This document shows, piece by piece, positions 1 to 64,000 of a stretch of DNA of 64,000 nucleotides. The notes beneath the pieces are model-generated. The model was given only the letters and a program-made list of their open reading frames with translations. It was not told the origin of the DNA and did no database searches. The DNA is taken from NCBI GenBank assembly GCA_963675295.2, contig CAXXKJ010000002.1, forward strand, positions 864,001 through 928,000. The letters are read 5' to 3'. This DNA is from a bacterium. GTDB taxonomy: Bacteria > Electryoneota > Electryoneia > Electryoneales > Electryoneaceae. The translations under genes and the position numbers were made by a program. Numbering within the stretch: position 1 is the stretch's first letter; every line of letters starts with the position of its first letter.

Positions 1-972
1 GAAGAATATGGCGGCGCGGGAATCGGCGATATCGCGTACGGTCTCGCGATGCAGGAGCTGGAACGTGGCGACTCCGGCGTGCGCAGCTTCGCGTCGGTGC
101 AGAGCGCGCTGGTGATGTATCCGATTTACACGTGGGGCAGCGAAGAGCAGAAGCGCGATTTGTTGCCGAAGCTGGCACGGGCCGAACTGATCGGCGCGTT
201 CGGGTTGACCGAACCGGACGCCGGCTCCGATCCCGGTTCGATGCTGACCACCGCGACCAAGGTTGATGGCGGCTATCGTCTCAGCGGCGCGAAGATGTGG
301 ATCACGAACAGCACCATCGCGGACATTCTGGTGGTCTGGGCGAAGTTGGACGGCGTCGTCAACGGCTTCCTCGTCGAAAAGGGCGCGGACGGGTTGACCT
401 GCCCGGAAACAAAGGGCAAGTGGAGCCTGCGGGCGAGTGTGACCGGTGAGATCGTGATGCAGGATGTGTTCGTGCCGGAAGAGATGCGTATGCCGGACGC
501 GATCGGCCTCAAGTGCCCGTTGATGTGCCTCAATCAGGCGCGGTACGGGATCACGTGGGGCGTGCTCGGCGCGGCGCAGGCGTGTTTCGACAGCGCGCTG
601 CAATACGCATTGAGCCGTCCCCAGTGGGGCAAGCCGATCGCCGGGTTCCAGGCAGTGCAGGAGAAGCTGGTGCACATGGCGACCGAGATCACCAAGGGCC
701 AGCTGCTGTGTTACCGTCTCGGCCAGATGAAGCAGAACGGCACCAGCTCGTTCCGTCAGGTCTCAATGGCGAAGGGGAACAACTGCCGCGTGGCGTTGGA
801 GATCGCCCGCGTCGCGCGTGACATCCACGGCGCGAACGGCATCACCGACGAATACCCGATCATGCGTCACATGATGAATCTGGAGAGCGTGTACACGTAC
901 GAGGGCACCGACACGATGCACACGCTGATCGTCGGCTCCGACCTGACCGGACTGGAGGCGTATAAGGGGTAG
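1..972 (+). CDS. gcdH: Acyl-CoA dehydrogenase, glutaryl-CoA dehydrogenase-like (5' partial)
   Basis: Frame is open from base 1 (EEYGGAG). Motifs GAFGLTEPDAGSDP, GAKMWITN and YTYEGT; ELERGDSG and the C-terminal YEGT motif are typical of GCDH-like enzymes. Confidence 0.8.
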   Translation, partial: EEYGGAGIGDIAYGLAMQELERGDSGVRSFASVQSALVMYPIYTWGSEEQKRDLLPKLARAELIGAFGLTEPDAGSDPGSMLTTATKVDGGYRLSGAKMWITNSTIADILVVWAKLDGVVNGFLVEKGADGLTCPETKGKWSLRASVTGEIVMQDVFVPEEMRMPDAIGLKCPLMCLNQARYGITWGVLGAAQACFDSALQYALSRPQWGKPIAGFQAVQEKLVHMATEITKGQLLCYRLGQMKQNGTSSFRQVSMAKGNNCRVALEIARVARDIHGANGITDEYPIMRHMMNLESVYTYEGTDTMHTLIVGSDLTGLEAYKG

Positions 973-1007
973 GGGGGCTGCGGACTACGGTCTGCGGTCT
1001 GCGATGG

Positions 1008-1093
1008 AACAGAATCTTGCCCGTGTTGGTTTGTCCAATGCGGGTCATCCGAACCTTAAGCGGCATGGCGAATTGTTTTCGTCGTGCCGTTTT
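1008..1093 (+). repeat. Upstream element copy 1 (REP-like hairpin plus terminator-like hairpin), repeated at 2840-2926
   Basis: 1045-1093 is identical over 49 bp to 2878-2926. Contains the stem CGGCATGGCGAA/TTCGTCGTGCCG followed by a T-rich tract. Confidence 0.9.
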
Positions 1094-1156
1094 GTTTTGT
1101 CGGGAAATCGGAAATGCTTATCTTCTACTCAAATCGGATTGGATGTGGAGTCCCAA

Positions 1157-2827
1157 ATGAAGCGTATGTTGTTTTCCTCATGGATCGTTCTAACCATTTT
1201 GAGTTCAACTATCCTTGCTCAACCACCTTCTGTGGTTTGGGATCAAACTCTTCCGGCAGGTGGGGAAGCGAGCACGGTTCCCATCGAAGTCGTGACCTAC
1301 GGTGATGGAAGCTTTCGTCTTGTGGCCAGTCATTATGCCATGTGGGACGGATCTGCGATGCTGTACAAGCTCGCGGCGGACGGTTCCATTTTCGGAGTGC
1401 AGACCTATACAGGGTATTATGGCCATCAAACCCATTCGTTGGACGGACGCGTTGATCTCGGAGTGTTGTTGGTAACGTCGGTGCATGAAGAGTACAACGA
1501 AGGTCCAAATGACATTGTTACTGTGCGCCGTCTGGAAGAAAACACGATGGAAGACACATGGAACGGGTTAGGTTGTGCTGCACGATTTGATGAGTCGGGC
1601 GAAAACTATTACGTAGCACGTGGATACAAAGATAGCCATTTCGTTCCCGCTGACATCGGGATCTACCAGTATTCATCGAGTGACAACAGCGTTGTCCGTT
1701 CCCACGGCTACTCGGAAGTTGGCTATCCTAAGGATCTGGCTGTTCTAAGCGAAACTCGGATTTTCCTCGCTGAGCGAAACACCGTTGCCAGTATCGACCT
1801 GGTGAATGACGGCCATGTCCGTTGGACATATCCGATGGATGAGATTAAACGGGTGCATGCCACACCCGACAGCGGTTGTGTCGTATTCAACACCAACCGG
1901 ATTGATCGCCTGACGCGGTCTGGGCAGATGGTCTGGAGTTTTACTACACCTGTCTGGCACTTGAAGGATGTTGCCATTCAACCGACCGGCGCTGTCCTGT
2001 TTACTGGTAACAGCCCAGGGTATGGCGACGGTCTCGATTCACTGCTGGTTGGGGAACTCTCTTCGGATGGAACGCTGCTTTGGAATTGGCTCTCGCCGGA
2101 ACACCAATCCGGTATGGCAATCTCAGCAACGGAGGATGGTGGTTGTGTGATCGGGTACCTCTATGATCAATTCCCGTTTGATGGCCTCGCCGCTCTGCGT
2201 TTGCAGGGGAGGATTCAGTTAACCGCTACGCTCGAAGAACCGGTTTTCCTGCCTGCGGAAGGTGGAGAATTACACCTGGACGTAGAAGTGGAAGCCCGCA
2301 ATATCTCAGGCGCTCAGGGAACGTTTGTGCTGCAAGGCAAAAGCGCAGCGGCGGATCTGCCTGAATTGGAGCTTGAGGGACTAATCCATTCGGGAACGAA
2401 TATGTTTGAGGATGTTGTGTATCCGGTGCCAGAGGGGTATCCTTCTGGCCACTACCAGCTGGTTTCAACACTGAAGGTCAGCGGTTGGCAAACCAGCGAT
2501 TCCTCAGACTTTTACCTCGGAACGTCTGGTGTGGATGTTGAGTTACGCGCAATTGCGCCAGTCCAATTCCTGTTGCAACCCGTCTACCCCAACCCCTTCA
2601 ACTCCACGACGACAATCTCCTTCGACCTGAACCGCCCGACACCGGTCAACCTGTCCGTCTTCGACCTGCTCGGACGGGAGGTGACGGTGCTGAGTGACGG
2701 CCAGCCGTACGCGCCGGGATCGCACCGTGTGGTGTGGGACGCGTCCGGCCTGCCCGGCGGGACGTATTTCCTCCGCGCCCAGACCGATGACGAGCAGCAG
2801 GTGAGACGGATGCTGTTTCTGAAGTAA
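1157..2827 (+). CDS. Secreted beta-propeller-like protein with Ig-like domain and T9SS CTD
   Basis: ATG at 1157 follows GGAG and starts a signal peptide (MKRMLFSSW...ILA). C-terminus YPNPFN...GTYFLR...RRMLFLK. Confidence 0.8.
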   Translation: MKRMLFSSWIVLTILSSTILAQPPSVVWDQTLPAGGEASTVPIEVVTYGDGSFRLVASHYAMWDGSAMLYKLAADGSIFGVQTYTGYYGHQTHSLDGRVDLGVLLVTSVHEEYNEGPNDIVTVRRLEENTMEDTWNGLGCAARFDESGENYYVARGYKDSHFVPADIGIYQYSSSDNSVVRSHGYSEVGYPKDLAVLSETRIFLAERNTVASIDLVNDGHVRWTYPMDEIKRVHATPDSGCVVFNTNRIDRLTRSGQMVWSFTTPVWHLKDVAIQPTGAVLFTGNSPGYGDGLDSLLVGELSSDGTLLWNWLSPEHQSGMAISATEDGGCVIGYLYDQFPFDGLAALRLQGRIQLTATLEEPVFLPAEGGELHLDVEVEARNISGAQGTFVLQGKSAAADLPELELEGLIHSGTNMFEDVVYPVPEGYPSGHYQLVSTLKVSGWQTSDSSDFYLGTSGVDVELRAIAPVQFLLQPVYPNPFNSTTTISFDLNRPTPVNLSVFDLLGREVTVLSDGQPYAPGSHRVVWDASGLPGGTYFLRAQTDDEQQVRRMLFLK

Positions 2828-2830
2828 GGA
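2588..2830 (+). repeat. CTD-coding tail, near-identical to 4286-4528
   Basis: Alignment by eye; both proteins end with an almost identical ~78 aa. Confidence 0.9.
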
Positions 2831-2839
2831 GTAAGGACA

Positions 2840-2926
2840 AACAGAACTCTTGCCCGTTTTGGCTCGGCCAATGCGGATCATCCGAACCTTAAGCGGCATG
2901 GCGAATTGTTTTCGTCGTGCCGTTTT
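2840..2926 (+). repeat. Upstream element copy 2
   Basis: Aligns with 1008-1093. Confidence 0.9.
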
Positions 2927-2986
2927 CGTTTGATTCGAATCAGCTACGTTCTATCTTACGCTGTACCCAATGAATCGGAGGGGATC

Positions 2987-4525
2987 GTGAAATCTCATAT
3001 CACTTGGATATTACTCGTAGCACTCATCCTTTTGTCCAGTCCTGTCCTGCTTCTGGCGCAGTTGAACCGTAGTTGGGTTCATACCTATGGCCAGCCCAGC
3101 GAGGAATACCGCAACCAGTATTCTATCGAAGAGATTCAACCGGCACCCGGGGGCGGCTGGTACCTCGGCGTCAGTACGGTCCATTCCCAACGGCAGTCCT
3201 TTCAAGCCTGGCTTGAAAGCCGATTCCTCAGAACGCATTCGGATGGGGAAACCATCTGGGAATCCGTACAGAATGGAGAACACATCGCTTGCATGACAAC
3301 GCTCGCGGACAGTTCGTTAGGATACGGGTTGAATTCAGGATTTGATGCTCGTAGTGGATATGAAACCAACATCGTGATTGCACGTCACCTGGCCACCGGT
3401 GTACAGGCATGGACGACAAACGGGAATGTCCCATACGATATCAATCCCTGGTTGGGCGCGATGTGCGCACTTCCAGACGCAAATCACCCGGGGCCGGGCC
3501 TCAACCTGTTTGTCAGTTTCGCGATCGACAACGCGCCGTTCTACGACGAACCCTCCGACATCGATCTTCATTTCCGAAATTATGACGAAAGAGGACTCTA
3601 CCGTGAAACAACCCTCCATCTCGGCAATTGCGGCTCCACACATGCCCCCCGGGTCGTTCAGGATGCATTGAGGTTGCCCGAGGGTGATATTCTTGTATAC
3701 GCACGTGGTCGCAATTTTCCCGGCGAACCGACACCGGATTATATCTCAGATGATTTTCTGCTGCGATTGAATTCGGACTTGCAGATTGTGCGGGCCACGA
3801 AGATCCGCGAATTTAATCCCGATCACGATGTCAGTGGGTATGATATCCACATGCTGTTGACCCGGGACGGTTGCGTGATGGTGCAGTCGGGGCTGGGAAT
3901 CGGGAAGTACGCCACAAATGGACGGCTGGTCTGGTTCATGGAATATGCTGACTTTGAGCCGAGACGGGTTGCCCGGGAAACGGCGTCCTTGCCGGCCCTT
4001 CACTATTTCGTCGGCGCGCTGGATGATGACGACCACACCTCCTGCGTCGGCGCTATCGGCACGGATGGGGATCTGTATTTCCTCCAGCCCGTTCCGGAAG
4101 CAATTGAGCTGAATAGCCTTCAGGTGAAAGGGATCGGCAATCTTGTCGTAGGCGGAGCGACCCAAACCAATGACCCGTACGGCCGCGTATACGAGCAGGC
4201 TCTGCTGGTCAATTATGCAAACCCGTATGGCTTGCGGATTACACCAGAAGTTCAGCCAACCCGGCTATCCCTGCTGCCAGTGTCGCCGAACCCGTTCAAC
4301 CCGTCCACCACAATCTCCTTCGACCTCAACCGTCCGACACCTGTTAACCTGGCCGTCTTCGACCTGCTCGGGCGTGAGGTGACGGTGTTGAGTGACGGCC
4401 AGCCGTACGCGCCGGGTTCGCACCGTGTGGTGTGGGACGCGTCCGGCCTGCCCGGCGGGACGTATTTCCTCCTTGCCCAGACCGATGACGAGCAGCAGGT
4501 GAGACGGATGCTGTTTCTGAAGTAA
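2987..4525 (+). CDS. Secreted protein with T9SS CTD
   Basis: GTG at 2987 follows GGAGGGG and starts a signal peptide. C-terminus SPNPFN...RRMLFLK. Confidence 0.8.
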   Translation: MKSHITWILLVALILLSSPVLLLAQLNRSWVHTYGQPSEEYRNQYSIEEIQPAPGGGWYLGVSTVHSQRQSFQAWLESRFLRTHSDGETIWESVQNGEHIACMTTLADSSLGYGLNSGFDARSGYETNIVIARHLATGVQAWTTNGNVPYDINPWLGAMCALPDANHPGPGLNLFVSFAIDNAPFYDEPSDIDLHFRNYDERGLYRETTLHLGNCGSTHAPRVVQDALRLPEGDILVYARGRNFPGEPTPDYISDDFLLRLNSDLQIVRATKIREFNPDHDVSGYDIHMLLTRDGCVMVQSGLGIGKYATNGRLVWFMEYADFEPRRVARETASLPALHYFVGALDDDDHTSCVGAIGTDGDLYFLQPVPEAIELNSLQVKGIGNLVVGGATQTNDPYGRVYEQALLVNYANPYGLRITPEVQPTRLSLLPVSPNPFNPSTTISFDLNRPTPVNLAVFDLLGREVTVLSDGQPYAPGSHRVVWDASGLPGGTYFLLAQTDDEQQVRRMLFLK

Positions 4526-4528
4526 GGA
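4286..4528 (+). repeat. CTD-coding tail copy 2
   Basis: Aligns with 2588-2830. Confidence 0.9.
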
Positions 4529-5057
4529 AGACAGATAGCGAGGGAGAACGCGTGGCAAAGTAGAAAGGAAGCATAAGGCAGTGCCCTGCCGACGCGTTCT
4601 CGCGGCCAGGTCATGTCGTGCGAAACGCGCTTCAACCGACGGTCTGCTTCTTCTTGGCTCAGCATCGGTCAGACAGCTCCTCCAATTTCAGGCCTAACTC
4701 TAAGTTTTCCATGAGTTAAATTCCATAACACGCCGATTTGCCGCAAATCCTCGAGTCGATATCCTTAAATCGCGAAATTCAGCCGTGGTATTCGACCCTC
4801 GACTCGGACAATTTTCGAGAAACCACTCGAAGAATCTCCTCCTCACCCCGTAAAAAGCGAGAGCTCTCCGAGACAGGGGGTTCTCCGCGCGCTTGAGACT
4901 CAGAAGTATAATTTCCACTAAGTATCATCAGTATCGCGGGTTTCAAAGGGGTTCTGAATTCCGAAATCTGGCTTTTTGGGAATCGTAAATCTGTAAAATC
5001 CCAAAAGAATGGCAGGTAGAAAAGGCTTCAAACTTCTAATACTGTGATACAGAACAC

Positions 5058-5086
5058 TTGATTTTGTAACTTTGTAGCATTATTAT
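5058..5086 (+). promoter_or_regulatory. sigma70-type promoter TTGATT-N17-TATTAT
   Basis: Hexamers and 17-nt spacer counted; the same TTGATT-N17-TANNNT architecture precedes the next three genes. Confidence 0.6.
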
Positions 5087-5162
5087 AATACCCGAAAGGC
5101 GAGCAGTTCAGGAAACGATGCGCAAAGCGCGGGCAGGTTGGTAGCACGAGGAGGACATCACG

Positions 5163-7421
5163 ATGAAGATGACGACTATTGTACTTCTCACGATTGGTTT
5201 GTTGGCGGTCAGCGGCAACGCCAGTTCATTTGAGCCCGTAGCGATTGAACGGTCCAACTTCACGGTTCCCGTTGACGGAGACATGCCGGTCACGGACAGC
5301 AACATGACCTCTCCTTTCTTTGAAGGGTTTGAGAGTGGAGCGGCCGGGTGGAGTTTCTACGATGGCAACGGTGAGACGATCGGTTGGCAGGTGATCGAGG
5401 ATCCGGACCTCGCGTGGGCGGACGCCTGCTTCCTGGGTTTGGAGAATGCTGAGGCCAACACGGTGCTTTACGCCGAAAGCCCGGCATTCGACACCCCTAC
5501 GCTCGCCGCGGAAGAAACGATGTTCCTGGACGTGTACTTCGCCAATCTGTGGATGAACACGGACAACCTTGCGGAGAGCTTCTGGTGGCGTCCGGAGATT
5601 TACGATCCGAACACGGACACCTGGGGCCCGCTCGCGTCGCTACACAATGCTGTCTATACAGAGAGCAACGGTGGCGTCTGGGAATCCTTCAGCACCAGCG
5701 GCTACGCGTACGACTGGGACATGGAAGACTACCAGGGTCTGACGGGTGTCAAGGTACGCTTTGTGATCAACGTTCCGGCGGACGTGTCCGGATTCGACTT
5801 CATGCGTCTTGACAACGTGGAAGTTCTGCACAGGGCGTTGGATCATGATGTGTCGCCGGTACTGGAGATTCCGTACCCGACGGTTGTCGGCTATCCGGTG
5901 TTCGGTGAGGTGTACCTCTCGAACAATACCATGTACCCGGCGAGCAACGTCAGCGCGGCCTGGACCTTGAACGGTCAGTGGTGCAACCTGCTGCCGATGA
6001 GTCCGTACAACATGGACCCGTACCAGACGAGCCTGCTGTTCATCTCGGACCCGGTGGATCCGGACAATGTCGATTTCTGGCTGCCGACGACGGACGATAT
6101 CGGTGTCAACTACCTGACGGCGACGGCAGAGTATGCGGACGACGAAGATCCGACCAACAACATCTATCCGATGATCGTGAATGTGACCCCGGAAGGCCGT
6201 TTCGAACTTGGTGTCGATTCGCGCGGGTTCACGAGCAACTTGTCGGTGCCGACGTTGAATGATGGTCCGGTGGTTCACATCGATCCGCTCGAGATCAGCC
6301 CGGACTACTTCTACGGACAGAACTACGACATTTCGCAGATCCGTCTCTGGACCTATTTCCACCCGGCGGCTGGCGGTGCCCCGGCGAATGCCAGCATCAC
6401 CTTCCATGTCTACAGCGGTGGGGATACCCCCGGCCCGGAACTCTTCACCAGCGTGTACGAGTTCGATGTTGAGGAAGGGTATGTGGGCGACTACAGCGTG
6501 ATTGCGGACATCGGTGGTGTTGACGGTTCGCGTTGGATTGATGGCGATGTGTGGGTCTGGGCGGAAGTGACGTCGGAGGGCCAGAATGGTTATCCGCAGC
6601 CGTTCATCTACCAGACCCGTGCGGGCGACATGCAGCACAACCAGTTCGAGAACATGGCGGACGCCATGGCTGGTGCGAACTTGAGCGACTATGGTCATCA
6701 CCTGACGGCCACGATCATGCACGCCAGCGAGGAAGCGCCGGTAACCATGGAAGTGACTCCGTTGATCACCGAGATTCCCTGGTTTGGCGGGATTGTTTGC
6801 TACCAGCTGGAGATCGAGTCGCTGGTGGACTATTCGATTGAGGATGTGTGCTACTGGGTGGATGTGATCGGGCCGGAAGGTAACATTCAACAGAGCTATC
6901 GCACGGCGTACTTCACCTTGTTCCCGCACCGTCACATGTTCTTCGCCTGCATCATCAACGCGGTGCCGCTGTGGCTGCCGAACGGCGAGTACGAGTTCCA
7001 TGCGTACATTGGATCTCGGCCGAACTACTACGCCACCGGCATGTTCAACTTTACCAAGGGTGGCACCTGCGGCGACGGTCCGACGATTCAGGAAGGCGGG
7101 CACCAGGAGCTGAACATGGAAGCGGAAGTGATGATCGCTACCGCGGATCTGCCCCTGGAGTATGAGGTAAGCCAGGCCTACCCGAACCCGTTCAACCCGA
7201 CGACGTCGCTGGATATCAGCCTTCCGCAGGCGGGTGAATTGGAAGTGGCGATCTACAACGTGAATGGGCAGCAGGTGGATGTCGTGACGAAGGGTCAGTT
7301 CGAAGCCGGGCGTCACACGTTGACCATCGATGGCAGCCAGCTGGCGAGTGGTGTCTACTTTGTCCGCGCGACGGTTCCGGGCAAGATGACGGAGATGAGG
7401 AAGCTCGTCCTGATGAAGTGA
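5163..7421 (+). CDS. Secreted beta-sandwich protein (MAM/cleaved-adhesin-like N-terminus, Ig-like domains) with T9SS CTD
   Basis: RBS GAGGAGG and signal peptide; FEGFESG..GW..D.NG motif; C-terminus YPNPFN...SGVYFVR...RKLVLMK. Confidence 0.8.
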   Translation: MKMTTIVLLTIGLLAVSGNASSFEPVAIERSNFTVPVDGDMPVTDSNMTSPFFEGFESGAAGWSFYDGNGETIGWQVIEDPDLAWADACFLGLENAEANTVLYAESPAFDTPTLAAEETMFLDVYFANLWMNTDNLAESFWWRPEIYDPNTDTWGPLASLHNAVYTESNGGVWESFSTSGYAYDWDMEDYQGLTGVKVRFVINVPADVSGFDFMRLDNVEVLHRALDHDVSPVLEIPYPTVVGYPVFGEVYLSNNTMYPASNVSAAWTLNGQWCNLLPMSPYNMDPYQTSLLFISDPVDPDNVDFWLPTTDDIGVNYLTATAEYADDEDPTNNIYPMIVNVTPEGRFELGVDSRGFTSNLSVPTLNDGPVVHIDPLEISPDYFYGQNYDISQIRLWTYFHPAAGGAPANASITFHVYSGGDTPGPELFTSVYEFDVEEGYVGDYSVIADIGGVDGSRWIDGDVWVWAEVTSEGQNGYPQPFIYQTRAGDMQHNQFENMADAMAGANLSDYGHHLTATIMHASEEAPVTMEVTPLITEIPWFGGIVCYQLEIESLVDYSIEDVCYWVDVIGPEGNIQQSYRTAYFTLFPHRHMFFACIINAVPLWLPNGEYEFHAYIGSRPNYYATGMFNFTKGGTCGDGPTIQEGGHQELNMEAEVMIATADLPLEYEVSQAYPNPFNPTTSLDISLPQAGELEVAIYNVNGQQVDVVTKGQFEAGRHTLTIDGSQLASGVYFVRATVPGKMTEMRKLVLMK

Positions 7422-7462
7422 GTCAGCTCACAAAATCCTGATGCAAACAGTAGTAAACATAT

Positions 7463-7497
7463 CCCGGTCCGGGCAAAGCGCCCGGGCCGGGTTTTTA
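7463..7497 (+). terminator. Intrinsic terminator
   Basis: CCCGGTCCGGGC/GCCCGGGCCGGG stem followed by TTTTT. Confidence 0.75.
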
Positions 7498-7549
7498 TGT
7501 TCGGGAATGGGGTGCTCTGAGACAATTCGACAAAAACAAGCGTATTTAG

Positions 7550-7578
7550 TTGATTTGGCATTTTTGTCGTATTAGATT
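7550..7578 (+). promoter_or_regulatory. sigma70-type promoter TTGATT-N17-TAGATT
   Basis: Spacer counted; paralogous to the promoters at 5058, 10552 and 14557. Confidence 0.55.
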
Positions 7579-7705
7579 TCCGCTAACTGTTCAAACTGGA
7601 AAAATACTAAGATGTTGGAATCAATAGAAATGGAAGTTCTCGCACATTCTTGTGACAGATTTAGCAAACCGTAAACTGACGATACAACCTTGGGGGGAAG
7701 AAAAG

Positions 7706-10420
7706 ATGAGAGTGAAAACGGGTTTGGTTCTGGCCCTGGCATTGATCCTGAGCGTCTGGACCTTGGCAGCACACGCGGACATCGTGATCACGGAGATCAT
7801 GATCGATCCGCACGAAGTAAGCGATGGATATGGGGAGTGGTTTGAAGTGTATAACACCGGCACCGAAGATGTTGACATGTCCGGTTGGACCATTACCGAC
7901 GCTGATGGACAGTCGCATACGATCGGATCGCTGGTTGTTCCGGCGGGTGAGTATGGCTTGCTGGTTGAGACGGCGAACTCCAGCTGGAATGGCGGTGTTA
8001 GTGGCTACGACTACCATTATTCCGGTCATACCTTCGACAACACTGCGGACGAATTGTACCTGCGGAACAGCAGTGATGAGTTGATGGACGCGGTAGAGTG
8101 GGACATCAATGCGGATTGGTATGTGTGTCCAGGTACGACCGTGATCCTGTATGATATGGACACAGATAACAACGATCCGGCGAACTGGGGCCTCTCAACC
8201 GTGGCATGGCCGGGTAGCGATGAGGATTTCGGTTCTCCAGGTTACGAAAACGAAGAAGCCAGGGACGAACCGGTTGTCGTCATCAGCGAGATCATGTTCG
8301 ACCCACACGCTGTCAGTGACGGCTATGGTGAATGGTTTGAGCTGTACAACGCTGAAGACGATACGATCAACGTTCGTCTCTACACTTTCTCCGATCTGGG
8401 TGGTCAATCCTTTTTCATCGGAAACAACCTCTTCATTCCACCTAATGAACATGTTGTTCTGGTAGAAACGCCGAACTCTGACATCAACGGTGGTGTCATC
8501 GAGGATTATAGCTACAGCAGCTTCCTGTTGGATAACGAAGCGGATGAGATCATCCTCACCGGGATGTATGGCAATGTTGTGGACGAAGTTCACTACGACA
8601 TGGCCAACGGGTTTCCGCCTGCGGAAGGCGCGTCCATGACCCTTCCGAATCTCGAAGCGGACAACAATATCGGAGCGAACTGGGGGATTTCGACGGTCGT
8701 GTGGCAGGGCAGTGAGGGCGACTTTGGATCACCGAGTGAAGAAAATGAAGGTCCATATGTCCTACCCAACATTGTCATCTCCGAGATCATGTACGATCCC
8801 TTCGAGGTCATTGATGGCTACGGTGAATGGTTCGAGGTGACGAATCTTGGCGCACAAGCGGTCAACCTTCGCATGTGGACATTCAGCGATACCAGTGGTC
8901 AGACGTTCATGCCAGCGACAGATGTTTATGTCGAACCCGGCGATTATGTTGTCTTTGCGGAGACGGGGAATAGTTCGTACAACGGTGGTGTTAACGATGA
9001 TTTTGATTATGACGGCATGTATCTGACGAATGAAGCGGATCAGATCATTGTGCGCGACATGTACCACGATGTGATTGATGAAGTTTGGTATGATGAAGCC
9101 AACACCTTCCCGAGCGCATACGGTGCTTCGATCTATCTGCCAGATTTAGAAGCGGACAACAACGTCGGAACCAACTGGCTGATCTCGACGCTAGTCTGGC
9201 CGGGAGGTGACGGCGACTTCGGATCGCCGGGCGAACTAAACCAGGAGATCCCGGCACCGACACAGGTAAAGATCACGGAAATCATGAAGAATCCGGCCGC
9301 AGTCATTGATGGCTACGGTGAGTGGTTCGAGCTGGTCAACGAAGGCGATGAAGCGATCAATCTGCGTCTCTGGGATTTCTACGATGCGGGCGATGATTTC
9401 TTCACCGTCACTGCGCAACTGGTCCTGGAGCCAGGTGACTACGCCGTGCTCGCTGAGACGGGCAACTACAGTCTGAACGGCCATGTCGTTGATGATTACG
9501 ATTACAATAACATGGATCTCGACAACGGCGACGATGAGATCATCGCCCGCGATATTCACGGTGTTGTGCAGGATCAGATCTACTACCTCGTCGATGGCAA
9601 CTGGCCGGATCCGGAAGGTGCGACGATGACCTTGCCCGACCCGCGACTCGACAACCAGGATCCGCTGAACTGGGTGATCTCGGAGGAACCGTGGGGCGGC
9701 AGCGAGGGCGATTTCGGCTCGCCCAACTGGCCGATGCATCGCGGCATTCTGACGCTGACTCCGACGCAGACAGTGATTCCGGCCGGCGGCGGCAACCTGC
9801 AGTATGGCATTGATCTGGTGACGTACTTGTATGTTCCGTACGAAAACTGCGCGTTCTGGACGGAAGCGGTGATGCCGGACTCGACGGTGTACCCGATTGG
9901 CAACCAGTACTTCACACTGGCGCCGTTCCTCGCGGTGACGATGCCCAACCAGGTGCAGCCGGTTCCCGGCGGGGCGCCCGAAGGGGACTACACCTTCAAC
10001 GCGTACATTGGTTACCCGGAAACACACATCATCGACAGCTTCGAGTTCACCAAGCTCGGAAGTACGGGTGAATCGTTCGGACCGGAAGACTGGCTGGCCG
10101 CCAATCCGTTCACAACCCCGGATGAGGCAGCCGCGAACGTATCCACGATGCCGAACGACTACGCTGTCGGCAACGCGTACCCGAACCCGTTCAACCCGAC
10201 GACGTCGCTGGACATCAGCCTGCCGCAGGCGGGTGAACTGAACGTGTCAGTGTACAATGTGACCGGTCAGTTGGTATCAACGGTTGCCAGCGGGACGTTC
10301 CCGGCTGGCCGTCACACCCTGACTGTGAACGGCAGCCAGTTGGCGAGTGGTGTCTACTTTGTCCGTGCGACGGTTCCGGGCAAGATGACGGAGATGAGGA
10401 AACTCGTCCTGATGAAGTGA
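7706..10420 (+). CDS. Lamin-tail-domain repeat protein (4 LTD) with Ig-like domain and T9SS CTD
   Basis: Signal peptide from ATG 7706; four I(T/S)EIM.(D/N)P...GEWFE.N...GSP repeats; CTD. Confidence 0.85.
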   Translation: MRVKTGLVLALALILSVWTLAAHADIVITEIMIDPHEVSDGYGEWFEVYNTGTEDVDMSGWTITDADGQSHTIGSLVVPAGEYGLLVETANSSWNGGVSGYDYHYSGHTFDNTADELYLRNSSDELMDAVEWDINADWYVCPGTTVILYDMDTDNNDPANWGLSTVAWPGSDEDFGSPGYENEEARDEPVVVISEIMFDPHAVSDGYGEWFELYNAEDDTINVRLYTFSDLGGQSFFIGNNLFIPPNEHVVLVETPNSDINGGVIEDYSYSSFLLDNEADEIILTGMYGNVVDEVHYDMANGFPPAEGASMTLPNLEADNNIGANWGISTVVWQGSEGDFGSPSEENEGPYVLPNIVISEIMYDPFEVIDGYGEWFEVTNLGAQAVNLRMWTFSDTSGQTFMPATDVYVEPGDYVVFAETGNSSYNGGVNDDFDYDGMYLTNEADQIIVRDMYHDVIDEVWYDEANTFPSAYGASIYLPDLEADNNVGTNWLISTLVWPGGDGDFGSPGELNQEIPAPTQVKITEIMKNPAAVIDGYGEWFELVNEGDEAINLRLWDFYDAGDDFFTVTAQLVLEPGDYAVLAETGNYSLNGHVVDDYDYNNMDLDNGDDEIIARDIHGVVQDQIYYLVDGNWPDPEGATMTLPDPRLDNQDPLNWVISEEPWGGSEGDFGSPNWPMHRGILTLTPTQTVIPAGGGNLQYGIDLVTYLYVPYENCAFWTEAVMPDSTVYPIGNQYFTLAPFLAVTMPNQVQPVPGGAPEGDYTFNAYIGYPETHIIDSFEFTKLGSTGESFGPEDWLAANPFTTPDEAAANVSTMPNDYAVGNAYPNPFNPTTSLDISLPQAGELNVSVYNVTGQLVSTVASGTFPAGRHTLTVNGSQLASGVYFVRATVPGKMTEMRKLVLMK

Positions 10421-10460
10421 GTTAGCTCACACAAGATTCGTACAAAAAGTTGTATACATC

Positions 10461-10493
10461 AGCCAGTCCGGAGATTTCTCTGGGCTGGCTTTC
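10461..10493 (+). terminator. Intrinsic terminator
   Basis: AGCCAGTCCGGAG/CTCTGGGCTGGCT stem followed by a short T tract. Confidence 0.7.
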
Positions 10494-10551
10494 TATTTCG
10501 GTATGGGCGAAGTCTCCGAGTCAAGTTTATAAGAGATTTTCGGAAATCCCG

Positions 10552-10580
10552 TTGATTTCTGGTTTTTCAGATATTATCCT
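10552..10580 (+). promoter_or_regulatory. sigma70-type promoter TTGATT-N17-TATCCT
   Basis: Spacer counted; conserved with 14557-14585. Confidence 0.55.
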
Positions 10581-10711
10581 TAAAAAACTATATACTGTTA
10601 CTTGCTATGTGAAGTAAGTACTTGATTATTATAAAACAAGGAGCAGGCAGAAACGTTTGAGATAAAAGTCACAAAGAGTACAACGTCATACAACCTTGGG
10701 GGGTTAAGGAA

Positions 10712-13700
10712 ATGAAGGGCATGAAATGGATGGTGGTGCTGGCAGCAATCTTTACACTGCTGGCCGGTGCTGCACAGGCAGATGTCATGATCACAGAGGT
10801 CATGATCAACCCGCTCGCGTCAGGCGACAACTACGGCGAGTGGTTCGAAGTGTACAATGACGGCGCGGAAGACGTCGACATGAGCGGCTGGACGGTTGAG
10901 GACAACGATGGCCAATCGTTCGTGATCTCAGCGTTTACGGTGCCCGCAGGTGACTACGCGGTTTTCGCGAAGTACAATAATGATGGGCTCAACGGGCACG
11001 TACCGTACGACTACAGCTATAATTCGGCGATGAATTTCGATGAGCCGGCGGACGAACTGATGATGTACGACGCCGAAGACAATTTGATGGATCAAGTTAC
11101 TTATGACAGTGGCAACGGCTGGGTGTACGTCGAAGGCGCATCGATTCAGTTGACGGATCTCGGTTCTGACAATAACGATCCGGCGAACTGGATAGTTTCG
11201 GAATACGGCTGGTATGAAGGCAACTGGGACTTTGGCACGCCAGGCATGGCATTCGACGGCCCGTATGCGACGAAGCACATGGTCATCAGCGAGATTCTGT
11301 ATGATCCGTTCTCCAGAGAGGACCAGTACGCGGAATGGTTCGAGGTGCACAACGCGGGTACGGACACGACGAACATGCGCTTGTGGACATTTGAGGATCT
11401 GGGTGGCAACTCATTCAGGGTCAATGCTCACATTCTGGTCGCGCCGGGAGAGTACGCTGTGTTTGGCCGTTACGACAACAACGGCTACAACGGGTACATC
11501 TATCCGGACTATGTGTACGGTGGGGATTTTCCGCTTGATAACCAGGCCGATGAAATCGTCATGCACAGGCCTGACGGAACGTTGCATGACGAGGTGCAGT
11601 ACGACGAATCGATGGGCTGGCCGACAGCCTGGGGCGCCAGCATGCAGTTGATGGACGTCAATGCGGACAACAGCGTCGCGTCCAACTGGACGATCTCCCG
11701 CTACGTCTGGCCGAGTAGCAACGGCGATTTCGGCACGCCGCATGAAGCGTTTGACGGACCGTACGATCCACACAACCTGATCATCAGTGAAATCCTTTAC
11801 GATCCAAACGCGACCGGTGATCAGTATGGTGAGTTCTTCGAAGTCTACAACGCAGGCGATGGTCCGACGGATCTGCGGTTGTGGACGGTGAAGGATGCCG
11901 ATTCCGATTCGTTCGCGGTGGCGGCCAGTGTGACGGTGCAACCGGGTGAGTACAAGGTCTTGGGCCGCTACGGCAACGAAGGCTACAACGGCAACATCGA
12001 CGATGACTATAACTACAACGGCGCGATGGTGATGGACGACGACGCCGACGAGGTCATGCTGTATGATCCGAACAGCCAGTTGCATGACATGGTTGCGTAC
12101 GATGAAGGCAGCGGTTGGCCGACAGCGTCCGGCGCGAGTATGCAGCTGACGGATCTGAACGATGACAACAACGATCCGGCGAGCTGGGTGATTTCGCGGA
12201 ACCCGTGGCCCGGCAGCCCGGGGGACTTCGGCACGCCGCACGATCCGTTTGATGGTCCGTACTACGATCATCACATGGTGATTACGGAAATCATGTACGA
12301 TCCGTATGTGTCTGCGGACAACCATGGGGAGTACTTCGAGCTGTACAACGCCGGTCAGGGACCGACCGACATCCGCCTTTGGGAAATCACCAGCGGAGAT
12401 GAACACTACCGGATTCAGTCCAGTGTCATCGCGCAGCCGGGTGAGTACCTCGTGCTCGGTATTTACGGCAACGAGGGCTACAACGGCCACATCAACGACG
12501 ATCTCGATTACGACAACGTCACGTTGAGCAATGTCGCGGACACGTTGACCATCATCGACCCGTACGGTGAAATTCACGACCAGGTGATGTACGATGAGGA
12601 AAATGGCTGGCCGAAACCGTTCGGCGCGAGTCTGCAGTTAACTGACCCGTTAGCGGACAACAGCGATCCGGCGAACTGGTACGCGGCGATGTGGCCGTGG
12701 CCGGACAGTGACGGCGACCTTGGCACGCCGGGCGTCGCCAATGACGGCCCGTACGCTGAAACACAGATCATCATCAGCGAAATCATGTACAACCCGCTGG
12801 CGGTGTCGGATCAATACGGTGAGTGGTTCGAGTTGCACAACGCCGGTACGGACACGGTCAACCTGAAGTATTGGATGTTCTACGACAACGATGCCGACAG
12901 CTTCTTTCCGACCAGCCAACAGTATGTCGCTCCGGGCGAAGAACTGGTGTTCGGGCGTTATGCAAACCCCGGGTACAACGGCAATGTCGTGGTGAACTTT
13001 GACTACGACAACTTCGTCTTCGATCATGACACCGACGAGATTTACATGTACGACGGCAACGGTGTTCTGATCGATGAAGTCGAGTATGACCTCACTGGCG
13101 ACTTTCCGAGTACCGAAGGCGCGTCGATTTACCTGGCGGACCTGAACACGGACAACAATGTCGGATCGAACTGGTACATCTCGACGATTGCCTGGCCGGG
13201 CAGTGTCGGCGATTTCGGTTCACCAGGTGAAGAAAACCAGGACATACCGGCTCCGTACCAGATCAAGATCACCGAGATCATGAAGGATCCGGCTGCCAGT
13301 TCTGACATTTACGGCGAGTGGTTTGAGATCGTCAACGAGAGCGACGAGCAAATCAACCTCCGTCTGTGGGAGTTCTACGACAACGACACGGATTATTTCC
13401 GGATTACCGACAATGTGTTTGTCGAGGCCGGTGATTATTGCGTGCTCGCGCGCTACGGCAACTATGGCTACAACGGTGGTGTCCAGGACGACTACAACTA
13501 CAATGGTCAGATGATCCTGGACAACGACGAGGACGATGAGATCATCATCCGCGACCTGTTCGGTGAGGTTCAGGACGAAGTCTGGTATCTGGAAGACGGC
13601 ATCTGGCCGGATCCGACCGGTGCGACGATGACGTTGCCGGATCCGCGTCTGCAGAACGACGACCCGGCGAACTGGGTTGTCTCGGAGAAGGCCTGGGGCG

Positions 13701-14422
13701 GCAGCGCCGGCGACTACGGTTCACCGGGTTGGCCGATGGAACGTGGTATTCTCACGTTGAACCCGAACCAGACGGTGATTCCGGCGGGCGGTGGCAACCT
13801 GACCTACGGCATTTCGCTGGTGACGTACCTGTACCCGGTTTACGAGAACTGTGCGTACTGGACCGAAGCGGTCATGCCGGATTCGACGGTTTACCCGATC
13901 GGCAACCAGTACTTCACGCTGACGCCGTTCCTCGCGGTCAATCTGCCGAACCAGGTGCAGCCGGTTCCAGGCGGTGCTCCGGAAGGGACGTACACCTTCA
14001 ACGCGTACGTTGGTTACCCGGAAACGCACATCATGGACAGTTTCGAGTTCACAAAGCTCGGCACGACAGGCGAACCGTTCGGGCCGGAAGACTGGCTCGC
14101 AGCGAATCCGTTTGAGGTGTTGGAAGAATCTGTCGCCAGCGAACCGGAACTGCCGACTGTGTTTGCGGTTGGCAACGCCTATCCGAACCCGTTCAACCCG
14201 AGCACGTCGCTGGATATCGACCTGCCGGAAGCGGGTGAGGTTGAGGTGGCAGTGTACAACGTGGCCGGACAGTTGGTCGCTACGGTAACGAAGGGTGTCT
14301 ACCAGGCTGGCTACCACACGTTCAGCATCGACGGGTCACACTGGGCGAGCGGCGTGTATTTCGTTCGCGCGACGATCCCTGGTCAGTTGACCGAGATGCG
14401 CAAAATTGTCCTTATGAAGTGA
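10712..14422 (+). CDS. Lamin-tail-domain repeat protein (6 LTD) with Ig-like domain and T9SS CTD
   Basis: Signal peptide; six LTD repeats; C-terminus YPNPFN...RKIVLMK. Confidence 0.85.
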   Translation: MKGMKWMVVLAAIFTLLAGAAQADVMITEVMINPLASGDNYGEWFEVYNDGAEDVDMSGWTVEDNDGQSFVISAFTVPAGDYAVFAKYNNDGLNGHVPYDYSYNSAMNFDEPADELMMYDAEDNLMDQVTYDSGNGWVYVEGASIQLTDLGSDNNDPANWIVSEYGWYEGNWDFGTPGMAFDGPYATKHMVISEILYDPFSREDQYAEWFEVHNAGTDTTNMRLWTFEDLGGNSFRVNAHILVAPGEYAVFGRYDNNGYNGYIYPDYVYGGDFPLDNQADEIVMHRPDGTLHDEVQYDESMGWPTAWGASMQLMDVNADNSVASNWTISRYVWPSSNGDFGTPHEAFDGPYDPHNLIISEILYDPNATGDQYGEFFEVYNAGDGPTDLRLWTVKDADSDSFAVAASVTVQPGEYKVLGRYGNEGYNGNIDDDYNYNGAMVMDDDADEVMLYDPNSQLHDMVAYDEGSGWPTASGASMQLTDLNDDNNDPASWVISRNPWPGSPGDFGTPHDPFDGPYYDHHMVITEIMYDPYVSADNHGEYFELYNAGQGPTDIRLWEITSGDEHYRIQSSVIAQPGEYLVLGIYGNEGYNGHINDDLDYDNVTLSNVADTLTIIDPYGEIHDQVMYDEENGWPKPFGASLQLTDPLADNSDPANWYAAMWPWPDSDGDLGTPGVANDGPYAETQIIISEIMYNPLAVSDQYGEWFELHNAGTDTVNLKYWMFYDNDADSFFPTSQQYVAPGEELVFGRYANPGYNGNVVVNFDYDNFVFDHDTDEIYMYDGNGVLIDEVEYDLTGDFPSTEGASIYLADLNTDNNVGSNWYISTIAWPGSVGDFGSPGEENQDIPAPYQIKITEIMKDPAASSDIYGEWFEIVNESDEQINLRLWEFYDNDTDYFRITDNVFVEAGDYCVLARYGNYGYNGGVQDDYNYNGQMILDNDEDDEIIIRDLFGEVQDEVWYLEDGIWPDPTGATMTLPDPRLQNDDPANWVVSEKAWGGSAGDYGSPGWPMERGILTLNPNQTVIPAGGGNLTYGISLVTYLYPVYENCAYWTEAVMPDSTVYPIGNQYFTLTPFLAVNLPNQVQPVPGGAPEGTYTFNAYVGYPETHIMDSFEFTKLGTTGEPFGPEDWLAANPFEVLEESVASEPELPTVFAVGNAYPNPFNPSTSLDIDLPEAGEVEVAVYNVAGQLVATVTKGVYQAGYHTFSIDGSHWASGVYFVRATIPGQLTEMRKIVLMK

Positions 14423-14462
14423 GTTAGCTAGCTCGATACTTGCACAGATATGCAAACATGAT

Positions 14463-14495
14463 AGCCAGTCCGGCTAAGCTACCGGACTGGCTTTT
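14463..14495 (+). terminator. Intrinsic terminator
   Basis: AGCCAGTCCGG/CCGGACTGGCT stem followed by TTT. Confidence 0.75.
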
Positions 14496-14556
14496 CAAAC
14501 TCCTAGGGGACTATAGGCCTCCGAGACGAATACTTAAAGTATTTTTGGAAGTCAAG

Positions 14557-14585
14557 TTGATTTCCCACCGTATTGATATTATCCT
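14557..14585 (+). promoter_or_regulatory. sigma70-type promoter TTGATT-N17-TATCCT
   Basis: Spacer counted. Confidence 0.55.
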
Positions 14586-14712
14586 TAAAAACCAATATAC
14601 TGCAAACAGGGCGTGTCGTAATATATTATTATTTTGCAACTTTCGTAGCGGCATCACGAGTAACAACACAACACAAAGAAGCACGCAGCATACAACCTTG
14701 GGGGTAGAACAC

Positions 14713-17700
14713 ATGAAGGGCATAACTTGGGTGGGAGCTTGGGCGTTAATCATGTTGGCGCTGATCGGGACTGCTCGGGCTGATATTGTGATTACTGAGA
14801 TCATGGTTGATCCGCTGGTGGCGTCCGACGCCAACGGTCAGTGGTTTGAATTGTACAACAGCAGTGCGGAGGCAGTCGACCTTTCCGGCTGGTCCTTTTC
14901 GGACAATGACGGTCAGAATTATGTCGTTTCCTCTTACACGATCGAAGCGGGCGACTATGCTGTGTTCGGTATTACGACCAGCACGTTCTACAATGGCAAC
15001 ACCCCGGTAAATCTAGCGTATGGTTCCGCAATAACATTCGATTACTCGGCGGATGAACTTTTGATTTACGATGCGACCAGCAACCTCGTAGACGAAGTGT
15101 GGTATGACGAGAGCACGTGGTCGTACTGTGAAGGTGCATCAATTCAGTTGTCTGACCCTGGATTGGACAATAACGATCCTTCAAACTGGGTCATTTCCGG
15201 ATTCGGCTGGATGACGGGTAACGTCGATAATGGTACGCCCGGCGTGGCATTCGATGGTCCCTATGCGATTCCTGCCATTGTGGTAAGCGAACTGCTGTTC
15301 CACCCGAATGTCGCCAGTGAAGCGAATGGTGAGTGGTTCGAGATATTTAACGCTGGCACGGAGTCCACTGACATGCGTCTCTGGAATTTTCGGGATGCAG
15401 ACAATACTGGTTTTCGTCTTGAGGCTCACCTGATTATCGAACCAGGTGATTTCCTGGTATTCGCGCCGACAACCAGCACCTTTTATAACGGCGGTGTGCC
15501 GGTTGACTTGCAGTATGGGGGGGCGATCACATTCGACAATGATCAGGATGAGCTGATTCTATACAATCCTTACGGCGATGTTCATGACCAGGTGCAGTAT
15601 AACGTGGCGAACGGCTGGCCGACTGCCAGTGGTGCCAGTATGCAGTTAACAGACCTCGGCGCAGACAATGATGATCCGGCGAACTGGGTGATTTCCCGCA
15701 ATGCGTGGGTAGGCAGTGCGGGCGACTTCGGTACGCCGGGTGAGGTGTTCGACGGACCTTACGCTCCGTATGACATGGTGATTACCGAGCTGATGTATGA
15801 TCCGTACGTCTCTTCGGATGAGAACGGGGAATGGTTCGAGATCACCAACGCGGGTTCAGTTCCGGAAAACCTGCGGTTGTGGGAGTTCTTCACCAGCGAC
15901 AACTATTTCCGTGTCAGTGGCAGCATCATGGTGCCGGCGGGTGAAAGCGTCGTCTTCGCTCCGACAACCAGCACTTTCTATAATGGCGGAGTAGCTGTCG
16001 ACTATGCGTATGGTGGTGCTTTGAGCTTCGAAAACGAAGCCGACCAATTAAAAATCGTAGACCCCTCTGGGGTAGTTCATGACAGTATTGCCTATGATGA
16101 AGCTGGCGATTGGCCGCAGCCGTTCGGTGCGAGCATGCAATTAAACGACATCAACAATGAAAACAACGATGGCACCAACTGGTATGCGTCCATGTGGCCG
16201 TGGACCGGCAGTGCCGGCGATCTCGGCACACCGGGTGAAGTTAACGACGGGCCATATGAGGATCCACACGTCATCATCAGTGAGATCATGTACAACCCGC
16301 TGGCGTCCAGCGACGACAGCGGGGAATGGTTTGAGCTGCACAACGCAGGCCAGGACACGATTAACGTCAAGTACTGGACCATGTATGATGCCGGGGGGCA
16401 GAGTTTCTTTCCCGCTGCACAGCTGTACATCCCGCCGGGTGAGGAAGTGGTGTTGGGCAGGAACGGGTCAATGTCATACAATGGCGGTATCGCCTCCATG
16501 GACTACGTTTTTGGTGGCGCCATGGCTTTCGACAACGATGCCGACGAGCTGTTCCTGACCGACTTGAACGGCAATGCGATTGACGCCGTCGAATATGATT
16601 TGAGTAGCGACTGGCCGGATGTGGAAGGGGCGTCGATATATTTGCCGGACGTACTGGCGGATAACAACCTCGCTTCGAGTTGGCACATTGCGACCTTGGC
16701 CTGGTCAGGGAGTTACGGCGATTTTGGTTCACCAGGCGAGGCAAACCAGGCAGTACCGGGTCCTTACACGTTCGTCATCTCGGAAATCATGATCAATCCG
16801 GTGGCTTCCAGCGACGATAATGGTGAGTGGTTCGAGTTGTTCAACAACGGTCCGGAACCGGTCAACCTGCGTCTCTGGGAGTTCTACGACAACGATGGTC
16901 AAAGCTTCATCATCCCGAGCGATGTTTTCATCGGCACAAACGAGTACATCGTGCTCGGACGAAACGGAAGCACATTCTATAACGGCGGTGTGACGCCGAT
17001 GGCCTATGTTTACAGCGGTGCGATGTCATTCGACAACGACGCCGACGAACTCATTATGAAGGATATTCGCAACAACATCGTCGACCGTGTGGAGTGGACG
17101 ACGGATGTCGAATGGCCGCATCCGGAAGGCGCGTCGATTTACTTGCTGAATCCGTACGAAGACAACAACGTCGGCACCAGCTGGGCAATTTCGACGGAAG
17201 CCTGGCCAGGTTCGTACGGAGACTATGGATCGCCGAATGAGAGCAACGTTGCGGGTCTGCTCGATGTGACCCCACTGGTGGAAACCATCCCGGCTGCAGG
17301 CGGTACGTTGACCTACGACATGCACCTGATCAGCTACCTGGCGAACTCGTTTGAGAACATGGCGTACACGGCGAAGGTAATGTTGCCGGGTGGATCACCG
17401 ACGATTCAGCTGATGAACCAGTACTTCACGCTGCCGCCGTTCTTCAACTATTCAACGCAGATCTCGCACGTTGTCCCACCGGGTGCACCGGCTGGAGAAT
17501 ACCTGTACAGTGCACGTGTAGGCTATCCGACAGTGTATGTGAGCGACAGCTTCACGTTTACCAAGCTGGGTTCGACCGGGGAATCATGGTCATTGGAGGA
17601 TTGGACCACGTCCGGATTCGGAATCGCAGAGGACCTAATCAGCAGCGAACCCGAGGCGGCGTTGCCGACAGTGTTTGCGGTTGGCAACGCGTACCCGAAC

Positions 17701-17934
17701 CCGTTCAACCCGAGTACGTCACTGGATATCGACCTGCCGGAAGCGGGTGAGGTTGAGGTGGCGGTGTACAACGTGGCCGGGCAGCTGGTCGCGACGGTGA
17801 CGAAGGGTGTCTACCAGGCTGGCTACCACACGTTCAGCATCGACGGGTCACACTGGGCGAGCGGCGTGTATTTCGTTCGCGCGACGATCCCGGGTCAGTT
17901 GACCGAGATGCGGAAGATCGTGCTGATGAAGTAA
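14713..17934 (+). CDS. Lamin-tail-domain repeat protein (5 LTD) with Ig-like domain and T9SS CTD
   Basis: ATG at 14713 (MKGITW..., paralogous to MKGMKW at 10712); five LTD repeats; CTD nearly identical to that of the 10712 gene. Confidence 0.85.
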   Translation: MKGITWVGAWALIMLALIGTARADIVITEIMVDPLVASDANGQWFELYNSSAEAVDLSGWSFSDNDGQNYVVSSYTIEAGDYAVFGITTSTFYNGNTPVNLAYGSAITFDYSADELLIYDATSNLVDEVWYDESTWSYCEGASIQLSDPGLDNNDPSNWVISGFGWMTGNVDNGTPGVAFDGPYAIPAIVVSELLFHPNVASEANGEWFEIFNAGTESTDMRLWNFRDADNTGFRLEAHLIIEPGDFLVFAPTTSTFYNGGVPVDLQYGGAITFDNDQDELILYNPYGDVHDQVQYNVANGWPTASGASMQLTDLGADNDDPANWVISRNAWVGSAGDFGTPGEVFDGPYAPYDMVITELMYDPYVSSDENGEWFEITNAGSVPENLRLWEFFTSDNYFRVSGSIMVPAGESVVFAPTTSTFYNGGVAVDYAYGGALSFENEADQLKIVDPSGVVHDSIAYDEAGDWPQPFGASMQLNDINNENNDGTNWYASMWPWTGSAGDLGTPGEVNDGPYEDPHVIISEIMYNPLASSDDSGEWFELHNAGQDTINVKYWTMYDAGGQSFFPAAQLYIPPGEEVVLGRNGSMSYNGGIASMDYVFGGAMAFDNDADELFLTDLNGNAIDAVEYDLSSDWPDVEGASIYLPDVLADNNLASSWHIATLAWSGSYGDFGSPGEANQAVPGPYTFVISEIMINPVASSDDNGEWFELFNNGPEPVNLRLWEFYDNDGQSFIIPSDVFIGTNEYIVLGRNGSTFYNGGVTPMAYVYSGAMSFDNDADELIMKDIRNNIVDRVEWTTDVEWPHPEGASIYLLNPYEDNNVGTSWAISTEAWPGSYGDYGSPNESNVAGLLDVTPLVETIPAAGGTLTYDMHLISYLANSFENMAYTAKVMLPGGSPTIQLMNQYFTLPPFFNYSTQISHVVPPGAPAGEYLYSARVGYPTVYVSDSFTFTKLGSTGESWSLEDWTTSGFGIAEDLISSEPEAALPTVFAVGNAYPNPFNPSTSLDIDLPEAGEVEVAVYNVAGQLVATVTKGVYQAGYHTFSIDGSHWASGVYFVRATIPGQLTEMRKIVLMK

Positions 17935-18035
17935 AGACAGTCTTGAGTCCCGAGTCTTGAGTCCTGAGACAAAGACTTCGATACGGACTTCAGACATGAG
18001 TTTCAGGCCTAGACTGAAGACGAAAAACGTTTCAT

Positions 18036-18065
18036 CGGGGACACTTACTCCGCTAAGTGTCCCCG
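18036..18065 (+). repeat. GGGGACAC-type REP-like palindrome / terminator
   Basis: CGGGGACACTTACTCCGCTAAGTGTCCCCG followed by TTTTT; one mismatch to the reverse complement of 61828-61857. Confidence 0.75.
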
Positions 18066-18261
18066 TTTTTATCTGTCGCGTGATAGCCAGACCATTTGGT
18101 GCCCGCTGAGCAACAAGGCTGCCGCCGATCCGCCCATTGCCGTCCATCAGGTCAATTCCGGGATTTTCGAGTTGCCTCTGGTCTGGCCGGGACAATGCTC
18201 GTACATTTCGAGGTTACACTACATCACAACGGTTCCCGTGAGACACATGGAGAGTACCAGA

Positions 18262-19605
18262 ATGAAATGGTCCCCTGCCTTGACGGCACTTTTGTTGTTG
18301 CTGGTTCTGTCAATCAGTGCAACCGCCGAGCCGGTGCAATCAGTGCCGGACGGACGGTTCTATATCACCGTGGGCGACGAGCAGATTTGTACGCCTTACC
18401 TGTCCAACCAGTCCATCGACGAGACCCATCCGAGTCGTGACCGCTGTGTGATCATCCTGCCGGGTGGATCACGTGACATTGAGCAGGTTGGCGACTGGAT
18501 GCAGCAGGCGGCGTTCCAGGCAGACGCGTTGGAGACGACATTGCTGGTCGGCGTCCAATTCCTGCTGGAAACCGATGTTGACACGCATCTGCTGCATGAT
18601 GACGTCGCGTTCTGGGACCACATGGCGTGGTACAACGGCGACGTGAGCGATTCCAGCGGGCACAATCCGCGGTATGCTCGCGCGAGCAGCTTTACGTTCA
18701 TGGACAGCCTGGTGTATCACATCTGGCAGTTGAACCCGCATTTTGAGACGTTTGTCATCACCGGCCCGTCCGCTGGCGGGAAGTACACCCAGCGCTACGC
18801 CGCGACGAACCGGATCGAAACCTTCCTCGCGCAGAATGACGGCCCGCCGATGATCTACACCACGATCAACAACGGATCGTTCGTGTACATGGACGCCGGA
18901 CGGCGCGCGATCGACGGTTCTTTCCCGGAGGCGGACGATTTGTCGCTGACCTTCATCCCACGGTACAACAAGTATCCGTACGGGTTGGAAGAGTTGAACG
19001 ACTATGCGGCGGAAACCGGGTCGCAGACGATCTACAACCAGTACCGTTATCGTTGGGGATTTTACATCATCGGCGAGTTGGACAGCGGTCCGAACTCGGA
19101 TGATCAACCGATGGCGTTACAGGGCTACAACAACATTCAGCGGAATGTGTTCTACGCCGAGCACCTGACTTCGACCTACGGCACCGATCACAACCATGAG
19201 GTGATCGTGATCGAGGGCGCGGACCACAACACGCATGAGATCATCCTCGACCCGACGACATGGGAACCGCTGTTCTACTTTGTTCCGCCGGAGTCGGCGG
19301 TGGAGGAAGAGGGTGGTAATGGTGACTCGTCAACGTTGCCGCGGGAAGCGTCGCTGTCGGCCTACCCGAACCCGTTCAACCCGAGCACGAACCTGACAGT
19401 TTCCCTGCCGCACGCCGGCCAGCTTAAGGTGGAAGTGTTCAACATTGCGGGTCAGCGGGTTGCGTTGCTCGAGGACGCGCCGGTCAGCGCTGGCGAGCAC
19501 GCGTTCACCTTCGCGCCGGAGCAGCAGAGCAGCGGGGTGTATTTCGTGCATGTGACCGCTCGCGGCCAGCTCTCCGAAGTCCGCAAGATCACGCTGCTGA
19601 AGTAG
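18262..19605 (+). CDS. Secreted alpha/beta-hydrolase-fold protein with T9SS CTD
   Basis: Signal peptide, GPSAGG nucleophile elbow, EGADH, CTD. Confidence 0.75.
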   Translation: MKWSPALTALLLLLVLSISATAEPVQSVPDGRFYITVGDEQICTPYLSNQSIDETHPSRDRCVIILPGGSRDIEQVGDWMQQAAFQADALETTLLVGVQFLLETDVDTHLLHDDVAFWDHMAWYNGDVSDSSGHNPRYARASSFTFMDSLVYHIWQLNPHFETFVITGPSAGGKYTQRYAATNRIETFLAQNDGPPMIYTTINNGSFVYMDAGRRAIDGSFPEADDLSLTFIPRYNKYPYGLEELNDYAAETGSQTIYNQYRYRWGFYIIGELDSGPNSDDQPMALQGYNNIQRNVFYAEHLTSTYGTDHNHEVIVIEGADHNTHEIILDPTTWEPLFYFVPPESAVEEEGGNGDSSTLPREASLSAYPNPFNPSTNLTVSLPHAGQLKVEVFNIAGQRVALLEDAPVSAGEHAFTFAPEQQSSGVYFVHVTARGQLSEVRKITLLK

Positions 19606-19646
19606 GCCTCGGCACGAATAGAAGTGGTGTACATTGTTGCATTTTT

Positions 19647-19671
19647 CAGCCCGGACACATCGTCCGGGCTG
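19647..19671 (+). terminator. Hairpin, probable terminator
   Basis: CAGCCCGGAC/GTCCGGGCTG perfect stem after the stop at 19605. Confidence 0.55.
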
Positions 19672-19800
19672 TTCTGTTCCATTCCTCGGGTGAACTCGGC
19701 GGCGTGTCGCGATCACCGTTGCTTTTTCGAAAGCTCGACCCCCATTTTACAACTCTCGCCGAGGTTCGGGTTCAACGCTTTTGCGTGGTGGAGGAGTGAG

Positions 19801-21138
19801 ATGAGATCGTTTGTACTCGTACTGTTCGCCCTGCTGATGCTGAGCGGAACGTGCTATCTAACCTATGCGGATCCAGTGCAGCACGTCCCGCCGTATCGCT
19901 ACACCATCACGGTTGACAACCACTCGCTCTCGCTTCCGATGATCTACAACGAAGACCCGAGCGAACCTCATCCCGAAGCAACTCGTGCGGTGTTGTACAC
20001 CTCGAACGGGACCCGTGAAGTGGTGCCGATCGGTCAGACACTTGTCGATGCGCGCGATTTGGCGGGTGTCGACTCGGCGTCGGTGCTGATGGTTGGCCTG
20101 CAGTACCTCTATGAAGTCGATATCGAAGCGCACGATCTCGACGACGATGTCGCGTTCTGGAAGCACGAGCACTGGTTCATCGGCAATCTCAGCGACTCGA
20201 CGGAAACGCACCCGCGTCCGGTGAAGATCAGCGCGTATGCGTGGATGGACACGTTGCTCGCGCAGGTGGTGAATCTGAACCCGCAGATCGAGATCATTTC
20301 CTTCCTCGGCGAATCGGCTGGCGGAAAGTTTTTCCAGCGCTATGCCGCGACCACCCGGCTGCCGTACGAGATGGACCTGCCGCAGCTGGTATTCGTAACG
20401 GTCAACAATGGATCGTTCCTCTATTTCGACGAATACCGTTTCGACCTCGATGATGAGTGGACCATCCCCGGGCCGATCAACCAGTCGTTCGTGCCGAAGT
20501 ACAACGAGTGGCCGTACGGGCTGGAGGAGCTGAACGAATACGTTACGTTGACCGGTGCGCAGGTCGTTTTCGACAACTTCCCCTCGCGCAACATGTTCCA
20601 TTTCATCGGCGAAGAGGACAACGGTCTAAACTCCGACGACAAGCCGATGAACATGCAGGGTATGAACAACATCATGCGGCACGTCTTCTACTGGGATCAC
20701 CTGCATCATGTCTGGGGTGACGGCATCGAGGACACGCAGCAGGTGATCGTGATGGAGGATTACGGTCACGAGGGCCACGCGATCGTGCGTTCACCCGCCT
20801 GCCGCAACGCCTTGTTCCTTTACGATCCGTCCACTTCGGTGGATAAAACCGGGAACGCGAACGGCACGTTGCCGGCGAGTGTGGAGTTGAGCTCGTACCC
20901 GAACCCGTTCAACCCGTCCGCGACGGTCAAGCTGTATCTGCCGTCCCCGGGCGAGGTACGGGTAAGCGTGTTCAACCTGCTGGGTGAATCGGTCGCGACA
21001 CTGGCGCATGAGGACATGGCGGCGGGGTCGCACACGTTCACGTTTGACGGGTCCGAGATGAGCAGCGGCGTGTACTTCGTGCAGGTTGTCGCGCCGGGAC
21101 AGGTCTACAAGACGAAGAAGATCACGCTGGTGAAGTGA
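19801..21138 (+). CDS. Secreted alpha/beta-hydrolase-fold protein with T9SS CTD (paralog of the 18262 gene)
   Basis: GGAGGAG RBS, signal peptide, GESAGG; shares QRYAAT, NNGSF.Y, PYGLEELN and NSDD.PM with the upstream gene. Confidence 0.75.
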   Translation: MRSFVLVLFALLMLSGTCYLTYADPVQHVPPYRYTITVDNHSLSLPMIYNEDPSEPHPEATRAVLYTSNGTREVVPIGQTLVDARDLAGVDSASVLMVGLQYLYEVDIEAHDLDDDVAFWKHEHWFIGNLSDSTETHPRPVKISAYAWMDTLLAQVVNLNPQIEIISFLGESAGGKFFQRYAATTRLPYEMDLPQLVFVTVNNGSFLYFDEYRFDLDDEWTIPGPINQSFVPKYNEWPYGLEELNEYVTLTGAQVVFDNFPSRNMFHFIGEEDNGLNSDDKPMNMQGMNNIMRHVFYWDHLHHVWGDGIEDTQQVIVMEDYGHEGHAIVRSPACRNALFLYDPSTSVDKTGNANGTLPASVELSSYPNPFNPSATVKLYLPSPGEVRVSVFNLLGESVATLAHEDMAAGSHTFTFDGSEMSSGVYFVQVVAPGQVYKTKKITLVK

Positions 21139-21275
21139 CATCTGGCGACAGTCAGATGTCATACGGAAACAGGCATGGTCGTAGGCTCTCGATATTACCA
21201 AACCACAGTCACAAGTCCTAGGCTTCTATTAGTGGAACCTCGTGCTCATCGTTGCTATCAAGCCTTGGCAATCCG

Positions 21276-22625
21276 TTAATAACCCAACACATCCGATAAC
21301 AGATCAGCCATAGCATTTCGCGATGTCGAATTTAGCGATCCAGCGCCATGCCTGCCCTTAGGTGACTCATAGTATTCAAAATGTTCATCATCAAACTTGA
21401 CACCCTCTATCCTCATTTGTTCCGTAAACCAGCGGCTGTTTTGGAATGCAACGATATCGTCCAGGAGACCATGATAGACTTGCAGCGGATATGGACCATC
21501 ATCATATTTCCAATATCTAGCGACTGAATCTTCCAGAAACCAGTAGCGCAGATTTTCTTTAAGGTCAATAGTATCAGGATCGGATAAGTACAGCTCCACT
21601 CCTTTGGAGGCAATTCTCTTTTTCTGATTCAGAAAAATGTCGCCATAGGTGTATTTGGTATCTAGAATCGACCCGTACACCTCGTCAACGATGCGCTCCT
21701 TTACACCACTTGCCAGTAATCGTTTCGCTGCTCGAACATTGAAAGGAGCGTACTGATCCGTGCCCCCATACAGGGCAATGCTAACCTCTAAATCTCCAGG
21801 TACTCCATTGTCGTATAAAACAGGAGCAACTTTGTAGAGCATCCCAGCGCCCAGACTACCACCAATGATACCGACCTTGTTGTTCAGGGATATACCAAGC
21901 GCTGTAGTTTCACTTAGTACAGCTTTTAAGGATTGTAGAATAGCCATGATCTGGATATCATCAGCCGTAAGACCTTTAGTAAGATAGTCCGTCTTGAGTT
22001 GAGGGTCATCGACAGATAACGTTTCGTATTCTCCACCCTCAAATGGTTTATAAGATGACGTTGATTGAATAGCATTCAATGCATTCTGACAAGTAAGAGA
22101 ATAATCTCCAATCCCCGGTAATACAAATTGATAGCCAAAATATAGAGGGAATACAACAATACATTGTTCGCTGTAAAAATCTGTATTATTCAAATGATCG
22201 TCCCATTTGGTTATTTTATCCAAACCAATTGGATCGTTCGTATTTCCATGAAGATTCAATAGAATCGGATATTCCCCGGATCCAGGGGGAGTCGAATCGT
22301 ACGCTGGTAGTCTGACCATGCAATAATGGTAATAATCATGATTGTTCAGCTCGATTGTATGGCGGAACAGGACCATACTGTATGCGTTACCGACTTTGCA
22401 CATGCCGCCAGTTTTGAGAATTTGGAAATTGTCGTATGTATTTGTCGCCAGGCCACTTCTGTGTGTTCTGAGAGCTGTGATTTCGCTTAACGTTGGCGGT
22501 TCATTTAAAATATCGAATTTCGGGTACATATCGGGTTCCCAATACCGGCCAAACCCATTAGGTTGACCGGAGGGACCGAATTGACCAAAATGAAAGAATC
22601 CTGGAGCATTCAGTCTCATGTTCAT
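21276..22625 (-). CDS. AT-rich alpha/beta-hydrolase-fold protein
   Basis: YPILLNLHG, GGSLG elbow, HGLLDDIV and GRHG give a plausible Ser-Asp-His triad; no signal peptide. Confidence 0.65.
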   Translation of the reverse strand: MNMRLNAPGFFHFGQFGPSGQPNGFGRYWEPDMYPKFDILNEPPTLSEITALRTHRSGLATNTYDNFQILKTGGMCKVGNAYSMVLFRHTIELNNHDYYHYCMVRLPAYDSTPPGSGEYPILLNLHGNTNDPIGLDKITKWDDHLNNTDFYSEQCIVVFPLYFGYQFVLPGIGDYSLTCQNALNAIQSTSSYKPFEGGEYETLSVDDPQLKTDYLTKGLTADDIQIMAILQSLKAVLSETTALGISLNNKVGIIGGSLGAGMLYKVAPVLYDNGVPGDLEVSIALYGGTDQYAPFNVRAAKRLLASGVKERIVDEVYGSILDTKYTYGDIFLNQKKRIASKGVELYLSDPDTIDLKENLRYWFLEDSVARYWKYDDGPYPLQVYHGLLDDIVAFQNSRWFTEQMRIEGVKFDDEHFEYYESPKGRHGAGSLNSTSRNAMADLLSDVLGY

Positions 22626-23116
22626 GATTCCACCGTGGTTAGCACATTGATGCGAAATGTGAAAGTTGGCGAAACACCATTTGACGCGGCTTTGACAAAT
22701 AGTTCAATGCCAAAATGATTGCCGCTCTCATCACGAATAAGCGGAACCGCGGCGGGAGTTTCGGGGTGGACGAAGTACAGGTAGTAGTTTAAATCCTCGC
22801 CCAGATCAGCCGTCGATAGTTGATAGGCCCAAGCATATTCAGGTATTTCTGCAGGATTGGGGTCACTTGAATCACCGCCTTTGAGATCGATGAATACAGG
22901 CAACCAACGGGTCTCAATTTGCAACGGGGTCACTTCATCATTCTTGATAATTGGGCGCCAAGCGAGCGTGATTTCCTTAACATTTGATATATCAACTACT
23001 TCAAGAATTGCTGACATGTACCCCGTCCCACCAGTGATCGGAACATCATCGAACCAATCCGTGCCGACAGAAAAGCTTGTACCATCCAGGATCGTCATTT
23101 TCGTTTCCAGCGACAT
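22622..23116 (-). CDS. Hypothetical beta-rich protein, translationally coupled to the hydrolase
   Basis: GGGGG RBS; ATGA overlap with the 22625 start; 164 aa with no recognisable motif. Confidence 0.6.
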   Translation of the reverse strand: MSLETKMTILDGTSFSVGTDWFDDVPITGGTGYMSAILEVVDISNVKEITLAWRPIIKNDEVTPLQIETRWLPVFIDLKGGDSSDPNPAEIPEYAWAYQLSTADLGEDLNYYLYFVHPETPAAVPLIRDESGNHFGIELFVKAASNGVSPTFTFRINVLTTVES

Positions 23117-23168
23117 CGTGGTAGTCCCCCAGTTGAGTAGATGCGGCTCTCATTTTGTCCGCTTGTTC

Positions 23169-23198
23169 AAGCTAGTCCATAGCTTTTTTTTTTGTCAA
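23169..23198 (-). promoter_or_regulatory. Promoter TTGACA-N18-TAGCTT with an A10 tract
   Basis: Consensus -35 on the minus strand; T10 at 23184-23193 on the plus strand. Confidence 0.45.
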
Positions 23199-23256
23199 GT
23201 ACTATCTTTGTCTGAGGCACGATGTAATTTTCAGATACAACACTTGAGGTGCAATC

Positions 23257-24819
23257 ATGAAAATGACAAAACAAGAAGCTAAATACTTGATTGTACTGAC
23301 ATTACTACTTGCTATGTTTGGTTGTTCTAATCTATACGCTCAACCACAGTTGCTCTGGGAGCAGCGGATAGGGACTGATGACTATGACGCGATGGGAGAT
23401 GTTGCGTTCTGCTCCAATGGTAATCTGTTGTTCACATCACGTTTGCAATCGGATGAGATGATGCTGGATTGTGTTGCTCAAGATGGGACCCCACTTTGGT
23501 CAACACTAACGACAAGTAATTCAGGTCGTGACCTGGAACGGATTGGATCGATCCGGTTTGCATCAACATACACTTACGGTCTTGATAATAGTACAATCGC
23601 AGTATTTAATATAAGTAGCGGGCTTGAATATATTACAGAAACTATAAATGGTGCATCAGAAGGAATACATACATACCTTAATGGCGGGTATCTAGTATCT
23701 GGCAGTATTAGTTTTAATAACCCGTATGTCTGTAGAATTACAAGTAGTGGAAGCATTGTTTGGTATGCACATGTTGGAGGATCGCAGGCATCTTTTTGTA
23801 ACGATATAGCTTCTGGTATCACTAACATTATTTATGCTCCAGTAACATCAAATGATATTATTATTTATAAGATCAGTCCGTCAGGAAGTGTAATAGATTC
23901 TACTATAGTACAAAGGATAAATAATTCATCAGTTCATAGTACACTTAATATCATACAACAGCCTGATGGTAATTTATTAATGTCAGGATGGTTTTCAATG
24001 GAATTCGATTCCACGTATAGTGGCCTTACAATTTCTCCAGATGGAGATATCCTGAATTATTGGGGTCATCAAGATATGTTATTGCCCTATCACTCCCTTT
24101 ATTCTATGCCTGACGGTGGGTCGGTTTCTATTGTTCCTGATGTTGATTCAGATAATGAGATACTCTTCACTCGTTACGATGCTACAGGGACTCCTATAAT
24201 CGACTGGAGTTACGACATGAATGTAGACGATTACATTTATAGTTCAGAAAATCAGACAGTCGTTGTGAATGCACTAGGAGAAATCTTTCTATTCTCTGAT
24301 TATAATTTTTTCAATATTAGAATAAATGACGATGACACGAACGTATTAGCAGCGAAATTCGGTGTCTGGCATACTGATTTGGAAATCGCCGCGAATCGCT
24401 ACAACAATCAAGATCTCCAGGCTCCGGGTCGGTTTCACTGGCATGGCACGTTGACCAACAACACGGACGCCGACATCACAACCGACGTTTGGGTCATTGT
24501 CCGGGGGCCGGACGGCTATCCGAGTGAGCCACTTCGTGTGTGGGAGGACATCACCATCCCCGCGAACGGCGTCTACGAAGCTGACTTGCAGCAGAATGTC
24601 CCGGCGGACGCAGCATCCGGTGAGTACAACTACATCGTCCGCGCTGGAACCTACGATCCTGACAACCCACAACACACTATCCAAGCGTATTTTCCGCTTA
24701 TCGTCACGGGTGGCACGGAAGTCGATCTCGATCCGCCGCGCACGCGCGGGGTTGTCGCCGCCCCGTTTGTCGGGCCGGTGCTGGTTGAGCTTTCGCCGGA
24801 ACTGAAAACCACGGACTGA
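23257..24819 (+). CDS. Secreted beta-propeller-like protein with C-terminal Ig-like domain and no CTD
   Basis: GAGGTG RBS and signal peptide; AT-rich propeller-like body; GC-rich C-terminal Ig-like domain (VPADAASGEYNYIVRAG). Confidence 0.75.
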   Translation: MKMTKQEAKYLIVLTLLLAMFGCSNLYAQPQLLWEQRIGTDDYDAMGDVAFCSNGNLLFTSRLQSDEMMLDCVAQDGTPLWSTLTTSNSGRDLERIGSIRFASTYTYGLDNSTIAVFNISSGLEYITETINGASEGIHTYLNGGYLVSGSISFNNPYVCRITSSGSIVWYAHVGGSQASFCNDIASGITNIIYAPVTSNDIIIYKISPSGSVIDSTIVQRINNSSVHSTLNIIQQPDGNLLMSGWFSMEFDSTYSGLTISPDGDILNYWGHQDMLLPYHSLYSMPDGGSVSIVPDVDSDNEILFTRYDATGTPIIDWSYDMNVDDYIYSSENQTVVVNALGEIFLFSDYNFFNIRINDDDTNVLAAKFGVWHTDLEIAANRYNNQDLQAPGRFHWHGTLTNNTDADITTDVWVIVRGPDGYPSEPLRVWEDITIPANGVYEADLQQNVPADAASGEYNYIVRAGTYDPDNPQHTIQAYFPLIVTGGTEVDLDPPRTRGVVAAPFVGPVLVELSPELKTTD

Positions 24820-24828
24820 AGTCCGTGG
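24809..24828. repeat. REP-like palindrome CCACGGAC-TGAA-GTCCGTGG
   Basis: Perfect 8-bp stem; resembles palindromes associated with IS200/IS605/RAYT HUH elements (recalled, not searched). Confidence 0.55.
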
Positions 24829-24881
24829 CAAGATGCATCTGAATTCCATGGTATACTGTTCGTCGCATTACCCCAAGCCCG

Positions 24882-26042
24882 CTACTGAGCGATATCATGC
24901 ACCGCGGCGATGGCGGTCTGCACCTGGTCCGGGGTGTTGAACGGCCCTAACGAGAAGCGCACGGTACCGTGCAGGTCGAAGGTGCCGATGGATTCATGGC
25001 ATTTCGGCGCGCACTGCAGGCCGGTACGGGTGGCGATGTCGTGGTCGACGTCGAGCATGATGCCGACGTTCATCGCTTCGATACCCTCGACGTTGATCGA
25101 GAACGTCGCGAGGTGATTCTCCAGCGAATCGCAACAGTAGGTCGTCACCTTCGGCAGATCCTTGATACCGTCCACGAAGGTCTGCACCATCGCCATCTCT
25201 TTCGCGTGGATCGCCGCCGGGCCGCCGTTTTCTTCGATCCAGCGTTGCCCCGCCCAGAGGCCGCCGATGCCCATCAGGTTCGGGGTGCCGTATTCCAGCC
25301 GCCACGGGTATTCCGCCAGGTGATACGGAAACGCCGAACGCACGCCGGTCCCGCCGGAGCGGGTCTGGCCGATTTCAAGGTGTTCGCGGACGCAGATGAC
25401 ACCGGTTCCGGTCGGACCCATCAGCGCCTTGTGGCCGGTCGCGACGAGAGCGTCCACATGCCACGCTTTCATGTCGATCGGGACGACGCCGCCGGTCTGG
25501 GACGCGTCAATAACGAACTTTGCCTGGTGATCCTTGAGGATCGCGCCGATTGCGGCGATATCCTGGACGGTGCCGATCACGTTTGAGCCGTGGTTGACGA
25601 CGACCAGCGACGTGTTTGGCCGCAGTGCGTTCTCGAGGTCGGCGGTCTGGATGAAGCCGTGCTCGTTGGGCGCGAGCCAGGTGACTTCGGCGATGCCGTC
25701 ACGTTCGAGACAGTTCAACGGCCGCAGCACGCTGTTGTGGTCGAGGTTGGTGCTGATGACGTGGTCACCCGGTTTGACCAGCCCCTGGATCACGATGTTC
25801 AGGCCGTCGGTGGCGTTGTGGCAGAAGACGGTTCGTTCCGGCAGGTCGCCGTTGAAGAACGCGTTCAGTTTCTTGCGGGTGTTTTCGACGAGATCGCCGG
25901 CGGAGATGGCGGCGTCAAAGCCCGAGCGTCCCGGGTTGACCCCGTTGTGCCGGTAGAAGTCGTCCATGAACGCGTAGACTTCGTCCGGTTTCGGCCACGA
26001 GGTGGCGGCATTGTCCATGTAGATCAGGTCACGGGCGTCCAT
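24882..26042 (-). CDS. Cysteine desulfurase family protein (class V PLP aminotransferase)
   Basis: YMDNAATS, DASQ, TGHKAL (PLP lysine), RTGLQCA and GTVRFS. Confidence 0.85.
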   Translation of the reverse strand: MDARDLIYMDNAATSWPKPDEVYAFMDDFYRHNGVNPGRSGFDAAISAGDLVENTRKKLNAFFNGDLPERTVFCHNATDGLNIVIQGLVKPGDHVISTNLDHNSVLRPLNCLERDGIAEVTWLAPNEHGFIQTADLENALRPNTSLVVVNHGSNVIGTVQDIAAIGAILKDHQAKFVIDASQTGGVVPIDMKAWHVDALVATGHKALMGPTGTGVICVREHLEIGQTRSGGTGVRSAFPYHLAEYPWRLEYGTPNLMGIGGLWAGQRWIEENGGPAAIHAKEMAMVQTFVDGIKDLPKVTTYCCDSLENHLATFSINVEGIEAMNVGIMLDVDHDIATRTGLQCAPKCHESIGTFDLHGTVRFSLGPFNTPDQVQTAIAAVHDIAQ

Positions 26043-26183
26043 CGCAACTCCCCCACAAAACGGTGTGTTGTTGAGTATCCGGGAAGATAGTGAACGGGGG
26101 TGCGTTCCGGGGCCTCAGGGAGTTGTCTGGAGATCAGACACCACTGTCCAGCACATCTGATTTCCCCCGTAGTCGTAGTGCGT

Positions 26184-27194
26184 TTAAACCCTGAGATGAT
26201 TCAATAGTTGTTCGCGTGTTCGTTGTCCGGATTGTGCGCCGCGATGTTGCACGGACAGGGATGCGGCGTGCGTTGCCAGCGCGATGGCAGTGTCCATCGG
26301 CAGGTCCTCGGCGAGGAAGGCTGCGACCGCACCGCAGAAGGCGTCCCCGGCGCCGACGCTGTCGATGACGTCGATTTCCGGCGGCGGGAACATCAGGTGT
26401 GCACCGTCGGGACGGATCCACTCCACACCTTGTGGCCCCAGGGTGACAAAGACATGCTGCGCGCCGACTTCGGTCCATTGCACATACCGTTCGGCTGGCG
26501 GAATCGCTTCGTAATCCTCGACATCGAGGATCGCGGCGGCCTGTAGTTCGTTGGGTACGAGCGCAAACAGCCCGCGCGGCGGACGCGGGGACTTGTTCCT
26601 GAACGGATCGGGGTTGAAAATGATCTTCAGGTCGAACTCTTTCGCCAGCTCGATGGCGTGGGTGACCGTCGCGAGCGGGAGTTCATTCTGGATCAGCAGC
26701 CACTTCGCGCGGCGGAACAGGTGCAGCTTGCGGTCGAGGTGGTCCGGCAGCAGGTGGTGGTACGCGCCGGGGCAGGCGGTGATCTGGTTTTCGCCGTGCT
26801 CATCCACCGAGATGATCGCTTCGGCGGTGGGCTGATTCGGCACATGGACCACGCCCTCGGTGTCGACTCCGGCGTCGAGCAGCGGTTGCAACGCTATCCG
26901 TCCCGCCTCATCCTCTCCGCCGATGGCTGAGATGAAGAGTACTTCCGCGCCCATCTTGCGTGCGGCGAGGGCCTGGTTCGCGCCTTTGCCGCCGGGATGG
27001 ATTTCCATGCGATGGCCGATGGACGTTTCGCCGGGGCGCGGCAAGCTGGTGACATAAAAAATACGGTCGAGCACCGTCGCGCCGACAACCAGTATCGTGC
27101 CGGGACGTTCGGGCTGAGCGGGGACGCTGGCAAAGTCCGGCGTGGGTTGCTCCGAGTGTCCGCTGTTTGCGTACAGGGGGGTCGTCTCGTTCAT
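26184..27194 (-). CDS. rbsK: Ribokinase (PfkB family)
   Basis: PGGKGANQALAA, QNE and DSVGAGDAF; the start codon is uncertain. Confidence 0.8.
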   Translation of the reverse strand: MNETTPLYANSGHSEQPTPDFASVPAQPERPGTILVVGATVLDRIFYVTSLPRPGETSIGHRMEIHPGGKGANQALAARKMGAEVLFISAIGGEDEAGRIALQPLLDAGVDTEGVVHVPNQPTAEAIISVDEHGENQITACPGAYHHLLPDHLDRKLHLFRRAKWLLIQNELPLATVTHAIELAKEFDLKIIFNPDPFRNKSPRPPRGLFALVPNELQAAAILDVEDYEAIPPAERYVQWTEVGAQHVFVTLGPQGVEWIRPDGAHLMFPPPEIDVIDSVGAGDAFCGAVAAFLAEDLPMDTAIALATHAASLSVQHRGAQSGQRTREQLLNHLRV

Positions 27195-27355
27195 CGAGTC
27201 CTCATCAGATTGGGGGACGACGTGTCCGTAAGATAGTCGCGCCATGCGCCTCGCGCCTGTCTGGACACGAAGGTTGTGCAAAATCGTATACTCAGCAGGA
27301 TTCATAAACGCGAAGCGTTACGCGCTGTCAACGGCAAGCGAAGGATGGAATTGCG

Positions 27356-27799
27356 GTGAACAATCGTCACGAAAAACCGTGGGTGATCAGCCAGGTCCGT
27401 GTGCCATACGGCCACACCGACCAAATGGGGAACGTCTATTATGGTCACGCGTTACTCTATTTCGAGATGGGCCGGACCGAATGGATGCGTGAGGGTGGGC
27501 TGACGTACCGTGAGTTTGAGGATATGGGCTTTTTCGTGCCGGTGATCGAGGCGCACGTGCAGTATCGCGGGCGGTTGTTCTACGATGACCTCCTCGAGAT
27601 CTGGACGGCGGCGTCAATGGAGGGCCGGTCACGTTTCCGGTTCACGCATCAGCTTCGCCGTGCCGGCGAAGACACCGTGTTGTTTGAGGGGTATACGATC
27701 CACCCGGTGGTGGATGAGAGTGCGAAGCCGATCAAGTTGCCGCCGGTGATGCGGGAGCTGCTGGAGCGGCTCGGAGAGTACAAACCCGAAAAACCCTGA
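27356..27799 (+). CDS. Acyl-CoA thioesterase (YbgC/4HBT hotdog family)
   Basis: VRVPYGHTDQMGNVYYG...FEMGRTE. Confidence 0.85.
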   Translation: MNNRHEKPWVISQVRVPYGHTDQMGNVYYGHALLYFEMGRTEWMREGGLTYREFEDMGFFVPVIEAHVQYRGRLFYDDLLEIWTAASMEGRSRFRFTHQLRRAGEDTVLFEGYTIHPVVDESAKPIKLPPVMRELLERLGEYKPEKP

Positions 27800-28076
27800 A
27801 TCCGCATCGGGGTTGACTGTGCGCTGGAACACAGTGAGGGCTCTGGGAACCGATAAACGGGTCCGAATCGGTGTGGAGAGGTTGACTCCCCGTCTAGGGC
27901 GAGTGTAGTTTGAGCGTGCTAACCCGCAAGGATAACGACTTGGAGTGCATCGGGACGCTTCGCTATCAGAGTTTGTGTGTGACAAGGCAGCAGGCAGGAT
28001 AACTCTCGCGCTGCCGGAATAGCCAGGCGTGCCAGGCGAATCTCCCCGATTCGTCATTGGCCTACCAAGGACGTTC

Positions 28077-31000
28077 ATGATTCGCGTGACAACTCAATCA
28101 TCAGCGACGATTCGTTTGCTGTGCTTCGTGTGCCTGATCGCGGTATTGATCACGGGCACCGCCCGGGCCGGTGTGTTCACCGTGCTCGAGGACAACGCCA
28201 GCGAAACGGTGGTCGAGCTGTCGTTCCCCGAATGGGAGCAGCGTCAGTTCGAGGATGGAACGCTCTACGTGCCGGTCTCGGCGGCGGTGGACAGCCGCGT
28301 GGGCATGCGGATGACGCCGTATGTGTCGCGTCTGGTCGCGTTGCCGGCGGCAAGCTTGCCGCAGATCGTGATTGAAGAGCAGCGTTGGGGCGATGCGTTC
28401 GAGGGACTGGCTCCATACGGCGATGCGTCTGCGGACAACCTGCCGGTCTCGAGTCTGCAGGGGCGTGGGCCGGTGGTGCTGAGCGAGCCGTACACGTGGC
28501 GTCATCGTAACGTCGCGCACGTGTTCGTGGTGCCTGTCCGTGAGACGGACGGCGGCGTGGTTCCGCTGCAGTACATCCGTTTCCGGATCGTGCATCCGCG
28601 TCCGCAGGCCGGACTGCGTAGCGAGCCGGACCGTCTCGCAGAGCTCGGCGTGCTGAACGGCAAGTCTGCGCGAAAGTGGGCGTTACCGAAGAAGCGCAGC
28701 AACGCTCGCAGCATTGCGTCGACGTTCGGCTGGCCGGACGGTCAGATGTTGCGTATCGAGATCGAACAGGAAGGGATGTATCAGATCTCCGGCGCGACGC
28801 TGCAGGCGCGCGGCATCGATGTCTCCGGGTTTGATCCCCGCAAATTCCGTCTCTACAACAACGGCGGCCAGCGGCTGCCGGTTGTATTCAACTCGCCGCG
28901 TCCGGATTCGCTGATCGAAAACGCGATTCTTGTCACCGGCGAGGATGATGGCAGTTTTGACGATGACGACCGTATCATCTTCTACGGACGGTCGGTCAAC
29001 ACGTGGGTCTCCGGTGCGACGCCGGGATCGTATGTACACACGATGAATCCGTTCACCCGCCGCAATGTCTACTGGCTGCAAATTTCGAACACCGGCAACG
29101 ACGGCAAGCGGATGAGCGACTTGGATGCCGACATCGCGGTCACGTATGAAGCGGATCACGCGCGCTCGCGCGTGTTCGTCGACACCGAGGCGATTGTCTA
29201 CGGCAGCAAGAATCATCCAGAATCGGGGACTCTGTGGTACGCGAAGGAGCTGAATGCGGGTGAAGCGTATTCGGTCAGCTTTGAAGCCGATAAGCCGTTG
29301 CAGGCGTCGGATGCGTCGGTCTGGGTGATGTTCGAAAACGTCGGTGTCTTCTCCGAAGAAGCTGTGGTGCAGATCAACAGCACGGTGATTGACACGATCG
29401 AGCTGGACGACGAGCGGCGCAAGCTGTCGATCCCGGACGGGGTGCTGCGTGACGGCTCCAACAACTTCAGCTTTCGTTTGATCGGCGGACATGTCTACTT
29501 CAACGCGATTGAGGTGGATTACCTGCGCTCGCTGGAAAGCGATGAGGGCAAGATGGCGTTCGACGCGCTCCCGCAGGACGGCATCGCGCGGATGACGCTC
29601 GAGGGGATGGACAACCCATGGCTGTTCGACATTCAGGACTATTCGAATGTCAGCTACACCCGTGGCGAAACGCTGAGCATTGTCAGTTCGGTGAGCAGTC
29701 CACGCCGGCACCTGGCGGTTGAAAACGATCAACTGCTGTCCCCGGCGTCGATTCAGACGGCTGGCTTTGGTTCGCCGGACTACCCGAACGGCCTGCGTGA
29801 TCCGAGTCTCGCGCCAAACACCATCTACATCTACCATTCTGATTTTACCGACGCCACCCGGCAGCTGGAGACGTACGTCGAGGATCGTGACGGTCGCGAA
29901 ATCCTCAGCGTGGACATTGAGGATGTGTACCAGGAGTTTGCGTGGGGGTTGTACGACCCGGTGGCGATTCGCGACTTCCTGATGTACGCGTACGAGAACT
30001 ATGCGGTTACGCCGGGCACCGTGCTGCTGGTCGGTGATGGTGATTACGATTACCGCAACATCGTCTCGGACGCCGACAACAACTGGATTCCGCCGTACGA
30101 GGACGGTATTCTCTGCCGCGACTTGTGGTACACGCAATTCGCCGCGAACGATGTGATCCAGACGCAGATGGTGATGGGGCGTCTGCCGGTGCAGTCGAAT
30201 TCCGAGCTCGAGGTGTACCTCGACAAGCTGCGGCGATACGAAAACGACAGCGACCTCGGCGCGTGGCGCTCGAAGCTGGTGATGGTCGCGGACGATGAAT
30301 ATGTCGAAACCGGCCCCTCGGTGCAGGAACAGATCCACATGGAAGACGCCGAGGAATTCGCGAATGAAGCCGCGCCAGACTTCATCACCGTGAAGAAGAT
30401 CTACATCGGGACCTACCCGACCACGTTCGATCCGGGCACCGGCGGGCGGCGCAAGCCTGCCGCGACGGCTGCCCTGCTCAACGAGATCAACCGTGGCGCC
30501 TTGATTGTCAGCTTCATCGGTCATGGGAACGCGCATGTCTGGACCCATGAGTCGGTTCTGCTCGATACGCGTGACACGCAGTTGATCGACAGCGGCGACC
30601 GCACCCCATTGTTCCTCGCGGCGACGTGTTCGTGGGGGCATTTTGACCGGCCGGAAAACGAAGCGCATCCGGAGCAGTTGCTGGTTAACCCGGGCGGAGC
30701 GATTGGTGTTGTCGCGGCCAGCCGTGTGACCAACGCGTTCGCGAACAACCGTTTCGCGCTGGCGTTTTACGAGCGTGTGTTCAACCGGGAAGCGGCGCTG
30801 TCTGCAGCGGAGGCGCTGTACCTGGCGTTGATCGATCACCCTGAGAGCACGAACCAGTACTACCACTACTTCGGCGAGCCGGACATGAAGCTGGCGCTGC
30901 CGAAGCTGGATGTTGACATGACCAGCATCAACCCGGACAGCCTGACTGCGTTGCAGAACGCACAGGTGACGGCGGAGGTGCGTGCGCCGGACGGTTCGGC

Positions 31001-31973
31001 GCTGCCGGAGTTTGACGGTGAGTCGGTGGTGACGGTGTATGACAGCGCGGACACGCTCGAGTATGTGTTCGTGGATGGCAACGGCAACCCGGCGGACACG
31101 CTGCAGTACTACGTTTCCGGCGGAACGCTGTTCCGTGGGGTGGTATCAACGTCGGAGGGTGAACTCGCGGCTGAGTTTATCGTCCCGCGCGACGTCAAGT
31201 ATGGCAGCCAGAACGGCAGCATCCACATGTACGCATACAACGACGAAACCGACGGTGTCGGTTCAACGGCTGGCGTGAAGATCTCGACGCAGTCGGCCAG
31301 CAGCAACGACAACACACCGCCAGAGGTGACGCTGTACTTCGATCACCCGAACTGGCGTGAAGGCGACCTGACCTCGGCCTCGCCGACGTTGTACGTTTCG
31401 CTGTTCGATTCCAGCGGCATCAACCTGACCGGCGAAATCGGGCATGATATCCGTGCGGTGATCGATGGCACGGATGAGGTGTTGCTGACGGAAACATTCA
31501 CGTATGAACGTGACAGCTACACCGCCGGCATCGCGACGGAGCAGCTGTTCGGCATCGAACCGGGCGAACACACGTTGGAAGTGTGGGCGTGGGACAACGC
31601 GAACAATTTCTCTCGCGCGGAGACAAAGTTCGTGGTGGTTGACGCGGACCAGGAAGTGGCGTTGAATAATGTGCTTAACTGGCCGAACCCGTTCGAACAG
31701 CGCACGAACTTCACGTTCGAGCTGTCCACCGATGCGGAAGTCTCGATACGGATTTATACCGCCAGCGGGCGGAAGATCCGTGAGATTGGGCCGATCCAGG
31801 CACAGGCCGGGTTCAACTATCCGGCGGATGGCGCGAGCCAGGCGCTGGAGTGGGATGGCCGTGACGATTACGGCGATCCGGTGGCCAACGGGGCGTACCT
31901 GTATGTCGTGGAGGCTACCTCGACGTCTGGTCAGAGCGCCGAAGTTGTTGGCAAGCTGCTTCGAATACGCTAA
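28077..31973 (+). CDS. porU: T9SS sortase PorU (peptidase C25)
   Basis: DP.AIRDFL, LLVGD, GRLPV, FIGHG and ATC (His/Cys dyad), D.SGIN...IGHD and CTD; lies directly upstream of porV. Confidence 0.88.
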   Translation: MIRVTTQSSATIRLLCFVCLIAVLITGTARAGVFTVLEDNASETVVELSFPEWEQRQFEDGTLYVPVSAAVDSRVGMRMTPYVSRLVALPAASLPQIVIEEQRWGDAFEGLAPYGDASADNLPVSSLQGRGPVVLSEPYTWRHRNVAHVFVVPVRETDGGVVPLQYIRFRIVHPRPQAGLRSEPDRLAELGVLNGKSARKWALPKKRSNARSIASTFGWPDGQMLRIEIEQEGMYQISGATLQARGIDVSGFDPRKFRLYNNGGQRLPVVFNSPRPDSLIENAILVTGEDDGSFDDDDRIIFYGRSVNTWVSGATPGSYVHTMNPFTRRNVYWLQISNTGNDGKRMSDLDADIAVTYEADHARSRVFVDTEAIVYGSKNHPESGTLWYAKELNAGEAYSVSFEADKPLQASDASVWVMFENVGVFSEEAVVQINSTVIDTIELDDERRKLSIPDGVLRDGSNNFSFRLIGGHVYFNAIEVDYLRSLESDEGKMAFDALPQDGIARMTLEGMDNPWLFDIQDYSNVSYTRGETLSIVSSVSSPRRHLAVENDQLLSPASIQTAGFGSPDYPNGLRDPSLAPNTIYIYHSDFTDATRQLETYVEDRDGREILSVDIEDVYQEFAWGLYDPVAIRDFLMYAYENYAVTPGTVLLVGDGDYDYRNIVSDADNNWIPPYEDGILCRDLWYTQFAANDVIQTQMVMGRLPVQSNSELEVYLDKLRRYENDSDLGAWRSKLVMVADDEYVETGPSVQEQIHMEDAEEFANEAAPDFITVKKIYIGTYPTTFDPGTGGRRKPAATAALLNEINRGALIVSFIGHGNAHVWTHESVLLDTRDTQLIDSGDRTPLFLAATCSWGHFDRPENEAHPEQLLVNPGGAIGVVAASRVTNAFANNRFALAFYERVFNREAALSAAEALYLALIDHPESTNQYYHYFGEPDMKLALPKLDVDMTSINPDSLTALQNAQVTAEVRAPDGSALPEFDGESVVTVYDSADTLEYVFVDGNGNPADTLQYYVSGGTLFRGVVSTSEGELAAEFIVPRDVKYGSQNGSIHMYAYNDETDGVGSTAGVKISTQSASSNDNTPPEVTLYFDHPNWREGDLTSASPTLYVSLFDSSGINLTGEIGHDIRAVIDGTDEVLLTETFTYERDSYTAGIATEQLFGIEPGEHTLEVWAWDNANNFSRAETKFVVVDADQEVALNNVLNWPNPFEQRTNFTFELSTDAEVSIRIYTASGRKIREIGPIQAQAGFNYPADGASQALEWDGRDDYGDPVANGAYLYVVEATSTSGQSAEVVGKLLRIR

Positions 31974-32030
31974 CTTCGCAAACTTTAACATTACGAATAG
32001 CAACCAAACCGTAGAAACGAGGACGAAGGC

Positions 32031-33098
32031 ATGAGCAGGATCAAGTGGGCGCGCCGCATCGTGGTCGTCGCGATGATAGCCCTGTTTGCTGCTGGCGCGG
32101 GCACCGCGCAGGCGGCGAGTGTATCCCAGGCGGGTGTGTTGTTTCTGAAGATCTCTCCGGGCGCGCGTCCGGGTGGTATGGGTGAAGCGTTTGTCGCGTT
32201 GGCCAATGACGCCACGGCGACCTGGTGGAACCCGGCGGGTCTGGCCTATGTGCCGTACAACGAAGTCACCTTGATGCATTCGAACTGGCTGCCGCAGTTC
32301 AAGTTCAACGACTTGTACTACGATTTCGTGAGCTATGTGCATCAGGTCGAGGATTGGGGGACGTTCGGCGCGAACATCATCTTCCTCAATCTCGGTGAAA
32401 GCATTCGTACGGACGAGACGGGCCGTGAGCTGGGCACGTTCAACTCCTACGAAATGGCGGTAACCGGTTCGTACGGTTCGCCGATCACCAACGACGAGAA
32501 GATGGCCGTTGGTGTCAACATGCGCTTCATCTATTCGAACCTCTCGCCGGTGGGCGCCGGTTCGGAAAAGGGTACCGGTACTGCGACCAGCGTCGGTGTC
32601 GACATCGGCTGGTTGTACCACACCCCGATCAACAAGCTGAGCCTCGGTGCGAACTTGTCGAACATGGGTCCGAAGGTTGCGTACATCGACCGTGCCCAGG
32701 CTGACCCGCTGCCGACCAACCTCAAGTTCGGTTTCGCCTACCATCTCGTAAAGAGCCCGTACAACACGTTGACCCTCGTCGGTGATGTCGACAAGGAGCT
32801 GGTGTACTTGAACGATGACGGCGAATCCGATCCGTTCTACCTCGCTCTCGTGCGTGCGTGGGGCGACGGTGCTTTCTTTGGCACGTTGATCTACCACACC
32901 GGTATGGAATACTGGTACAGCGATCTCGTCGGCCTCCGTGTCGGGTACTGGAACGACGAGCTGGGTAAGGTGAAGCCGATCACGTTCGGTGCCAGCCTGA
33001 AGTATTCGCTGTATCGCTTCGACTTCAGTTATGTCGCCGCCGGCGAAGGGCATCCGTTGCAGGATACGATGCGGTTCAGTCTGTCGATCGGGTTCTGA
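32031..33098 (+). CDS. porV: PorV/PorQ-family outer-membrane beta-barrel (T9SS shuttle)
   Basis: FLKISPGARPGGMGEAFVA..NDA.A.WWNPAGL, H.NWLP and a C-terminal Phe. Confidence 0.88.
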   Translation: MSRIKWARRIVVVAMIALFAAGAGTAQAASVSQAGVLFLKISPGARPGGMGEAFVALANDATATWWNPAGLAYVPYNEVTLMHSNWLPQFKFNDLYYDFVSYVHQVEDWGTFGANIIFLNLGESIRTDETGRELGTFNSYEMAVTGSYGSPITNDEKMAVGVNMRFIYSNLSPVGAGSEKGTGTATSVGVDIGWLYHTPINKLSLGANLSNMGPKVAYIDRAQADPLPTNLKFGFAYHLVKSPYNTLTLVGDVDKELVYLNDDGESDPFYLALVRAWGDGAFFGTLIYHTGMEYWYSDLVGLRVGYWNDELGKVKPITFGASLKYSLYRFDFSYVAAGEGHPLQDTMRFSLSIGF

Positions 33099-33181
33099 TC
33101 CCGGCAGAAATCAGCGGTAAGCTCTGAAGCTTTCGTGCCCGTGTTGTAAAATTTCTGACGCGGACGGGCCGCTGATGGATG

Positions 33182-33210
33182 ATCCCAGACATGAATGTTT
33201 GGGGCATGAC
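33182..33210 (+). repeat. REP-like palindrome CCCAGACATGAATGTTTGGG; second copy inverted at 42236-42264
   Basis: Aligns with the reverse complement of 42236-42264. Confidence 0.65.
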
Positions 33211-33327
33211 GGGTAGTTTGGGTCAGATTCGGCTTTGAGGTGTTGAACCCGAGGTCCAGAGTCCGGTGTAGTCAGAAACATTGGCGCATGTGTGTGGAGT
33301 TCGCGCACCCATGCAAACGAGTAGATC

Positions 33328-36300
33328 ATGCACGCACGCAAAACGTTCGCATTTCTTTCTGGCACGATCCTTCTGCTGGCGGTGATGGTATTGCCGACGG
33401 TAGTGGACGCACGTTCGAACGGGTACGCTCCCGGTGTTGACCCGCGTCCGGTAATCGCGGGATTGCAGCCGGAACGCTCCGTCGCGAACATCGTTGACGA
33501 AGACTATTACACGCTGCCGGGAGAGTTGCCGGACACGTTGCGGGTGATGGCGATCCGGGTTCATTTCCAGCCGGACACGTTGTCGGCGACTTTCGGTGAC
33601 GGGGATTTCATGTACGATTTCCCCGACACGGTCAACCCGGACGGCTGGCTGCTCGATCCGCCGCCGCATGACCGGCAGTTTTTCCAGGATCACCTGCTTG
33701 CCGCGCGGAACTATTTCAGCAAGTTCAGCAACGGCACGCTGACCCTGGCCGGCTACGACGATGAGGACATCGAGGGCGGTGATGTCTATCCGAAGGGTGC
33801 GCAGGAATCCTACCAGCTCGATTATCCGATCTGGACGATCAACTACGGCAACGACGACGAACAGCGTTTGAACGAGCAACTGGTCAAGCTGTTCGCGGAC
33901 TCGTGGACCGCGGCCGATCAGAACGGTCTCGCGGACGATCTGGCGGCGGACGGCCGTACGATTGACGATTACGACCTGTTCATCATCTTCCACGCCGGTT
34001 CGGGCAACGAGTTTGATACCGGGTACGATCTGACGCCGTTCGACATTCCGTCGGTGTTCATCTCCGAAAACGATTTGCAGGAGTTTGGCGGGTTGACCGG
34101 CGGTGTGGATTTCGCGGGCAGCAAGATCCCGAACGGCATCATTTTGCCAGAAACGCAGCGTCAGCTCGGAACGGATGTCGGCATGCACGGCACCGTCGTC
34201 GCGCAGCTTGGGTTCGCGATTGGGTTGCCGCACCTGTACAACACCGAGACCGGCGACGCCGGTATCGGCATGCTCGGCCTGATGGATCGTGGGTTCGGCG
34301 CGTTCTACGGTACGATTCCGATTCCGCCGAGTGCGTGGTCGCGCATCTTCATGCGTTGGGATGAACCGGTGACGGTCAGCAGTTTCACGTCAATCGACAC
34401 TGTGCGCCTGGGCGCGTTGCATTTGCCGGACAGTGTGTTCAGCGACAACCTTGACGATCCGGACAATGTGGTCCGTTTGCTGCGGATTCCGATCAACGAC
34501 ACCGAGTATTACCTCGCCGAAGTGCGCAATCGTGATCCGGAAGAGGACAGCCTGAGTTACGGCTGGGATCGTGACGGCCGCATGATCACGTTCTACGACG
34601 ACTATTCCTGGGAAGTGGAAGACGGCTTCCGTGTTGCGGTGACCTACAGCGATTACGACTTCGACCTGCCTTCGTCCGGCGTGTTGCTGTGGCACATTGA
34701 CGACCAATTGATCCGCAACCGGTATGCTGACGACCGCATCCAGAACGATTTCGACAAACGCGGCATCCGTCTGCAGGAAGCGGACGGAACGTGGGATATT
34801 GGCAAGGATTATCCGTTCCTGACCGTCGGCGACGGCACCGAACTCGGGTGGGCCGACGACGCGTTTTACCGGGATAACGATTCGTGGTCGGACGCCAACC
34901 GTCCACTGTTCAACCCGGAATTCTCGACAAACACGAACCCGTCCAGCACCAGCAACGACGGCGGTGAAACACACCTGACGATTAACCGTTTCAGCGACAT
35001 TGCGGATACGATGACCTTCCGCATCACCAACGGCTGGATTCAGGATGGTTTTCCAATTGAGTTGGAACACGTATCGGATCTCAGTTCGGGTGACATAAAC
35101 GGCGATGGCGTGGACGAAATCATTGTCTACGGTTTCGACAGCTCGCTGAACACGGTTTTCGCATTCGACAGTTCGGGTGCGTTCCTGGACGGTTTCACCA
35201 GCACTATCGGCAGCGGTTTGACGGCGGTCGCCGACCTCGATTCCGACGGCGACGATGAAATCATCGCAACGCTGCGCAACAGGATTATCGTGGGCGACTA
35301 CAATCTCGATTCGCAGTCTTTCGATGTGACATCCTATTCGAGAGACGGCGATCCCTTTGCGCTGACGCCGGTTTCCGCACTTTCTGTCGCCGACCACCCC
35401 GATGGTCCGGTTGTGATTGAAGTCCTGGACGAAACAGAGTTTGACCAGACCAGTGTTCTCGCGGTGCGTTATTCAGATGGAAACGATCAATACCTGATCG
35501 ATGAGGCCTTTGATCGCAACGCCGTACCGGAATCGGCTTGTTTCCTGCTGACCGCAGCGGCTGGTGAAAGTGGCCCGGACGCAGTCGTGTGGTTCGAGGA
35601 CACACAGGTCGCGTGGATTGACCTTGACGCCGGTACGGTTGAGTTGGGCTGGATCACGGAAGACCCGGAACCGGACCCTGTGCCGGGTACGCGTGTTCTT
35701 ACCGATGCTATCGCCGCCGACTTCGACGGTGACGGCGAAACTGAATACATCGGCACGCTGGAAGAGGGGCGCCTGCTGTTCTTCGAGTTCGTCAATGGTC
35801 AACCGGTCGGCCGCAGTGTCGACGTGGATGACATGCCCTCCGCGTTGCGTGTGCTCGACCTCGACCATGACGGCGACCTGGAACCGGCGTGGCTCGACAT
35901 GAGCAGCAAAGAGATCGTGTCCGTCGAGCGGGACGGTCTGCTCGCCGAAGGGACGCCGTTCCAGCTGAGCCGCAAGGGTGGAGACGCGCACGACGGCCAG
36001 TCGATCATCTTCGATTCCGACGGCGACGGAAACCTCGAGTGGTTCATGATCACCGAGGGCGACGGCAACAGCCTGCTGCTGTCGGCTTACGACTTGTCCG
36101 ACGGCCAGTTGCTGCCGGGCTTCCCGTTGCCGCTGCCGGACGCTTCCTCGATTGGCGAGTACAGCATGATCGCCGCGAACATCGACTCCGACGACAGCAT
36201 GGAGTTGATCGTTGCGAGTGGTGCGCCGAACACAACCGCGATGCGGATCACAGCGTACGACCTGCCCGGCTTCTCTGGTGAGAAGGAGGTCGCGTGGGGC

Positions 36301-36651
36301 GAGCCGGACGGTGATCCGGCGAACACGCGCCGTGTGTCGCTGGACCTGAGCAGCATCGGCGGCGTAGCGAATTTCACGATGGACGACGCCTACTGCTGGC
36401 CGAATCCGGTGCTGGCGGAGGATATCGCGCATTTCCGTTTCCCGAATCGTGGTTCAGAAGCCGAGGTGACGGTTTACGACATCGCCGGCCGTAAGCAGCT
36501 GTCCAAGCGTAGCACGTGGCAGGGTGCGGGGTTGGGTACGGACGAGGCCGAGTTGGAACTGGATGTGTCGGCGTTGCCGTCCGGCGTGTATGTGGCCCGG
36601 CTGGAGGTCGGGGGTGAGGTCAAACTGATACGATTTTCCGTGGTGAATTGA
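33328..36651 (+). CDS. M6 (immune inhibitor A)-like metallopeptidase domain with degenerate HExxH, FG-GAP repeats and CTD
   Basis: IIFHAG.G.E, GLP.LY and GVLLWHID; D.(N/D).DG..E repeats; C-terminus WPNPV...SGVY.ARL. Confidence 0.75.
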   Translation: MHARKTFAFLSGTILLLAVMVLPTVVDARSNGYAPGVDPRPVIAGLQPERSVANIVDEDYYTLPGELPDTLRVMAIRVHFQPDTLSATFGDGDFMYDFPDTVNPDGWLLDPPPHDRQFFQDHLLAARNYFSKFSNGTLTLAGYDDEDIEGGDVYPKGAQESYQLDYPIWTINYGNDDEQRLNEQLVKLFADSWTAADQNGLADDLAADGRTIDDYDLFIIFHAGSGNEFDTGYDLTPFDIPSVFISENDLQEFGGLTGGVDFAGSKIPNGIILPETQRQLGTDVGMHGTVVAQLGFAIGLPHLYNTETGDAGIGMLGLMDRGFGAFYGTIPIPPSAWSRIFMRWDEPVTVSSFTSIDTVRLGALHLPDSVFSDNLDDPDNVVRLLRIPINDTEYYLAEVRNRDPEEDSLSYGWDRDGRMITFYDDYSWEVEDGFRVAVTYSDYDFDLPSSGVLLWHIDDQLIRNRYADDRIQNDFDKRGIRLQEADGTWDIGKDYPFLTVGDGTELGWADDAFYRDNDSWSDANRPLFNPEFSTNTNPSSTSNDGGETHLTINRFSDIADTMTFRITNGWIQDGFPIELEHVSDLSSGDINGDGVDEIIVYGFDSSLNTVFAFDSSGAFLDGFTSTIGSGLTAVADLDSDGDDEIIATLRNRIIVGDYNLDSQSFDVTSYSRDGDPFALTPVSALSVADHPDGPVVIEVLDETEFDQTSVLAVRYSDGNDQYLIDEAFDRNAVPESACFLLTAAAGESGPDAVVWFEDTQVAWIDLDAGTVELGWITEDPEPDPVPGTRVLTDAIAADFDGDGETEYIGTLEEGRLLFFEFVNGQPVGRSVDVDDMPSALRVLDLDHDGDLEPAWLDMSSKEIVSVERDGLLAEGTPFQLSRKGGDAHDGQSIIFDSDGDGNLEWFMITEGDGNSLLLSAYDLSDGQLLPGFPLPLPDASSIGEYSMIAANIDSDDSMELIVASGAPNTTAMRITAYDLPGFSGEKEVAWGEPDGDPANTRRVSLDLSSIGGVANFTMDDAYCWPNPVLAEDIAHFRFPNRGSEAEVTVYDIAGRKQLSKRSTWQGAGLGTDEAELELDVSALPSGVYVARLEVGGEVKLIRFSVVN

Positions 36652-39600
36652 TGCGTTTTCCGAACATAGACTCATCCCTGCGTCGCACTCTCTACGGGTT
36701 TGCCGCGGTCATTGTCAGCATCTTCGTCTTCGCGTGGCTCGCGTTCGGCCAGTACGGCATGGCGAACCACCCGGAGCTGGTGTGGAAGACGATGGAGACC
36801 GAGCATTTCTACGTCCATTACGACACAACCGCTGCGCGTACGGCGATGACGGTGGCGAAGATCGGTGACGAGATTTACGAGACGGTGACCACCCTGTACG
36901 AGTACGAGCCCGATACCAAGGTGCACCTGATCGTCAAGGATACGGACGATTACGCCAACGGCGGCGCGTACTACTACAACAACAAGATCTGGATCTGGGC
37001 GACACCGCTGGATTACGAGCTTCGCGGCACGAAGAACTGGCTGCGTGATGTGTTGACGCACGAGTTCACGCACATGATTCAGCTCGGCAAGGCGCGCAAG
37101 CTGCCGCGCAACATCCCGGCGGTTTATGGACAGGTGATGGCGTACGAGGAGGAGAAACGGCCGGATGTGTTGTACGGCTATCCGAACGTCCTCGCCAGCT
37201 ACCCGTTTGCGATGACGGTGATGCCGATGTGGTTCGCGGAGGGCACAGCGCAGTACAACGATCCGAAATTCCGCTTCGACTTCTGGGACAGCCACCGTGA
37301 CATGCAGTTGCGTACCCGCGCGCTGGATGGCACGATCCTCGATCTCGACAACATGGAAGTGTTCGGCAAGAACAGCATTGGCAACGAAGGCGTGTACAAC
37401 CACGGTTTCGGGTTGGTGAAGTACATCGCGGAAACGTATGGTGTCGAGAAGCTGCGTGAGTTGACCGAACAGCAGAGCAAGCTGACGCGGTTCAATTTCA
37501 ACACGTCGTGCGAGAAGGTGCTCGGGAAAAGCGGTTACGAACTGCACGATGAGTGGGTTGACTACCTGACGGCGCAGTACGAGGCCGACACCGAAATCAT
37601 CCGCCGCAACCTGGTCACCGGCGAGGTGATCGACAGTTCGGGCAACGCAAACCTGTACCCAAAGTTCGCGCCCGACGGCGAGACGTTGTATTACGTCAGC
37701 AACCGTGGCATGGATTACTTCAGCCAGCGAAGCCTGTATGCGCTTGACCGGGAGGTGGTGGACCATCCGGACAGCACGTTTGACGACGAGGAAGACGTCG
37801 AACATGATCCGGAGCTCACCATCAAGCAGGTCACGCACGCGTTCGATATCAGTGACGATGGCCGTTGGTTGGTGCATGCGAAAATCACGCCGCAGTTGAA
37901 CGAGTCGAACTACAGCGACCTGTACCTGTACGATCTGGAAGAAGAGAAGGATCACCGGCTGACCATCTCCGGGCGTGCGTGGGAACCGTCGTTCCACCCG
38001 GACGAAAACCGGATCGTGTTTGTCGTCAACCGTGACGGCACGCTGGATCTGGCAACTCTCGACTTGCCGGCGAAGGACGAATGGGCGGACATTAAGCCGG
38101 TGGTGGCGGATTCGATCCACCACCTGACGGAATTCAACGATGGCCGCCGTGTGTATCAGCCGCAATACAGCCCGAACGGTGAGAACATCCTGTTCGCGAT
38201 GAGTCTCGATGTCGGGCGCGATGTGATGGTCATGGACGCGGACGGTTCGAACATGCGTGCCGCGGTCCATGGTGATGGCGACCAGCGTGATGCCATCTGG
38301 GGCCCGAGTGGCCAGATCGTGTATTACGCCTCGGACGAGACCGGCATCTTCAACATCTATCGCCACAACCTTGCCACGGGCCAGACCGACCTGCTGACGA
38401 ACACGCTGGGCGGTGCGTTCTGCCCAACCCTGTCGCCGGACGCGATGACGCTGGTGTACAGCGACTGGCACTCGGACGGGTACAAGTTGACGCGTCTCGA
38501 CCGGCCGATGCCGATTCATCCGGACAGCGCTGCATACGGGCGGAATTATCTCGACGTGTTGCCGGAAACGACCTACGACGACACGGAAGTCGCGGTCCTG
38601 CCGAGCAAGAACTACAAGCCGATTTTCGAGAACGTGTTCTTCGTTCCGCGGATCGCGTGGGATTACGGCACCTTCAAGCCGGGTGTATACGTCTTCAGCA
38701 GCGATTTCCTCGAGAAGCTGAACTTCTTCGGCGGGTTCGACATGAACTCGCGCGGCGAGTTTGACGCCATCGGGATGCTCGATTTCACGGCATTCCGGCC
38801 AACGTTCTACACGTTGGGCTATTACCTCATCCGCAAGGACAGCGAGACGTTCGAGGATACGTACGTCATCAACGATCAGAAGCTGGACAAGGACGGCAAC
38901 CTGGTCCCGGTGTACGACAAGTACGGTGTTGACTACACGTTCAACCTGATGCTGTTCGACATCGGCGCGCGGATGACGGTGTTCCCGTTTGTCGACGCCG
39001 AACTGAGCACACGTCTCAGCCGGTACGAGGCGAACCTGAAGTATGATGACGGGACAACGTTCCACTACACGTACTTCCTCGGACGCACGTACCAGGCGCG
39101 GTTTGACTACAACACAATGCCGGCGATGATCAAGGGCAACGTGCACCCGCGCGCGGGTTCCGCGGCGCAGCTGACGGTTGCGTTTGAGGACAACCAGTTC
39201 ATCGACGGTTTCGAGGTGGACGCGGACGCGCTCACCTTGCAGGAAGTGTACACGCCGTACAAATTCTGGCGTCTCGAGGCGGACGCGACGCACTGGTACA
39301 ATCCGGTTGGTGAGTTGACGATGCAGCCGCGTGTGCGTGTCGGTTACCTCGACAAGCAGGTGGATCCGTTTATGCACCTGTACGCCGGCGGATTGCACGG
39401 GATGCGTGGCTACAGTTTCTACAGCCTCGGCGGCACACGCAAGCTGATCGGTTCGCTGGCCGTGCGTCATCCGGTCTGGGAGCCGAATCGGCCCCGCACC
39501 GGCTGGTTGCACTGGGACGGCATCTACGCCGGAGTATTCGGCGATGTCGGCGATGCGTGGCGTGAACGCGACTTCGATTCCGGCGAACTGAAGTCCGATC

Positions 39601-39809
39601 TCGGACTCGAGTTACGTGCCAAGTTCTACTCGTGGTATGGGTATCCGACGGCGGTTACCTTCAGTGCGGCGCGTGCGATGGACACGGTTACGGTGACGGA
39701 GAACGATATCACCACCGTGTACGATCCCGAGTGGAAGTTTTACCTGACAGTGCTATTCAACTTCGAAACGATATTTCCCTTTGGGGGAGCACAAGGAGAG
39801 CACCGATGA
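36651..39809 (+). CDS. Gluzincin (HEFTH) + TolB/PD40 propeller + Omp85-like beta-barrel protein
   Basis: HEFTH...WFAEGTA; PKFAPDG and YSPNG repeats; GG..GMRGY loop motif and a barrel-like C-terminus. Confidence 0.75.
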   Translation: MRFPNIDSSLRRTLYGFAAVIVSIFVFAWLAFGQYGMANHPELVWKTMETEHFYVHYDTTAARTAMTVAKIGDEIYETVTTLYEYEPDTKVHLIVKDTDDYANGGAYYYNNKIWIWATPLDYELRGTKNWLRDVLTHEFTHMIQLGKARKLPRNIPAVYGQVMAYEEEKRPDVLYGYPNVLASYPFAMTVMPMWFAEGTAQYNDPKFRFDFWDSHRDMQLRTRALDGTILDLDNMEVFGKNSIGNEGVYNHGFGLVKYIAETYGVEKLRELTEQQSKLTRFNFNTSCEKVLGKSGYELHDEWVDYLTAQYEADTEIIRRNLVTGEVIDSSGNANLYPKFAPDGETLYYVSNRGMDYFSQRSLYALDREVVDHPDSTFDDEEDVEHDPELTIKQVTHAFDISDDGRWLVHAKITPQLNESNYSDLYLYDLEEEKDHRLTISGRAWEPSFHPDENRIVFVVNRDGTLDLATLDLPAKDEWADIKPVVADSIHHLTEFNDGRRVYQPQYSPNGENILFAMSLDVGRDVMVMDADGSNMRAAVHGDGDQRDAIWGPSGQIVYYASDETGIFNIYRHNLATGQTDLLTNTLGGAFCPTLSPDAMTLVYSDWHSDGYKLTRLDRPMPIHPDSAAYGRNYLDVLPETTYDDTEVAVLPSKNYKPIFENVFFVPRIAWDYGTFKPGVYVFSSDFLEKLNFFGGFDMNSRGEFDAIGMLDFTAFRPTFYTLGYYLIRKDSETFEDTYVINDQKLDKDGNLVPVYDKYGVDYTFNLMLFDIGARMTVFPFVDAELSTRLSRYEANLKYDDGTTFHYTYFLGRTYQARFDYNTMPAMIKGNVHPRAGSAAQLTVAFEDNQFIDGFEVDADALTLQEVYTPYKFWRLEADATHWYNPVGELTMQPRVRVGYLDKQVDPFMHLYAGGLHGMRGYSFYSLGGTRKLIGSLAVRHPVWEPNRPRTGWLHWDGIYAGVFGDVGDAWRERDFDSGELKSDLGLELRAKFYSWYGYPTAVTFSAARAMDTVTVTENDITTVYDPEWKFYLTVLFNFETIFPFGGAQGEHR

Positions 39810-40825
39810 AGTACGGAAACCTCGCGCTGATCGCTCTGGCGCTGGTTCTGGCGGCGGCGCCGGTTATGGCCGTTGAAACGAGTGGCGAGTCGTCTGAAAT
39901 CTCACCGGTTTTCATGCGTGGCGAGATGCCCGCGCTGGATGAAGGCGTGAATCTGGATGAGTGGAATGAAGCGTCCCGCTTCGGCACCTCCTACAGCCAG
40001 TTCGATCTGAACCGCCGCCTCGCGGTTGGCCTGCAGGCTGATCCGGAAGACGGCGATGTGGAAACCGTCACCGCCGATGAGGAAGAGGAAGACCTCATGG
40101 CGATGGAAAACAAGAAGAATCCGGGCCGTGCGTTGCTGCTGAGTGCGATCATGCCGGGTGCTGGTGAGTTGTACGCCGGCAAGACCTGGCGTGCCGCCGG
40201 TTTCTTCGCTCTCGAAATGGCTGCCTGGGTCGGCGCGATTTACTACGCGCAGCAGGGTGAGGACAAGGAAACCGAGTACGAGAAGTACGCGGACCAGCAC
40301 TATCGCGAAAACATCTACCGTTCGGTGGAGTACGCGGCGGCGGTTGACGCTACGATCGGGGATCCATTCGACGGCGAACAAAGCGAGTGGGAAGGTCTTG
40401 AGTGGCAGGACAAGCTTGGCTACCTGCCGGACAATTTCACGCATGATCTCCCGCAGGAACGCAACCAGCAGTACTACGAGAACATCGGTAAGTACATGAC
40501 GCAGTTCGGGTACGGCTGGGAAGACTACATCAACGGCCGCAACGTAGACGATATTCTCCTGGACGCTGAAGGTTTCGGCTATGAGTGGCGCGCTTCGAGT
40601 CCGCTGGCCGATGCCTACATCGACATGCGCGACGAATCGAACAAGCTGCTCGACCGCAGCGCGAACTTCTTCGCGGTGATCATGGTCAACCACGTGGCTT
40701 CGGCACTGCATGCCGGCTTTACCGTCCGTGCGATGAACGAAGACGCGAAGGTCGAACCGGAACTGGGCATGATTCGTCACAACGACGAACGCGTCACGAC
40801 CGCCGGTCTGCGGATCCGGTTCTAA
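39806..40825 (+). CDS. DUF5683-like outer-envelope protein
   Basis: AAGGAG RBS, ATGA overlap and signal peptide; KNPGRALLLSAIMPGAGELY; QQYYENIGKY; C-terminal Phe. Confidence 0.65.
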   Translation: MKYGNLALIALALVLAAAPVMAVETSGESSEISPVFMRGEMPALDEGVNLDEWNEASRFGTSYSQFDLNRRLAVGLQADPEDGDVETVTADEEEEDLMAMENKKNPGRALLLSAIMPGAGELYAGKTWRAAGFFALEMAAWVGAIYYAQQGEDKETEYEKYADQHYRENIYRSVEYAAAVDATIGDPFDGEQSEWEGLEWQDKLGYLPDNFTHDLPQERNQQYYENIGKYMTQFGYGWEDYINGRNVDDILLDAEGFGYEWRASSPLADAYIDMRDESNKLLDRSANFFAVIMVNHVASALHAGFTVRAMNEDAKVEPELGMIRHNDERVTTAGLRIRF

Positions 40826-40932
40826 ACCCGGGCGTTGCAGTACATTGCTTGTGAATCACGTCTCGCCACGGACACATGTTGTGTGCCCGTGGCGGGGCGA
40901 GCTGTTCAACCACCGATCAATTCGAGCGTTCG

Positions 40933-41766
40933 ATGTTCCGACCTGTCACCGTGATCCTGTTGCTGTTGCTGCTCGCCGTGCCCCTGTTTGCCGGTGACGG
41001 CGGAACGCCTATCCCGTGGCGTGACGGGGTGTCCACATCTTCCCTGCTGTCCGGCGATGATCCTGATCCGGAAATTGCGTCGGTCGAACAGATCTCGGCG
41101 TTTCTCGCGGACGGCCAGAAGCCGCCGGAGCGTGGATTCGACGAAGAGCAGGGGCAGGTGTATTCTGTCGGCCTGTCAGAGGACGAACGCGCGTACCTGA
41201 CGAAGAAACCGTCCGAGGCGTTCCTGCGGTCGGCGGTGTTGCCGGGTTGGGGTCAACGGTACGGCGAACGGAATTTCCGTGGGGCGGTCTTCTCCGGCGT
41301 TGAGGTCGGGTTGTGGACAGCGCTGCTGCTAACCCGCCAGGACTGGATCGAGGGCGAGGACGATTACATGACCTTCGCCCGCCAGCACGCCGGCGTTTCG
41401 GGATCGCCTGACCACCAGTACTTTGTCGACATCGGCAACTACAACACGATGGACGAGTTCAACGAAGCCCAGCGTGCACAACGACAGTACGCCGACCAGT
41501 ACCGCAGCTCGAGCTCATACTGGGAGTGGGATTCGTCGAAGAACCGGGAACGGTTCAAGGATATCCGTATCGACGCGGACGCGTCCAAACGGCGGATCTA
41601 CTACTTCGTCGGCGGGTTGGTGCTCAACCGTGTGCTGTCGTCAATTGACGCATCCCGTGGCCTCGCCAAGCGTCAAAAAGAGCTGAAGGAGAAGGAAGAC
41701 GGATTCAGCTTCGGCATCGGCTACAACGCGTACACTCGTGGTCCAGCGCTGACCATCGGCTGGTGA
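40933..41766 (+). CDS. DUF5683-like outer-envelope protein
   Basis: Signal peptide; AFLRSAVLPGWGQRY; C-terminal Trp. Confidence 0.65.
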   Translation: MFRPVTVILLLLLLAVPLFAGDGGTPIPWRDGVSTSSLLSGDDPDPEIASVEQISAFLADGQKPPERGFDEEQGQVYSVGLSEDERAYLTKKPSEAFLRSAVLPGWGQRYGERNFRGAVFSGVEVGLWTALLLTRQDWIEGEDDYMTFARQHAGVSGSPDHQYFVDIGNYNTMDEFNEAQRAQRQYADQYRSSSSYWEWDSSKNRERFKDIRIDADASKRRIYYFVGGLVLNRVLSSIDASRGLAKRQKELKEKEDGFSFGIGYNAYTRGPALTIGW

Positions 41767-41826
41767 TCCTGACCGGCTGATACAATACAATCTTTCTATA
41801 CTGACGATGCTGCTGGGGGCAGATCG

Positions 41827-42207
41827 TTGGATTCCCTCATCACACGGATGTTGATCGCCGGCAGCTTGCTGCTGCTGGCGTTGGCCAGCGGCTACCTCAC
41901 GCACGGTCTCGGCCGCCCTCTCAACACCGCGCTGTTCACCGTCCACAAATTGAGCGCGATGGCGGCGATTGTGTTCGCAGTGCTGGCGTATGTCGCGGTG
42001 CGTCAGACGCTTACCTGTCCCTCACCCACTGGCATCCTGATCGCCGTTTCACTCTTGCTGCTGGTTGTGCTGCTGGTGACCGGTGGCTTCCTCTCGTTCG
42101 ACCGTTTTGCCGGTACCTGGCTGGCGACGGTTCACACCATCCTCGGCCCGGCGACAGCTGCGCTGTGGGTCGTGGCGATCGTGGTTTACTGGCGTGGCGG
42201 GCGGTAA
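41827..42207 (+). CDS. Small four-helix membrane protein
   Basis: Four hydrophobic segments; HK motif. Confidence 0.6.
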   Translation: MDSLITRMLIAGSLLLLALASGYLTHGLGRPLNTALFTVHKLSAMAAIVFAVLAYVAVRQTLTCPSPTGILIAVSLLLLVVLLVTGGFLSFDRFAGTWLATVHTILGPATAALWVVAIVVYWRGGR

Positions 42208-42332
42208 TTCGTACTCCCAACGGTACTCCTGAACGGCCGTGCCCCAGACATTCATGTCTGGGATGATCCGCACCAGATGTGCCCCTGATGGCTGTGCCAG
42301 CAGGGATTGGCCGCAGGGGTAGGATCGGTTAT

Positions 42333-42362
42333 CCCGCGTTGTTGGATTCAACACGGGCAAGA
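42333..42362 (-). repeat. TCTTG-tagged hairpin repeat (other copies at 1015, 2848, 56371)
   Basis: Plus strand reads CCCGCGTTG-N7-CAACACGGGCAAGA. Confidence 0.65.
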
Positions 42363-42458
42363 GCAGAGGTATCAACCAGTAGTACATCCCGACTAGCTCT
42401 TTTGCAGTTGGTGCACACCAGAACTTTCGTTTCTTTCGCACCTTTCGCGGTTCAGAAG

Positions 42459-42545
42459 TCGGTAATCGGTAATCGGTAATCGGTAATCGGTAATCAGTGG
42501 TCAGTAATCCGTCAGTAGTCAGTGCTCAGTTATCAGTTATCAGTC
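42459..42545. repeat. Heptamer tandem repeat (GGTAATC)x5 decaying into TCAGTNN units
   Basis: Seen directly. Confidence 0.85.
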
Positions 42546-42578
42546 CATGCGTTTCCGTGTATTCTGCGTATTCCGTGG

Positions 42579-42950
42579 TTATTTCTTCTTTTTCTTCCTC
42601 GCCTTGTTCGGTGGTTCGGCGGAGACGGTCTCCAGTGAGGTGTGCACGAACCACGCCCAGTCGTCGTGATATTCGGGCGCGTCCGGCTTAATCCATTCGA
42701 CCCAGGTGCCGAGCGGTTTCGCGTTCATCGGGTTGAAGGGCTCGACGTCATCCCGTGCCAACGCTTCGTCATACTTCTCCGGCGGCATTTTGACAATCAG
42801 GCCGTCCTCGCCGATCATCAGGAAGAACTTGTTGTTGACAGCAAGTCGCCAGCCTGGGTGGCCCATCATCTGCGACCGTTCGATGTCCGGGTAGCTCCGC
42901 AGTTTATCCTCGCACAATTCGAGCAGATCGTCACGGTATCGGTGCGGCAT
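42579..42950 (-). CDS. TfoX N-terminal-like protein
   Basis: QMMGHPG....NKFF, L.VK and PFNPM...(L/M)..WV pattern. Confidence 0.6.
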   Translation of the reverse strand: MPHRYRDDLLELCEDKLRSYPDIERSQMMGHPGWRLAVNNKFFLMIGEDGLIVKMPPEKYDEALARDDVEPFNPMNAKPLGTWVEWIKPDAPEYHDDWAWFVHTSLETVSAEPPNKARKKKKK

Positions 42951-43042
42951 CAGTCTCACTCCCTGGGTGGTGGATTGGGTGTGAGAAGATAGCGCTCGCC
43001 TGACGAAAAAGCTACACAATTGTTCAGTATGCTGGAGCGTGG

Positions 43043-43504
43043 TCAGGCTGTGCCGAACTGCTTTCGGATCACCTGTGTACGGTGGCTGAAGATGCGCTCG
43101 ACACGGTTGCGGACCAGTCCGGCCCCGAGCCGGTTGCCGAGTGGTCCGAAGGGCAGCAGGTAACGGACTTCGTCCCGGATCAACGTGCCGCCCTCGACGT
43201 CCTCGAAGGTGTGAGTGTGATGCCAGAACGCGTACGGGCCCTTGATCTGTTCGTCGACAAACTTGTGCGGCGGATCGTACGCGGTGATCAGCGTGCGCCA
43301 GTGCATGCGCACCCCCGGGAACGGGCTGATGGTGTAGTCGATCACCGTCCCGCGACGCATCTCGATCGGTGTCGGGGTGAGGATGTGGAACCCGAGATCG
43401 GCCGGAGTGATCTCGGCGAGGTTTTCCGGCCGGTCGAAAAAGGCGAAGACCTCATCGCGTGGACGCGGGACAAACTGCTCGCGTTTCAGGATGTATGGAT
43501 TCAT
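43043..43504 (-). CDS. SRPBCC family protein
   Basis: EVFAFF..PENLA.ITP, FVDEQ.KGPY..WHH.H.F and RIFSHR. Confidence 0.85.
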   Translation of the reverse strand: MNPYILKREQFVPRPRDEVFAFFDRPENLAEITPADLGFHILTPTPIEMRRGTVIDYTISPFPGVRMHWRTLITAYDPPHKFVDEQIKGPYAFWHHTHTFEDVEGGTLIRDEVRYLLPFGPLGNRLGAGLVRNRVERIFSHRTQVIRKQFGTA

Positions 43505-43614
43505 GGTGTATGGTTGTTCCTGGTTGGTTGTGGTGTAACGGATCAGCGCCGCAGAACGAAACAGCGGTCCTGTTTGCCAACTTGGAATGCAACCCGTGCG
43601 CCAGAATACGCAGC

Positions 43615-43656
43615 CTACTTCAGCACGACGATCTTCTGCGAGACAGTTGAGCCAGC
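43615..43656 (-). pseudogene. Orphan T9SS CTD tail fragment AGSTVSQKIVVLK*
   Basis: Translated by hand; matches the K(I/L)V(V/L)(L/M)K* ends of the intact CTD genes; the frame is closed by a TGA inside the adjacent palindrome. Confidence 0.6.
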
Positions 43657-43686
43657 GGGGACACATTGTCCTCAATGTGTCCCCGC
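43655..43686. repeat. GGGGACAC-type REP-like palindrome
   Basis: GCGGGGACACATTG-TCCT-CAATGTGTCCCCGC, a perfect 14-bp stem; related to 61784-61813. Confidence 0.8.
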
Positions 43687-43711
43687 GTACCGGCTACTCA
43701 GTCCCCCAACA

Positions 43712-46696
43712 TCATTTGAGCACGACAAGCTTCCGTGTTGCGACGGAGGTATTCCAAGCAGCCTGGGTTCCGTCAACAATTTCCGCCCGGACAAAGTAGA
43801 TCCCGCTGGCGAGGGATGATCCATCCACTGTCAGTGTGTGCGTTCCGGCGGTGTAGGGGCCGTGCGCGAGGGTCATCACCTCCTGCCCGAGCACGTTGAA
43901 CAGCGAGACGGTCAGGTCGCCGGGAGTGGGTAGCGTGACAGTCACCGTCGCGGACGCGTTGAACGGGTTGGGATAGATGGAATCCAGGGCGAATACTTCA
44001 GGATTGGTGTTCTTTGATTCAACATCCAACAACGCAATCCCCTGTGATAGTCTTTGCCCATAGACTTGAACACTGCTGTATCGGTCGTCATTCCATTGCA
44101 GGATTGCTCCACCAGAACCATCTGGCTCCAACGCATTCACGAACAGGTTGTAGCATTGAATATCAAAATTATATTCCTCACTTGTACTCAAGCCATCTGC
44201 AGAGATGTGGACGCTGACAAGCCTGCTTGCGTCCAAGTTGCCTGAGTTTTGATCAGCACACATATACGCACTACCATCCGGAAGTCCCATGACTTGAATG
44301 GATTGAAATCCTCCAGTTCTAATTGGATTATCGAATGCAACTGAGCCATCGAGGTTGATGCGTTTTGCATAGGCAGAATCAGCAATCACGTCGGACCAGG
44401 CAATCCAGAAGCTGCCAGATTCCAGTAGTCCATGCACCGAGCATTGAAGATCATCAAGGTGTTGGCAATCAGCCAACAGCAGAGGTTGATCCGGCCAAAC
44501 CGAATTTCCATCCAGATCCAGTAGTTCTCCCAGAATGCGGTCAGGATCTGGATTGGAGACTCGTGCCGGATAAACGAGCAGAATTTGATCATCAATAATT
44601 TTCATTAATGGGTAGGGGAAGCCTCCCATGGGTTGAGCGTCTGTCGTCCATAGAATATCACCGCTAATATTTCTCTTGGACACGTGCATGTTGATCGCAT
44701 CACGGTAGAGCAGAAGGAAGACTTCACCAGGAATCAGCCATTCAATACAGCGCGTCTCACAATCTTCGCCCACACCACCCAATTCCAGCAAATCTTCATC
44801 GCCTGTGTGCCAAAGAGGGTTTCCATCCGCATCAAGCCAGCTTGCAGCTATCCCTTCATAGTTATTGTCATAATTGCGGTAACGGAATATCATATACACG
44901 CCACCATTTTCATCCGGCGCTAGCGTGATATCGAGAATAATGTGGTCTGGTTGGGTTTGTTGATTAATCGTGACGCCCTCTCCGTCCCACAGCGGGATTC
45001 CGGTGGAGCTTATTTTTTGCAGGACTATCGTATCTATGTCGTTCTCACGGGATCTTTTAGAGGCAGCCAGGTACAAGTTCGAATCTTCGTCCATGCAGCC
45101 ACACAACATTTCGAATTTATATTCTGGGTTATAAACGTACTCTGGGAGAGCTGGCACACCGTTCAATGCAAGTAGAGGTGATCCGTCGTCTGTGTTCGAG
45201 ATCTGGCAATAGGGTCCACCTCGTCCATCAATCCAGTAGCTGTACATGAAATCACCAGCGATGAACATGTTATCTTTGAGGCCAGAACCAGCGTTCGGGG
45301 TCGTGGTTACAAAGGTCCCGTTTTGCGGCAGGGTTAGCTCGTGAATTTGTGGATCATAGTTTTGAATCCGGATCCCGTGGGGATCGTCTTGATAGACGAT
45401 GCTCACTTGACCGTTGGCATTTCCAACTGTAAGATATTTTGATGAAAGCAATTGCAGGTCAGCAATGGTATATGCAGCACCTTCTGCAGTGAAATGCGTG
45501 ATGGATTTTGGTAACTGGTCTCCATAAACGCAGATCAATCCATCGGATAAATCAGATGCAAACGCCAGATATTGGTCGGTGAAAGCGTTTTGAATTTCGA
45601 TTCGTGCATCCCAGAAAACTTCAAGCGAATCGCGACCACCGATTCGTTGAGCGATCAATTTGTTCTCCGGTAACCCTTGATGGCACAGTATGATAGCAGA
45701 GCCCGGTAGTGAAGCAGAAAACTGAATCAACTCGGGTCCATTACTGGTCAGAGAATCCAAGGCTATTCCGTAAATTCCTGCTGACGTACTCCCATTGAGA
45801 AAAATCCGATTTGCTCTTATCTGGTGATCATTAAACCCATGTGTACGCGTCCAGGCGATGAACGCGCCCCCATACCCGTCGCTGCAGAAATAGGATTTCG
45901 TGTCGTAAGAACGTTGATACGTTGGAGTGGTCCAACGGATCGCGCCATCACTTCCAACCCGCTGCATGTAGGTACCGGTATGGGTCTGCCAGACAACAAG
46001 AACACCGTCTGTTCTGTCTGGTAGCAGATTGAGTTCGGAAATGGATCTATATGTATCCCATCCGGGGATTTCCAGTAAAACACCTTCTCCCGGCCAGTTG
46101 GCATCGCGAAGCCCTGTTTCCATCGAAACTCGGAAAATGCGAATCTGGCTGGGTGCACCGTTTTCCCGGGTATCGGCGGCGATGTACATGTGGCTCATTC
46201 CGTCTGACAGGAAGGCCAGCTTGGCTACGTTGCGGTTGTCCTCAAAAAATCTCACCCCGTACAAAGCCGGATTGGGATTTTGCGACCACAGCGGAGTACC
46301 ATCGTCAGCAAACCGTTGCATGTACAGCGATTTTCGGAAGATGTCGTTTTGTCCGCGATTGTCAAGCCACAATAGAATCCATCCGTCATCCGAGGTCAGA
46401 CCTTGAACCTCTGATTGAGTTCCCGGCGCCACGACAATTGGACGGCCATCGATTTCCCAAGCGGGTTCACCGTTTCCATTCATCAACTGACCGTAAAAAT
46501 TCCATGATTCGTCACGCGAATCGCTCCAGACGATCAAGCTTTCGCCTTGATTCAGACCAGGTAAAACAAGTTGAGGTTGCTTTTTGTGGGTTGCGCGAAT
46601 TTCAACACCGGTTTCGGGTGTCCAAAGTGTTTGAGCGTTGACGAGAAGGGGGGCAAGGAAAAGGGCGAGCAAGAAGAGAATGCCATGGTGTTTCAT
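43712..46696 (-). CDS. Large secreted repeat (multi-propeller-like) protein with T9SS CTD
   Basis: Signal peptide; recurring DG.GG, W.D.R and Y.Q motifs; C-terminus YPNPFN...RKLVVLK. Confidence 0.8.
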   Translation of the reverse strand: MKHHGILFLLALFLAPLLVNAQTLWTPETGVEIRATHKKQPQLVLPGLNQGESLIVWSDSRDESWNFYGQLMNGNGEPAWEIDGRPIVVAPGTQSEVQGLTSDDGWILLWLDNRGQNDIFRKSLYMQRFADDGTPLWSQNPNPALYGVRFFEDNRNVAKLAFLSDGMSHMYIAADTRENGAPSQIRIFRVSMETGLRDANWPGEGVLLEIPGWDTYRSISELNLLPDRTDGVLVVWQTHTGTYMQRVGSDGAIRWTTPTYQRSYDTKSYFCSDGYGGAFIAWTRTHGFNDHQIRANRIFLNGSTSAGIYGIALDSLTSNGPELIQFSASLPGSAIILCHQGLPENKLIAQRIGGRDSLEVFWDARIEIQNAFTDQYLAFASDLSDGLICVYGDQLPKSITHFTAEGAAYTIADLQLLSSKYLTVGNANGQVSIVYQDDPHGIRIQNYDPQIHELTLPQNGTFVTTTPNAGSGLKDNMFIAGDFMYSYWIDGRGGPYCQISNTDDGSPLLALNGVPALPEYVYNPEYKFEMLCGCMDEDSNLYLAASKRSRENDIDTIVLQKISSTGIPLWDGEGVTINQQTQPDHIILDITLAPDENGGVYMIFRYRNYDNNYEGIAASWLDADGNPLWHTGDEDLLELGGVGEDCETRCIEWLIPGEVFLLLYRDAINMHVSKRNISGDILWTTDAQPMGGFPYPLMKIIDDQILLVYPARVSNPDPDRILGELLDLDGNSVWPDQPLLLADCQHLDDLQCSVHGLLESGSFWIAWSDVIADSAYAKRINLDGSVAFDNPIRTGGFQSIQVMGLPDGSAYMCADQNSGNLDASRLVSVHISADGLSTSEEYNFDIQCYNLFVNALEPDGSGGAILQWNDDRYSSVQVYGQRLSQGIALLDVESKNTNPEVFALDSIYPNPFNASATVTVTLPTPGDLTVSLFNVLGQEVMTLAHGPYTAGTHTLTVDGSSLASGIYFVRAEIVDGTQAAWNTSVATRKLVVLK

Positions 46697-46845
46697 CTCT
46701 GTCTCCACTAATTTGGTTTAATTTTTGATACATCTAGGAAAATATAAAGGTGGCTGAGGCATTAGTCAACGGGCCTGGCGCTACTCACGTAGAAATATTC
46801 TCAGATTGTGTTCCATTTCAATTATAGCGATTGTCAGAAACAATG

Positions 46846-46925
46846 GTTAGGCACTCCTACCCGTTTGGCGGTAAGGGACAGAATACTCTATCTTGGGCAC
46901 TGTTATGCACCTCCTTTCACAAGCA
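46846..46925 (-). repeat. 80-bp direct repeat copy 1
   Basis: 74/80 identical to 49675-49754 (hand alignment). Confidence 0.9.
46847..46900 (-). CDS. Putative 17-aa small peptide MPKIEYSVPYRQTGRSA
   Basis: AAAGGAGGTG RBS 7 nt before GTG; a second copy has an ATG start. Confidence 0.4.
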   Translation of the reverse strand: MPKIEYSVPYRQTGRSA

Positions 46926-47032
46926 GGTTGAATGTACCGTTGGATGGAGGGTTGCAACGAAGTGCCAGAGGGGAGGCGCGCTGTGGCCCGACAGGTTCGG
47001 GCGGGTGTTCCGTTCGCGAATTGCAAAAATAA

Positions 47033-47063
47033 AAGGGACACCCATACCAGACGGATGTCCCCT
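47033..47063 (-). terminator. GGGACA-type hairpin terminator of the CotH gene
   Basis: Minus strand AGGGGACATCC/GGGTGTCCCTT stem followed by TTATTTTT. Confidence 0.65.
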
Positions 47064-47083
47064 GAACGTACAATGCTATCCAG

Positions 47084-49441
47084 CTACTTCATCATGATCA
47101 TCTTGTTCACAAGCTGGTATTGTCCGGATTTCAGCACCGTCAGGTAAATTCCTGAACTCACTTGTTGACCATATCGATCCGTACCAGTCCAGGCAATGCT
47201 GTGTGACCCGGCAGGCATTCTCGTATCAACCAGTGTGATGACCTCTTCGCCAAGAATGTTCAGAATCTGGATTTTTACCTGATCAGCAAATTGTAGATCG
47301 TAGCTGATCGTCGTACTTGCATTGAACGGGTTCGGGTAGTTCTGATGCAGAGATATCTCAAGGGGCAGACTTGCCGTACTCTCCGCTGCACCAGAAAATC
47401 CGTCCACATTTTCATCAGAGAACGTGGGTGTCATCTGAAGAAATGGGCCAGTACCATTTGGGAAGCGTCCGAAACTGATGTCCTCATCCTGTTCGCCAAA
47501 ATCGATCCCATCGACGGTTTCTCCGTCCGAATCGACCAGCAGTACTGATTCCCCTCCGGCTGACAATTTGAATGAGGCATGCAATCCCTCCTGCTCCTCA
47601 TCTTCGTCAGCCCAGACAATCAGGTATCCGTTCGCTTCAATCGAAGTGTCCGGAAACGCCCATTGAAAAAGTTCTGTCTCATCGTCCGTTAAATAGCAAC
47701 CTGACAACGACACATCTTCATCACCAGTGTTGAAAAGTTCGATCCAGTCATCATACTCGCCGTCCTGGTCGGCAGCAGTGGTGTCGTTTGAGGCCATGAA
47801 CTCGTTGATTACAACGTCAGACAAGTCGTCTACGACATCAATGTTATAGAATTCATATTCAGCCCTCGCTGGGGAGAATGTAGCTGCCGAATTGTTCTCG
47901 GCGTAGATATAGTAGTGACAACCGGAATTGTTGACGTCAATTGAGCCACCAAACAAGCCGTCGTTTGCCTGGCCATCATTGTGTTGGCCATCGTCAAACA
48001 TTTCAACAGAAGTAAAGCGCTCACCGTGTTGATACCTGTATGCCAACGTAACATTATCGGCATTATCCACCTCAGCAGTAACCCAGACTTCAGAATTGGG
48101 TGGAATGATTTCAGGTGTAACGACGATCTGGCTAATTTCAGGTTCATTCAAGAACCAGTTGTTGTTCAGTAGGTAGGTGGCCCTGGCATCCATTAATTGA
48201 ACAATACCTGGAACTTGACCCACCTGGTTTTCAACGTTGTTCAGGAAGTCGTTGTAAGAGTAAAACTTGTTAGCATCAGCTAAAACGTGATCATCAATTA
48301 TCGCCTGTATCTCGTTGGCTCGTGTCTCATACCAGCCGTTGGAAAAGTTTTCTTCTACAATTGTTCGCATATGAGCGATGTACTGCTTCTGCAGATCGGG
48401 ATCGTTCAGCAGGTTGACCAAGACCGGAAAACTGGGATTCTGGTTGTTGTAGAAGGGGTCAAGCTGCTGCAATTGTTGAATCGTAAGTTCTTGTCCGGGT
48501 CCGATTCCTGATCGTCTGAATGATCCGAACGACTCATTTAAATCCCAAAGGATGTAGTTGAACTGACGATTGTCAGCCATGTAGAGATAGAAGTTGTGGA
48601 TGTAGTTTATCGGGCTGTCGAGGTTAACCAGGACATTGTGGAAAGCCATGTGCCACAAAGTACGGTCAACATCAAGTATATCATCGACTGATGCAGTGTG
48701 GTTATTCAGCGTATCGCACAGATTTACTAACTCATTCCATCCGTAATCCGATTTCAGTTCATACGAGGTGTAGTAATATGTGGAATCGGGTCCCAGATAA
48801 GCAAGGTTAGCCATACCACCACCGGGTCCGGGAGATTCGATAGCATCACCCTTAAAAAACGAATTATCTTCACTTAGGAGGTGGCTTCGCAGGAAATGTT
48901 TATCAACAGATTGCACACTTGTGTATAGACCAATATGCTCACCGTTTACATAAACATTCATGTAGTTAGCAAGACTTGTAGGCATGTACTTTCGACCTAT
49001 TTCATAACTAAGAACTTCTCTTACAAATGATGGATCTTTATAAGCATTTGATAGCTTCAGTGTTCCGTAGCCATCGATCTCTTGATCGTCAATAATATGA
49101 TCAAGCTTGATGTTAAAAGGTTTCTTGGGTCCATTGACTCCAACGTACGAACTATTCCCTTTGTACCGCACACCAACACTGTCAAATAGCTCTCCGTTTA
49201 TGAGAGCAGAACCAACCAATCGCTCTTCATCTCCAGCATCATAGTAAGCGGCTAAGATGTCCGCCCAATTATCCTCGTCAAAGGTAATTTCTATTGTGTT
49301 TACGCTTTCGATATCGTAGAAATCCTGGCCAATCGCAGGTTGGCTGAAAAATGTCAGAGCCAGAATGCCGAGAGTGAACACGGTGGTAAATGTAACCAAT
49401 GCTTGTTGTACCCGTTTAGCATGCAAAGACAGATAACCCAT
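47084..49441 (-). CDS. CotH-family kinase with LTD and T9SS/FlgD-type CTD
   Basis: VGVRYKGNSS, K.PFNI, D.SF.RE.L.Y, HNFYLY and WDLNESFG; DDG.HNDG...DG motif; VVINEFMA LTD; YPNPFN. Confidence 0.85.
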   Translation of the reverse strand: MGYLSLHAKRVQQALVTFTTVFTLGILALTFFSQPAIGQDFYDIESVNTIEITFDEDNWADILAAYYDAGDEERLVGSALINGELFDSVGVRYKGNSSYVGVNGPKKPFNIKLDHIIDDQEIDGYGTLKLSNAYKDPSFVREVLSYEIGRKYMPTSLANYMNVYVNGEHIGLYTSVQSVDKHFLRSHLLSEDNSFFKGDAIESPGPGGGMANLAYLGPDSTYYYTSYELKSDYGWNELVNLCDTLNNHTASVDDILDVDRTLWHMAFHNVLVNLDSPINYIHNFYLYMADNRQFNYILWDLNESFGSFRRSGIGPGQELTIQQLQQLDPFYNNQNPSFPVLVNLLNDPDLQKQYIAHMRTIVEENFSNGWYETRANEIQAIIDDHVLADANKFYSYNDFLNNVENQVGQVPGIVQLMDARATYLLNNNWFLNEPEISQIVVTPEIIPPNSEVWVTAEVDNADNVTLAYRYQHGERFTSVEMFDDGQHNDGQANDGLFGGSIDVNNSGCHYYIYAENNSAATFSPARAEYEFYNIDVVDDLSDVVINEFMASNDTTAADQDGEYDDWIELFNTGDEDVSLSGCYLTDDETELFQWAFPDTSIEANGYLIVWADEDEEQEGLHASFKLSAGGESVLLVDSDGETVDGIDFGEQDEDISFGRFPNGTGPFLQMTPTFSDENVDGFSGAAESTASLPLEISLHQNYPNPFNASTTISYDLQFADQVKIQILNILGEEVITLVDTRMPAGSHSIAWTGTDRYGQQVSSGIYLTVLKSGQYQLVNKMIMMK

Positions 49442-49674
49442 GGTAACTCCCTCCCTGGACGGCCGACAAGATTTCCTTATCGGTATTTGGATGACGGTTG
49501 TTGCTTTCACTATTCAGACGCACCAACTCATGGGAGGTTTAACCGCTTGTCTCTCGCCAGCCATTTCCTGTTTGCACTGTCCCCGGGCCATGGCGAGAAT
49601 GCTAGTCGCAGAGGGAACCCGTACAGGGTTTCAGGGAGTATTTTCGATAGATTCTGCCGTGTAGACAGGTAGTC

Positions 49675-49754
49675 GTTAGGCACTCCTATCCGTTTGGCGG
49701 TAAGGGACAGAATTCTCTATCTTGGACATTGTTACGCACTTCCTTTCACAAGCA
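49675..49754 (-). repeat. 80-bp direct repeat copy 2
   Basis: Aligns with 46846-46925. Confidence 0.9.
49676..49729 (-). CDS. Putative 17-aa small peptide MSKIENSVPYRQTDRSA
   Basis: AAAGGAAGTG RBS and ATG start; paralog of 46847-46900. Confidence 0.4.
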   Translation of the reverse strand: MSKIENSVPYRQTDRSA

Positions 49755-49907
49755 TGTGTGAAAGTACGATCTGGTGATGCGTTTTCGTGTTGGCAGGTGT
49801 GTGGGGGCCACGCCTGAATGCAAGCCTGGGCTTGATTCGCCGGCTTTTGTGTGTGACCCTGGTACGTGACAAAAGGTGCAATCTGCGAACCCGATGAGGA
49901 GAAGGCG

Positions 49908-51221
49908 ATGGGTGAGCGTGTGACGATGACTCCGGATGTTGATTTCATCCGGAAGGTGCAGGAAGCTGGCGGCGGCACATTGAAGAAGTGCTACCAGTGC
50001 GCGACCTGCAGCACGGTCTGTGAGTTGTCCCCGGCGGACAAGCCGTTCCCGCGCAAGGAGATGTTGTGGGCGCAGTGGGGCATGCGTGAAAAGCTGATTT
50101 CCGATCCGGACATCTGGCTGTGTCACCAGTGCAACGACTGTTCGACACGGTGTCCGCGTGGTGCGAAACCGGGTGATGTGCTGGCGGCGATCCGTGCGCA
50201 CATTTACGAAACGTTCACGTTCCCGCGTTTCATGGGCAAGGCGCTGGCGTCCCCGGCGGCGTTGCCGATCCTGTTGCTGGTGCCGGCGTTGATCGTGGCC
50301 GGGTTGATTTTCCTCAACATCCAGTTCAACCAGGAACATCTGCAGCACGAGTTCGGGATTCATGAACAGGTGACGTTGTCGACGTTCTTCAACACGCCGG
50401 AAGTTCACCTGACGTCCTTCGTACCGGCCGGCTACACGGAGATGCTGTTCATCTTCGGCAACCTGGTCATTTTCCTGATCGCGGCGGTTGGGTTGTTGCG
50501 GTTCTGGAAGCAATTGCAGCATTCGGCCGCGCCTGGCGGTGGGCCGGGTTTTGTACCGGCGTTGCTGCAGACACTGGGCGACGTCTTCACGCACAAGTAC
50601 TTCGGCGAGTGCGGGCAGAATCGTCCGCGTCAGCTGGCGCACCTGTTCGTGATGTACGGCTTCCTGCTCGCGGCTGCCGCGGCGGGGCTGGCGTTGCTGC
50701 GTGTGATCAACACGAACCTCGGGTTGATTCCCGGTGACTGGTTCATGTATGGGCATGATCCGTCAAACCTGCCGAGCCCGATCAAGTGGGTCGGTATGAT
50801 TGGTGGGTTGGGCCTGTTTGTCGGCGGGCTGATGATGGTGATCCGCCGCAACACCAATGCGGACGGCGTCGGCGCGAACGGCTACGCCGACAAGCTGTTC
50901 CTGTGGATGGTGTTCTGGGTTGGCACGACGGGCATGCTGAGCTGGCTGCTGCGTTGGGCCGGTGTCCCGACGGTGGCCTATCCGCTGTATTACATCCACA
51001 TCGTTGTCGTCTTCTTCCTGCTGTGGTACATGCCGTACAGCAAGTTTGCACACATGCTGTATCGTGGTCTGGCGATGGTCTGGGCGCGTCAGAACATGCG
51101 GCAGTTCGGTAAGGAAGCGACAGCTGGCGCGCGCGCGATGGCGCCGCAGCCGGCAGCAGCACCTGTGGCGGCGATGGACGATGCTGAAGAAGAAAAGGAA
51201 GCGCAGCCTGCGACCGCGTAG
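49908..51221 (+). CDS. qmoC: Quinone-interacting membrane-bound oxidoreductase subunit C
   Basis: CYQCATC...C and CHQCNDC...CPRGAKPGD (two 4Fe-4S clusters), FPRKEM.WAQWG, and transmembrane helices with AHL and PYSKFAH..YR. Confidence 0.85.
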   Translation: MGERVTMTPDVDFIRKVQEAGGGTLKKCYQCATCSTVCELSPADKPFPRKEMLWAQWGMREKLISDPDIWLCHQCNDCSTRCPRGAKPGDVLAAIRAHIYETFTFPRFMGKALASPAALPILLLVPALIVAGLIFLNIQFNQEHLQHEFGIHEQVTLSTFFNTPEVHLTSFVPAGYTEMLFIFGNLVIFLIAAVGLLRFWKQLQHSAAPGGGPGFVPALLQTLGDVFTHKYFGECGQNRPRQLAHLFVMYGFLLAAAAAGLALLRVINTNLGLIPGDWFMYGHDPSNLPSPIKWVGMIGGLGLFVGGLMMVIRRNTNADGVGANGYADKLFLWMVFWVGTTGMLSWLLRWAGVPTVAYPLYYIHIVVVFFLLWYMPYSKFAHMLYRGLAMVWARQNMRQFGKEATAGARAMAPQPAAAPVAAMDDAEEEKEAQPATA

Positions 51222-51255
51222 GGGATAACACGACACGGAACTGTCGTGGAACGCA

Positions 51256-51286
51256 AAAGCCGCGTCTGGATACCAGGCGCGGCTTT
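51256..51286. terminator. Bidirectional terminator
   Basis: AAAGCCGCGTCTGG/CCAGGCGCGGCTTT between convergent genes. Confidence 0.7.
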
Positions 51287-51335
51287 GCTGTCTGAATTAA
51301 CCACGGAATATGCGGAAGAAACAATGACCAACGGA

Positions 51336-52460
51336 CTACAGGTCGTCGCGGATGATGTAGTAGTCGCCGGTGCCCGTAGAACCGAGCAGTTGCATCCGGC
51401 CATCGTCCATCAGGATCATTTCGTGGAAATCATTGATACTTTCAGAACTGCCGTACTCTCGTTCCGCGATAAGTTCACGTTCCAGATCAAACTGCAGCTG
51501 CACAAGATGGGAATCCCAGTCCCCGTCCGTGTCATTGATACCCATGGTCACCAGCGTACCATCGTCAGCCACAGCGACGGCCCTGCCTTGGGACGATGAG
51601 GAATGCACGTGCAGGTGTGACCACTTCTCGCCGCCGTTTGGAAGGAATTCGATAATCGCCATTTGGTCGGTCTCTTGATCAATCACCGTTCCGACAATCA
51701 CGTACGTGTCGATTCGTGTGGCAGCCATCGAGATGTCGTCGCCGACAAAATCGGGGACTAAGAAGAGGATGATGGATTCGTTGTTAAGCCCGGCCTGGTC
51801 ATAGAACTGCAGGGTAAGCACGGGTCCGATCCCGATTTCATACTTGAAGACAGCCAGCACGACACGATTAATCGAATCTGTTGTAATGGCGAACATCGAG
51901 CGTTCGGCCGGTTCGGTAACCTGCCACAGCACCGTCGAATCCAGCGACACGGCCGTCAGGTGAACGCTCTGGTCGGTGCTTTCGTAGCTGGCGAGGATGA
52001 ATGCGCCATCGTCACGGATCAAACCACGGTCGGCGGTTGTTTCGACCGACCACGTTCTGTTCCCGCCGCACATCATCGTCGCTTGACCGTCCTCGGTAAT
52101 CACAAGCACGTCTGACAAGGAAACAGGGATCACTTCCGTCACAACGGCAGTGAATTCCCAACTCTTCAGGTACTTGCCATCCGGGCCGAACCGTCCCACC
52201 CAGCCTTCGCCGCTATCGATGACTTCTCCGCCAACGAAGACATATCCGTCTGATGTGCTGCCCAGATCATGGACCTCGATTCCGACAATTTCGAGGACAA
52301 AGTACCCGTTCAGCGCGTGTTCATACTCCTGAATGCCGGTTGGGACAGACGATTCCTCGCACCCGGGCAGGAGGATGAGCAGTATCAACCCTACCAGCGC
52401 CGCCGGGATCAGGCTGCGGTTTGGGTTGAGCGAGCGACGTTGCCGGGGGGTGGCGTTCAT
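51336..52460 (-). CDS. Lipoprotein, beta-propeller-like
   Basis: Lipobox LPGC; repeated G...W blade motifs. Confidence 0.65.
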   Translation of the reverse strand: MNATPRQRRSLNPNRSLIPAALVGLILLILLPGCEESSVPTGIQEYEHALNGYFVLEIVGIEVHDLGSTSDGYVFVGGEVIDSGEGWVGRFGPDGKYLKSWEFTAVVTEVIPVSLSDVLVITEDGQATMMCGGNRTWSVETTADRGLIRDDGAFILASYESTDQSVHLTAVSLDSTVLWQVTEPAERSMFAITTDSINRVVLAVFKYEIGIGPVLTLQFYDQAGLNNESIILFLVPDFVGDDISMAATRIDTYVIVGTVIDQETDQMAIIEFLPNGGEKWSHLHVHSSSSQGRAVAVADDGTLVTMGINDTDGDWDSHLVQLQFDLERELIAEREYGSSESINDFHEMILMDDGRMQLLGSTGTGDYYIIRDDL

Positions 52461-53608
52461 GGGTCCATCTCCTCACGCACGATGACCACCTGCCCATCGG
52501 TCAGGCTGGACGCGGTCATGTAGTAGGCCAGCTGGATCAGGTTGTCGTCGAGCACGGCCACATCCAGCGGTGTGGGAGTCTGGTGCGGGAAGGACTCGCC
52601 GTATGCACGTGTCCACAACACATTACCGGACGCATCGAACCTGAACAGCTTGATCGGATTCGCTTCCGCGACCAGTGTAAGCAGGAAAAGGCCGCCGTCA
52701 TCCCCGGATTCGATCCTCGCCTGCAAGGAGAAAATGCCGGAGAAGACATGGTCCCAAGCGATTGAACCGTCAGCGTTCCACACAACCAACAGTTGTTCAG
52801 GCAGGTTCTGGCCACCAGCTCTCACACTCCGAACAGCAAATCCACCGTTTGTCAGCGCGACGAATTGACGGGCGAGCGTGATGAAACCGGGATCGGTCAA
52901 AGGGATCGTATGCTGCTCAGAACCATCAGCCGAGATGACGCGAATCCCGGTGATGGAATAGGCGTCAGGATCTGGAACGGGATCATTACCCGTCCCGGCC
53001 TGCAGCAACAGTGCGATGTCGCCGTTCGGCATCAGGGCCGCGCCGACAGCGAGTTCGTGCGGCTCGCGCTCGAAGCTGGTCGACCACAGGGTGACACCGA
53101 GCGCGTTGACGGCGGTGACGTGGATCAGTGTGTCCTCGACGCCATCGTGTCCAGCGAAAATGACGCTGCCGTCCGGGCGGGGGAGTGTGGAGGTCGCCGG
53201 GATATCGAGCAGCCAGTCAACGCCGCCTTCGGAATTGTACTTGACCGGCATCGGCGTGCCGGAACCGACGCAGCCATAGTCAACCGTCGCGTGGATATCG
53301 CTTGCGATGAAGTCCTCGCCGTCCGTTTCGAACAGGGTCTGCCCGTATGGCGAGAGCCGAATGACGTTGATGCCGTAATTCTCCGCCGGACTCGCGCCGA
53401 AGAGGGTTGTCCCGAGAATGAAGACATCTCCGCCGGGGGACGTGTCCGCGGTAAAGACCTGCGGATAGTCCAGCGTATCCGAGACGAACACGCCGGCGTC
53501 GGGCAATGGATCGTCGACCGTTCGTACAACATCGCCGTCTTCACATCCGGCCAGCAGGATAAGGGTGGAAAGCATAACGGATAGCAGAATGACAAACCGT
53601 GCGCGCAT
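52457..53608 (-). CDS. Lipoprotein, beta-propeller-like (probable paralog of 51336-52460)
   Basis: Lipobox LAGC; ATGA coupling; shared RPDG/RDDG..I.A and H(V/L)TAV....LW motifs. Confidence 0.65.
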   Translation of the reverse strand: MRARFVILLSVMLSTLILLAGCEDGDVVRTVDDPLPDAGVFVSDTLDYPQVFTADTSPGGDVFILGTTLFGASPAENYGINVIRLSPYGQTLFETDGEDFIASDIHATVDYGCVGSGTPMPVKYNSEGGVDWLLDIPATSTLPRPDGSVIFAGHDGVEDTLIHVTAVNALGVTLWSTSFEREPHELAVGAALMPNGDIALLLQAGTGNDPVPDPDAYSITGIRVISADGSEQHTIPLTDPGFITLARQFVALTNGGFAVRSVRAGGQNLPEQLLVVWNADGSIAWDHVFSGIFSLQARIESGDDGGLFLLTLVAEANPIKLFRFDASGNVLWTRAYGESFPHQTPTPLDVAVLDDNLIQLAYYMTASSLTDGQVVIVREEMDP

Positions 53609-53694
53609 GATGCCCCCCAGAATGCGATGATACCCACACATTGATAGCTACAATAACCTACACTCGGGGGTGTGGATGTCGCAAGGAATGGGGA

Positions 53695-54525
53695 TCAATC
53701 GCTTGGCGATTGTTGGGTGACGCTGAGCCGTGTGCGGGAGACCGTAGCTGCGTGGCCGCTGCGGATCAGGCCGGCCTTGGTGTAGCGGAGGAACTTTTCG
53801 TAGCCGGTGGATACGGCGAGCAGAGCGCCGTGCGTGCCGTCGAGGAAGCCGCGTTGCAGCAGGTATTTCTTGACGAAGGCGGCGAGGCCGTGGCGTACGC
53901 CCGGCGCGAGGCCGGCGCGACGGTTCGGGTCGGCGGCGATTTTCTCGGCGGCGAGGGTGCTGTAGAGGTCGATCTTCGCGAGATAACCGGCGAAGGTCGG
54001 GTTGGTGTGATGGTCGAGCGGGTGATAGAGACGGCGCACACCCACGTTGACAGTGATTTTTTCGTGAACGCTGTCGTCGGAAACGCGGAACAGTCCTTGT
54101 TTCATCAGCCGCAGTACCCAGTCACGGTCCCAGCCGCCGTGCCGCATCTCACGGCCAAGGAAGAACGAGCGGCGTGGGAGTTCGTACCCGTCGGCGTCTG
54201 GATTGGCAATGGTGCTGAGGATTTCTTCGGCGAGGGCGGGGGGGATGCGTTCGTCGGCGTCGAGCGACAGCACCCAGTCACCGGTCGCGAGCGCCAGCGC
54301 GTGTCCCTTTGTCAGTCCGAAGCCTTCCCAGTCCAGTTCGACGACCGTTGCGCCGTGTTCGGCGGCCAGTTCCCGCGTGCGGTCGGTGGAGCCGGTGTCC
54401 GCGACGATGCGTTCATCGGCGAACGCGCACGACTCCAGGCACGCGTCGATGTTGAGCGCTTCGTCCTTCGCCATGATGACGATGGACAGGGTTGGGCGGT
54501 TCTTCTTCGAACCGGTTTCGGTCAT
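53695..54525 (-). CDS. Glycosyltransferase family 2 (LPS beta-1,4-glucosyltransferase-like)
   Basis: D.GSTDRT, DWVLSLDADE, VHE and GFLDG..G. Confidence 0.85.
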   Translation of the reverse strand: MTETGSKKNRPTLSIVIMAKDEALNIDACLESCAFADERIVADTGSTDRTRELAAEHGATVVELDWEGFGLTKGHALALATGDWVLSLDADERIPPALAEEILSTIANPDADGYELPRRSFFLGREMRHGGWDRDWVLRLMKQGLFRVSDDSVHEKITVNVGVRRLYHPLDHHTNPTFAGYLAKIDLYSTLAAEKIAADPNRRAGLAPGVRHGLAAFVKKYLLQRGFLDGTHGALLAVSTGYEKFLRYTKAGLIRSGHAATVSRTRLSVTQQSPSD

Positions 54526-55583
54526 CCGGAACTCCGGGCCAGCATCTCGTTGTACACCGCAAGGTAACGCTTTGCGATCGCCGGTAGGGTGACGTTGTCC
54601 AGTGCCCACTGTCGCGCCTTGTCCGCCATCGAGGCACGTAGCGTGGCGTCATCCAGCAACCGCGACACGTGATCCGCGAGACAGGATGGGTTGCCGTGCT
54701 GACAGGTCAGGCCACGGTCGGCGACGCTGTCCCGCATCCCGCCGGTGAGGGTTGAGACGACCGGCACGTTGTGCACGAACGCGTCGTAAACGCTGCTGTT
54801 CAAGCCCTCGGTCTTGTTTCCGGTAACGAGGAAGACAGTGAACATCGCATACAGGTCCTCGACGCCGTCGATGTGACCGAGCAGCCGCAGCCGGTCCTGC
54901 AACCCGTATTTCTCGATCCCGGCACGGACCTTGTCGCCGAGCTGATCGTTGCCACACTGGACGACAACAAAATCCTGCCGTCGTTTCGCCAGCTCACGCA
55001 CGGTTTCGACCAACAGGCGCGGGTCTTTCTGCGGAACAAGATCGCCCACCCAGCCGATCAGGTTTGTGCCGTGTGGCACACCGGCGGAATCCAGGATGGT
55101 CCGGGCACGGTCCGCGACGAGCTCGCGGGGTTTGACGGCGGACGAGATGATCTCGACGTCGCGCACGCCGAACTCATTCAGCGTATCACGTATCGCGGTG
55201 CTGATGGCGATGGTCCGGTCGGTGGCGTTGTATTTGAGCACCGAACTGAAGCCGTGCGGCTTGAAATTGACCCGGCGGGTGTAGAGGATCGGACGGTTGT
55301 GCAATGGTTTCGCGAGCACGGCGATCGACTGGCCTTTTGCGGACTGGGCGTGGATCAGGTCATAGCCGCGGCCGACGGCGGAGGTAACCCGGACGGCGTC
55401 AGCGGTGTTGCGTGCCGCGTGGACGGTAACCGGCAGATCGCGCACGGCATTGTGCAGCGGGAAGTTGTCACGGCAGACCAGGCCGACCTCGACGCCGGCG
55501 TCGAGCAGGCCCTCGATGGTGTAGACCGTTTGACGTTCGCCTCCGCGCCAGGTCTTCTCGGTGTTGATCTGCAGGATCCGCAT
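54522..55583 (-). CDS. Glycosyltransferase family 4
   Basis: MRILQIN...WRGGERQ, YTRRV.F and EGL...V.DA. Confidence 0.85.
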   Translation of the reverse strand: MRILQINTEKTWRGGERQTVYTIEGLLDAGVEVGLVCRDNFPLHNAVRDLPVTVHAARNTADAVRVTSAVGRGYDLIHAQSAKGQSIAVLAKPLHNRPILYTRRVNFKPHGFSSVLKYNATDRTIAISTAIRDTLNEFGVRDVEIISSAVKPRELVADRARTILDSAGVPHGTNLIGWVGDLVPQKDPRLLVETVRELAKRRQDFVVVQCGNDQLGDKVRAGIEKYGLQDRLRLLGHIDGVEDLYAMFTVFLVTGNKTEGLNSSVYDAFVHNVPVVSTLTGGMRDSVADRGLTCQHGNPSCLADHVSRLLDDATLRASMADKARQWALDNVTLPAIAKRYLAVYNEMLARSSG

Positions 55584-55666
55584 CCGTTCCCGGGTGCTGG
55601 TTGACGTTGTACATTGGCGGCAAGATACGCATTTCCCCGGGATGCTACCGACTCTGGAGGGGCGAC

Positions 55667-56362
55667 GTGAACGAAATCGATGTCAAGCACCTGCGCGGCG
55701 AACTGATCGAAGTTGGCAAACGGCTGGATCAACGCACGCTGATCTCCGGCACGGAAGGCAACGTTTCGGTACGGTTGGGCGAGGACTCGATCCTGATCAC
55801 CCAGTCCGGCACGATGCTCGGCAGGCTGGTACAGAAGGATTTCGTGCGCGTCGGGTTGAGTTCGGGCGAGCTGCTGGACAAAGACGGCAAACCGACCTCG
55901 GAGCTGGGCGCACACCTGAGTACGTATCGCGCGGACCCGAAGATTCAGGCGATTGTACACGCACACCCGCGGTCGTGCGTCGCGTTGACGTTGCGCGGCT
56001 GGACGCTGGAAGGGATTCCGCTGCCGGAGGCGGCGTACGCGATCGGGAGTGTGCCGACGTGCGCGTTCGCGGTGCCGGGCTCGGACGAAGGCGGGGAGGT
56101 GATGGCTGAATGGGCGGCACAACGGGATGTGCTGGTGTTCGACCGGCACGGCGCGTTCACGTTCGGCCGGACACCGTTCGAGGCGTTGGCGCGGATGGAG
56201 ATGCTGGACGCGGTCGCGCAGTCGGTGCTGCTCGCGGGTGGGCCGGATACTATCAAACCGATGACGCCGGAACAGGTGGATCGGGTTGTCGCGAATGCGT
56301 TGAAGGGTGGTGTGCGTGAGGATTCGCTTCGTGCCTGGGCGGATGCGGTGAAGGGGCGGTGA
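55667..56362 (+). CDS. Class II aldolase/adducin family protein
   Basis: GTEGNVS, PTSE...H, VHAHP and HG. Confidence 0.85.
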   Translation: MNEIDVKHLRGELIEVGKRLDQRTLISGTEGNVSVRLGEDSILITQSGTMLGRLVQKDFVRVGLSSGELLDKDGKPTSELGAHLSTYRADPKIQAIVHAHPRSCVALTLRGWTLEGIPLPEAAYAIGSVPTCAFAVPGSDEGGEVMAEWAAQRDVLVFDRHGAFTFGRTPFEALARMEMLDAVAQSVLLAGGPDTIKPMTPEQVDRVVANALKGGVREDSLRAWADAVKGR

Positions 56363-56370
56363 ACAGAAAA

Positions 56371-56480
56371 CCCGCGTTGTCCGAAGCCAACACGGGCAAG
56401 AATCACTGTTTTACCGACCACCGATTACCGACTTACCGACTACCGGCCATTGTTTTACCGACCACCGATCACCGACAACC
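56371..56480 (-). repeat. TCTTG-tagged hairpin (56371-56401) plus ACCGA-containing heptamer tandem array
   Basis: Seen directly; the same combination occurs at 42333-42545. Confidence 0.7.
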
Positions 56481-56484
56481 TCCC

Positions 56485-57357
56485 TCATTCCCCTTCGAGC
56501 AACTGATGGAACAGGCTGCCGCGTTTGAACAGGAACAGGCCGTGTTCGTAGTCCTGGAACAGTTCTTCGGCGAGGAAGCCGTGTTGCGAGGCCCATTGGC
56601 GGACAAACTGGTTCCACGCCGGCCGTTCGGCATCGTCGATCAGGATCACGGTGTCGTCGTGGAACTTGTCCGCGAGCACTGTCAGCCCAGCCCGGCGTTG
56701 CAGGTTATCATCGTAGTCGGGGGGACCGTCCACGAGCAGCACGTCAATCTTCTCCAAATCCTCGAACTTGGCCGGGTCGTACCAGTGCAACGTGCGGCCG
56801 TCCTGCTGGAAGCTGGTCAGCGGTGCATGGCGGATTTCCGCCCAGGTTTCCATCCCGTGCAGCGCCATGTCGTTGGCGGTGCGACGCGCCCATTTCTGTT
56901 CGTGATCGTAGGCGTACACCTTGCCGGACCCGTTTTTCTGCAGCTGCAGAGAGGCGAGCAGGGTGGAGACGCCGCTGCCGAGCTCGACCACGACTTCCGG
57001 TTTCGTCTGACGCAGCAGCTTGACATAATGCAGCGCGGTCAACGGCTGCAATGCGGCGTCGCCTAGCAGCGGAAGTGAGTGTTCCGGCTTCAGCTCGTGA
57101 TACAGGCCGAGAATGCCCTGCATCTGCCGCTGGTTCGAGATGCTGCGTCGATTGAGCATCACGATGCGCATGAAGGTTTCGGCGAGCAATGTGCCGAGCG
57201 CGAACAGCGCGGCGGCGAAACCGAGCAGCGTGCCGGAGGTCAACCGGCGGCGGTTGACGATGTTCATGAACAGCCACCAGGCGCCGGCGAGGCCGCCCAA
57301 CGCGCCGATCGCCCACTGCGGCAGGATCGCTTGCCGGGTGTGTGATTTCAGGTCCAT
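56485..57357 (-). CDS. Membrane-anchored class I SAM-dependent methyltransferase
   Basis: Two N-terminal TM helices; VVELGSGVST, LLVDGP and ILIDD. Confidence 0.8.
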   Translation of the reverse strand: MDLKSHTRQAILPQWAIGALGGLAGAWWLFMNIVNRRRLTSGTLLGFAAALFALGTLLAETFMRIVMLNRRSISNQRQMQGILGLYHELKPEHSLPLLGDAALQPLTALHYVKLLRQTKPEVVVELGSGVSTLLASLQLQKNGSGKVYAYDHEQKWARRTANDMALHGMETWAEIRHAPLTSFQQDGRTLHWYDPAKFEDLEKIDVLLVDGPPDYDDNLQRRAGLTVLADKFHDDTVILIDDAERPAWNQFVRQWASQHGFLAEELFQDYEHGLFLFKRGSLFHQLLEGE

Positions 57358-57469
57358 ACCATGTCTCAGGGTTCAGTTGTTGTGAAGTGGCGGAAGATAA
57401 TACGCTCAGTCGTGCGAGTTCGCCGTTGAGAGGCGGAAGTGTGCCGCTCGCGAACGCATGATTTCAGAA

Positions 57470-58357
57470 TCAGTCGTTCTGGTAGGAGGGCAGAACTCCG
57501 GCGGGCAGGCCGTCCCGTTGCGCGGCGAGGACGCTGTCCTTGCGATACAGGATCAGCGACCGTTTTTCGTTGAGGAACGGTTCCTCGATGACGAAATCGT
57601 GTTCCATCGCCCAGCCCTGCACCCAGTTGCGCCAGCGGGGACGGTTGCCGTCGTCTACGATGATCACGGAATCGTGCGTGAAACGGTTGGCGAAATGCGC
57701 CAGTCCCGGGCGGCGGTTACCGCGGTCGCCAAGATCACGGGGCCCGTCCACCAGCAGGATATCGATACGGTCGAGGTCGTTGGACATGCGGGTATCATAC
57801 CACTGCACCGTGTCGCCTTCGATGTCGTACGATTTCAATGGCGCGTGCCGCACCTCGGCGATGCCGGCGGCCTGATGCTCGAGCAGATCGTCCCGGGTTT
57901 TCGCAGCCCAGTTTTCGTCATCCTCGAGCGCGATCACCCGTCCGGTGCCGTTTTCCTTCAGTTGCAATGCGGCGAGAACGGTGGACACCCCGCCACCGAG
58001 TTCAACGACCACTGAGGGACGCAGTTGCCGGATCAGTTTGACGTATTCCAGCGCAGTGTCGGCGCTGAGTGCGGCGGTACGCAGCATCGGGATCGGGGCG
58101 GTGGGTTTCAGCGATGCGTACAGTCCGAGCAGGGCCTGGAGCTGGCGCTCGTCGTGGATGGTGCGTCGGCGCAGGTCGATCACCCGCAGCAGCAGTTCGA
58201 GCATCAGCAGCGCACCGATGAAGAAGATCAACGCCTCCGCGATCAGCCGGCCGGCATCCCCGAGCAGTTCGGTGAGCACGACGGCGAACGCCCACCACGC
58301 GGCCATCAGGCCGATCAGGATGAGCACGAGCAAGGTGTTGATGAATGGTCTCTTCAT
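57470..58357 (-). CDS. Membrane-anchored class I SAM-dependent methyltransferase (paralog)
   Basis: Two TM helices; VVELGGGVST, LLVDGP and IIVDD. Confidence 0.8.
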   Translation of the reverse strand: MKRPFINTLLVLILIGLMAAWWAFAVVLTELLGDAGRLIAEALIFFIGALLMLELLLRVIDLRRRTIHDERQLQALLGLYASLKPTAPIPMLRTAALSADTALEYVKLIRQLRPSVVVELGGGVSTVLAALQLKENGTGRVIALEDDENWAAKTRDDLLEHQAAGIAEVRHAPLKSYDIEGDTVQWYDTRMSNDLDRIDILLVDGPRDLGDRGNRRPGLAHFANRFTHDSVIIVDDGNRPRWRNWVQGWAMEHDFVIEEPFLNEKRSLILYRKDSVLAAQRDGLPAGVLPSYQND

Positions 58358-58588
58358 GCCACACGCACGGCTGAGGGGGACGTGAAACAGTAACGGCGAA
58401 CTCATGGAAAGGTAACATCTGGCGGACACCCGGCAAGGGGGAGGCGGGCCCGAGTGGGGAGAGCGAAACAGTTCTTATCGCTCTCAAGGCTTGGTGTTTC
58501 GGGGAGTGGGGCAGTACCTTCCCAAATTCGATTGATGGGCGCAACCCGCGTATGGGCAAGGGAAACAAGCGAAACAGGCAGGGCACCT

Positions 58589-60301
58589 ATGGCTGCTAAA
58601 CAGAAGATGACTCCGTTCCCACCGACGTTTTTCGTGGCGAACGTGATGGAGATTTTTGAGCGGATGGCGTGGTATGGGTTCTTCGCCGTCAGCTCGCTGT
58701 ACTTGACCAGCCCGGTGGCGCAAGGCGGGTTGGGGTTTACCAGCACTGAGCGCGGTATCCTGCAGGGCATTATTCCCTTCCTGTTGTACCTGTTCCCGGT
58801 GATCACCGGCGCGTTGGCGGACCGCTACGGATATCGAAACACCTTCCTGGTTGCGTTCGCGATCATGACCCCGGCGTATTGGCTGCTCGGTCAGGTGAGC
58901 GGTTTCTGGAGCTTCTTCGGCGTCTTCCTTCTGGTGGCAATTGGTGCGGCAACCTTCAAGCCGGTTGTGGTGGGTACGGTCGGCCGGTTGACGGACGACA
59001 CCAACCGTGGTATGGGCTTCGGCATTTTCTACACCATTGTCAACGTCGGCGGGTTCGTCGGGCCGCTAGTGGCCGGCTATGTCCGGGCGATCAGCTGGGA
59101 TCTGGTGTTTGTGATGTCTGCCATCTGGATCGGCCTGAACTTTATTCCGACGCTGTTCTTCTACAAAGAACCGCCTGGTGGCGATACCGAGAACAAGAAG
59201 AGCATCAAGCAGGTATTGCTTGGGGCGCAGGAAGTTCTGGGTAACGGTCGTTTCGCGTTGCTCGTGGTGCCGATCATCATCTCGATGATGGTATCCGGCG
59301 GTGGCTGGATGAGCTGGAACTATACGCTCATCGGCAGCGCGGTCTGGATCATCCTCAACCTGCTGTGGAACGCGGGTGTGAAGAACAGCGGGGACAATGC
59401 CCCGTGGTTCCGTCAGAAGGCGCAGATCGGCAACTGGCCATTCGTGGTCTACCTGCTGATCCTCGCCGGATTCTGGGCGTCCTTCAACCAGATCTTCATC
59501 ACCTTGCCGGAATACATCCGCGACTTTGTCGACACCGGTCATCTGGTGAACATGATGGCAGTGTTCGGTCAGGGCACGGTGGACTTCCTTGCCAGTGTAA
59601 ACATCGAACAGCTGTCGACTGAGATTCAGCGTCTCGCTGCTGAATATTCGCATATCGGCAATGACGGCCAGGCGCAGCAGCTGCTGTTCGAGCTGGTGCA
59701 CTACAAGGTGCGTGTGCCGCTGGAAGAGATCACGACGACGTTCAATACCTTCGCGGGCACGGTGGACGCGTCCACCGCCACGGCGTTGGCCAACGAATGG
59801 GCCGGAAAGTACAGGCAGATTAACCCCGAGTACCTGGTTAACCTGGACGCTCTGTCCATCGTGATCTTCCAGATTCTGGTCAGCTTTGTGATCCAGCGCT
59901 GGAAGCCATTCCCGGTGTTGATCGTGGGTACGATCGTCGCGGGTACGGGTATCGCATTGAACAGCATCGCGGTAACTGGTGTGCTGGTGGTGTTTGCGAT
60001 TGTGGTGTTCGCGTTCGGTGAAATGATCGCGTCGCCGAAGAGCCAGGAGTATGTGGCGAAGATCGCACCGCCCGGAAAGACAGCGCTGTTCATGGGGTAT
60101 TACTTCGTGTCGGTGGCGTTGGGCAACCTGTTCGGCGGCATCCTGTCGGGTCAGGGCTACGACGTGATCGCGAAGGAACACATGAACCCGTCCCTGATGT
60201 GGATCATCTTTGGTGGTGTCGGCTTCCTGACTGCAATCGCGTTGATGGTCTTCAACAAAGCTGTTGTCCCGACACTGGAGAAGCAGGAACAGACGAGCTG
60301 A
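58589..60301 (+). CDS. MFS transporter, POT/PTR peptide-transporter-like
   Basis: EIFERMAWYG (ExxERFxYY-like), GALADRYG, FKP and GFGIFY..VN.G. Confidence 0.85.
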   Translation: MAAKQKMTPFPPTFFVANVMEIFERMAWYGFFAVSSLYLTSPVAQGGLGFTSTERGILQGIIPFLLYLFPVITGALADRYGYRNTFLVAFAIMTPAYWLLGQVSGFWSFFGVFLLVAIGAATFKPVVVGTVGRLTDDTNRGMGFGIFYTIVNVGGFVGPLVAGYVRAISWDLVFVMSAIWIGLNFIPTLFFYKEPPGGDTENKKSIKQVLLGAQEVLGNGRFALLVVPIIISMMVSGGGWMSWNYTLIGSAVWIILNLLWNAGVKNSGDNAPWFRQKAQIGNWPFVVYLLILAGFWASFNQIFITLPEYIRDFVDTGHLVNMMAVFGQGTVDFLASVNIEQLSTEIQRLAAEYSHIGNDGQAQQLLFELVHYKVRVPLEEITTTFNTFAGTVDASTATALANEWAGKYRQINPEYLVNLDALSIVIFQILVSFVIQRWKPFPVLIVGTIVAGTGIALNSIAVTGVLVVFAIVVFAFGEMIASPKSQEYVAKIAPPGKTALFMGYYFVSVALGNLFGGILSGQGYDVIAKEHMNPSLMWIIFGGVGFLTAIALMVFNKAVVPTLEKQEQTS

Positions 60302-60802
60302 CCAGGTCTGGCTTGAGAGTCAATACACGGCCGGTGGTGATGGGTTGCAAAGTCCATCCCACGGGCCGTTTTATCCTCCATGCGGGATGGATGCAAGTGA
60401 TCGTTGGCGGGCGGTCAACTACGCGAAGGTGTATGAGTATGCGGTGGTGGACTGTTTCATTTCAACGATGAACTGAGTCGCTGGTGCAGGAGTTGGCGGT
60501 TGTTCCCGTTACGCCGGTCACCGCGGCAGGATTACTGCCGTGTTGTGGACTATGATGCCTGCAATTTCCAGCATAGCAACAGTTTTTTTACCAGAGAAGG
60601 AGATTATGTGCTGTAGCCTGTAGAGAGGCAATGGGAGTCATCTCGCTGTGGTTTCGTTCAAATTGGAGTTGTAGGTTATACGATCTTAATGGATTACGGA
60701 TTGTAAGTGATGTATTTGGTTTTTTCTGGCATGTGATCGTGCGCACAGCGTTTCGTGTATTGGGGTGGTATCCTGAGACACGATTTGGCTCAGGGAAGCA
60801 TC

Positions 60803-61755
60803 ATGAAGGTGAAATTCTGGGAGTGCGAGGGAGCATTCCGACACCGCTCAGTCCTCACGAAGTGGAGCAGAAGGTGATCTCCATGGCGGAGGACGTGGTG
60901 CGTGCCGGAATCACCGACCCGAATGAAGTCGCGGGTTACCTTCGCCGCAACTACAGCATGCTGCAGCGTGCGACGGTGGGTGGCAACACCACCTGCGTCA
61001 GCGTCGAATGGCCGGACACGACGGTCATTCTGGACGCCGGCAGCGGGATCCGTCTGCTCGGCGAATCGCTGATGGACGGAGCATGCGGCAATGGCGGCGC
61101 GGAGTTGCATCTCCTGTTTTCACACACCCACTGGGACCACATCCAGGGCCTGCCCTTCTTCGGACCGTTGTTCCAACGCAATCTGCTCAACATTTACGGC
61201 TGCCATCCGAACCTCGAACAACGGCTGCGCTACCAGCAGAGCTTTGACTATTTCCCCGTTTCGCTTGATGCGTTTGTCGCCGACCTCAAGTTCCACCAAT
61301 GCGTTCCGGATACGCCGGTCGACCTGCCCGGTGGGGGACGTTTCATTCCGCACAAACTGGACCACCCGGGCGACTGCTTTGGCTACCGGATCGAAAAAGG
61401 TGGCAAGTCGGTGGTGTTTGCGACCGACAGCGAGCACAAGCCGAAGAACCGCGACAATCATCATGACGTGATCGAGTTCTTCCAGGACGCCGACCTGGTC
61501 ATCTTCGACAGCCAGTACACGCTGGAAGAGAGCATCATCAAGGAAGACTGGGGGCATTCATCTGCGATTGTCGGGGTGGACCTGTGCGCCAGGGCGAATG
61601 TGAAGAAGCTTGCGCTGTTCCACCACGAACCGTCCTACCCGGACGCCTTCATCCACAACCTGCTTTTAAAGGCGCAGACCTACCGTCAGGTGAACTATAA
61701 CGGCATCCCGCTGGAGCTGTTCATCGCGACGGAAGGCGATGCGATCTCGTTGTAG
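60803..61755 (+). pseudogene. MBL-fold metallo-hydrolase with a 1-nt frameshift after codon 6
   Basis: ATG 60803 reads MKVKFW, then GVRGSIPTP continues in the -1 frame. Motifs GGNTTC, LDAGSG, SHTHWDHIQG, WGHS and LFHHEP are intact. Confidence 0.7.
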
Positions 61756-61783
61756 TCAGAGTACAACTGAACGCAAAACAAAG

Positions 61784-61858
61784 CAGGGACACGTTGTCCT
61801 CAAAGTGTCCCTGATGAAGTGAAATGCCGGGGACACTTAACGGAGTAAGTGTCCCCGG
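61784..61858. repeat. Two GGGACAC-type REP-like palindromes (61784-61813 and 61827-61858)
   Basis: Match 43655-43686 and 18036-18065 respectively. Confidence 0.8.
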
Positions 61859-61921
61859 TTCTGTTGTTCTTTTCCTATCTTTTCCTATCCTTTGCTTTCT
61901 CTTACTGTCCGTTCCTATCCG

Positions 61922-64000
61922 TTACTTCAACAACACCAGCTTCTGCATCCGTGTCATCCCACCGGGCTGATTGACACGCAGGAAGTACATCCCGCTCGCC
62001 AGCCTGGAGGCGTCCACGGTCAACGTGTGCCGTCCCGGGCTGAACGGTTTATCGGCAAGAGTTATCACCTCACGCCCGAGGATGTCGAACACCTGCGCCT
62101 TGAGGTGTGTCCGTTGCGGCAGATCCACTTTGATGGTGGTGGTTGCATTGAAAGGGTTCGGGTAGGCCTGATGCAGCGTCCACTGGTCCGGGGTGGTGGC
62201 GGACGGTTCGTCGACACCCATGAATCCGTCGTTCAGACGTTGCGCCCACAGGCTGGCAGCGGATTCCGGTAAAACTTCATCCGCGTATTCCTGCCACCAG
62301 GTGTACGCTCCACCTTCGCCGTCGGAGCCAAGCGTGAGGTCGTTGGTCCAGCCTCGGGTTTCGATAATCGGCACCGGGCCGTCGATGTACTGCACGGGGA
62401 AGGTGCCCTGCTGGGTGATTCGCCGATAGACGAGAAAGCGGTCGTAATCGACGTGCTGGAACCAGGCCACGTACAGCGAATTGTCGGGCAGCACCATGGC
62501 GCCGTTTCGCTGCAGGTCAGCGTGAAAACCCGGATTGGAAAGCTCTGCGCCTGTCAACGGGAACAACTGCGGAACGCCGGAGAGGTCGAACTGCTGCGCG
62601 AACACACCGCTGAAATCATCCCGGGCGGTGTAGGCAAGCCAGAACAGGTTCTCGCCACATGGCTGCAACGCGAGATCGTCCGTTGTCGACCAATCGATCG
62701 GTAGATCGATCAACTCCTGCGGCACATCCCCCCACAGCAGGTCGCCGTCCGGATTGATCAATTGTCCGTGAATCGCACCTCTTGGATCGTCATTGCTCGA
62801 ATACGTCATGCACACGAGCAAGTTGCCGTCGAACACCATCGTTGACGGCCGCGAGTAGTCGTCAATAGCGATGGGAAGGTCTTCGTCCCACAGCAACTCA
62901 CCGTCTCCGGACAGTCGTTTCACGTAGTAGTCGCCTTGGCTCCAGCCCCTGATGGACAGGATCATCATGCTGCCATCGTCCAGCATTTCGACGGTCACGA
63001 AATCGTCGTCGTCGCTGCCGGCACCGAGGCTGAGCGGAATGAAATCAGCGTTGCCCTGCGACCACATCGGCTCGCCGTTCGCGTTGAACCGTTGCGCCCC
63101 GATATTCTGGCACCAGTCAGCGTTGTAGTATGTGAAGATGACAATGCAGCCGCCATCCGGCAGGCCGTAAAGGGCTTCGTTCGCATTCAAATAATACAGT
63201 GCGGGATCGAACAGGACTCCCTGATCGCCCCAAAGCAAATCTCCGTCCGGCGTCACTTTCTGCAGCACCACACCGTCGTATTCGTCGACACCGTACGTTG
63301 AGATCGTTGCGGATACAATCAGGTTGTCGTCGCCAGCGGCATCGATAAACACTTCGCCCAAGTAGGTAGTTAACGTGTCGTCGCCGACGAAGGGATAGCC
63401 GGGCAGCAGCGGAATTCCCCACTGTCCAAGGGTTTGTTCGCCGGTCAATGGATCGAGGGATTGCATCACCAGCATCCGTCCGAACGGATTGATGCGATAA
63501 TCCGACCAGGCCCAGTACGGAGTGGCATCAATCAACGCCAGCGAGGCTTCTGTGGCGGACCCCGATTCGCCGTCATTGAGCGTCAGCCCGTTGACCGGTG
63601 TTTCTAGAAGGTGGTTCACAACATCGAAAGAATGGAACCGGATTCGTGCGTGACCGTCTGAATGGTAATGCGAGAGTACGACACGGCCGGCATCGGATTG
63701 CGCCATGGCAATGGTATTGACGTAGCCATCAGGTTCAAGGTAGGTCGTCTCTGCGACGATGTCGCCGTTAACATCGACCTGTGTCAGAACCTGATCTTCG
63801 TGGTAGTCCCCTGTGATAATCACCGCGCCGCCGAAACCGTCCCCCAGGGCGTACAGGGTGTAGTCATAATCATCGCCGATGGTGACACCATTACCCCAGT
63901 ACGTTTCGAGGCTGGTCTCACCGCCGAAGCGTTGCGCGTTCAGGTGTTCCACCTGGTTTTCACTCCACAGGCAGATGGCGGAGTGGTCGTCGGACGGAAT
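61922..64000 (-). CDS. Large secreted repeat protein with T9SS CTD, paralog of 43712-46696 (5' partial)
   Basis: Frame is open to the window end; AQRFGGETSLETYW aligns with AQRIGGRDSLEVFW; VVLQKV...G..LW; C-terminus YPNPFN...KLVLLK. Confidence 0.8.
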   Translation of the reverse strand: MPSDDHSAICLWSENQVEHLNAQRFGGETSLETYWGNGVTIGDDYDYTLYALGDGFGGAVIITGDYHEDQVLTQVDVNGDIVAETTYLEPDGYVNTIAMAQSDAGRVVLSHYHSDGHARIRFHSFDVVNHLLETPVNGLTLNDGESGSATEASLALIDATPYWAWSDYRINPFGRMLVMQSLDPLTGEQTLGQWGIPLLPGYPFVGDDTLTTYLGEVFIDAAGDDNLIVSATISTYGVDEYDGVVLQKVTPDGDLLWGDQGVLFDPALYYLNANEALYGLPDGGCIVIFTYYNADWCQNIGAQRFNANGEPMWSQGNADFIPLSLGAGSDDDDFVTVEMLDDGSMMILSIRGWSQGDYYVKRLSGDGELLWDEDLPIAIDDYSRPSTMVFDGNLLVCMTYSSNDDPRGAIHGQLINPDGDLLWGDVPQELIDLPIDWSTTDDLALQPCGENLFWLAYTARDDFSGVFAQQFDLSGVPQLFPLTGAELSNPGFHADLQRNGAMVLPDNSLYVAWFQHVDYDRFLVYRRITQQGTFPVQYIDGPVPIIETRGWTNDLTLGSDGEGGAYTWWQEYADEVLPESAASLWAQRLNDGFMGVDEPSATTPDQWTLHQAYPNPFNATTTIKVDLPQRTHLKAQVFDILGREVITLADKPFSPGRHTLTVDASRLASGMYFLRVNQPGGMTRMQKLVLLK

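Follow-up and report, generated by a model that had tools for sequence, protein, structure and literature searches.

Within the window, a 64,000-nt stretch of DNA from an uncultured bacterium, the CTD-coding ends of T9SS cargo genes carry patches of recent shared ancestry limited to the CTD, with a partner switch at both CTD borders of one gene and compositional steps at the CTD start. The probable explanation is gene conversion of the RecA type and unequal crossing-over within conserved CTD and leader DNA, superimposed on tandem duplication. According to this reading, tandemly duplicated cargo genes flank porU-porV, and their CTD-coding ends, about 85 codons long, would recombine between neighbours, as would a 92-nt upstream leader in two pairs. 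The mechanism would be ordinary homologous recombination, with RecA dependence assumed, and the exchange tracts would begin and end at the CTD and leader borders because only those stretches retain enough DNA identity. Homogenisation of this kind would keep the tags matched to the resident PorV and PorU.

As for its content, the window encodes PorU, PorV and 12 cargo genes with type-A CTDs; adding PorU, whose C-terminal end is itself CTD-like, returns the 13 CTD genes around porU-porV counted in the earlier, sequence-only reading. TIGR04183 reached its 23-bit cut-off in 12 of the 12 cargo genes tested, and PF18962 exceeded its 27-bit cut-off in ten, with g2906 (25.4) and g33328 (23.9) below it. 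An HMM trained on the CTDs of this window gave 11 strong matches, plus PorU and g33328, and nothing else in the window at E<1; the exact PNPFN-coding motif occurs at 11 sites against 0.48 expected. These CTDs are nearest to those of Rhodothermales, Ignavibacteria and Calditrichota-type genomes, and every lamin-tail domain (LTD) gene bears one. The secretion genes, and the cargo genes that enter the argument least, are:

28029-31973, plus strand: porU (NF033707, 708 bits, cut-off 420; Peptidase_C25)
32031-33098, plus strand: porV-family gene (NF033709, 270 bits, cut-off 90; PF19572)
33328-36651, plus strand: g33328, relative of M6-like inactivated metalloproteases with a weak type-A CTD (NF052323, 435 bits, below the 600-bit cut-off; TIGR04183, 27.5 bits)
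18172-21138, plus strand: g18172 and g19624, paralogous cargo genes (39% amino acid identity) with unconverted CTDs (65% nucleotide identity)
61922-64000, minus strand: g61922, cargo gene running off the window, with a CTD; distant paralog of g43712 (26% over 626 aa)

Regarding the exchange tracts, the clearest case lies in an array of LTD genes, preceded by a cargo gene of another kind:

5163-7421, plus strand: g5163, cargo gene with a body of unassigned family and a CTD 80% DNA-identical to that of g7652
7652-10420, plus strand: g7652, four LTDs (206 bits) and CTD
10712-14422, plus strand: g10712, six LTDs and CTD, the latter coinciding with a conversion tract at about 14137-14420
14713-17934, plus strand: g14440, five LTDs and CTD; translation probably begins at the ATG at 14713 rather than the TTG at 14440

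The first unit of this tandem array is g7652, and the repeat unit is about 4 kb (9106-11270 matches 13102-15268 at 70%). The bodies of g10712 and g14440 are paralogs (47-52% amino acid identity, dS 1.93), whereas their CTDs are 100% identical as protein and 94% as DNA (14151-14420 versus 17663-17932), with a dS of 0.30-0.36. Upstream of nt 14136/7, 211 informative sites of g10712 are g7652-like versus 63 g14440-like; in the CTD almost all are g14440-like, and past the stop codon they are g7652-like again. The switch at 14136/7 has a MaxChi of 81, reached in 0 of 1000 permutations. In g7652/g10712 the order is inverted, the last 150 codons before the CTD having a lower dS (0.78) than the CTD (1.22). 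The g5163/g7652 tract (7176-7472 versus 10175-10471) is 80% identical, and reaches 97% in the alignment window that covers roughly the final 90 nt of g5163; these bodies are alignable only over a 110-aa stretch before the CTD, at 30%. Overall, CTD identity in the window pairs is 94-100% at bodies that are 52% identical or unalignable, their CTD dS values are 0.28, 0.30 and 0.59, and five of the 11 strong CTD genes are free of conversion. Tract ends vary by tens of nucleotides and mark no fixed site. Judged from the sequence, the CTD-limited tracts are recombination patches rather than the outcome of slow divergence; a dS of about 0.3 makes the exchange events old.

The second case is a gene pair in which both the leader and the CTD are shared:

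1008-1099, plus strand: upstream element, copy A, 91% identical to 2840-2932
1157-2827, plus strand: g1004, signal peptide, 470-aa low-GC3 body and type-A CTD (2567-2827; TIGR04183, 37.6 bits)
2840-2932, plus strand: upstream element, copy B, starting 13 nt past the g1004 stop, ahead of g2906
2987-4525, plus strand: g2906 (protein P0043), signal peptide, 425-aa body and CTD (4268-4525)

Copy A, 58-149 nt upstream of the g1004 start, holds a REP-like hairpin (1016-1044) and a terminator-like one (1058-1092, stem of 15 pairs, followed by a T run), and folds at -46.2 kcal/mol (z -7.2). The CTD tracts (2588-2830 versus 4286-4528) share 92.6% DNA identity, with a dS of 0.28, while the bodies give no BLASTP match at 1e-3 and an hhalign probability of 3%. 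No relative of the g1004 body was found, since g1004 alone covers it among 38 matches; below 1e-10 the only match among 1.84 billion representatives is g1004 itself. The neighbour g2906 has an ortholog in another assembly (P0006, 80% identical over 97% of the length) and a paralog in the same genome (P0007) with the same CTD subtype; its body-CTD junction is not an assembly artefact, because it is seen in both independent assemblies. Near-identical CTDs on unrelated bodies, as the sequence-only reading had described for neighbouring genes, are thus fully borne out for g1004/g2906 and mostly for g5163/g7652, the other neighbours being paralogs.

Base composition changes at the same border. The best GC3 changepoint lies seven codons before PNPF in g1004 (nt 2567, 0.53 to 0.87), six in g2906 (0.60 to 0.82) and seven in g43712 (0.48 to 0.75), each reached in 0 of 500 permutations; steps at this position occur in three of the 11 window genes. 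The related features are:

21150-24385, no strand: AT-rich island 1 by composition (GC 0.29-0.51), with g21276 (minus), g22622 (minus) and most of g23257 (plus)
43615-43656, minus strand: orphan CTD tail, 13 codons and a stop (AGSTVSQKIVVLK, then stop; DNA-HMM match, E 0.013)
43657-43684, no strand: perfect palindrome GGGGACACATTG-AGGA-CAATGTGTCCCC, separating the orphan tail from the g43712 stop
43712-46708, minus strand: g43712, AT-rich body (GC3 0.48) and GC-rich CTD (43712-43993, GC3 0.75)
46846-46937, minus strand: g43712 upstream element, 90% identical to 49675-49767
47084-49510, minus strand: g47084, CotH, LTD and CTD
49675-49767, minus strand: g47084 upstream element, where AT-rich island 2 (about 43993-49800) ends on the right

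The right edge of island 1 falls inside g23257, 144 codons before its stop (nt 24385; GC3 0.30 to 0.70, 0 of 500 permutations). The abrupt fusion of AT-rich bodies to GC-rich tails holds for g1004, g2906 and g43712, but not for g47084, AT-rich throughout including its CTD, which is unconverted (32-40% amino acid identity to the others). Both duplicated upstream elements reported earlier were recovered, the g43712/g47084 one with no further copy within the window, and so was the orphan tail adjoining the palindrome; the tail ends in STVSQKIVVLK before its stop, resembles the final codons of the g43712 CTD, and, with ten gene ends, makes up the 11 matches of a C-terminal motif (shuffles, mean 0.01). 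P0088, the best homologue of g43712, matches its body at 30% and its CTD at 62% identity, and the homologues of g43712 bear CTDs; the g43712 CTD is of the family-native subtype, and the donor must therefore be an unseen GC-rich relative.

For calibration, 38 multi-CTD loci from other phyla were used, with 122 within-locus CTD pairs and 133 genes for GC3. CTD DNA identity reached at least 80% in seven of the 122 pairs, in three of the 38 loci, at bodies 24-64% identical in amino acids. The identity profiles examined, for six of these pairs, stay high over the whole CTD and drop off at the stop codon; in four (L050, L030) the increase coincides with the CTD start, whereas the two L003 pairs are highly similar before it is reached. 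In the six-gene array L050 the body data reject the clade defined by CTD DNA (99/99 support; p-AU 0.0013). Together with the partner switch of g10712, this confirms the predicted incongruence of passenger and CTD trees, and GC3 changepoints, tract ends and the switch cluster at the module border, as had also been foreseen. The results support CTD borders as recombination breakpoints and differing histories of passenger and CTD. Among the 133 control genes, one has a significant GC3 step no more than 10 codons from the CTD start (Fisher p 0.0013 versus the window), and two have a CTD-minus-body GC3 difference above 0.2, versus four of 11 window genes (p 0.00027). Conversion alone is insufficient for the GC3 steps because converted control pairs have no consistent rise in CTD GC3; an origin of the body in lower-GC DNA would be needed in addition, and at least one junction (g1004, perhaps g43712) may unite a resident CTD with a low-GC3 body that is diverged or foreign. 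Finally, over the last 50 CTD residues, within-genome pairs agree at 49 and 48 positions and cross-genome pairs, orthologs included, at 45-46; of the informative sites, three support a by-genome grouping, one follows orthology and one the remaining arrangement, so that a signal of three sites suggests grouping by genome rather than by ortholog.

It is possible, if doubtful, that leader and CTD act as 5' and 3' homology arms by which unrelated or horizontally acquired passengers are exchanged or grafted as a regular route of cargo diversification. The g1004/g2906 bodies are flanked by a leader (91%) and a CTD (92.6%) similarly diverged, consistent with a single event; searches of 5.8 billion and of 1.84 billion proteins gave no ortholog of the g1004 body, unlike that of its neighbour g2906; on a contig of a relative, P0044 joins another body to the g1004/g2906 CTD subtype, and this subtype (71-87% amino acid identity) recurs on at least five bodies, 389-470 aa long, that cannot be aligned with one another; island 2 runs from a CTD start to an upstream element; and the orphan tail resembles a displaced older gene end. 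However, unrelated bodies occur in none of the seven high-identity control pairs, and the g1004/g2906 bodies may be very diverged propeller-type homologues (in a repeat HMM g23257, g1004, P0006 and g2906 scored just above all 180 shuffles, at only 5-11 bits). Moreover, passengers with traceable ancestry come from families already bearing CTDs, and the events therefore look like CTD-to-CTD conversion, that is, homogenisation. Passenger replacement proper is plausible for g1004/g2906 alone, where conserved leader and CTD flank an unalignable body. Of the proposal that CTD DNA anchors recombination, the border breakpoints stand, while neither a dedicated diversification system nor the capture of CTD-less passengers is supported; the pattern is tidy and real, and explicable by ordinary recombination.

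Tandem duplication followed by fast body divergence (diversifying or relaxed selection) under strong purifying selection on the CTD, with no recombination at all, is improbable. Duplication is evident in the LTD array, and unconverted homologues have CTDs of 55-62% identity at bodies of 30-32%, or 90% at 78%; the constant tail on a variable body is partly plain selection, because CTDs evolve about two times slower than bodies without any conversion, which inflates the impression of constancy. Yet selection at the protein level cannot keep synonymous sites from changing (CTD dS 0.3 versus body 1.9), and the switch at both g10712 CTD borders, GC3 steps inside single genes and the AU rejection of a shared tree in L050 all argue against it. 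A switch driven by a dedicated enzyme (site-specific recombinase, REP/RAYT (HUH) transposase or diversity-generating retroelement) is still less probable: palindromes lie at several CTD gene ends and the g1004/g2906 leader includes a REP-like hairpin family (CTTGCCCGTGTTG...CAAYGCGGG) with four occurrences against 0.00 expected, but, as first noted, no recombinase is visible: among 41 ORFs (Pfam) and 31 proteins (NCBIfam; 20 + 11) none matched a family of recombinases, transposases, RAYTs or reverse transcriptases, a scan of the window alone in a 4.5-Mb genome that could encode the enzyme elsewhere. Inverted repeats numbered only four pairs, and none of them brackets a cargo gene; no inverted-repeat switch, tRNA or flanking direct repeats were found in the window, and the scatter of tract ends does not fit one fixed site. 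The joining of contigs of different organisms at conserved CTD sequence is the least credible, for although the GC3 steps coincide with a conserved motif, the CTD copies are 92-94% and not 100% identical, each island would need two misjoins, the contig bearing g1004 is 4.54 Mb long, and a second, independent assembly has the g2906 junction as well.

Homologous recombination of this kind has several parallels. Bacterial paralogs such as tufA/tufB, rRNA operons and PE/PPE genes evolve in concert by gene conversion, with similar patches of low synonymous divergence, sequences clustering within genomes instead of with their orthologs, and tracts bounded by the divergence around them; unlike the tufA/tufB type, conversion here affects a single domain in multidomain genes that have diverged elsewhere. 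Polymorphic toxin loci (Rhs, CDI) exchange C-terminal tips and keep orphan cassettes, the constant part being the homology anchor; a variable part exchanged on a constant anchor and a displaced remnant downstream are common to both, whereas in the window the polarity is reversed, immunity genes are absent, the variable parts are not toxins, and a single 13-codon remnant takes the place of an orphan-module array. In type V autotransporters, passengers are shuffled on a conserved C-terminal translocator, as in Ag43, where variable N-terminal passengers likewise have a different history from the export module (PMC10058404); secretion system and module differ, and the Ag43 account in that article does not describe CTD-limited conversion tracts between neighbours. 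A further parallel is the T9SS cargo of Porphyromonas gingivalis, where gene conversion and rearranged domains are described for RgpA, Kgp and HagA (Dashper et al. 2017, PMC5266723); modules of these conserved-CTD genes recombine between paralogs and alleles by homologous recombination, and the variants conflict with the strain phylogeny. What is shuffled there, within a single species, are adhesin modules (CAD, DUF2436) of related gingipain and HagA genes, whereas in the window the exchanged unit is the CTD itself with the 5' leader, between neighbouring and sometimes unalignable genes, and this pattern of CTD exchange is found in several environmental phyla.

Regarding the secretion machinery, porU and a porV-family gene occupy the centre of the window, which has a GC content of ~58%, and 12 genes carrying a type-A CTD, the C-terminal T9SS export tag, are distributed on either side of them:

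28029-31973: porU (NF033707, 708 bits, cut-off 420)
32031-33098: porV-family gene (family model NF033709, 270 bits, cut-off 90)

On the PorV equivalog NF033710, the latter gene scored 200.9 bits, under the 250-bit cut-off. As for the cargo genes, named here by ORF position, TIGR04183 recognized 12 of 12 with 26.1-43.1 bits (cut-off 23), and PF18962 exceeded its 27-bit cut-off in 10 of the 12. An HMM built from the window CTDs gave 11 strong matches plus PorU and g33328, with no other at E<1 among six-frame segments of at least 30 aa; the PNPFN-coding DNA motif occurred in exact form in the 11 strong-CTD genes only, with 0.48 matches expected. The 13 CTD-bearing genes counted in an earlier, sequence-only reading correspond to the 12 type-A cargo genes and the CTD-like end of PorU itself. 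Judged by eye, N-termini are hydrophobic in g1004, g2906, g5163, g7652, g10712, g14440, g18172, g33328 and g43712; g19624 and g47084 are ambiguous, and g61922 is truncated at the window edge. For four genes the longest ORF probably begins too early; paralog alignment and signal peptides suggest true starts at ~7706 (g7652, ORF 7652), ~14713 (g14440, ORF 14440), ~18262 (g18172, ORF 18172) and ~46696 (g43712, ORF 46708).

The near-identical CTD DNA that the sequence-only reading had reported in neighbouring genes was recovered by self-BLASTN in three pairs:

2588-2830 and 4286-4528: g1004/g2906, 92.6% identity, similarity restricted to the CTD
14151-14420 and 17663-17932: g10712/g14440, 94% identity, similarity restricted to the CTD
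7176-7472 and 10175-10471: g5163/g7652, 80% identity, similarity restricted to the CTD but patchy, reaching 97% in the alignment window of approximately the last 90 nt of the gene

The remaining CTD pairs of the window have 53-75% DNA identity. In the tracts, identity climbs within 0-46 nt before the PNPFN codons and drops at the stop codon, or ~50 nt past it in g5163/g7652. The CTDs of g10712 and g14440 differ at 16 of 267 nucleotides and at none of 89 residues (dS 0.30), those of g1004 and g2906 at 20 of 240 nucleotides and 5 of 80 residues (dS 0.28); overall, synonymous divergence is 0.28-0.36 in the CTD tracts versus 1.4-1.9 in the bodies, the remainder of the cargo proteins, reaching 1.93 for the g10712/g14440 bodies. 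Such synonymous values point to recent shared ancestry of these CTD pairs, not to constraint.

The gene g10712 changes partner along its length. On the 5′ side of nt 14136/7, 211 informative sites are g7652-like versus 63 that are g14440-like; in the CTD nearly all are g14440-like, and past the stop they are g7652-like again. The switch has a MaxChi of 81, a value matched in 0 of 1000 permutations, and the 150 pre-CTD codons of g7652 and g10712 (dS 0.78) are closer than their CTDs (dS 1.22). The switch, the switch-back and the low CTD dS together identify a conversion patch, both ends of which coincide with the CTD. Of the 16 differences, all synonymous, that separate the CTD of g10712 from that of g14440, nearly all are A/T in g10712 and G/C in g14440; CTD GC3 is 0.77 in the former versus 0.85 in the latter.

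Constraint does have a part in the general pattern, and comparisons with proteins from beyond the window provide the calibration. Body and CTD identities were 78% and 90% for g2906 against its ortholog from another assembly (P0006), 32% and 55% against its same-genome paralog (P0007), and 30% (266/882) and 62% (50/81) for g43712 against its best homologue (P0088). CTDs evolve more slowly than bodies even without conversion, and therefore not every constant tail denotes recombination. The window pairs lie far off this calibration line, with CTD identities of 94-100% next to bodies that either share 52% identity or do not align. Of the final 50 CTD residues, 49 and 48 are shared in the two within-genome pairs and 45-46 in cross-genome pairs, orthologs included; of the few CTD sites available, at the protein level only, three support grouping by genome, one supports orthology and one a third arrangement, and this by-genome grouping suggests, on few sites, concerted evolution. 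The g1004/g2906 CTD subtype (...FDLLGREVTVL...WDASGLPGGTYFLRA.TEDEQ..RRM.FLK) recurs across at least three assemblies in the proteins P0044, on the same contig as P0006, and P0045 and P0046, from other genomes, with 71-87% aa identity to g1004. The bodies of these three proteins, g1004 and g2906 are 389-470 aa long and mutually unalignable by BLASTP and hhalign, with similar size and N-terminal pattern.

Control loci from other genomes were collected by a CTD-alignment search of genome contigs, which gave 80 loci, the best only 52% identical, so that neither the source genome nor its relative belongs to the collection. Among 122 within-locus CTD gene pairs from 38 of them, 7 had at least 80% CTD DNA identity and 5 at least 90%; all were confined to one locus each from Rhodothermales (L003), Delongbacteria (L050) and Ignavibacteria (L030). 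In all seven the bodies are related but far more diverged (24-64% aa), and none has unrelated bodies. Six of the seven were examined and keep an identity of at least 0.9 through the CTD, with a drop at the stop; in the four L050/L030 pairs identity rises from ~0.45 at the CTD start, and the two L003 pairs have high identity even 5′ of the CTD, one of them from ~380 nt before. L050 (3602-16959 of OY760505.1, a Candidatus Delongbacteria MAG) contains six tandem cargo paralogs of ~725 aa, and its adjacent genes combine CTDs of 79-93% DNA identity with bodies of 23-35% aa identity; CTD-limited conversion is seen more cleanly in this natural array than in the window. Its body data reject the pair that the CTD DNA supports at 99/99 (p-AU 0.0013), so that the incongruence between passenger and CTD that the sequence-only reading had proposed to look for is present both here and between the g10712 tract and its flanks.

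As for the bodies, they were compared by BLASTP at 1e-3 after the last 85 residues were cut off. This linked g7652, g10712 and g14440 as lamin-tail domain (LTD) repeat proteins (42-54% aa), g18172 with g19624 (39%), and g43712 with g61922 (26% over 626 aa); g5163 aligns with the LTD genes only in a pre-CTD stretch of 110-116 aa, at 30-33%. In addition, 9106-11270 and 13102-15268 are 70% identical and mark a tandem repeat unit of ~4 kb, intergenic DNA included. With these links and this unit, most neighbours are ordinary tandem paralogs, and the unrelated N-terminal bodies of the sequence-only reading are retained in full for g1004 and g2906 alone, the only genes without a detectable body relative within the window (BLASTP; hhalign probability for the pair 3%). 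The highest hhalign probability among 21 body pairs was 19%, and a propeller-repeat HMM gave 5-11 bits only; taken together, BLASTP, hhalign and this HMM neither show nor exclude distant homology of the bodies. Among 38 matches to g1004, only g1004 itself covers the body, the others covering 14-26%, that is, the CTD; against 1.84 billion representatives only the self match fell below 1e-10, and the other 23 matches were weak and of repeat type. The g2906 ortholog P0006 lies on a 74-kb contig from another assembly and is 80% identical over 97% of the length; the body-CTD junction of g2906 is therefore real. A search of genome contigs with g2906 gave no match.

Base composition is stepped inside some of these genes. 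The best single GC3 changepoint falls 7 codons before PNPF in g1004 (0.53 to 0.87), 6 in g2906 (0.60 to 0.82) and 7 in g43712 (0.48 to 0.75), each with 0 of 500 permutations; the CTD values of the three match those of the window housekeeping genes (0.75-0.86), and the atypical part is the body. The proposed fusion of AT-rich bodies to GC-rich tails thus holds for these three genes but not for g47084, which is AT-rich throughout, CTD included, and so retains its own tag. The controls were 147 CTD-terminal ORFs in the 80 loci, 133 of which were analysed after exclusion of 14 with no Met or with <150 codons from the first Met to the CTD. Their CTD-minus-body GC3 averaged +0.02 and exceeded 0.2 in 2 of 133 (in none of the 71 whose loci have a GC of at least 0.5) versus 4 of 11 in the window (Fisher p 0.00027). 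A significant changepoint was present in 20 of the 133 control genes and lay no more than 10 codons from the CTD start in 1 of them, versus 3 of 11 window genes (p 0.0013). GC-biased conversion alone was rejected as an explanation of the steps, as the converted L050 and L003 CTDs have no consistent GC3 rise. No direct or inverted repeats >10 nt flank the two AT-rich islands (21150-24385 and about 43993-49800).

The sharpest GC3 step, 0.30 to 0.70 at nt 24385, belongs to the CTD-less g23257 and falls where its C-terminal Ig-like region begins. This gene (23257-24819, plus strand) combines a lipoprotein-like signal with an AT-rich, propeller-like body, and it represents a second kind of module-border mosaic; its GC-rich tail was considered as a CTD tail and rejected, since Pfam, NCBIfam and the window-CTD HMM found no CTD. 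A palindrome, CCACGGACT-GA-AGTCCGTGG (24809-24828), spans its stop codon.

The duplicated upstream elements of the sequence-only reading are two pairs. The first, 1008-1099 and 2840-2932 (91% identity), lies 5′ of where g1004 and g2906 really start (1157 and 2987, respectively), and each copy contains two hairpins, of which the second is terminator-like, with a 15-pair stem and a T run behind it; the second pair, 46846-46937 and 49675-49767 (90% identity), lies 138-257 nt 5′ of g43712 and g47084. Neither type has further full copies within the window. A REP-like hairpin family, CTTGCCCGTGTTG-loop-CAAYGCGGG, has four copies (0.00 expected), each 3′ of a same-strand gene, and a looser relative at 33134, after porV. 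These copies, together with the palindrome and the adjoining orphan CTD tail, both as the sequence-only reading had them, are as follows:

1016-1044, plus strand: REP-like hairpin, within a g1004/g2906 upstream element
2849-2877, plus strand: REP-like hairpin, within a g1004/g2906 upstream element
42333-42361, minus strand: REP-like hairpin
56371-56400, minus strand: REP-like hairpin
43657-43684: perfect palindrome with a 12-bp stem, 27 nt past the g43712 stop
43615-43656, minus strand: orphan CTD tail of 13 codons, AGSTVSQKIVVLK and stop, directly after the palindrome

The orphan tail was detected by a DNA HMM, with no signal from the protein HMM (frames of at least 30 aa) or the PNPFN motif, and it resembles the end of g43712 itself (TSVATRKLVVLK and stop). 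In six frames of the window the C-terminal motif has 11 matches, namely 10 cargo gene ends and the orphan, against a mean of 0.01 in 100 shuffles; in the control loci, 4 of 73 matches are in frames <70 codons, two of them (L059, L079) internal to the locus. We infer that the orphan tail was left as a scar when the 3′ end of the gene was replaced at an earlier time. Stems of the form GGGGACA...TGTCCCC occur in both hairpins that follow g47084 and g43712 (46950-47083 and 43657-43684, minus strand), so that these two genes of the second AT-rich island may have one terminator type.

The evidence fits ordinary homologous recombination between cargo genes. Such recombination would act only where diverged cargo genes still share similarity, and its outcome would be concerted evolution of the CTDs and mosaic genes. 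Passenger replacement between leader and CTD arms may have occurred in addition, with g1004/g2906, and perhaps the second AT-rich island, as candidates. A broader proposal is that CTD-coding DNA and short conserved 5′ leaders serve as portable homology arms across T9SS-bearing phyla, allowing whole-passenger replacement and providing horizontally acquired low-GC cargo with resident CTDs; we regard it as tentative and rather improbable. Finally, a dedicated system for the diversification that the sequence-only reading proposed is neither required by the evidence nor encoded in the window, where homologous recombination suffices: as that reading had itself noted for recombinases, no recombinase, transposase or reverse transcriptase family was found in 41 ORFs (Pfam) or 31 proteins (NCBIfam), tRNA and Rfam searches gave 0 matches each, and the window has neither the recombinase, reverse transcriptase or RAYT nor the flanking inverted repeats of a shufflon, invertible switch, DGR or REP-RAYT system.

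Regarding known systems, PMC5266723 describes T9SS cargo, the gingipains and HagA of P. gingivalis, that has undergone gene conversion and rearrangement of domains, and PMC10058404 describes the shuffling of autotransporter passengers on conserved translocators. No description of CTD-limited conversion outside P. gingivalis was found in the full-text literature, whose coverage leaves out most subscription journals. Homology arms at the CTD would have the reverse polarity of polymorphic toxins; unlike the cassette loci of the latter, with orphan-module arrays, immunity genes and a conserved pre-module motif, the window has one 13-codon remnant only, and no immunity-like small genes follow its cargo genes.

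If the homology-arm proposal is true, cargo repertoires would diversify via cassette exchange, with orphan CTD tails as scars. If CTDs are routinely homogenized within a genome, CTD trees and subtypes would report recent recombination and not cargo-gene history, and this homogenization would explain the compatibility of diverged or foreign cargo with the resident PorV and PorU. Steps in GC3 or in identity at the PNPFN codons, together with orphan tails, are a candidate genomic marker of recent cargo turnover.

Two further regions deserve mention. Downstream of porV, 33328-41766 (plus strand) comprises four genes, which encode an M6-like metalloprotease relative, inactivated (NF052323 435 bits, under cut-off), a PD40/TolB-like protein of 1053 aa whose end is Omp85-like, and two DUF5683 proteins; it may be a conserved T9SS-linked gene block. 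The minus-strand ORFs of 49746-53641 form a block of four without annotation; one of them, g52457 (52457-53641, minus strand), has no Pfam or NCBIfam match and is, like the 7-bladed P0008, a propeller-repeat protein (tblastn E 7e-10).
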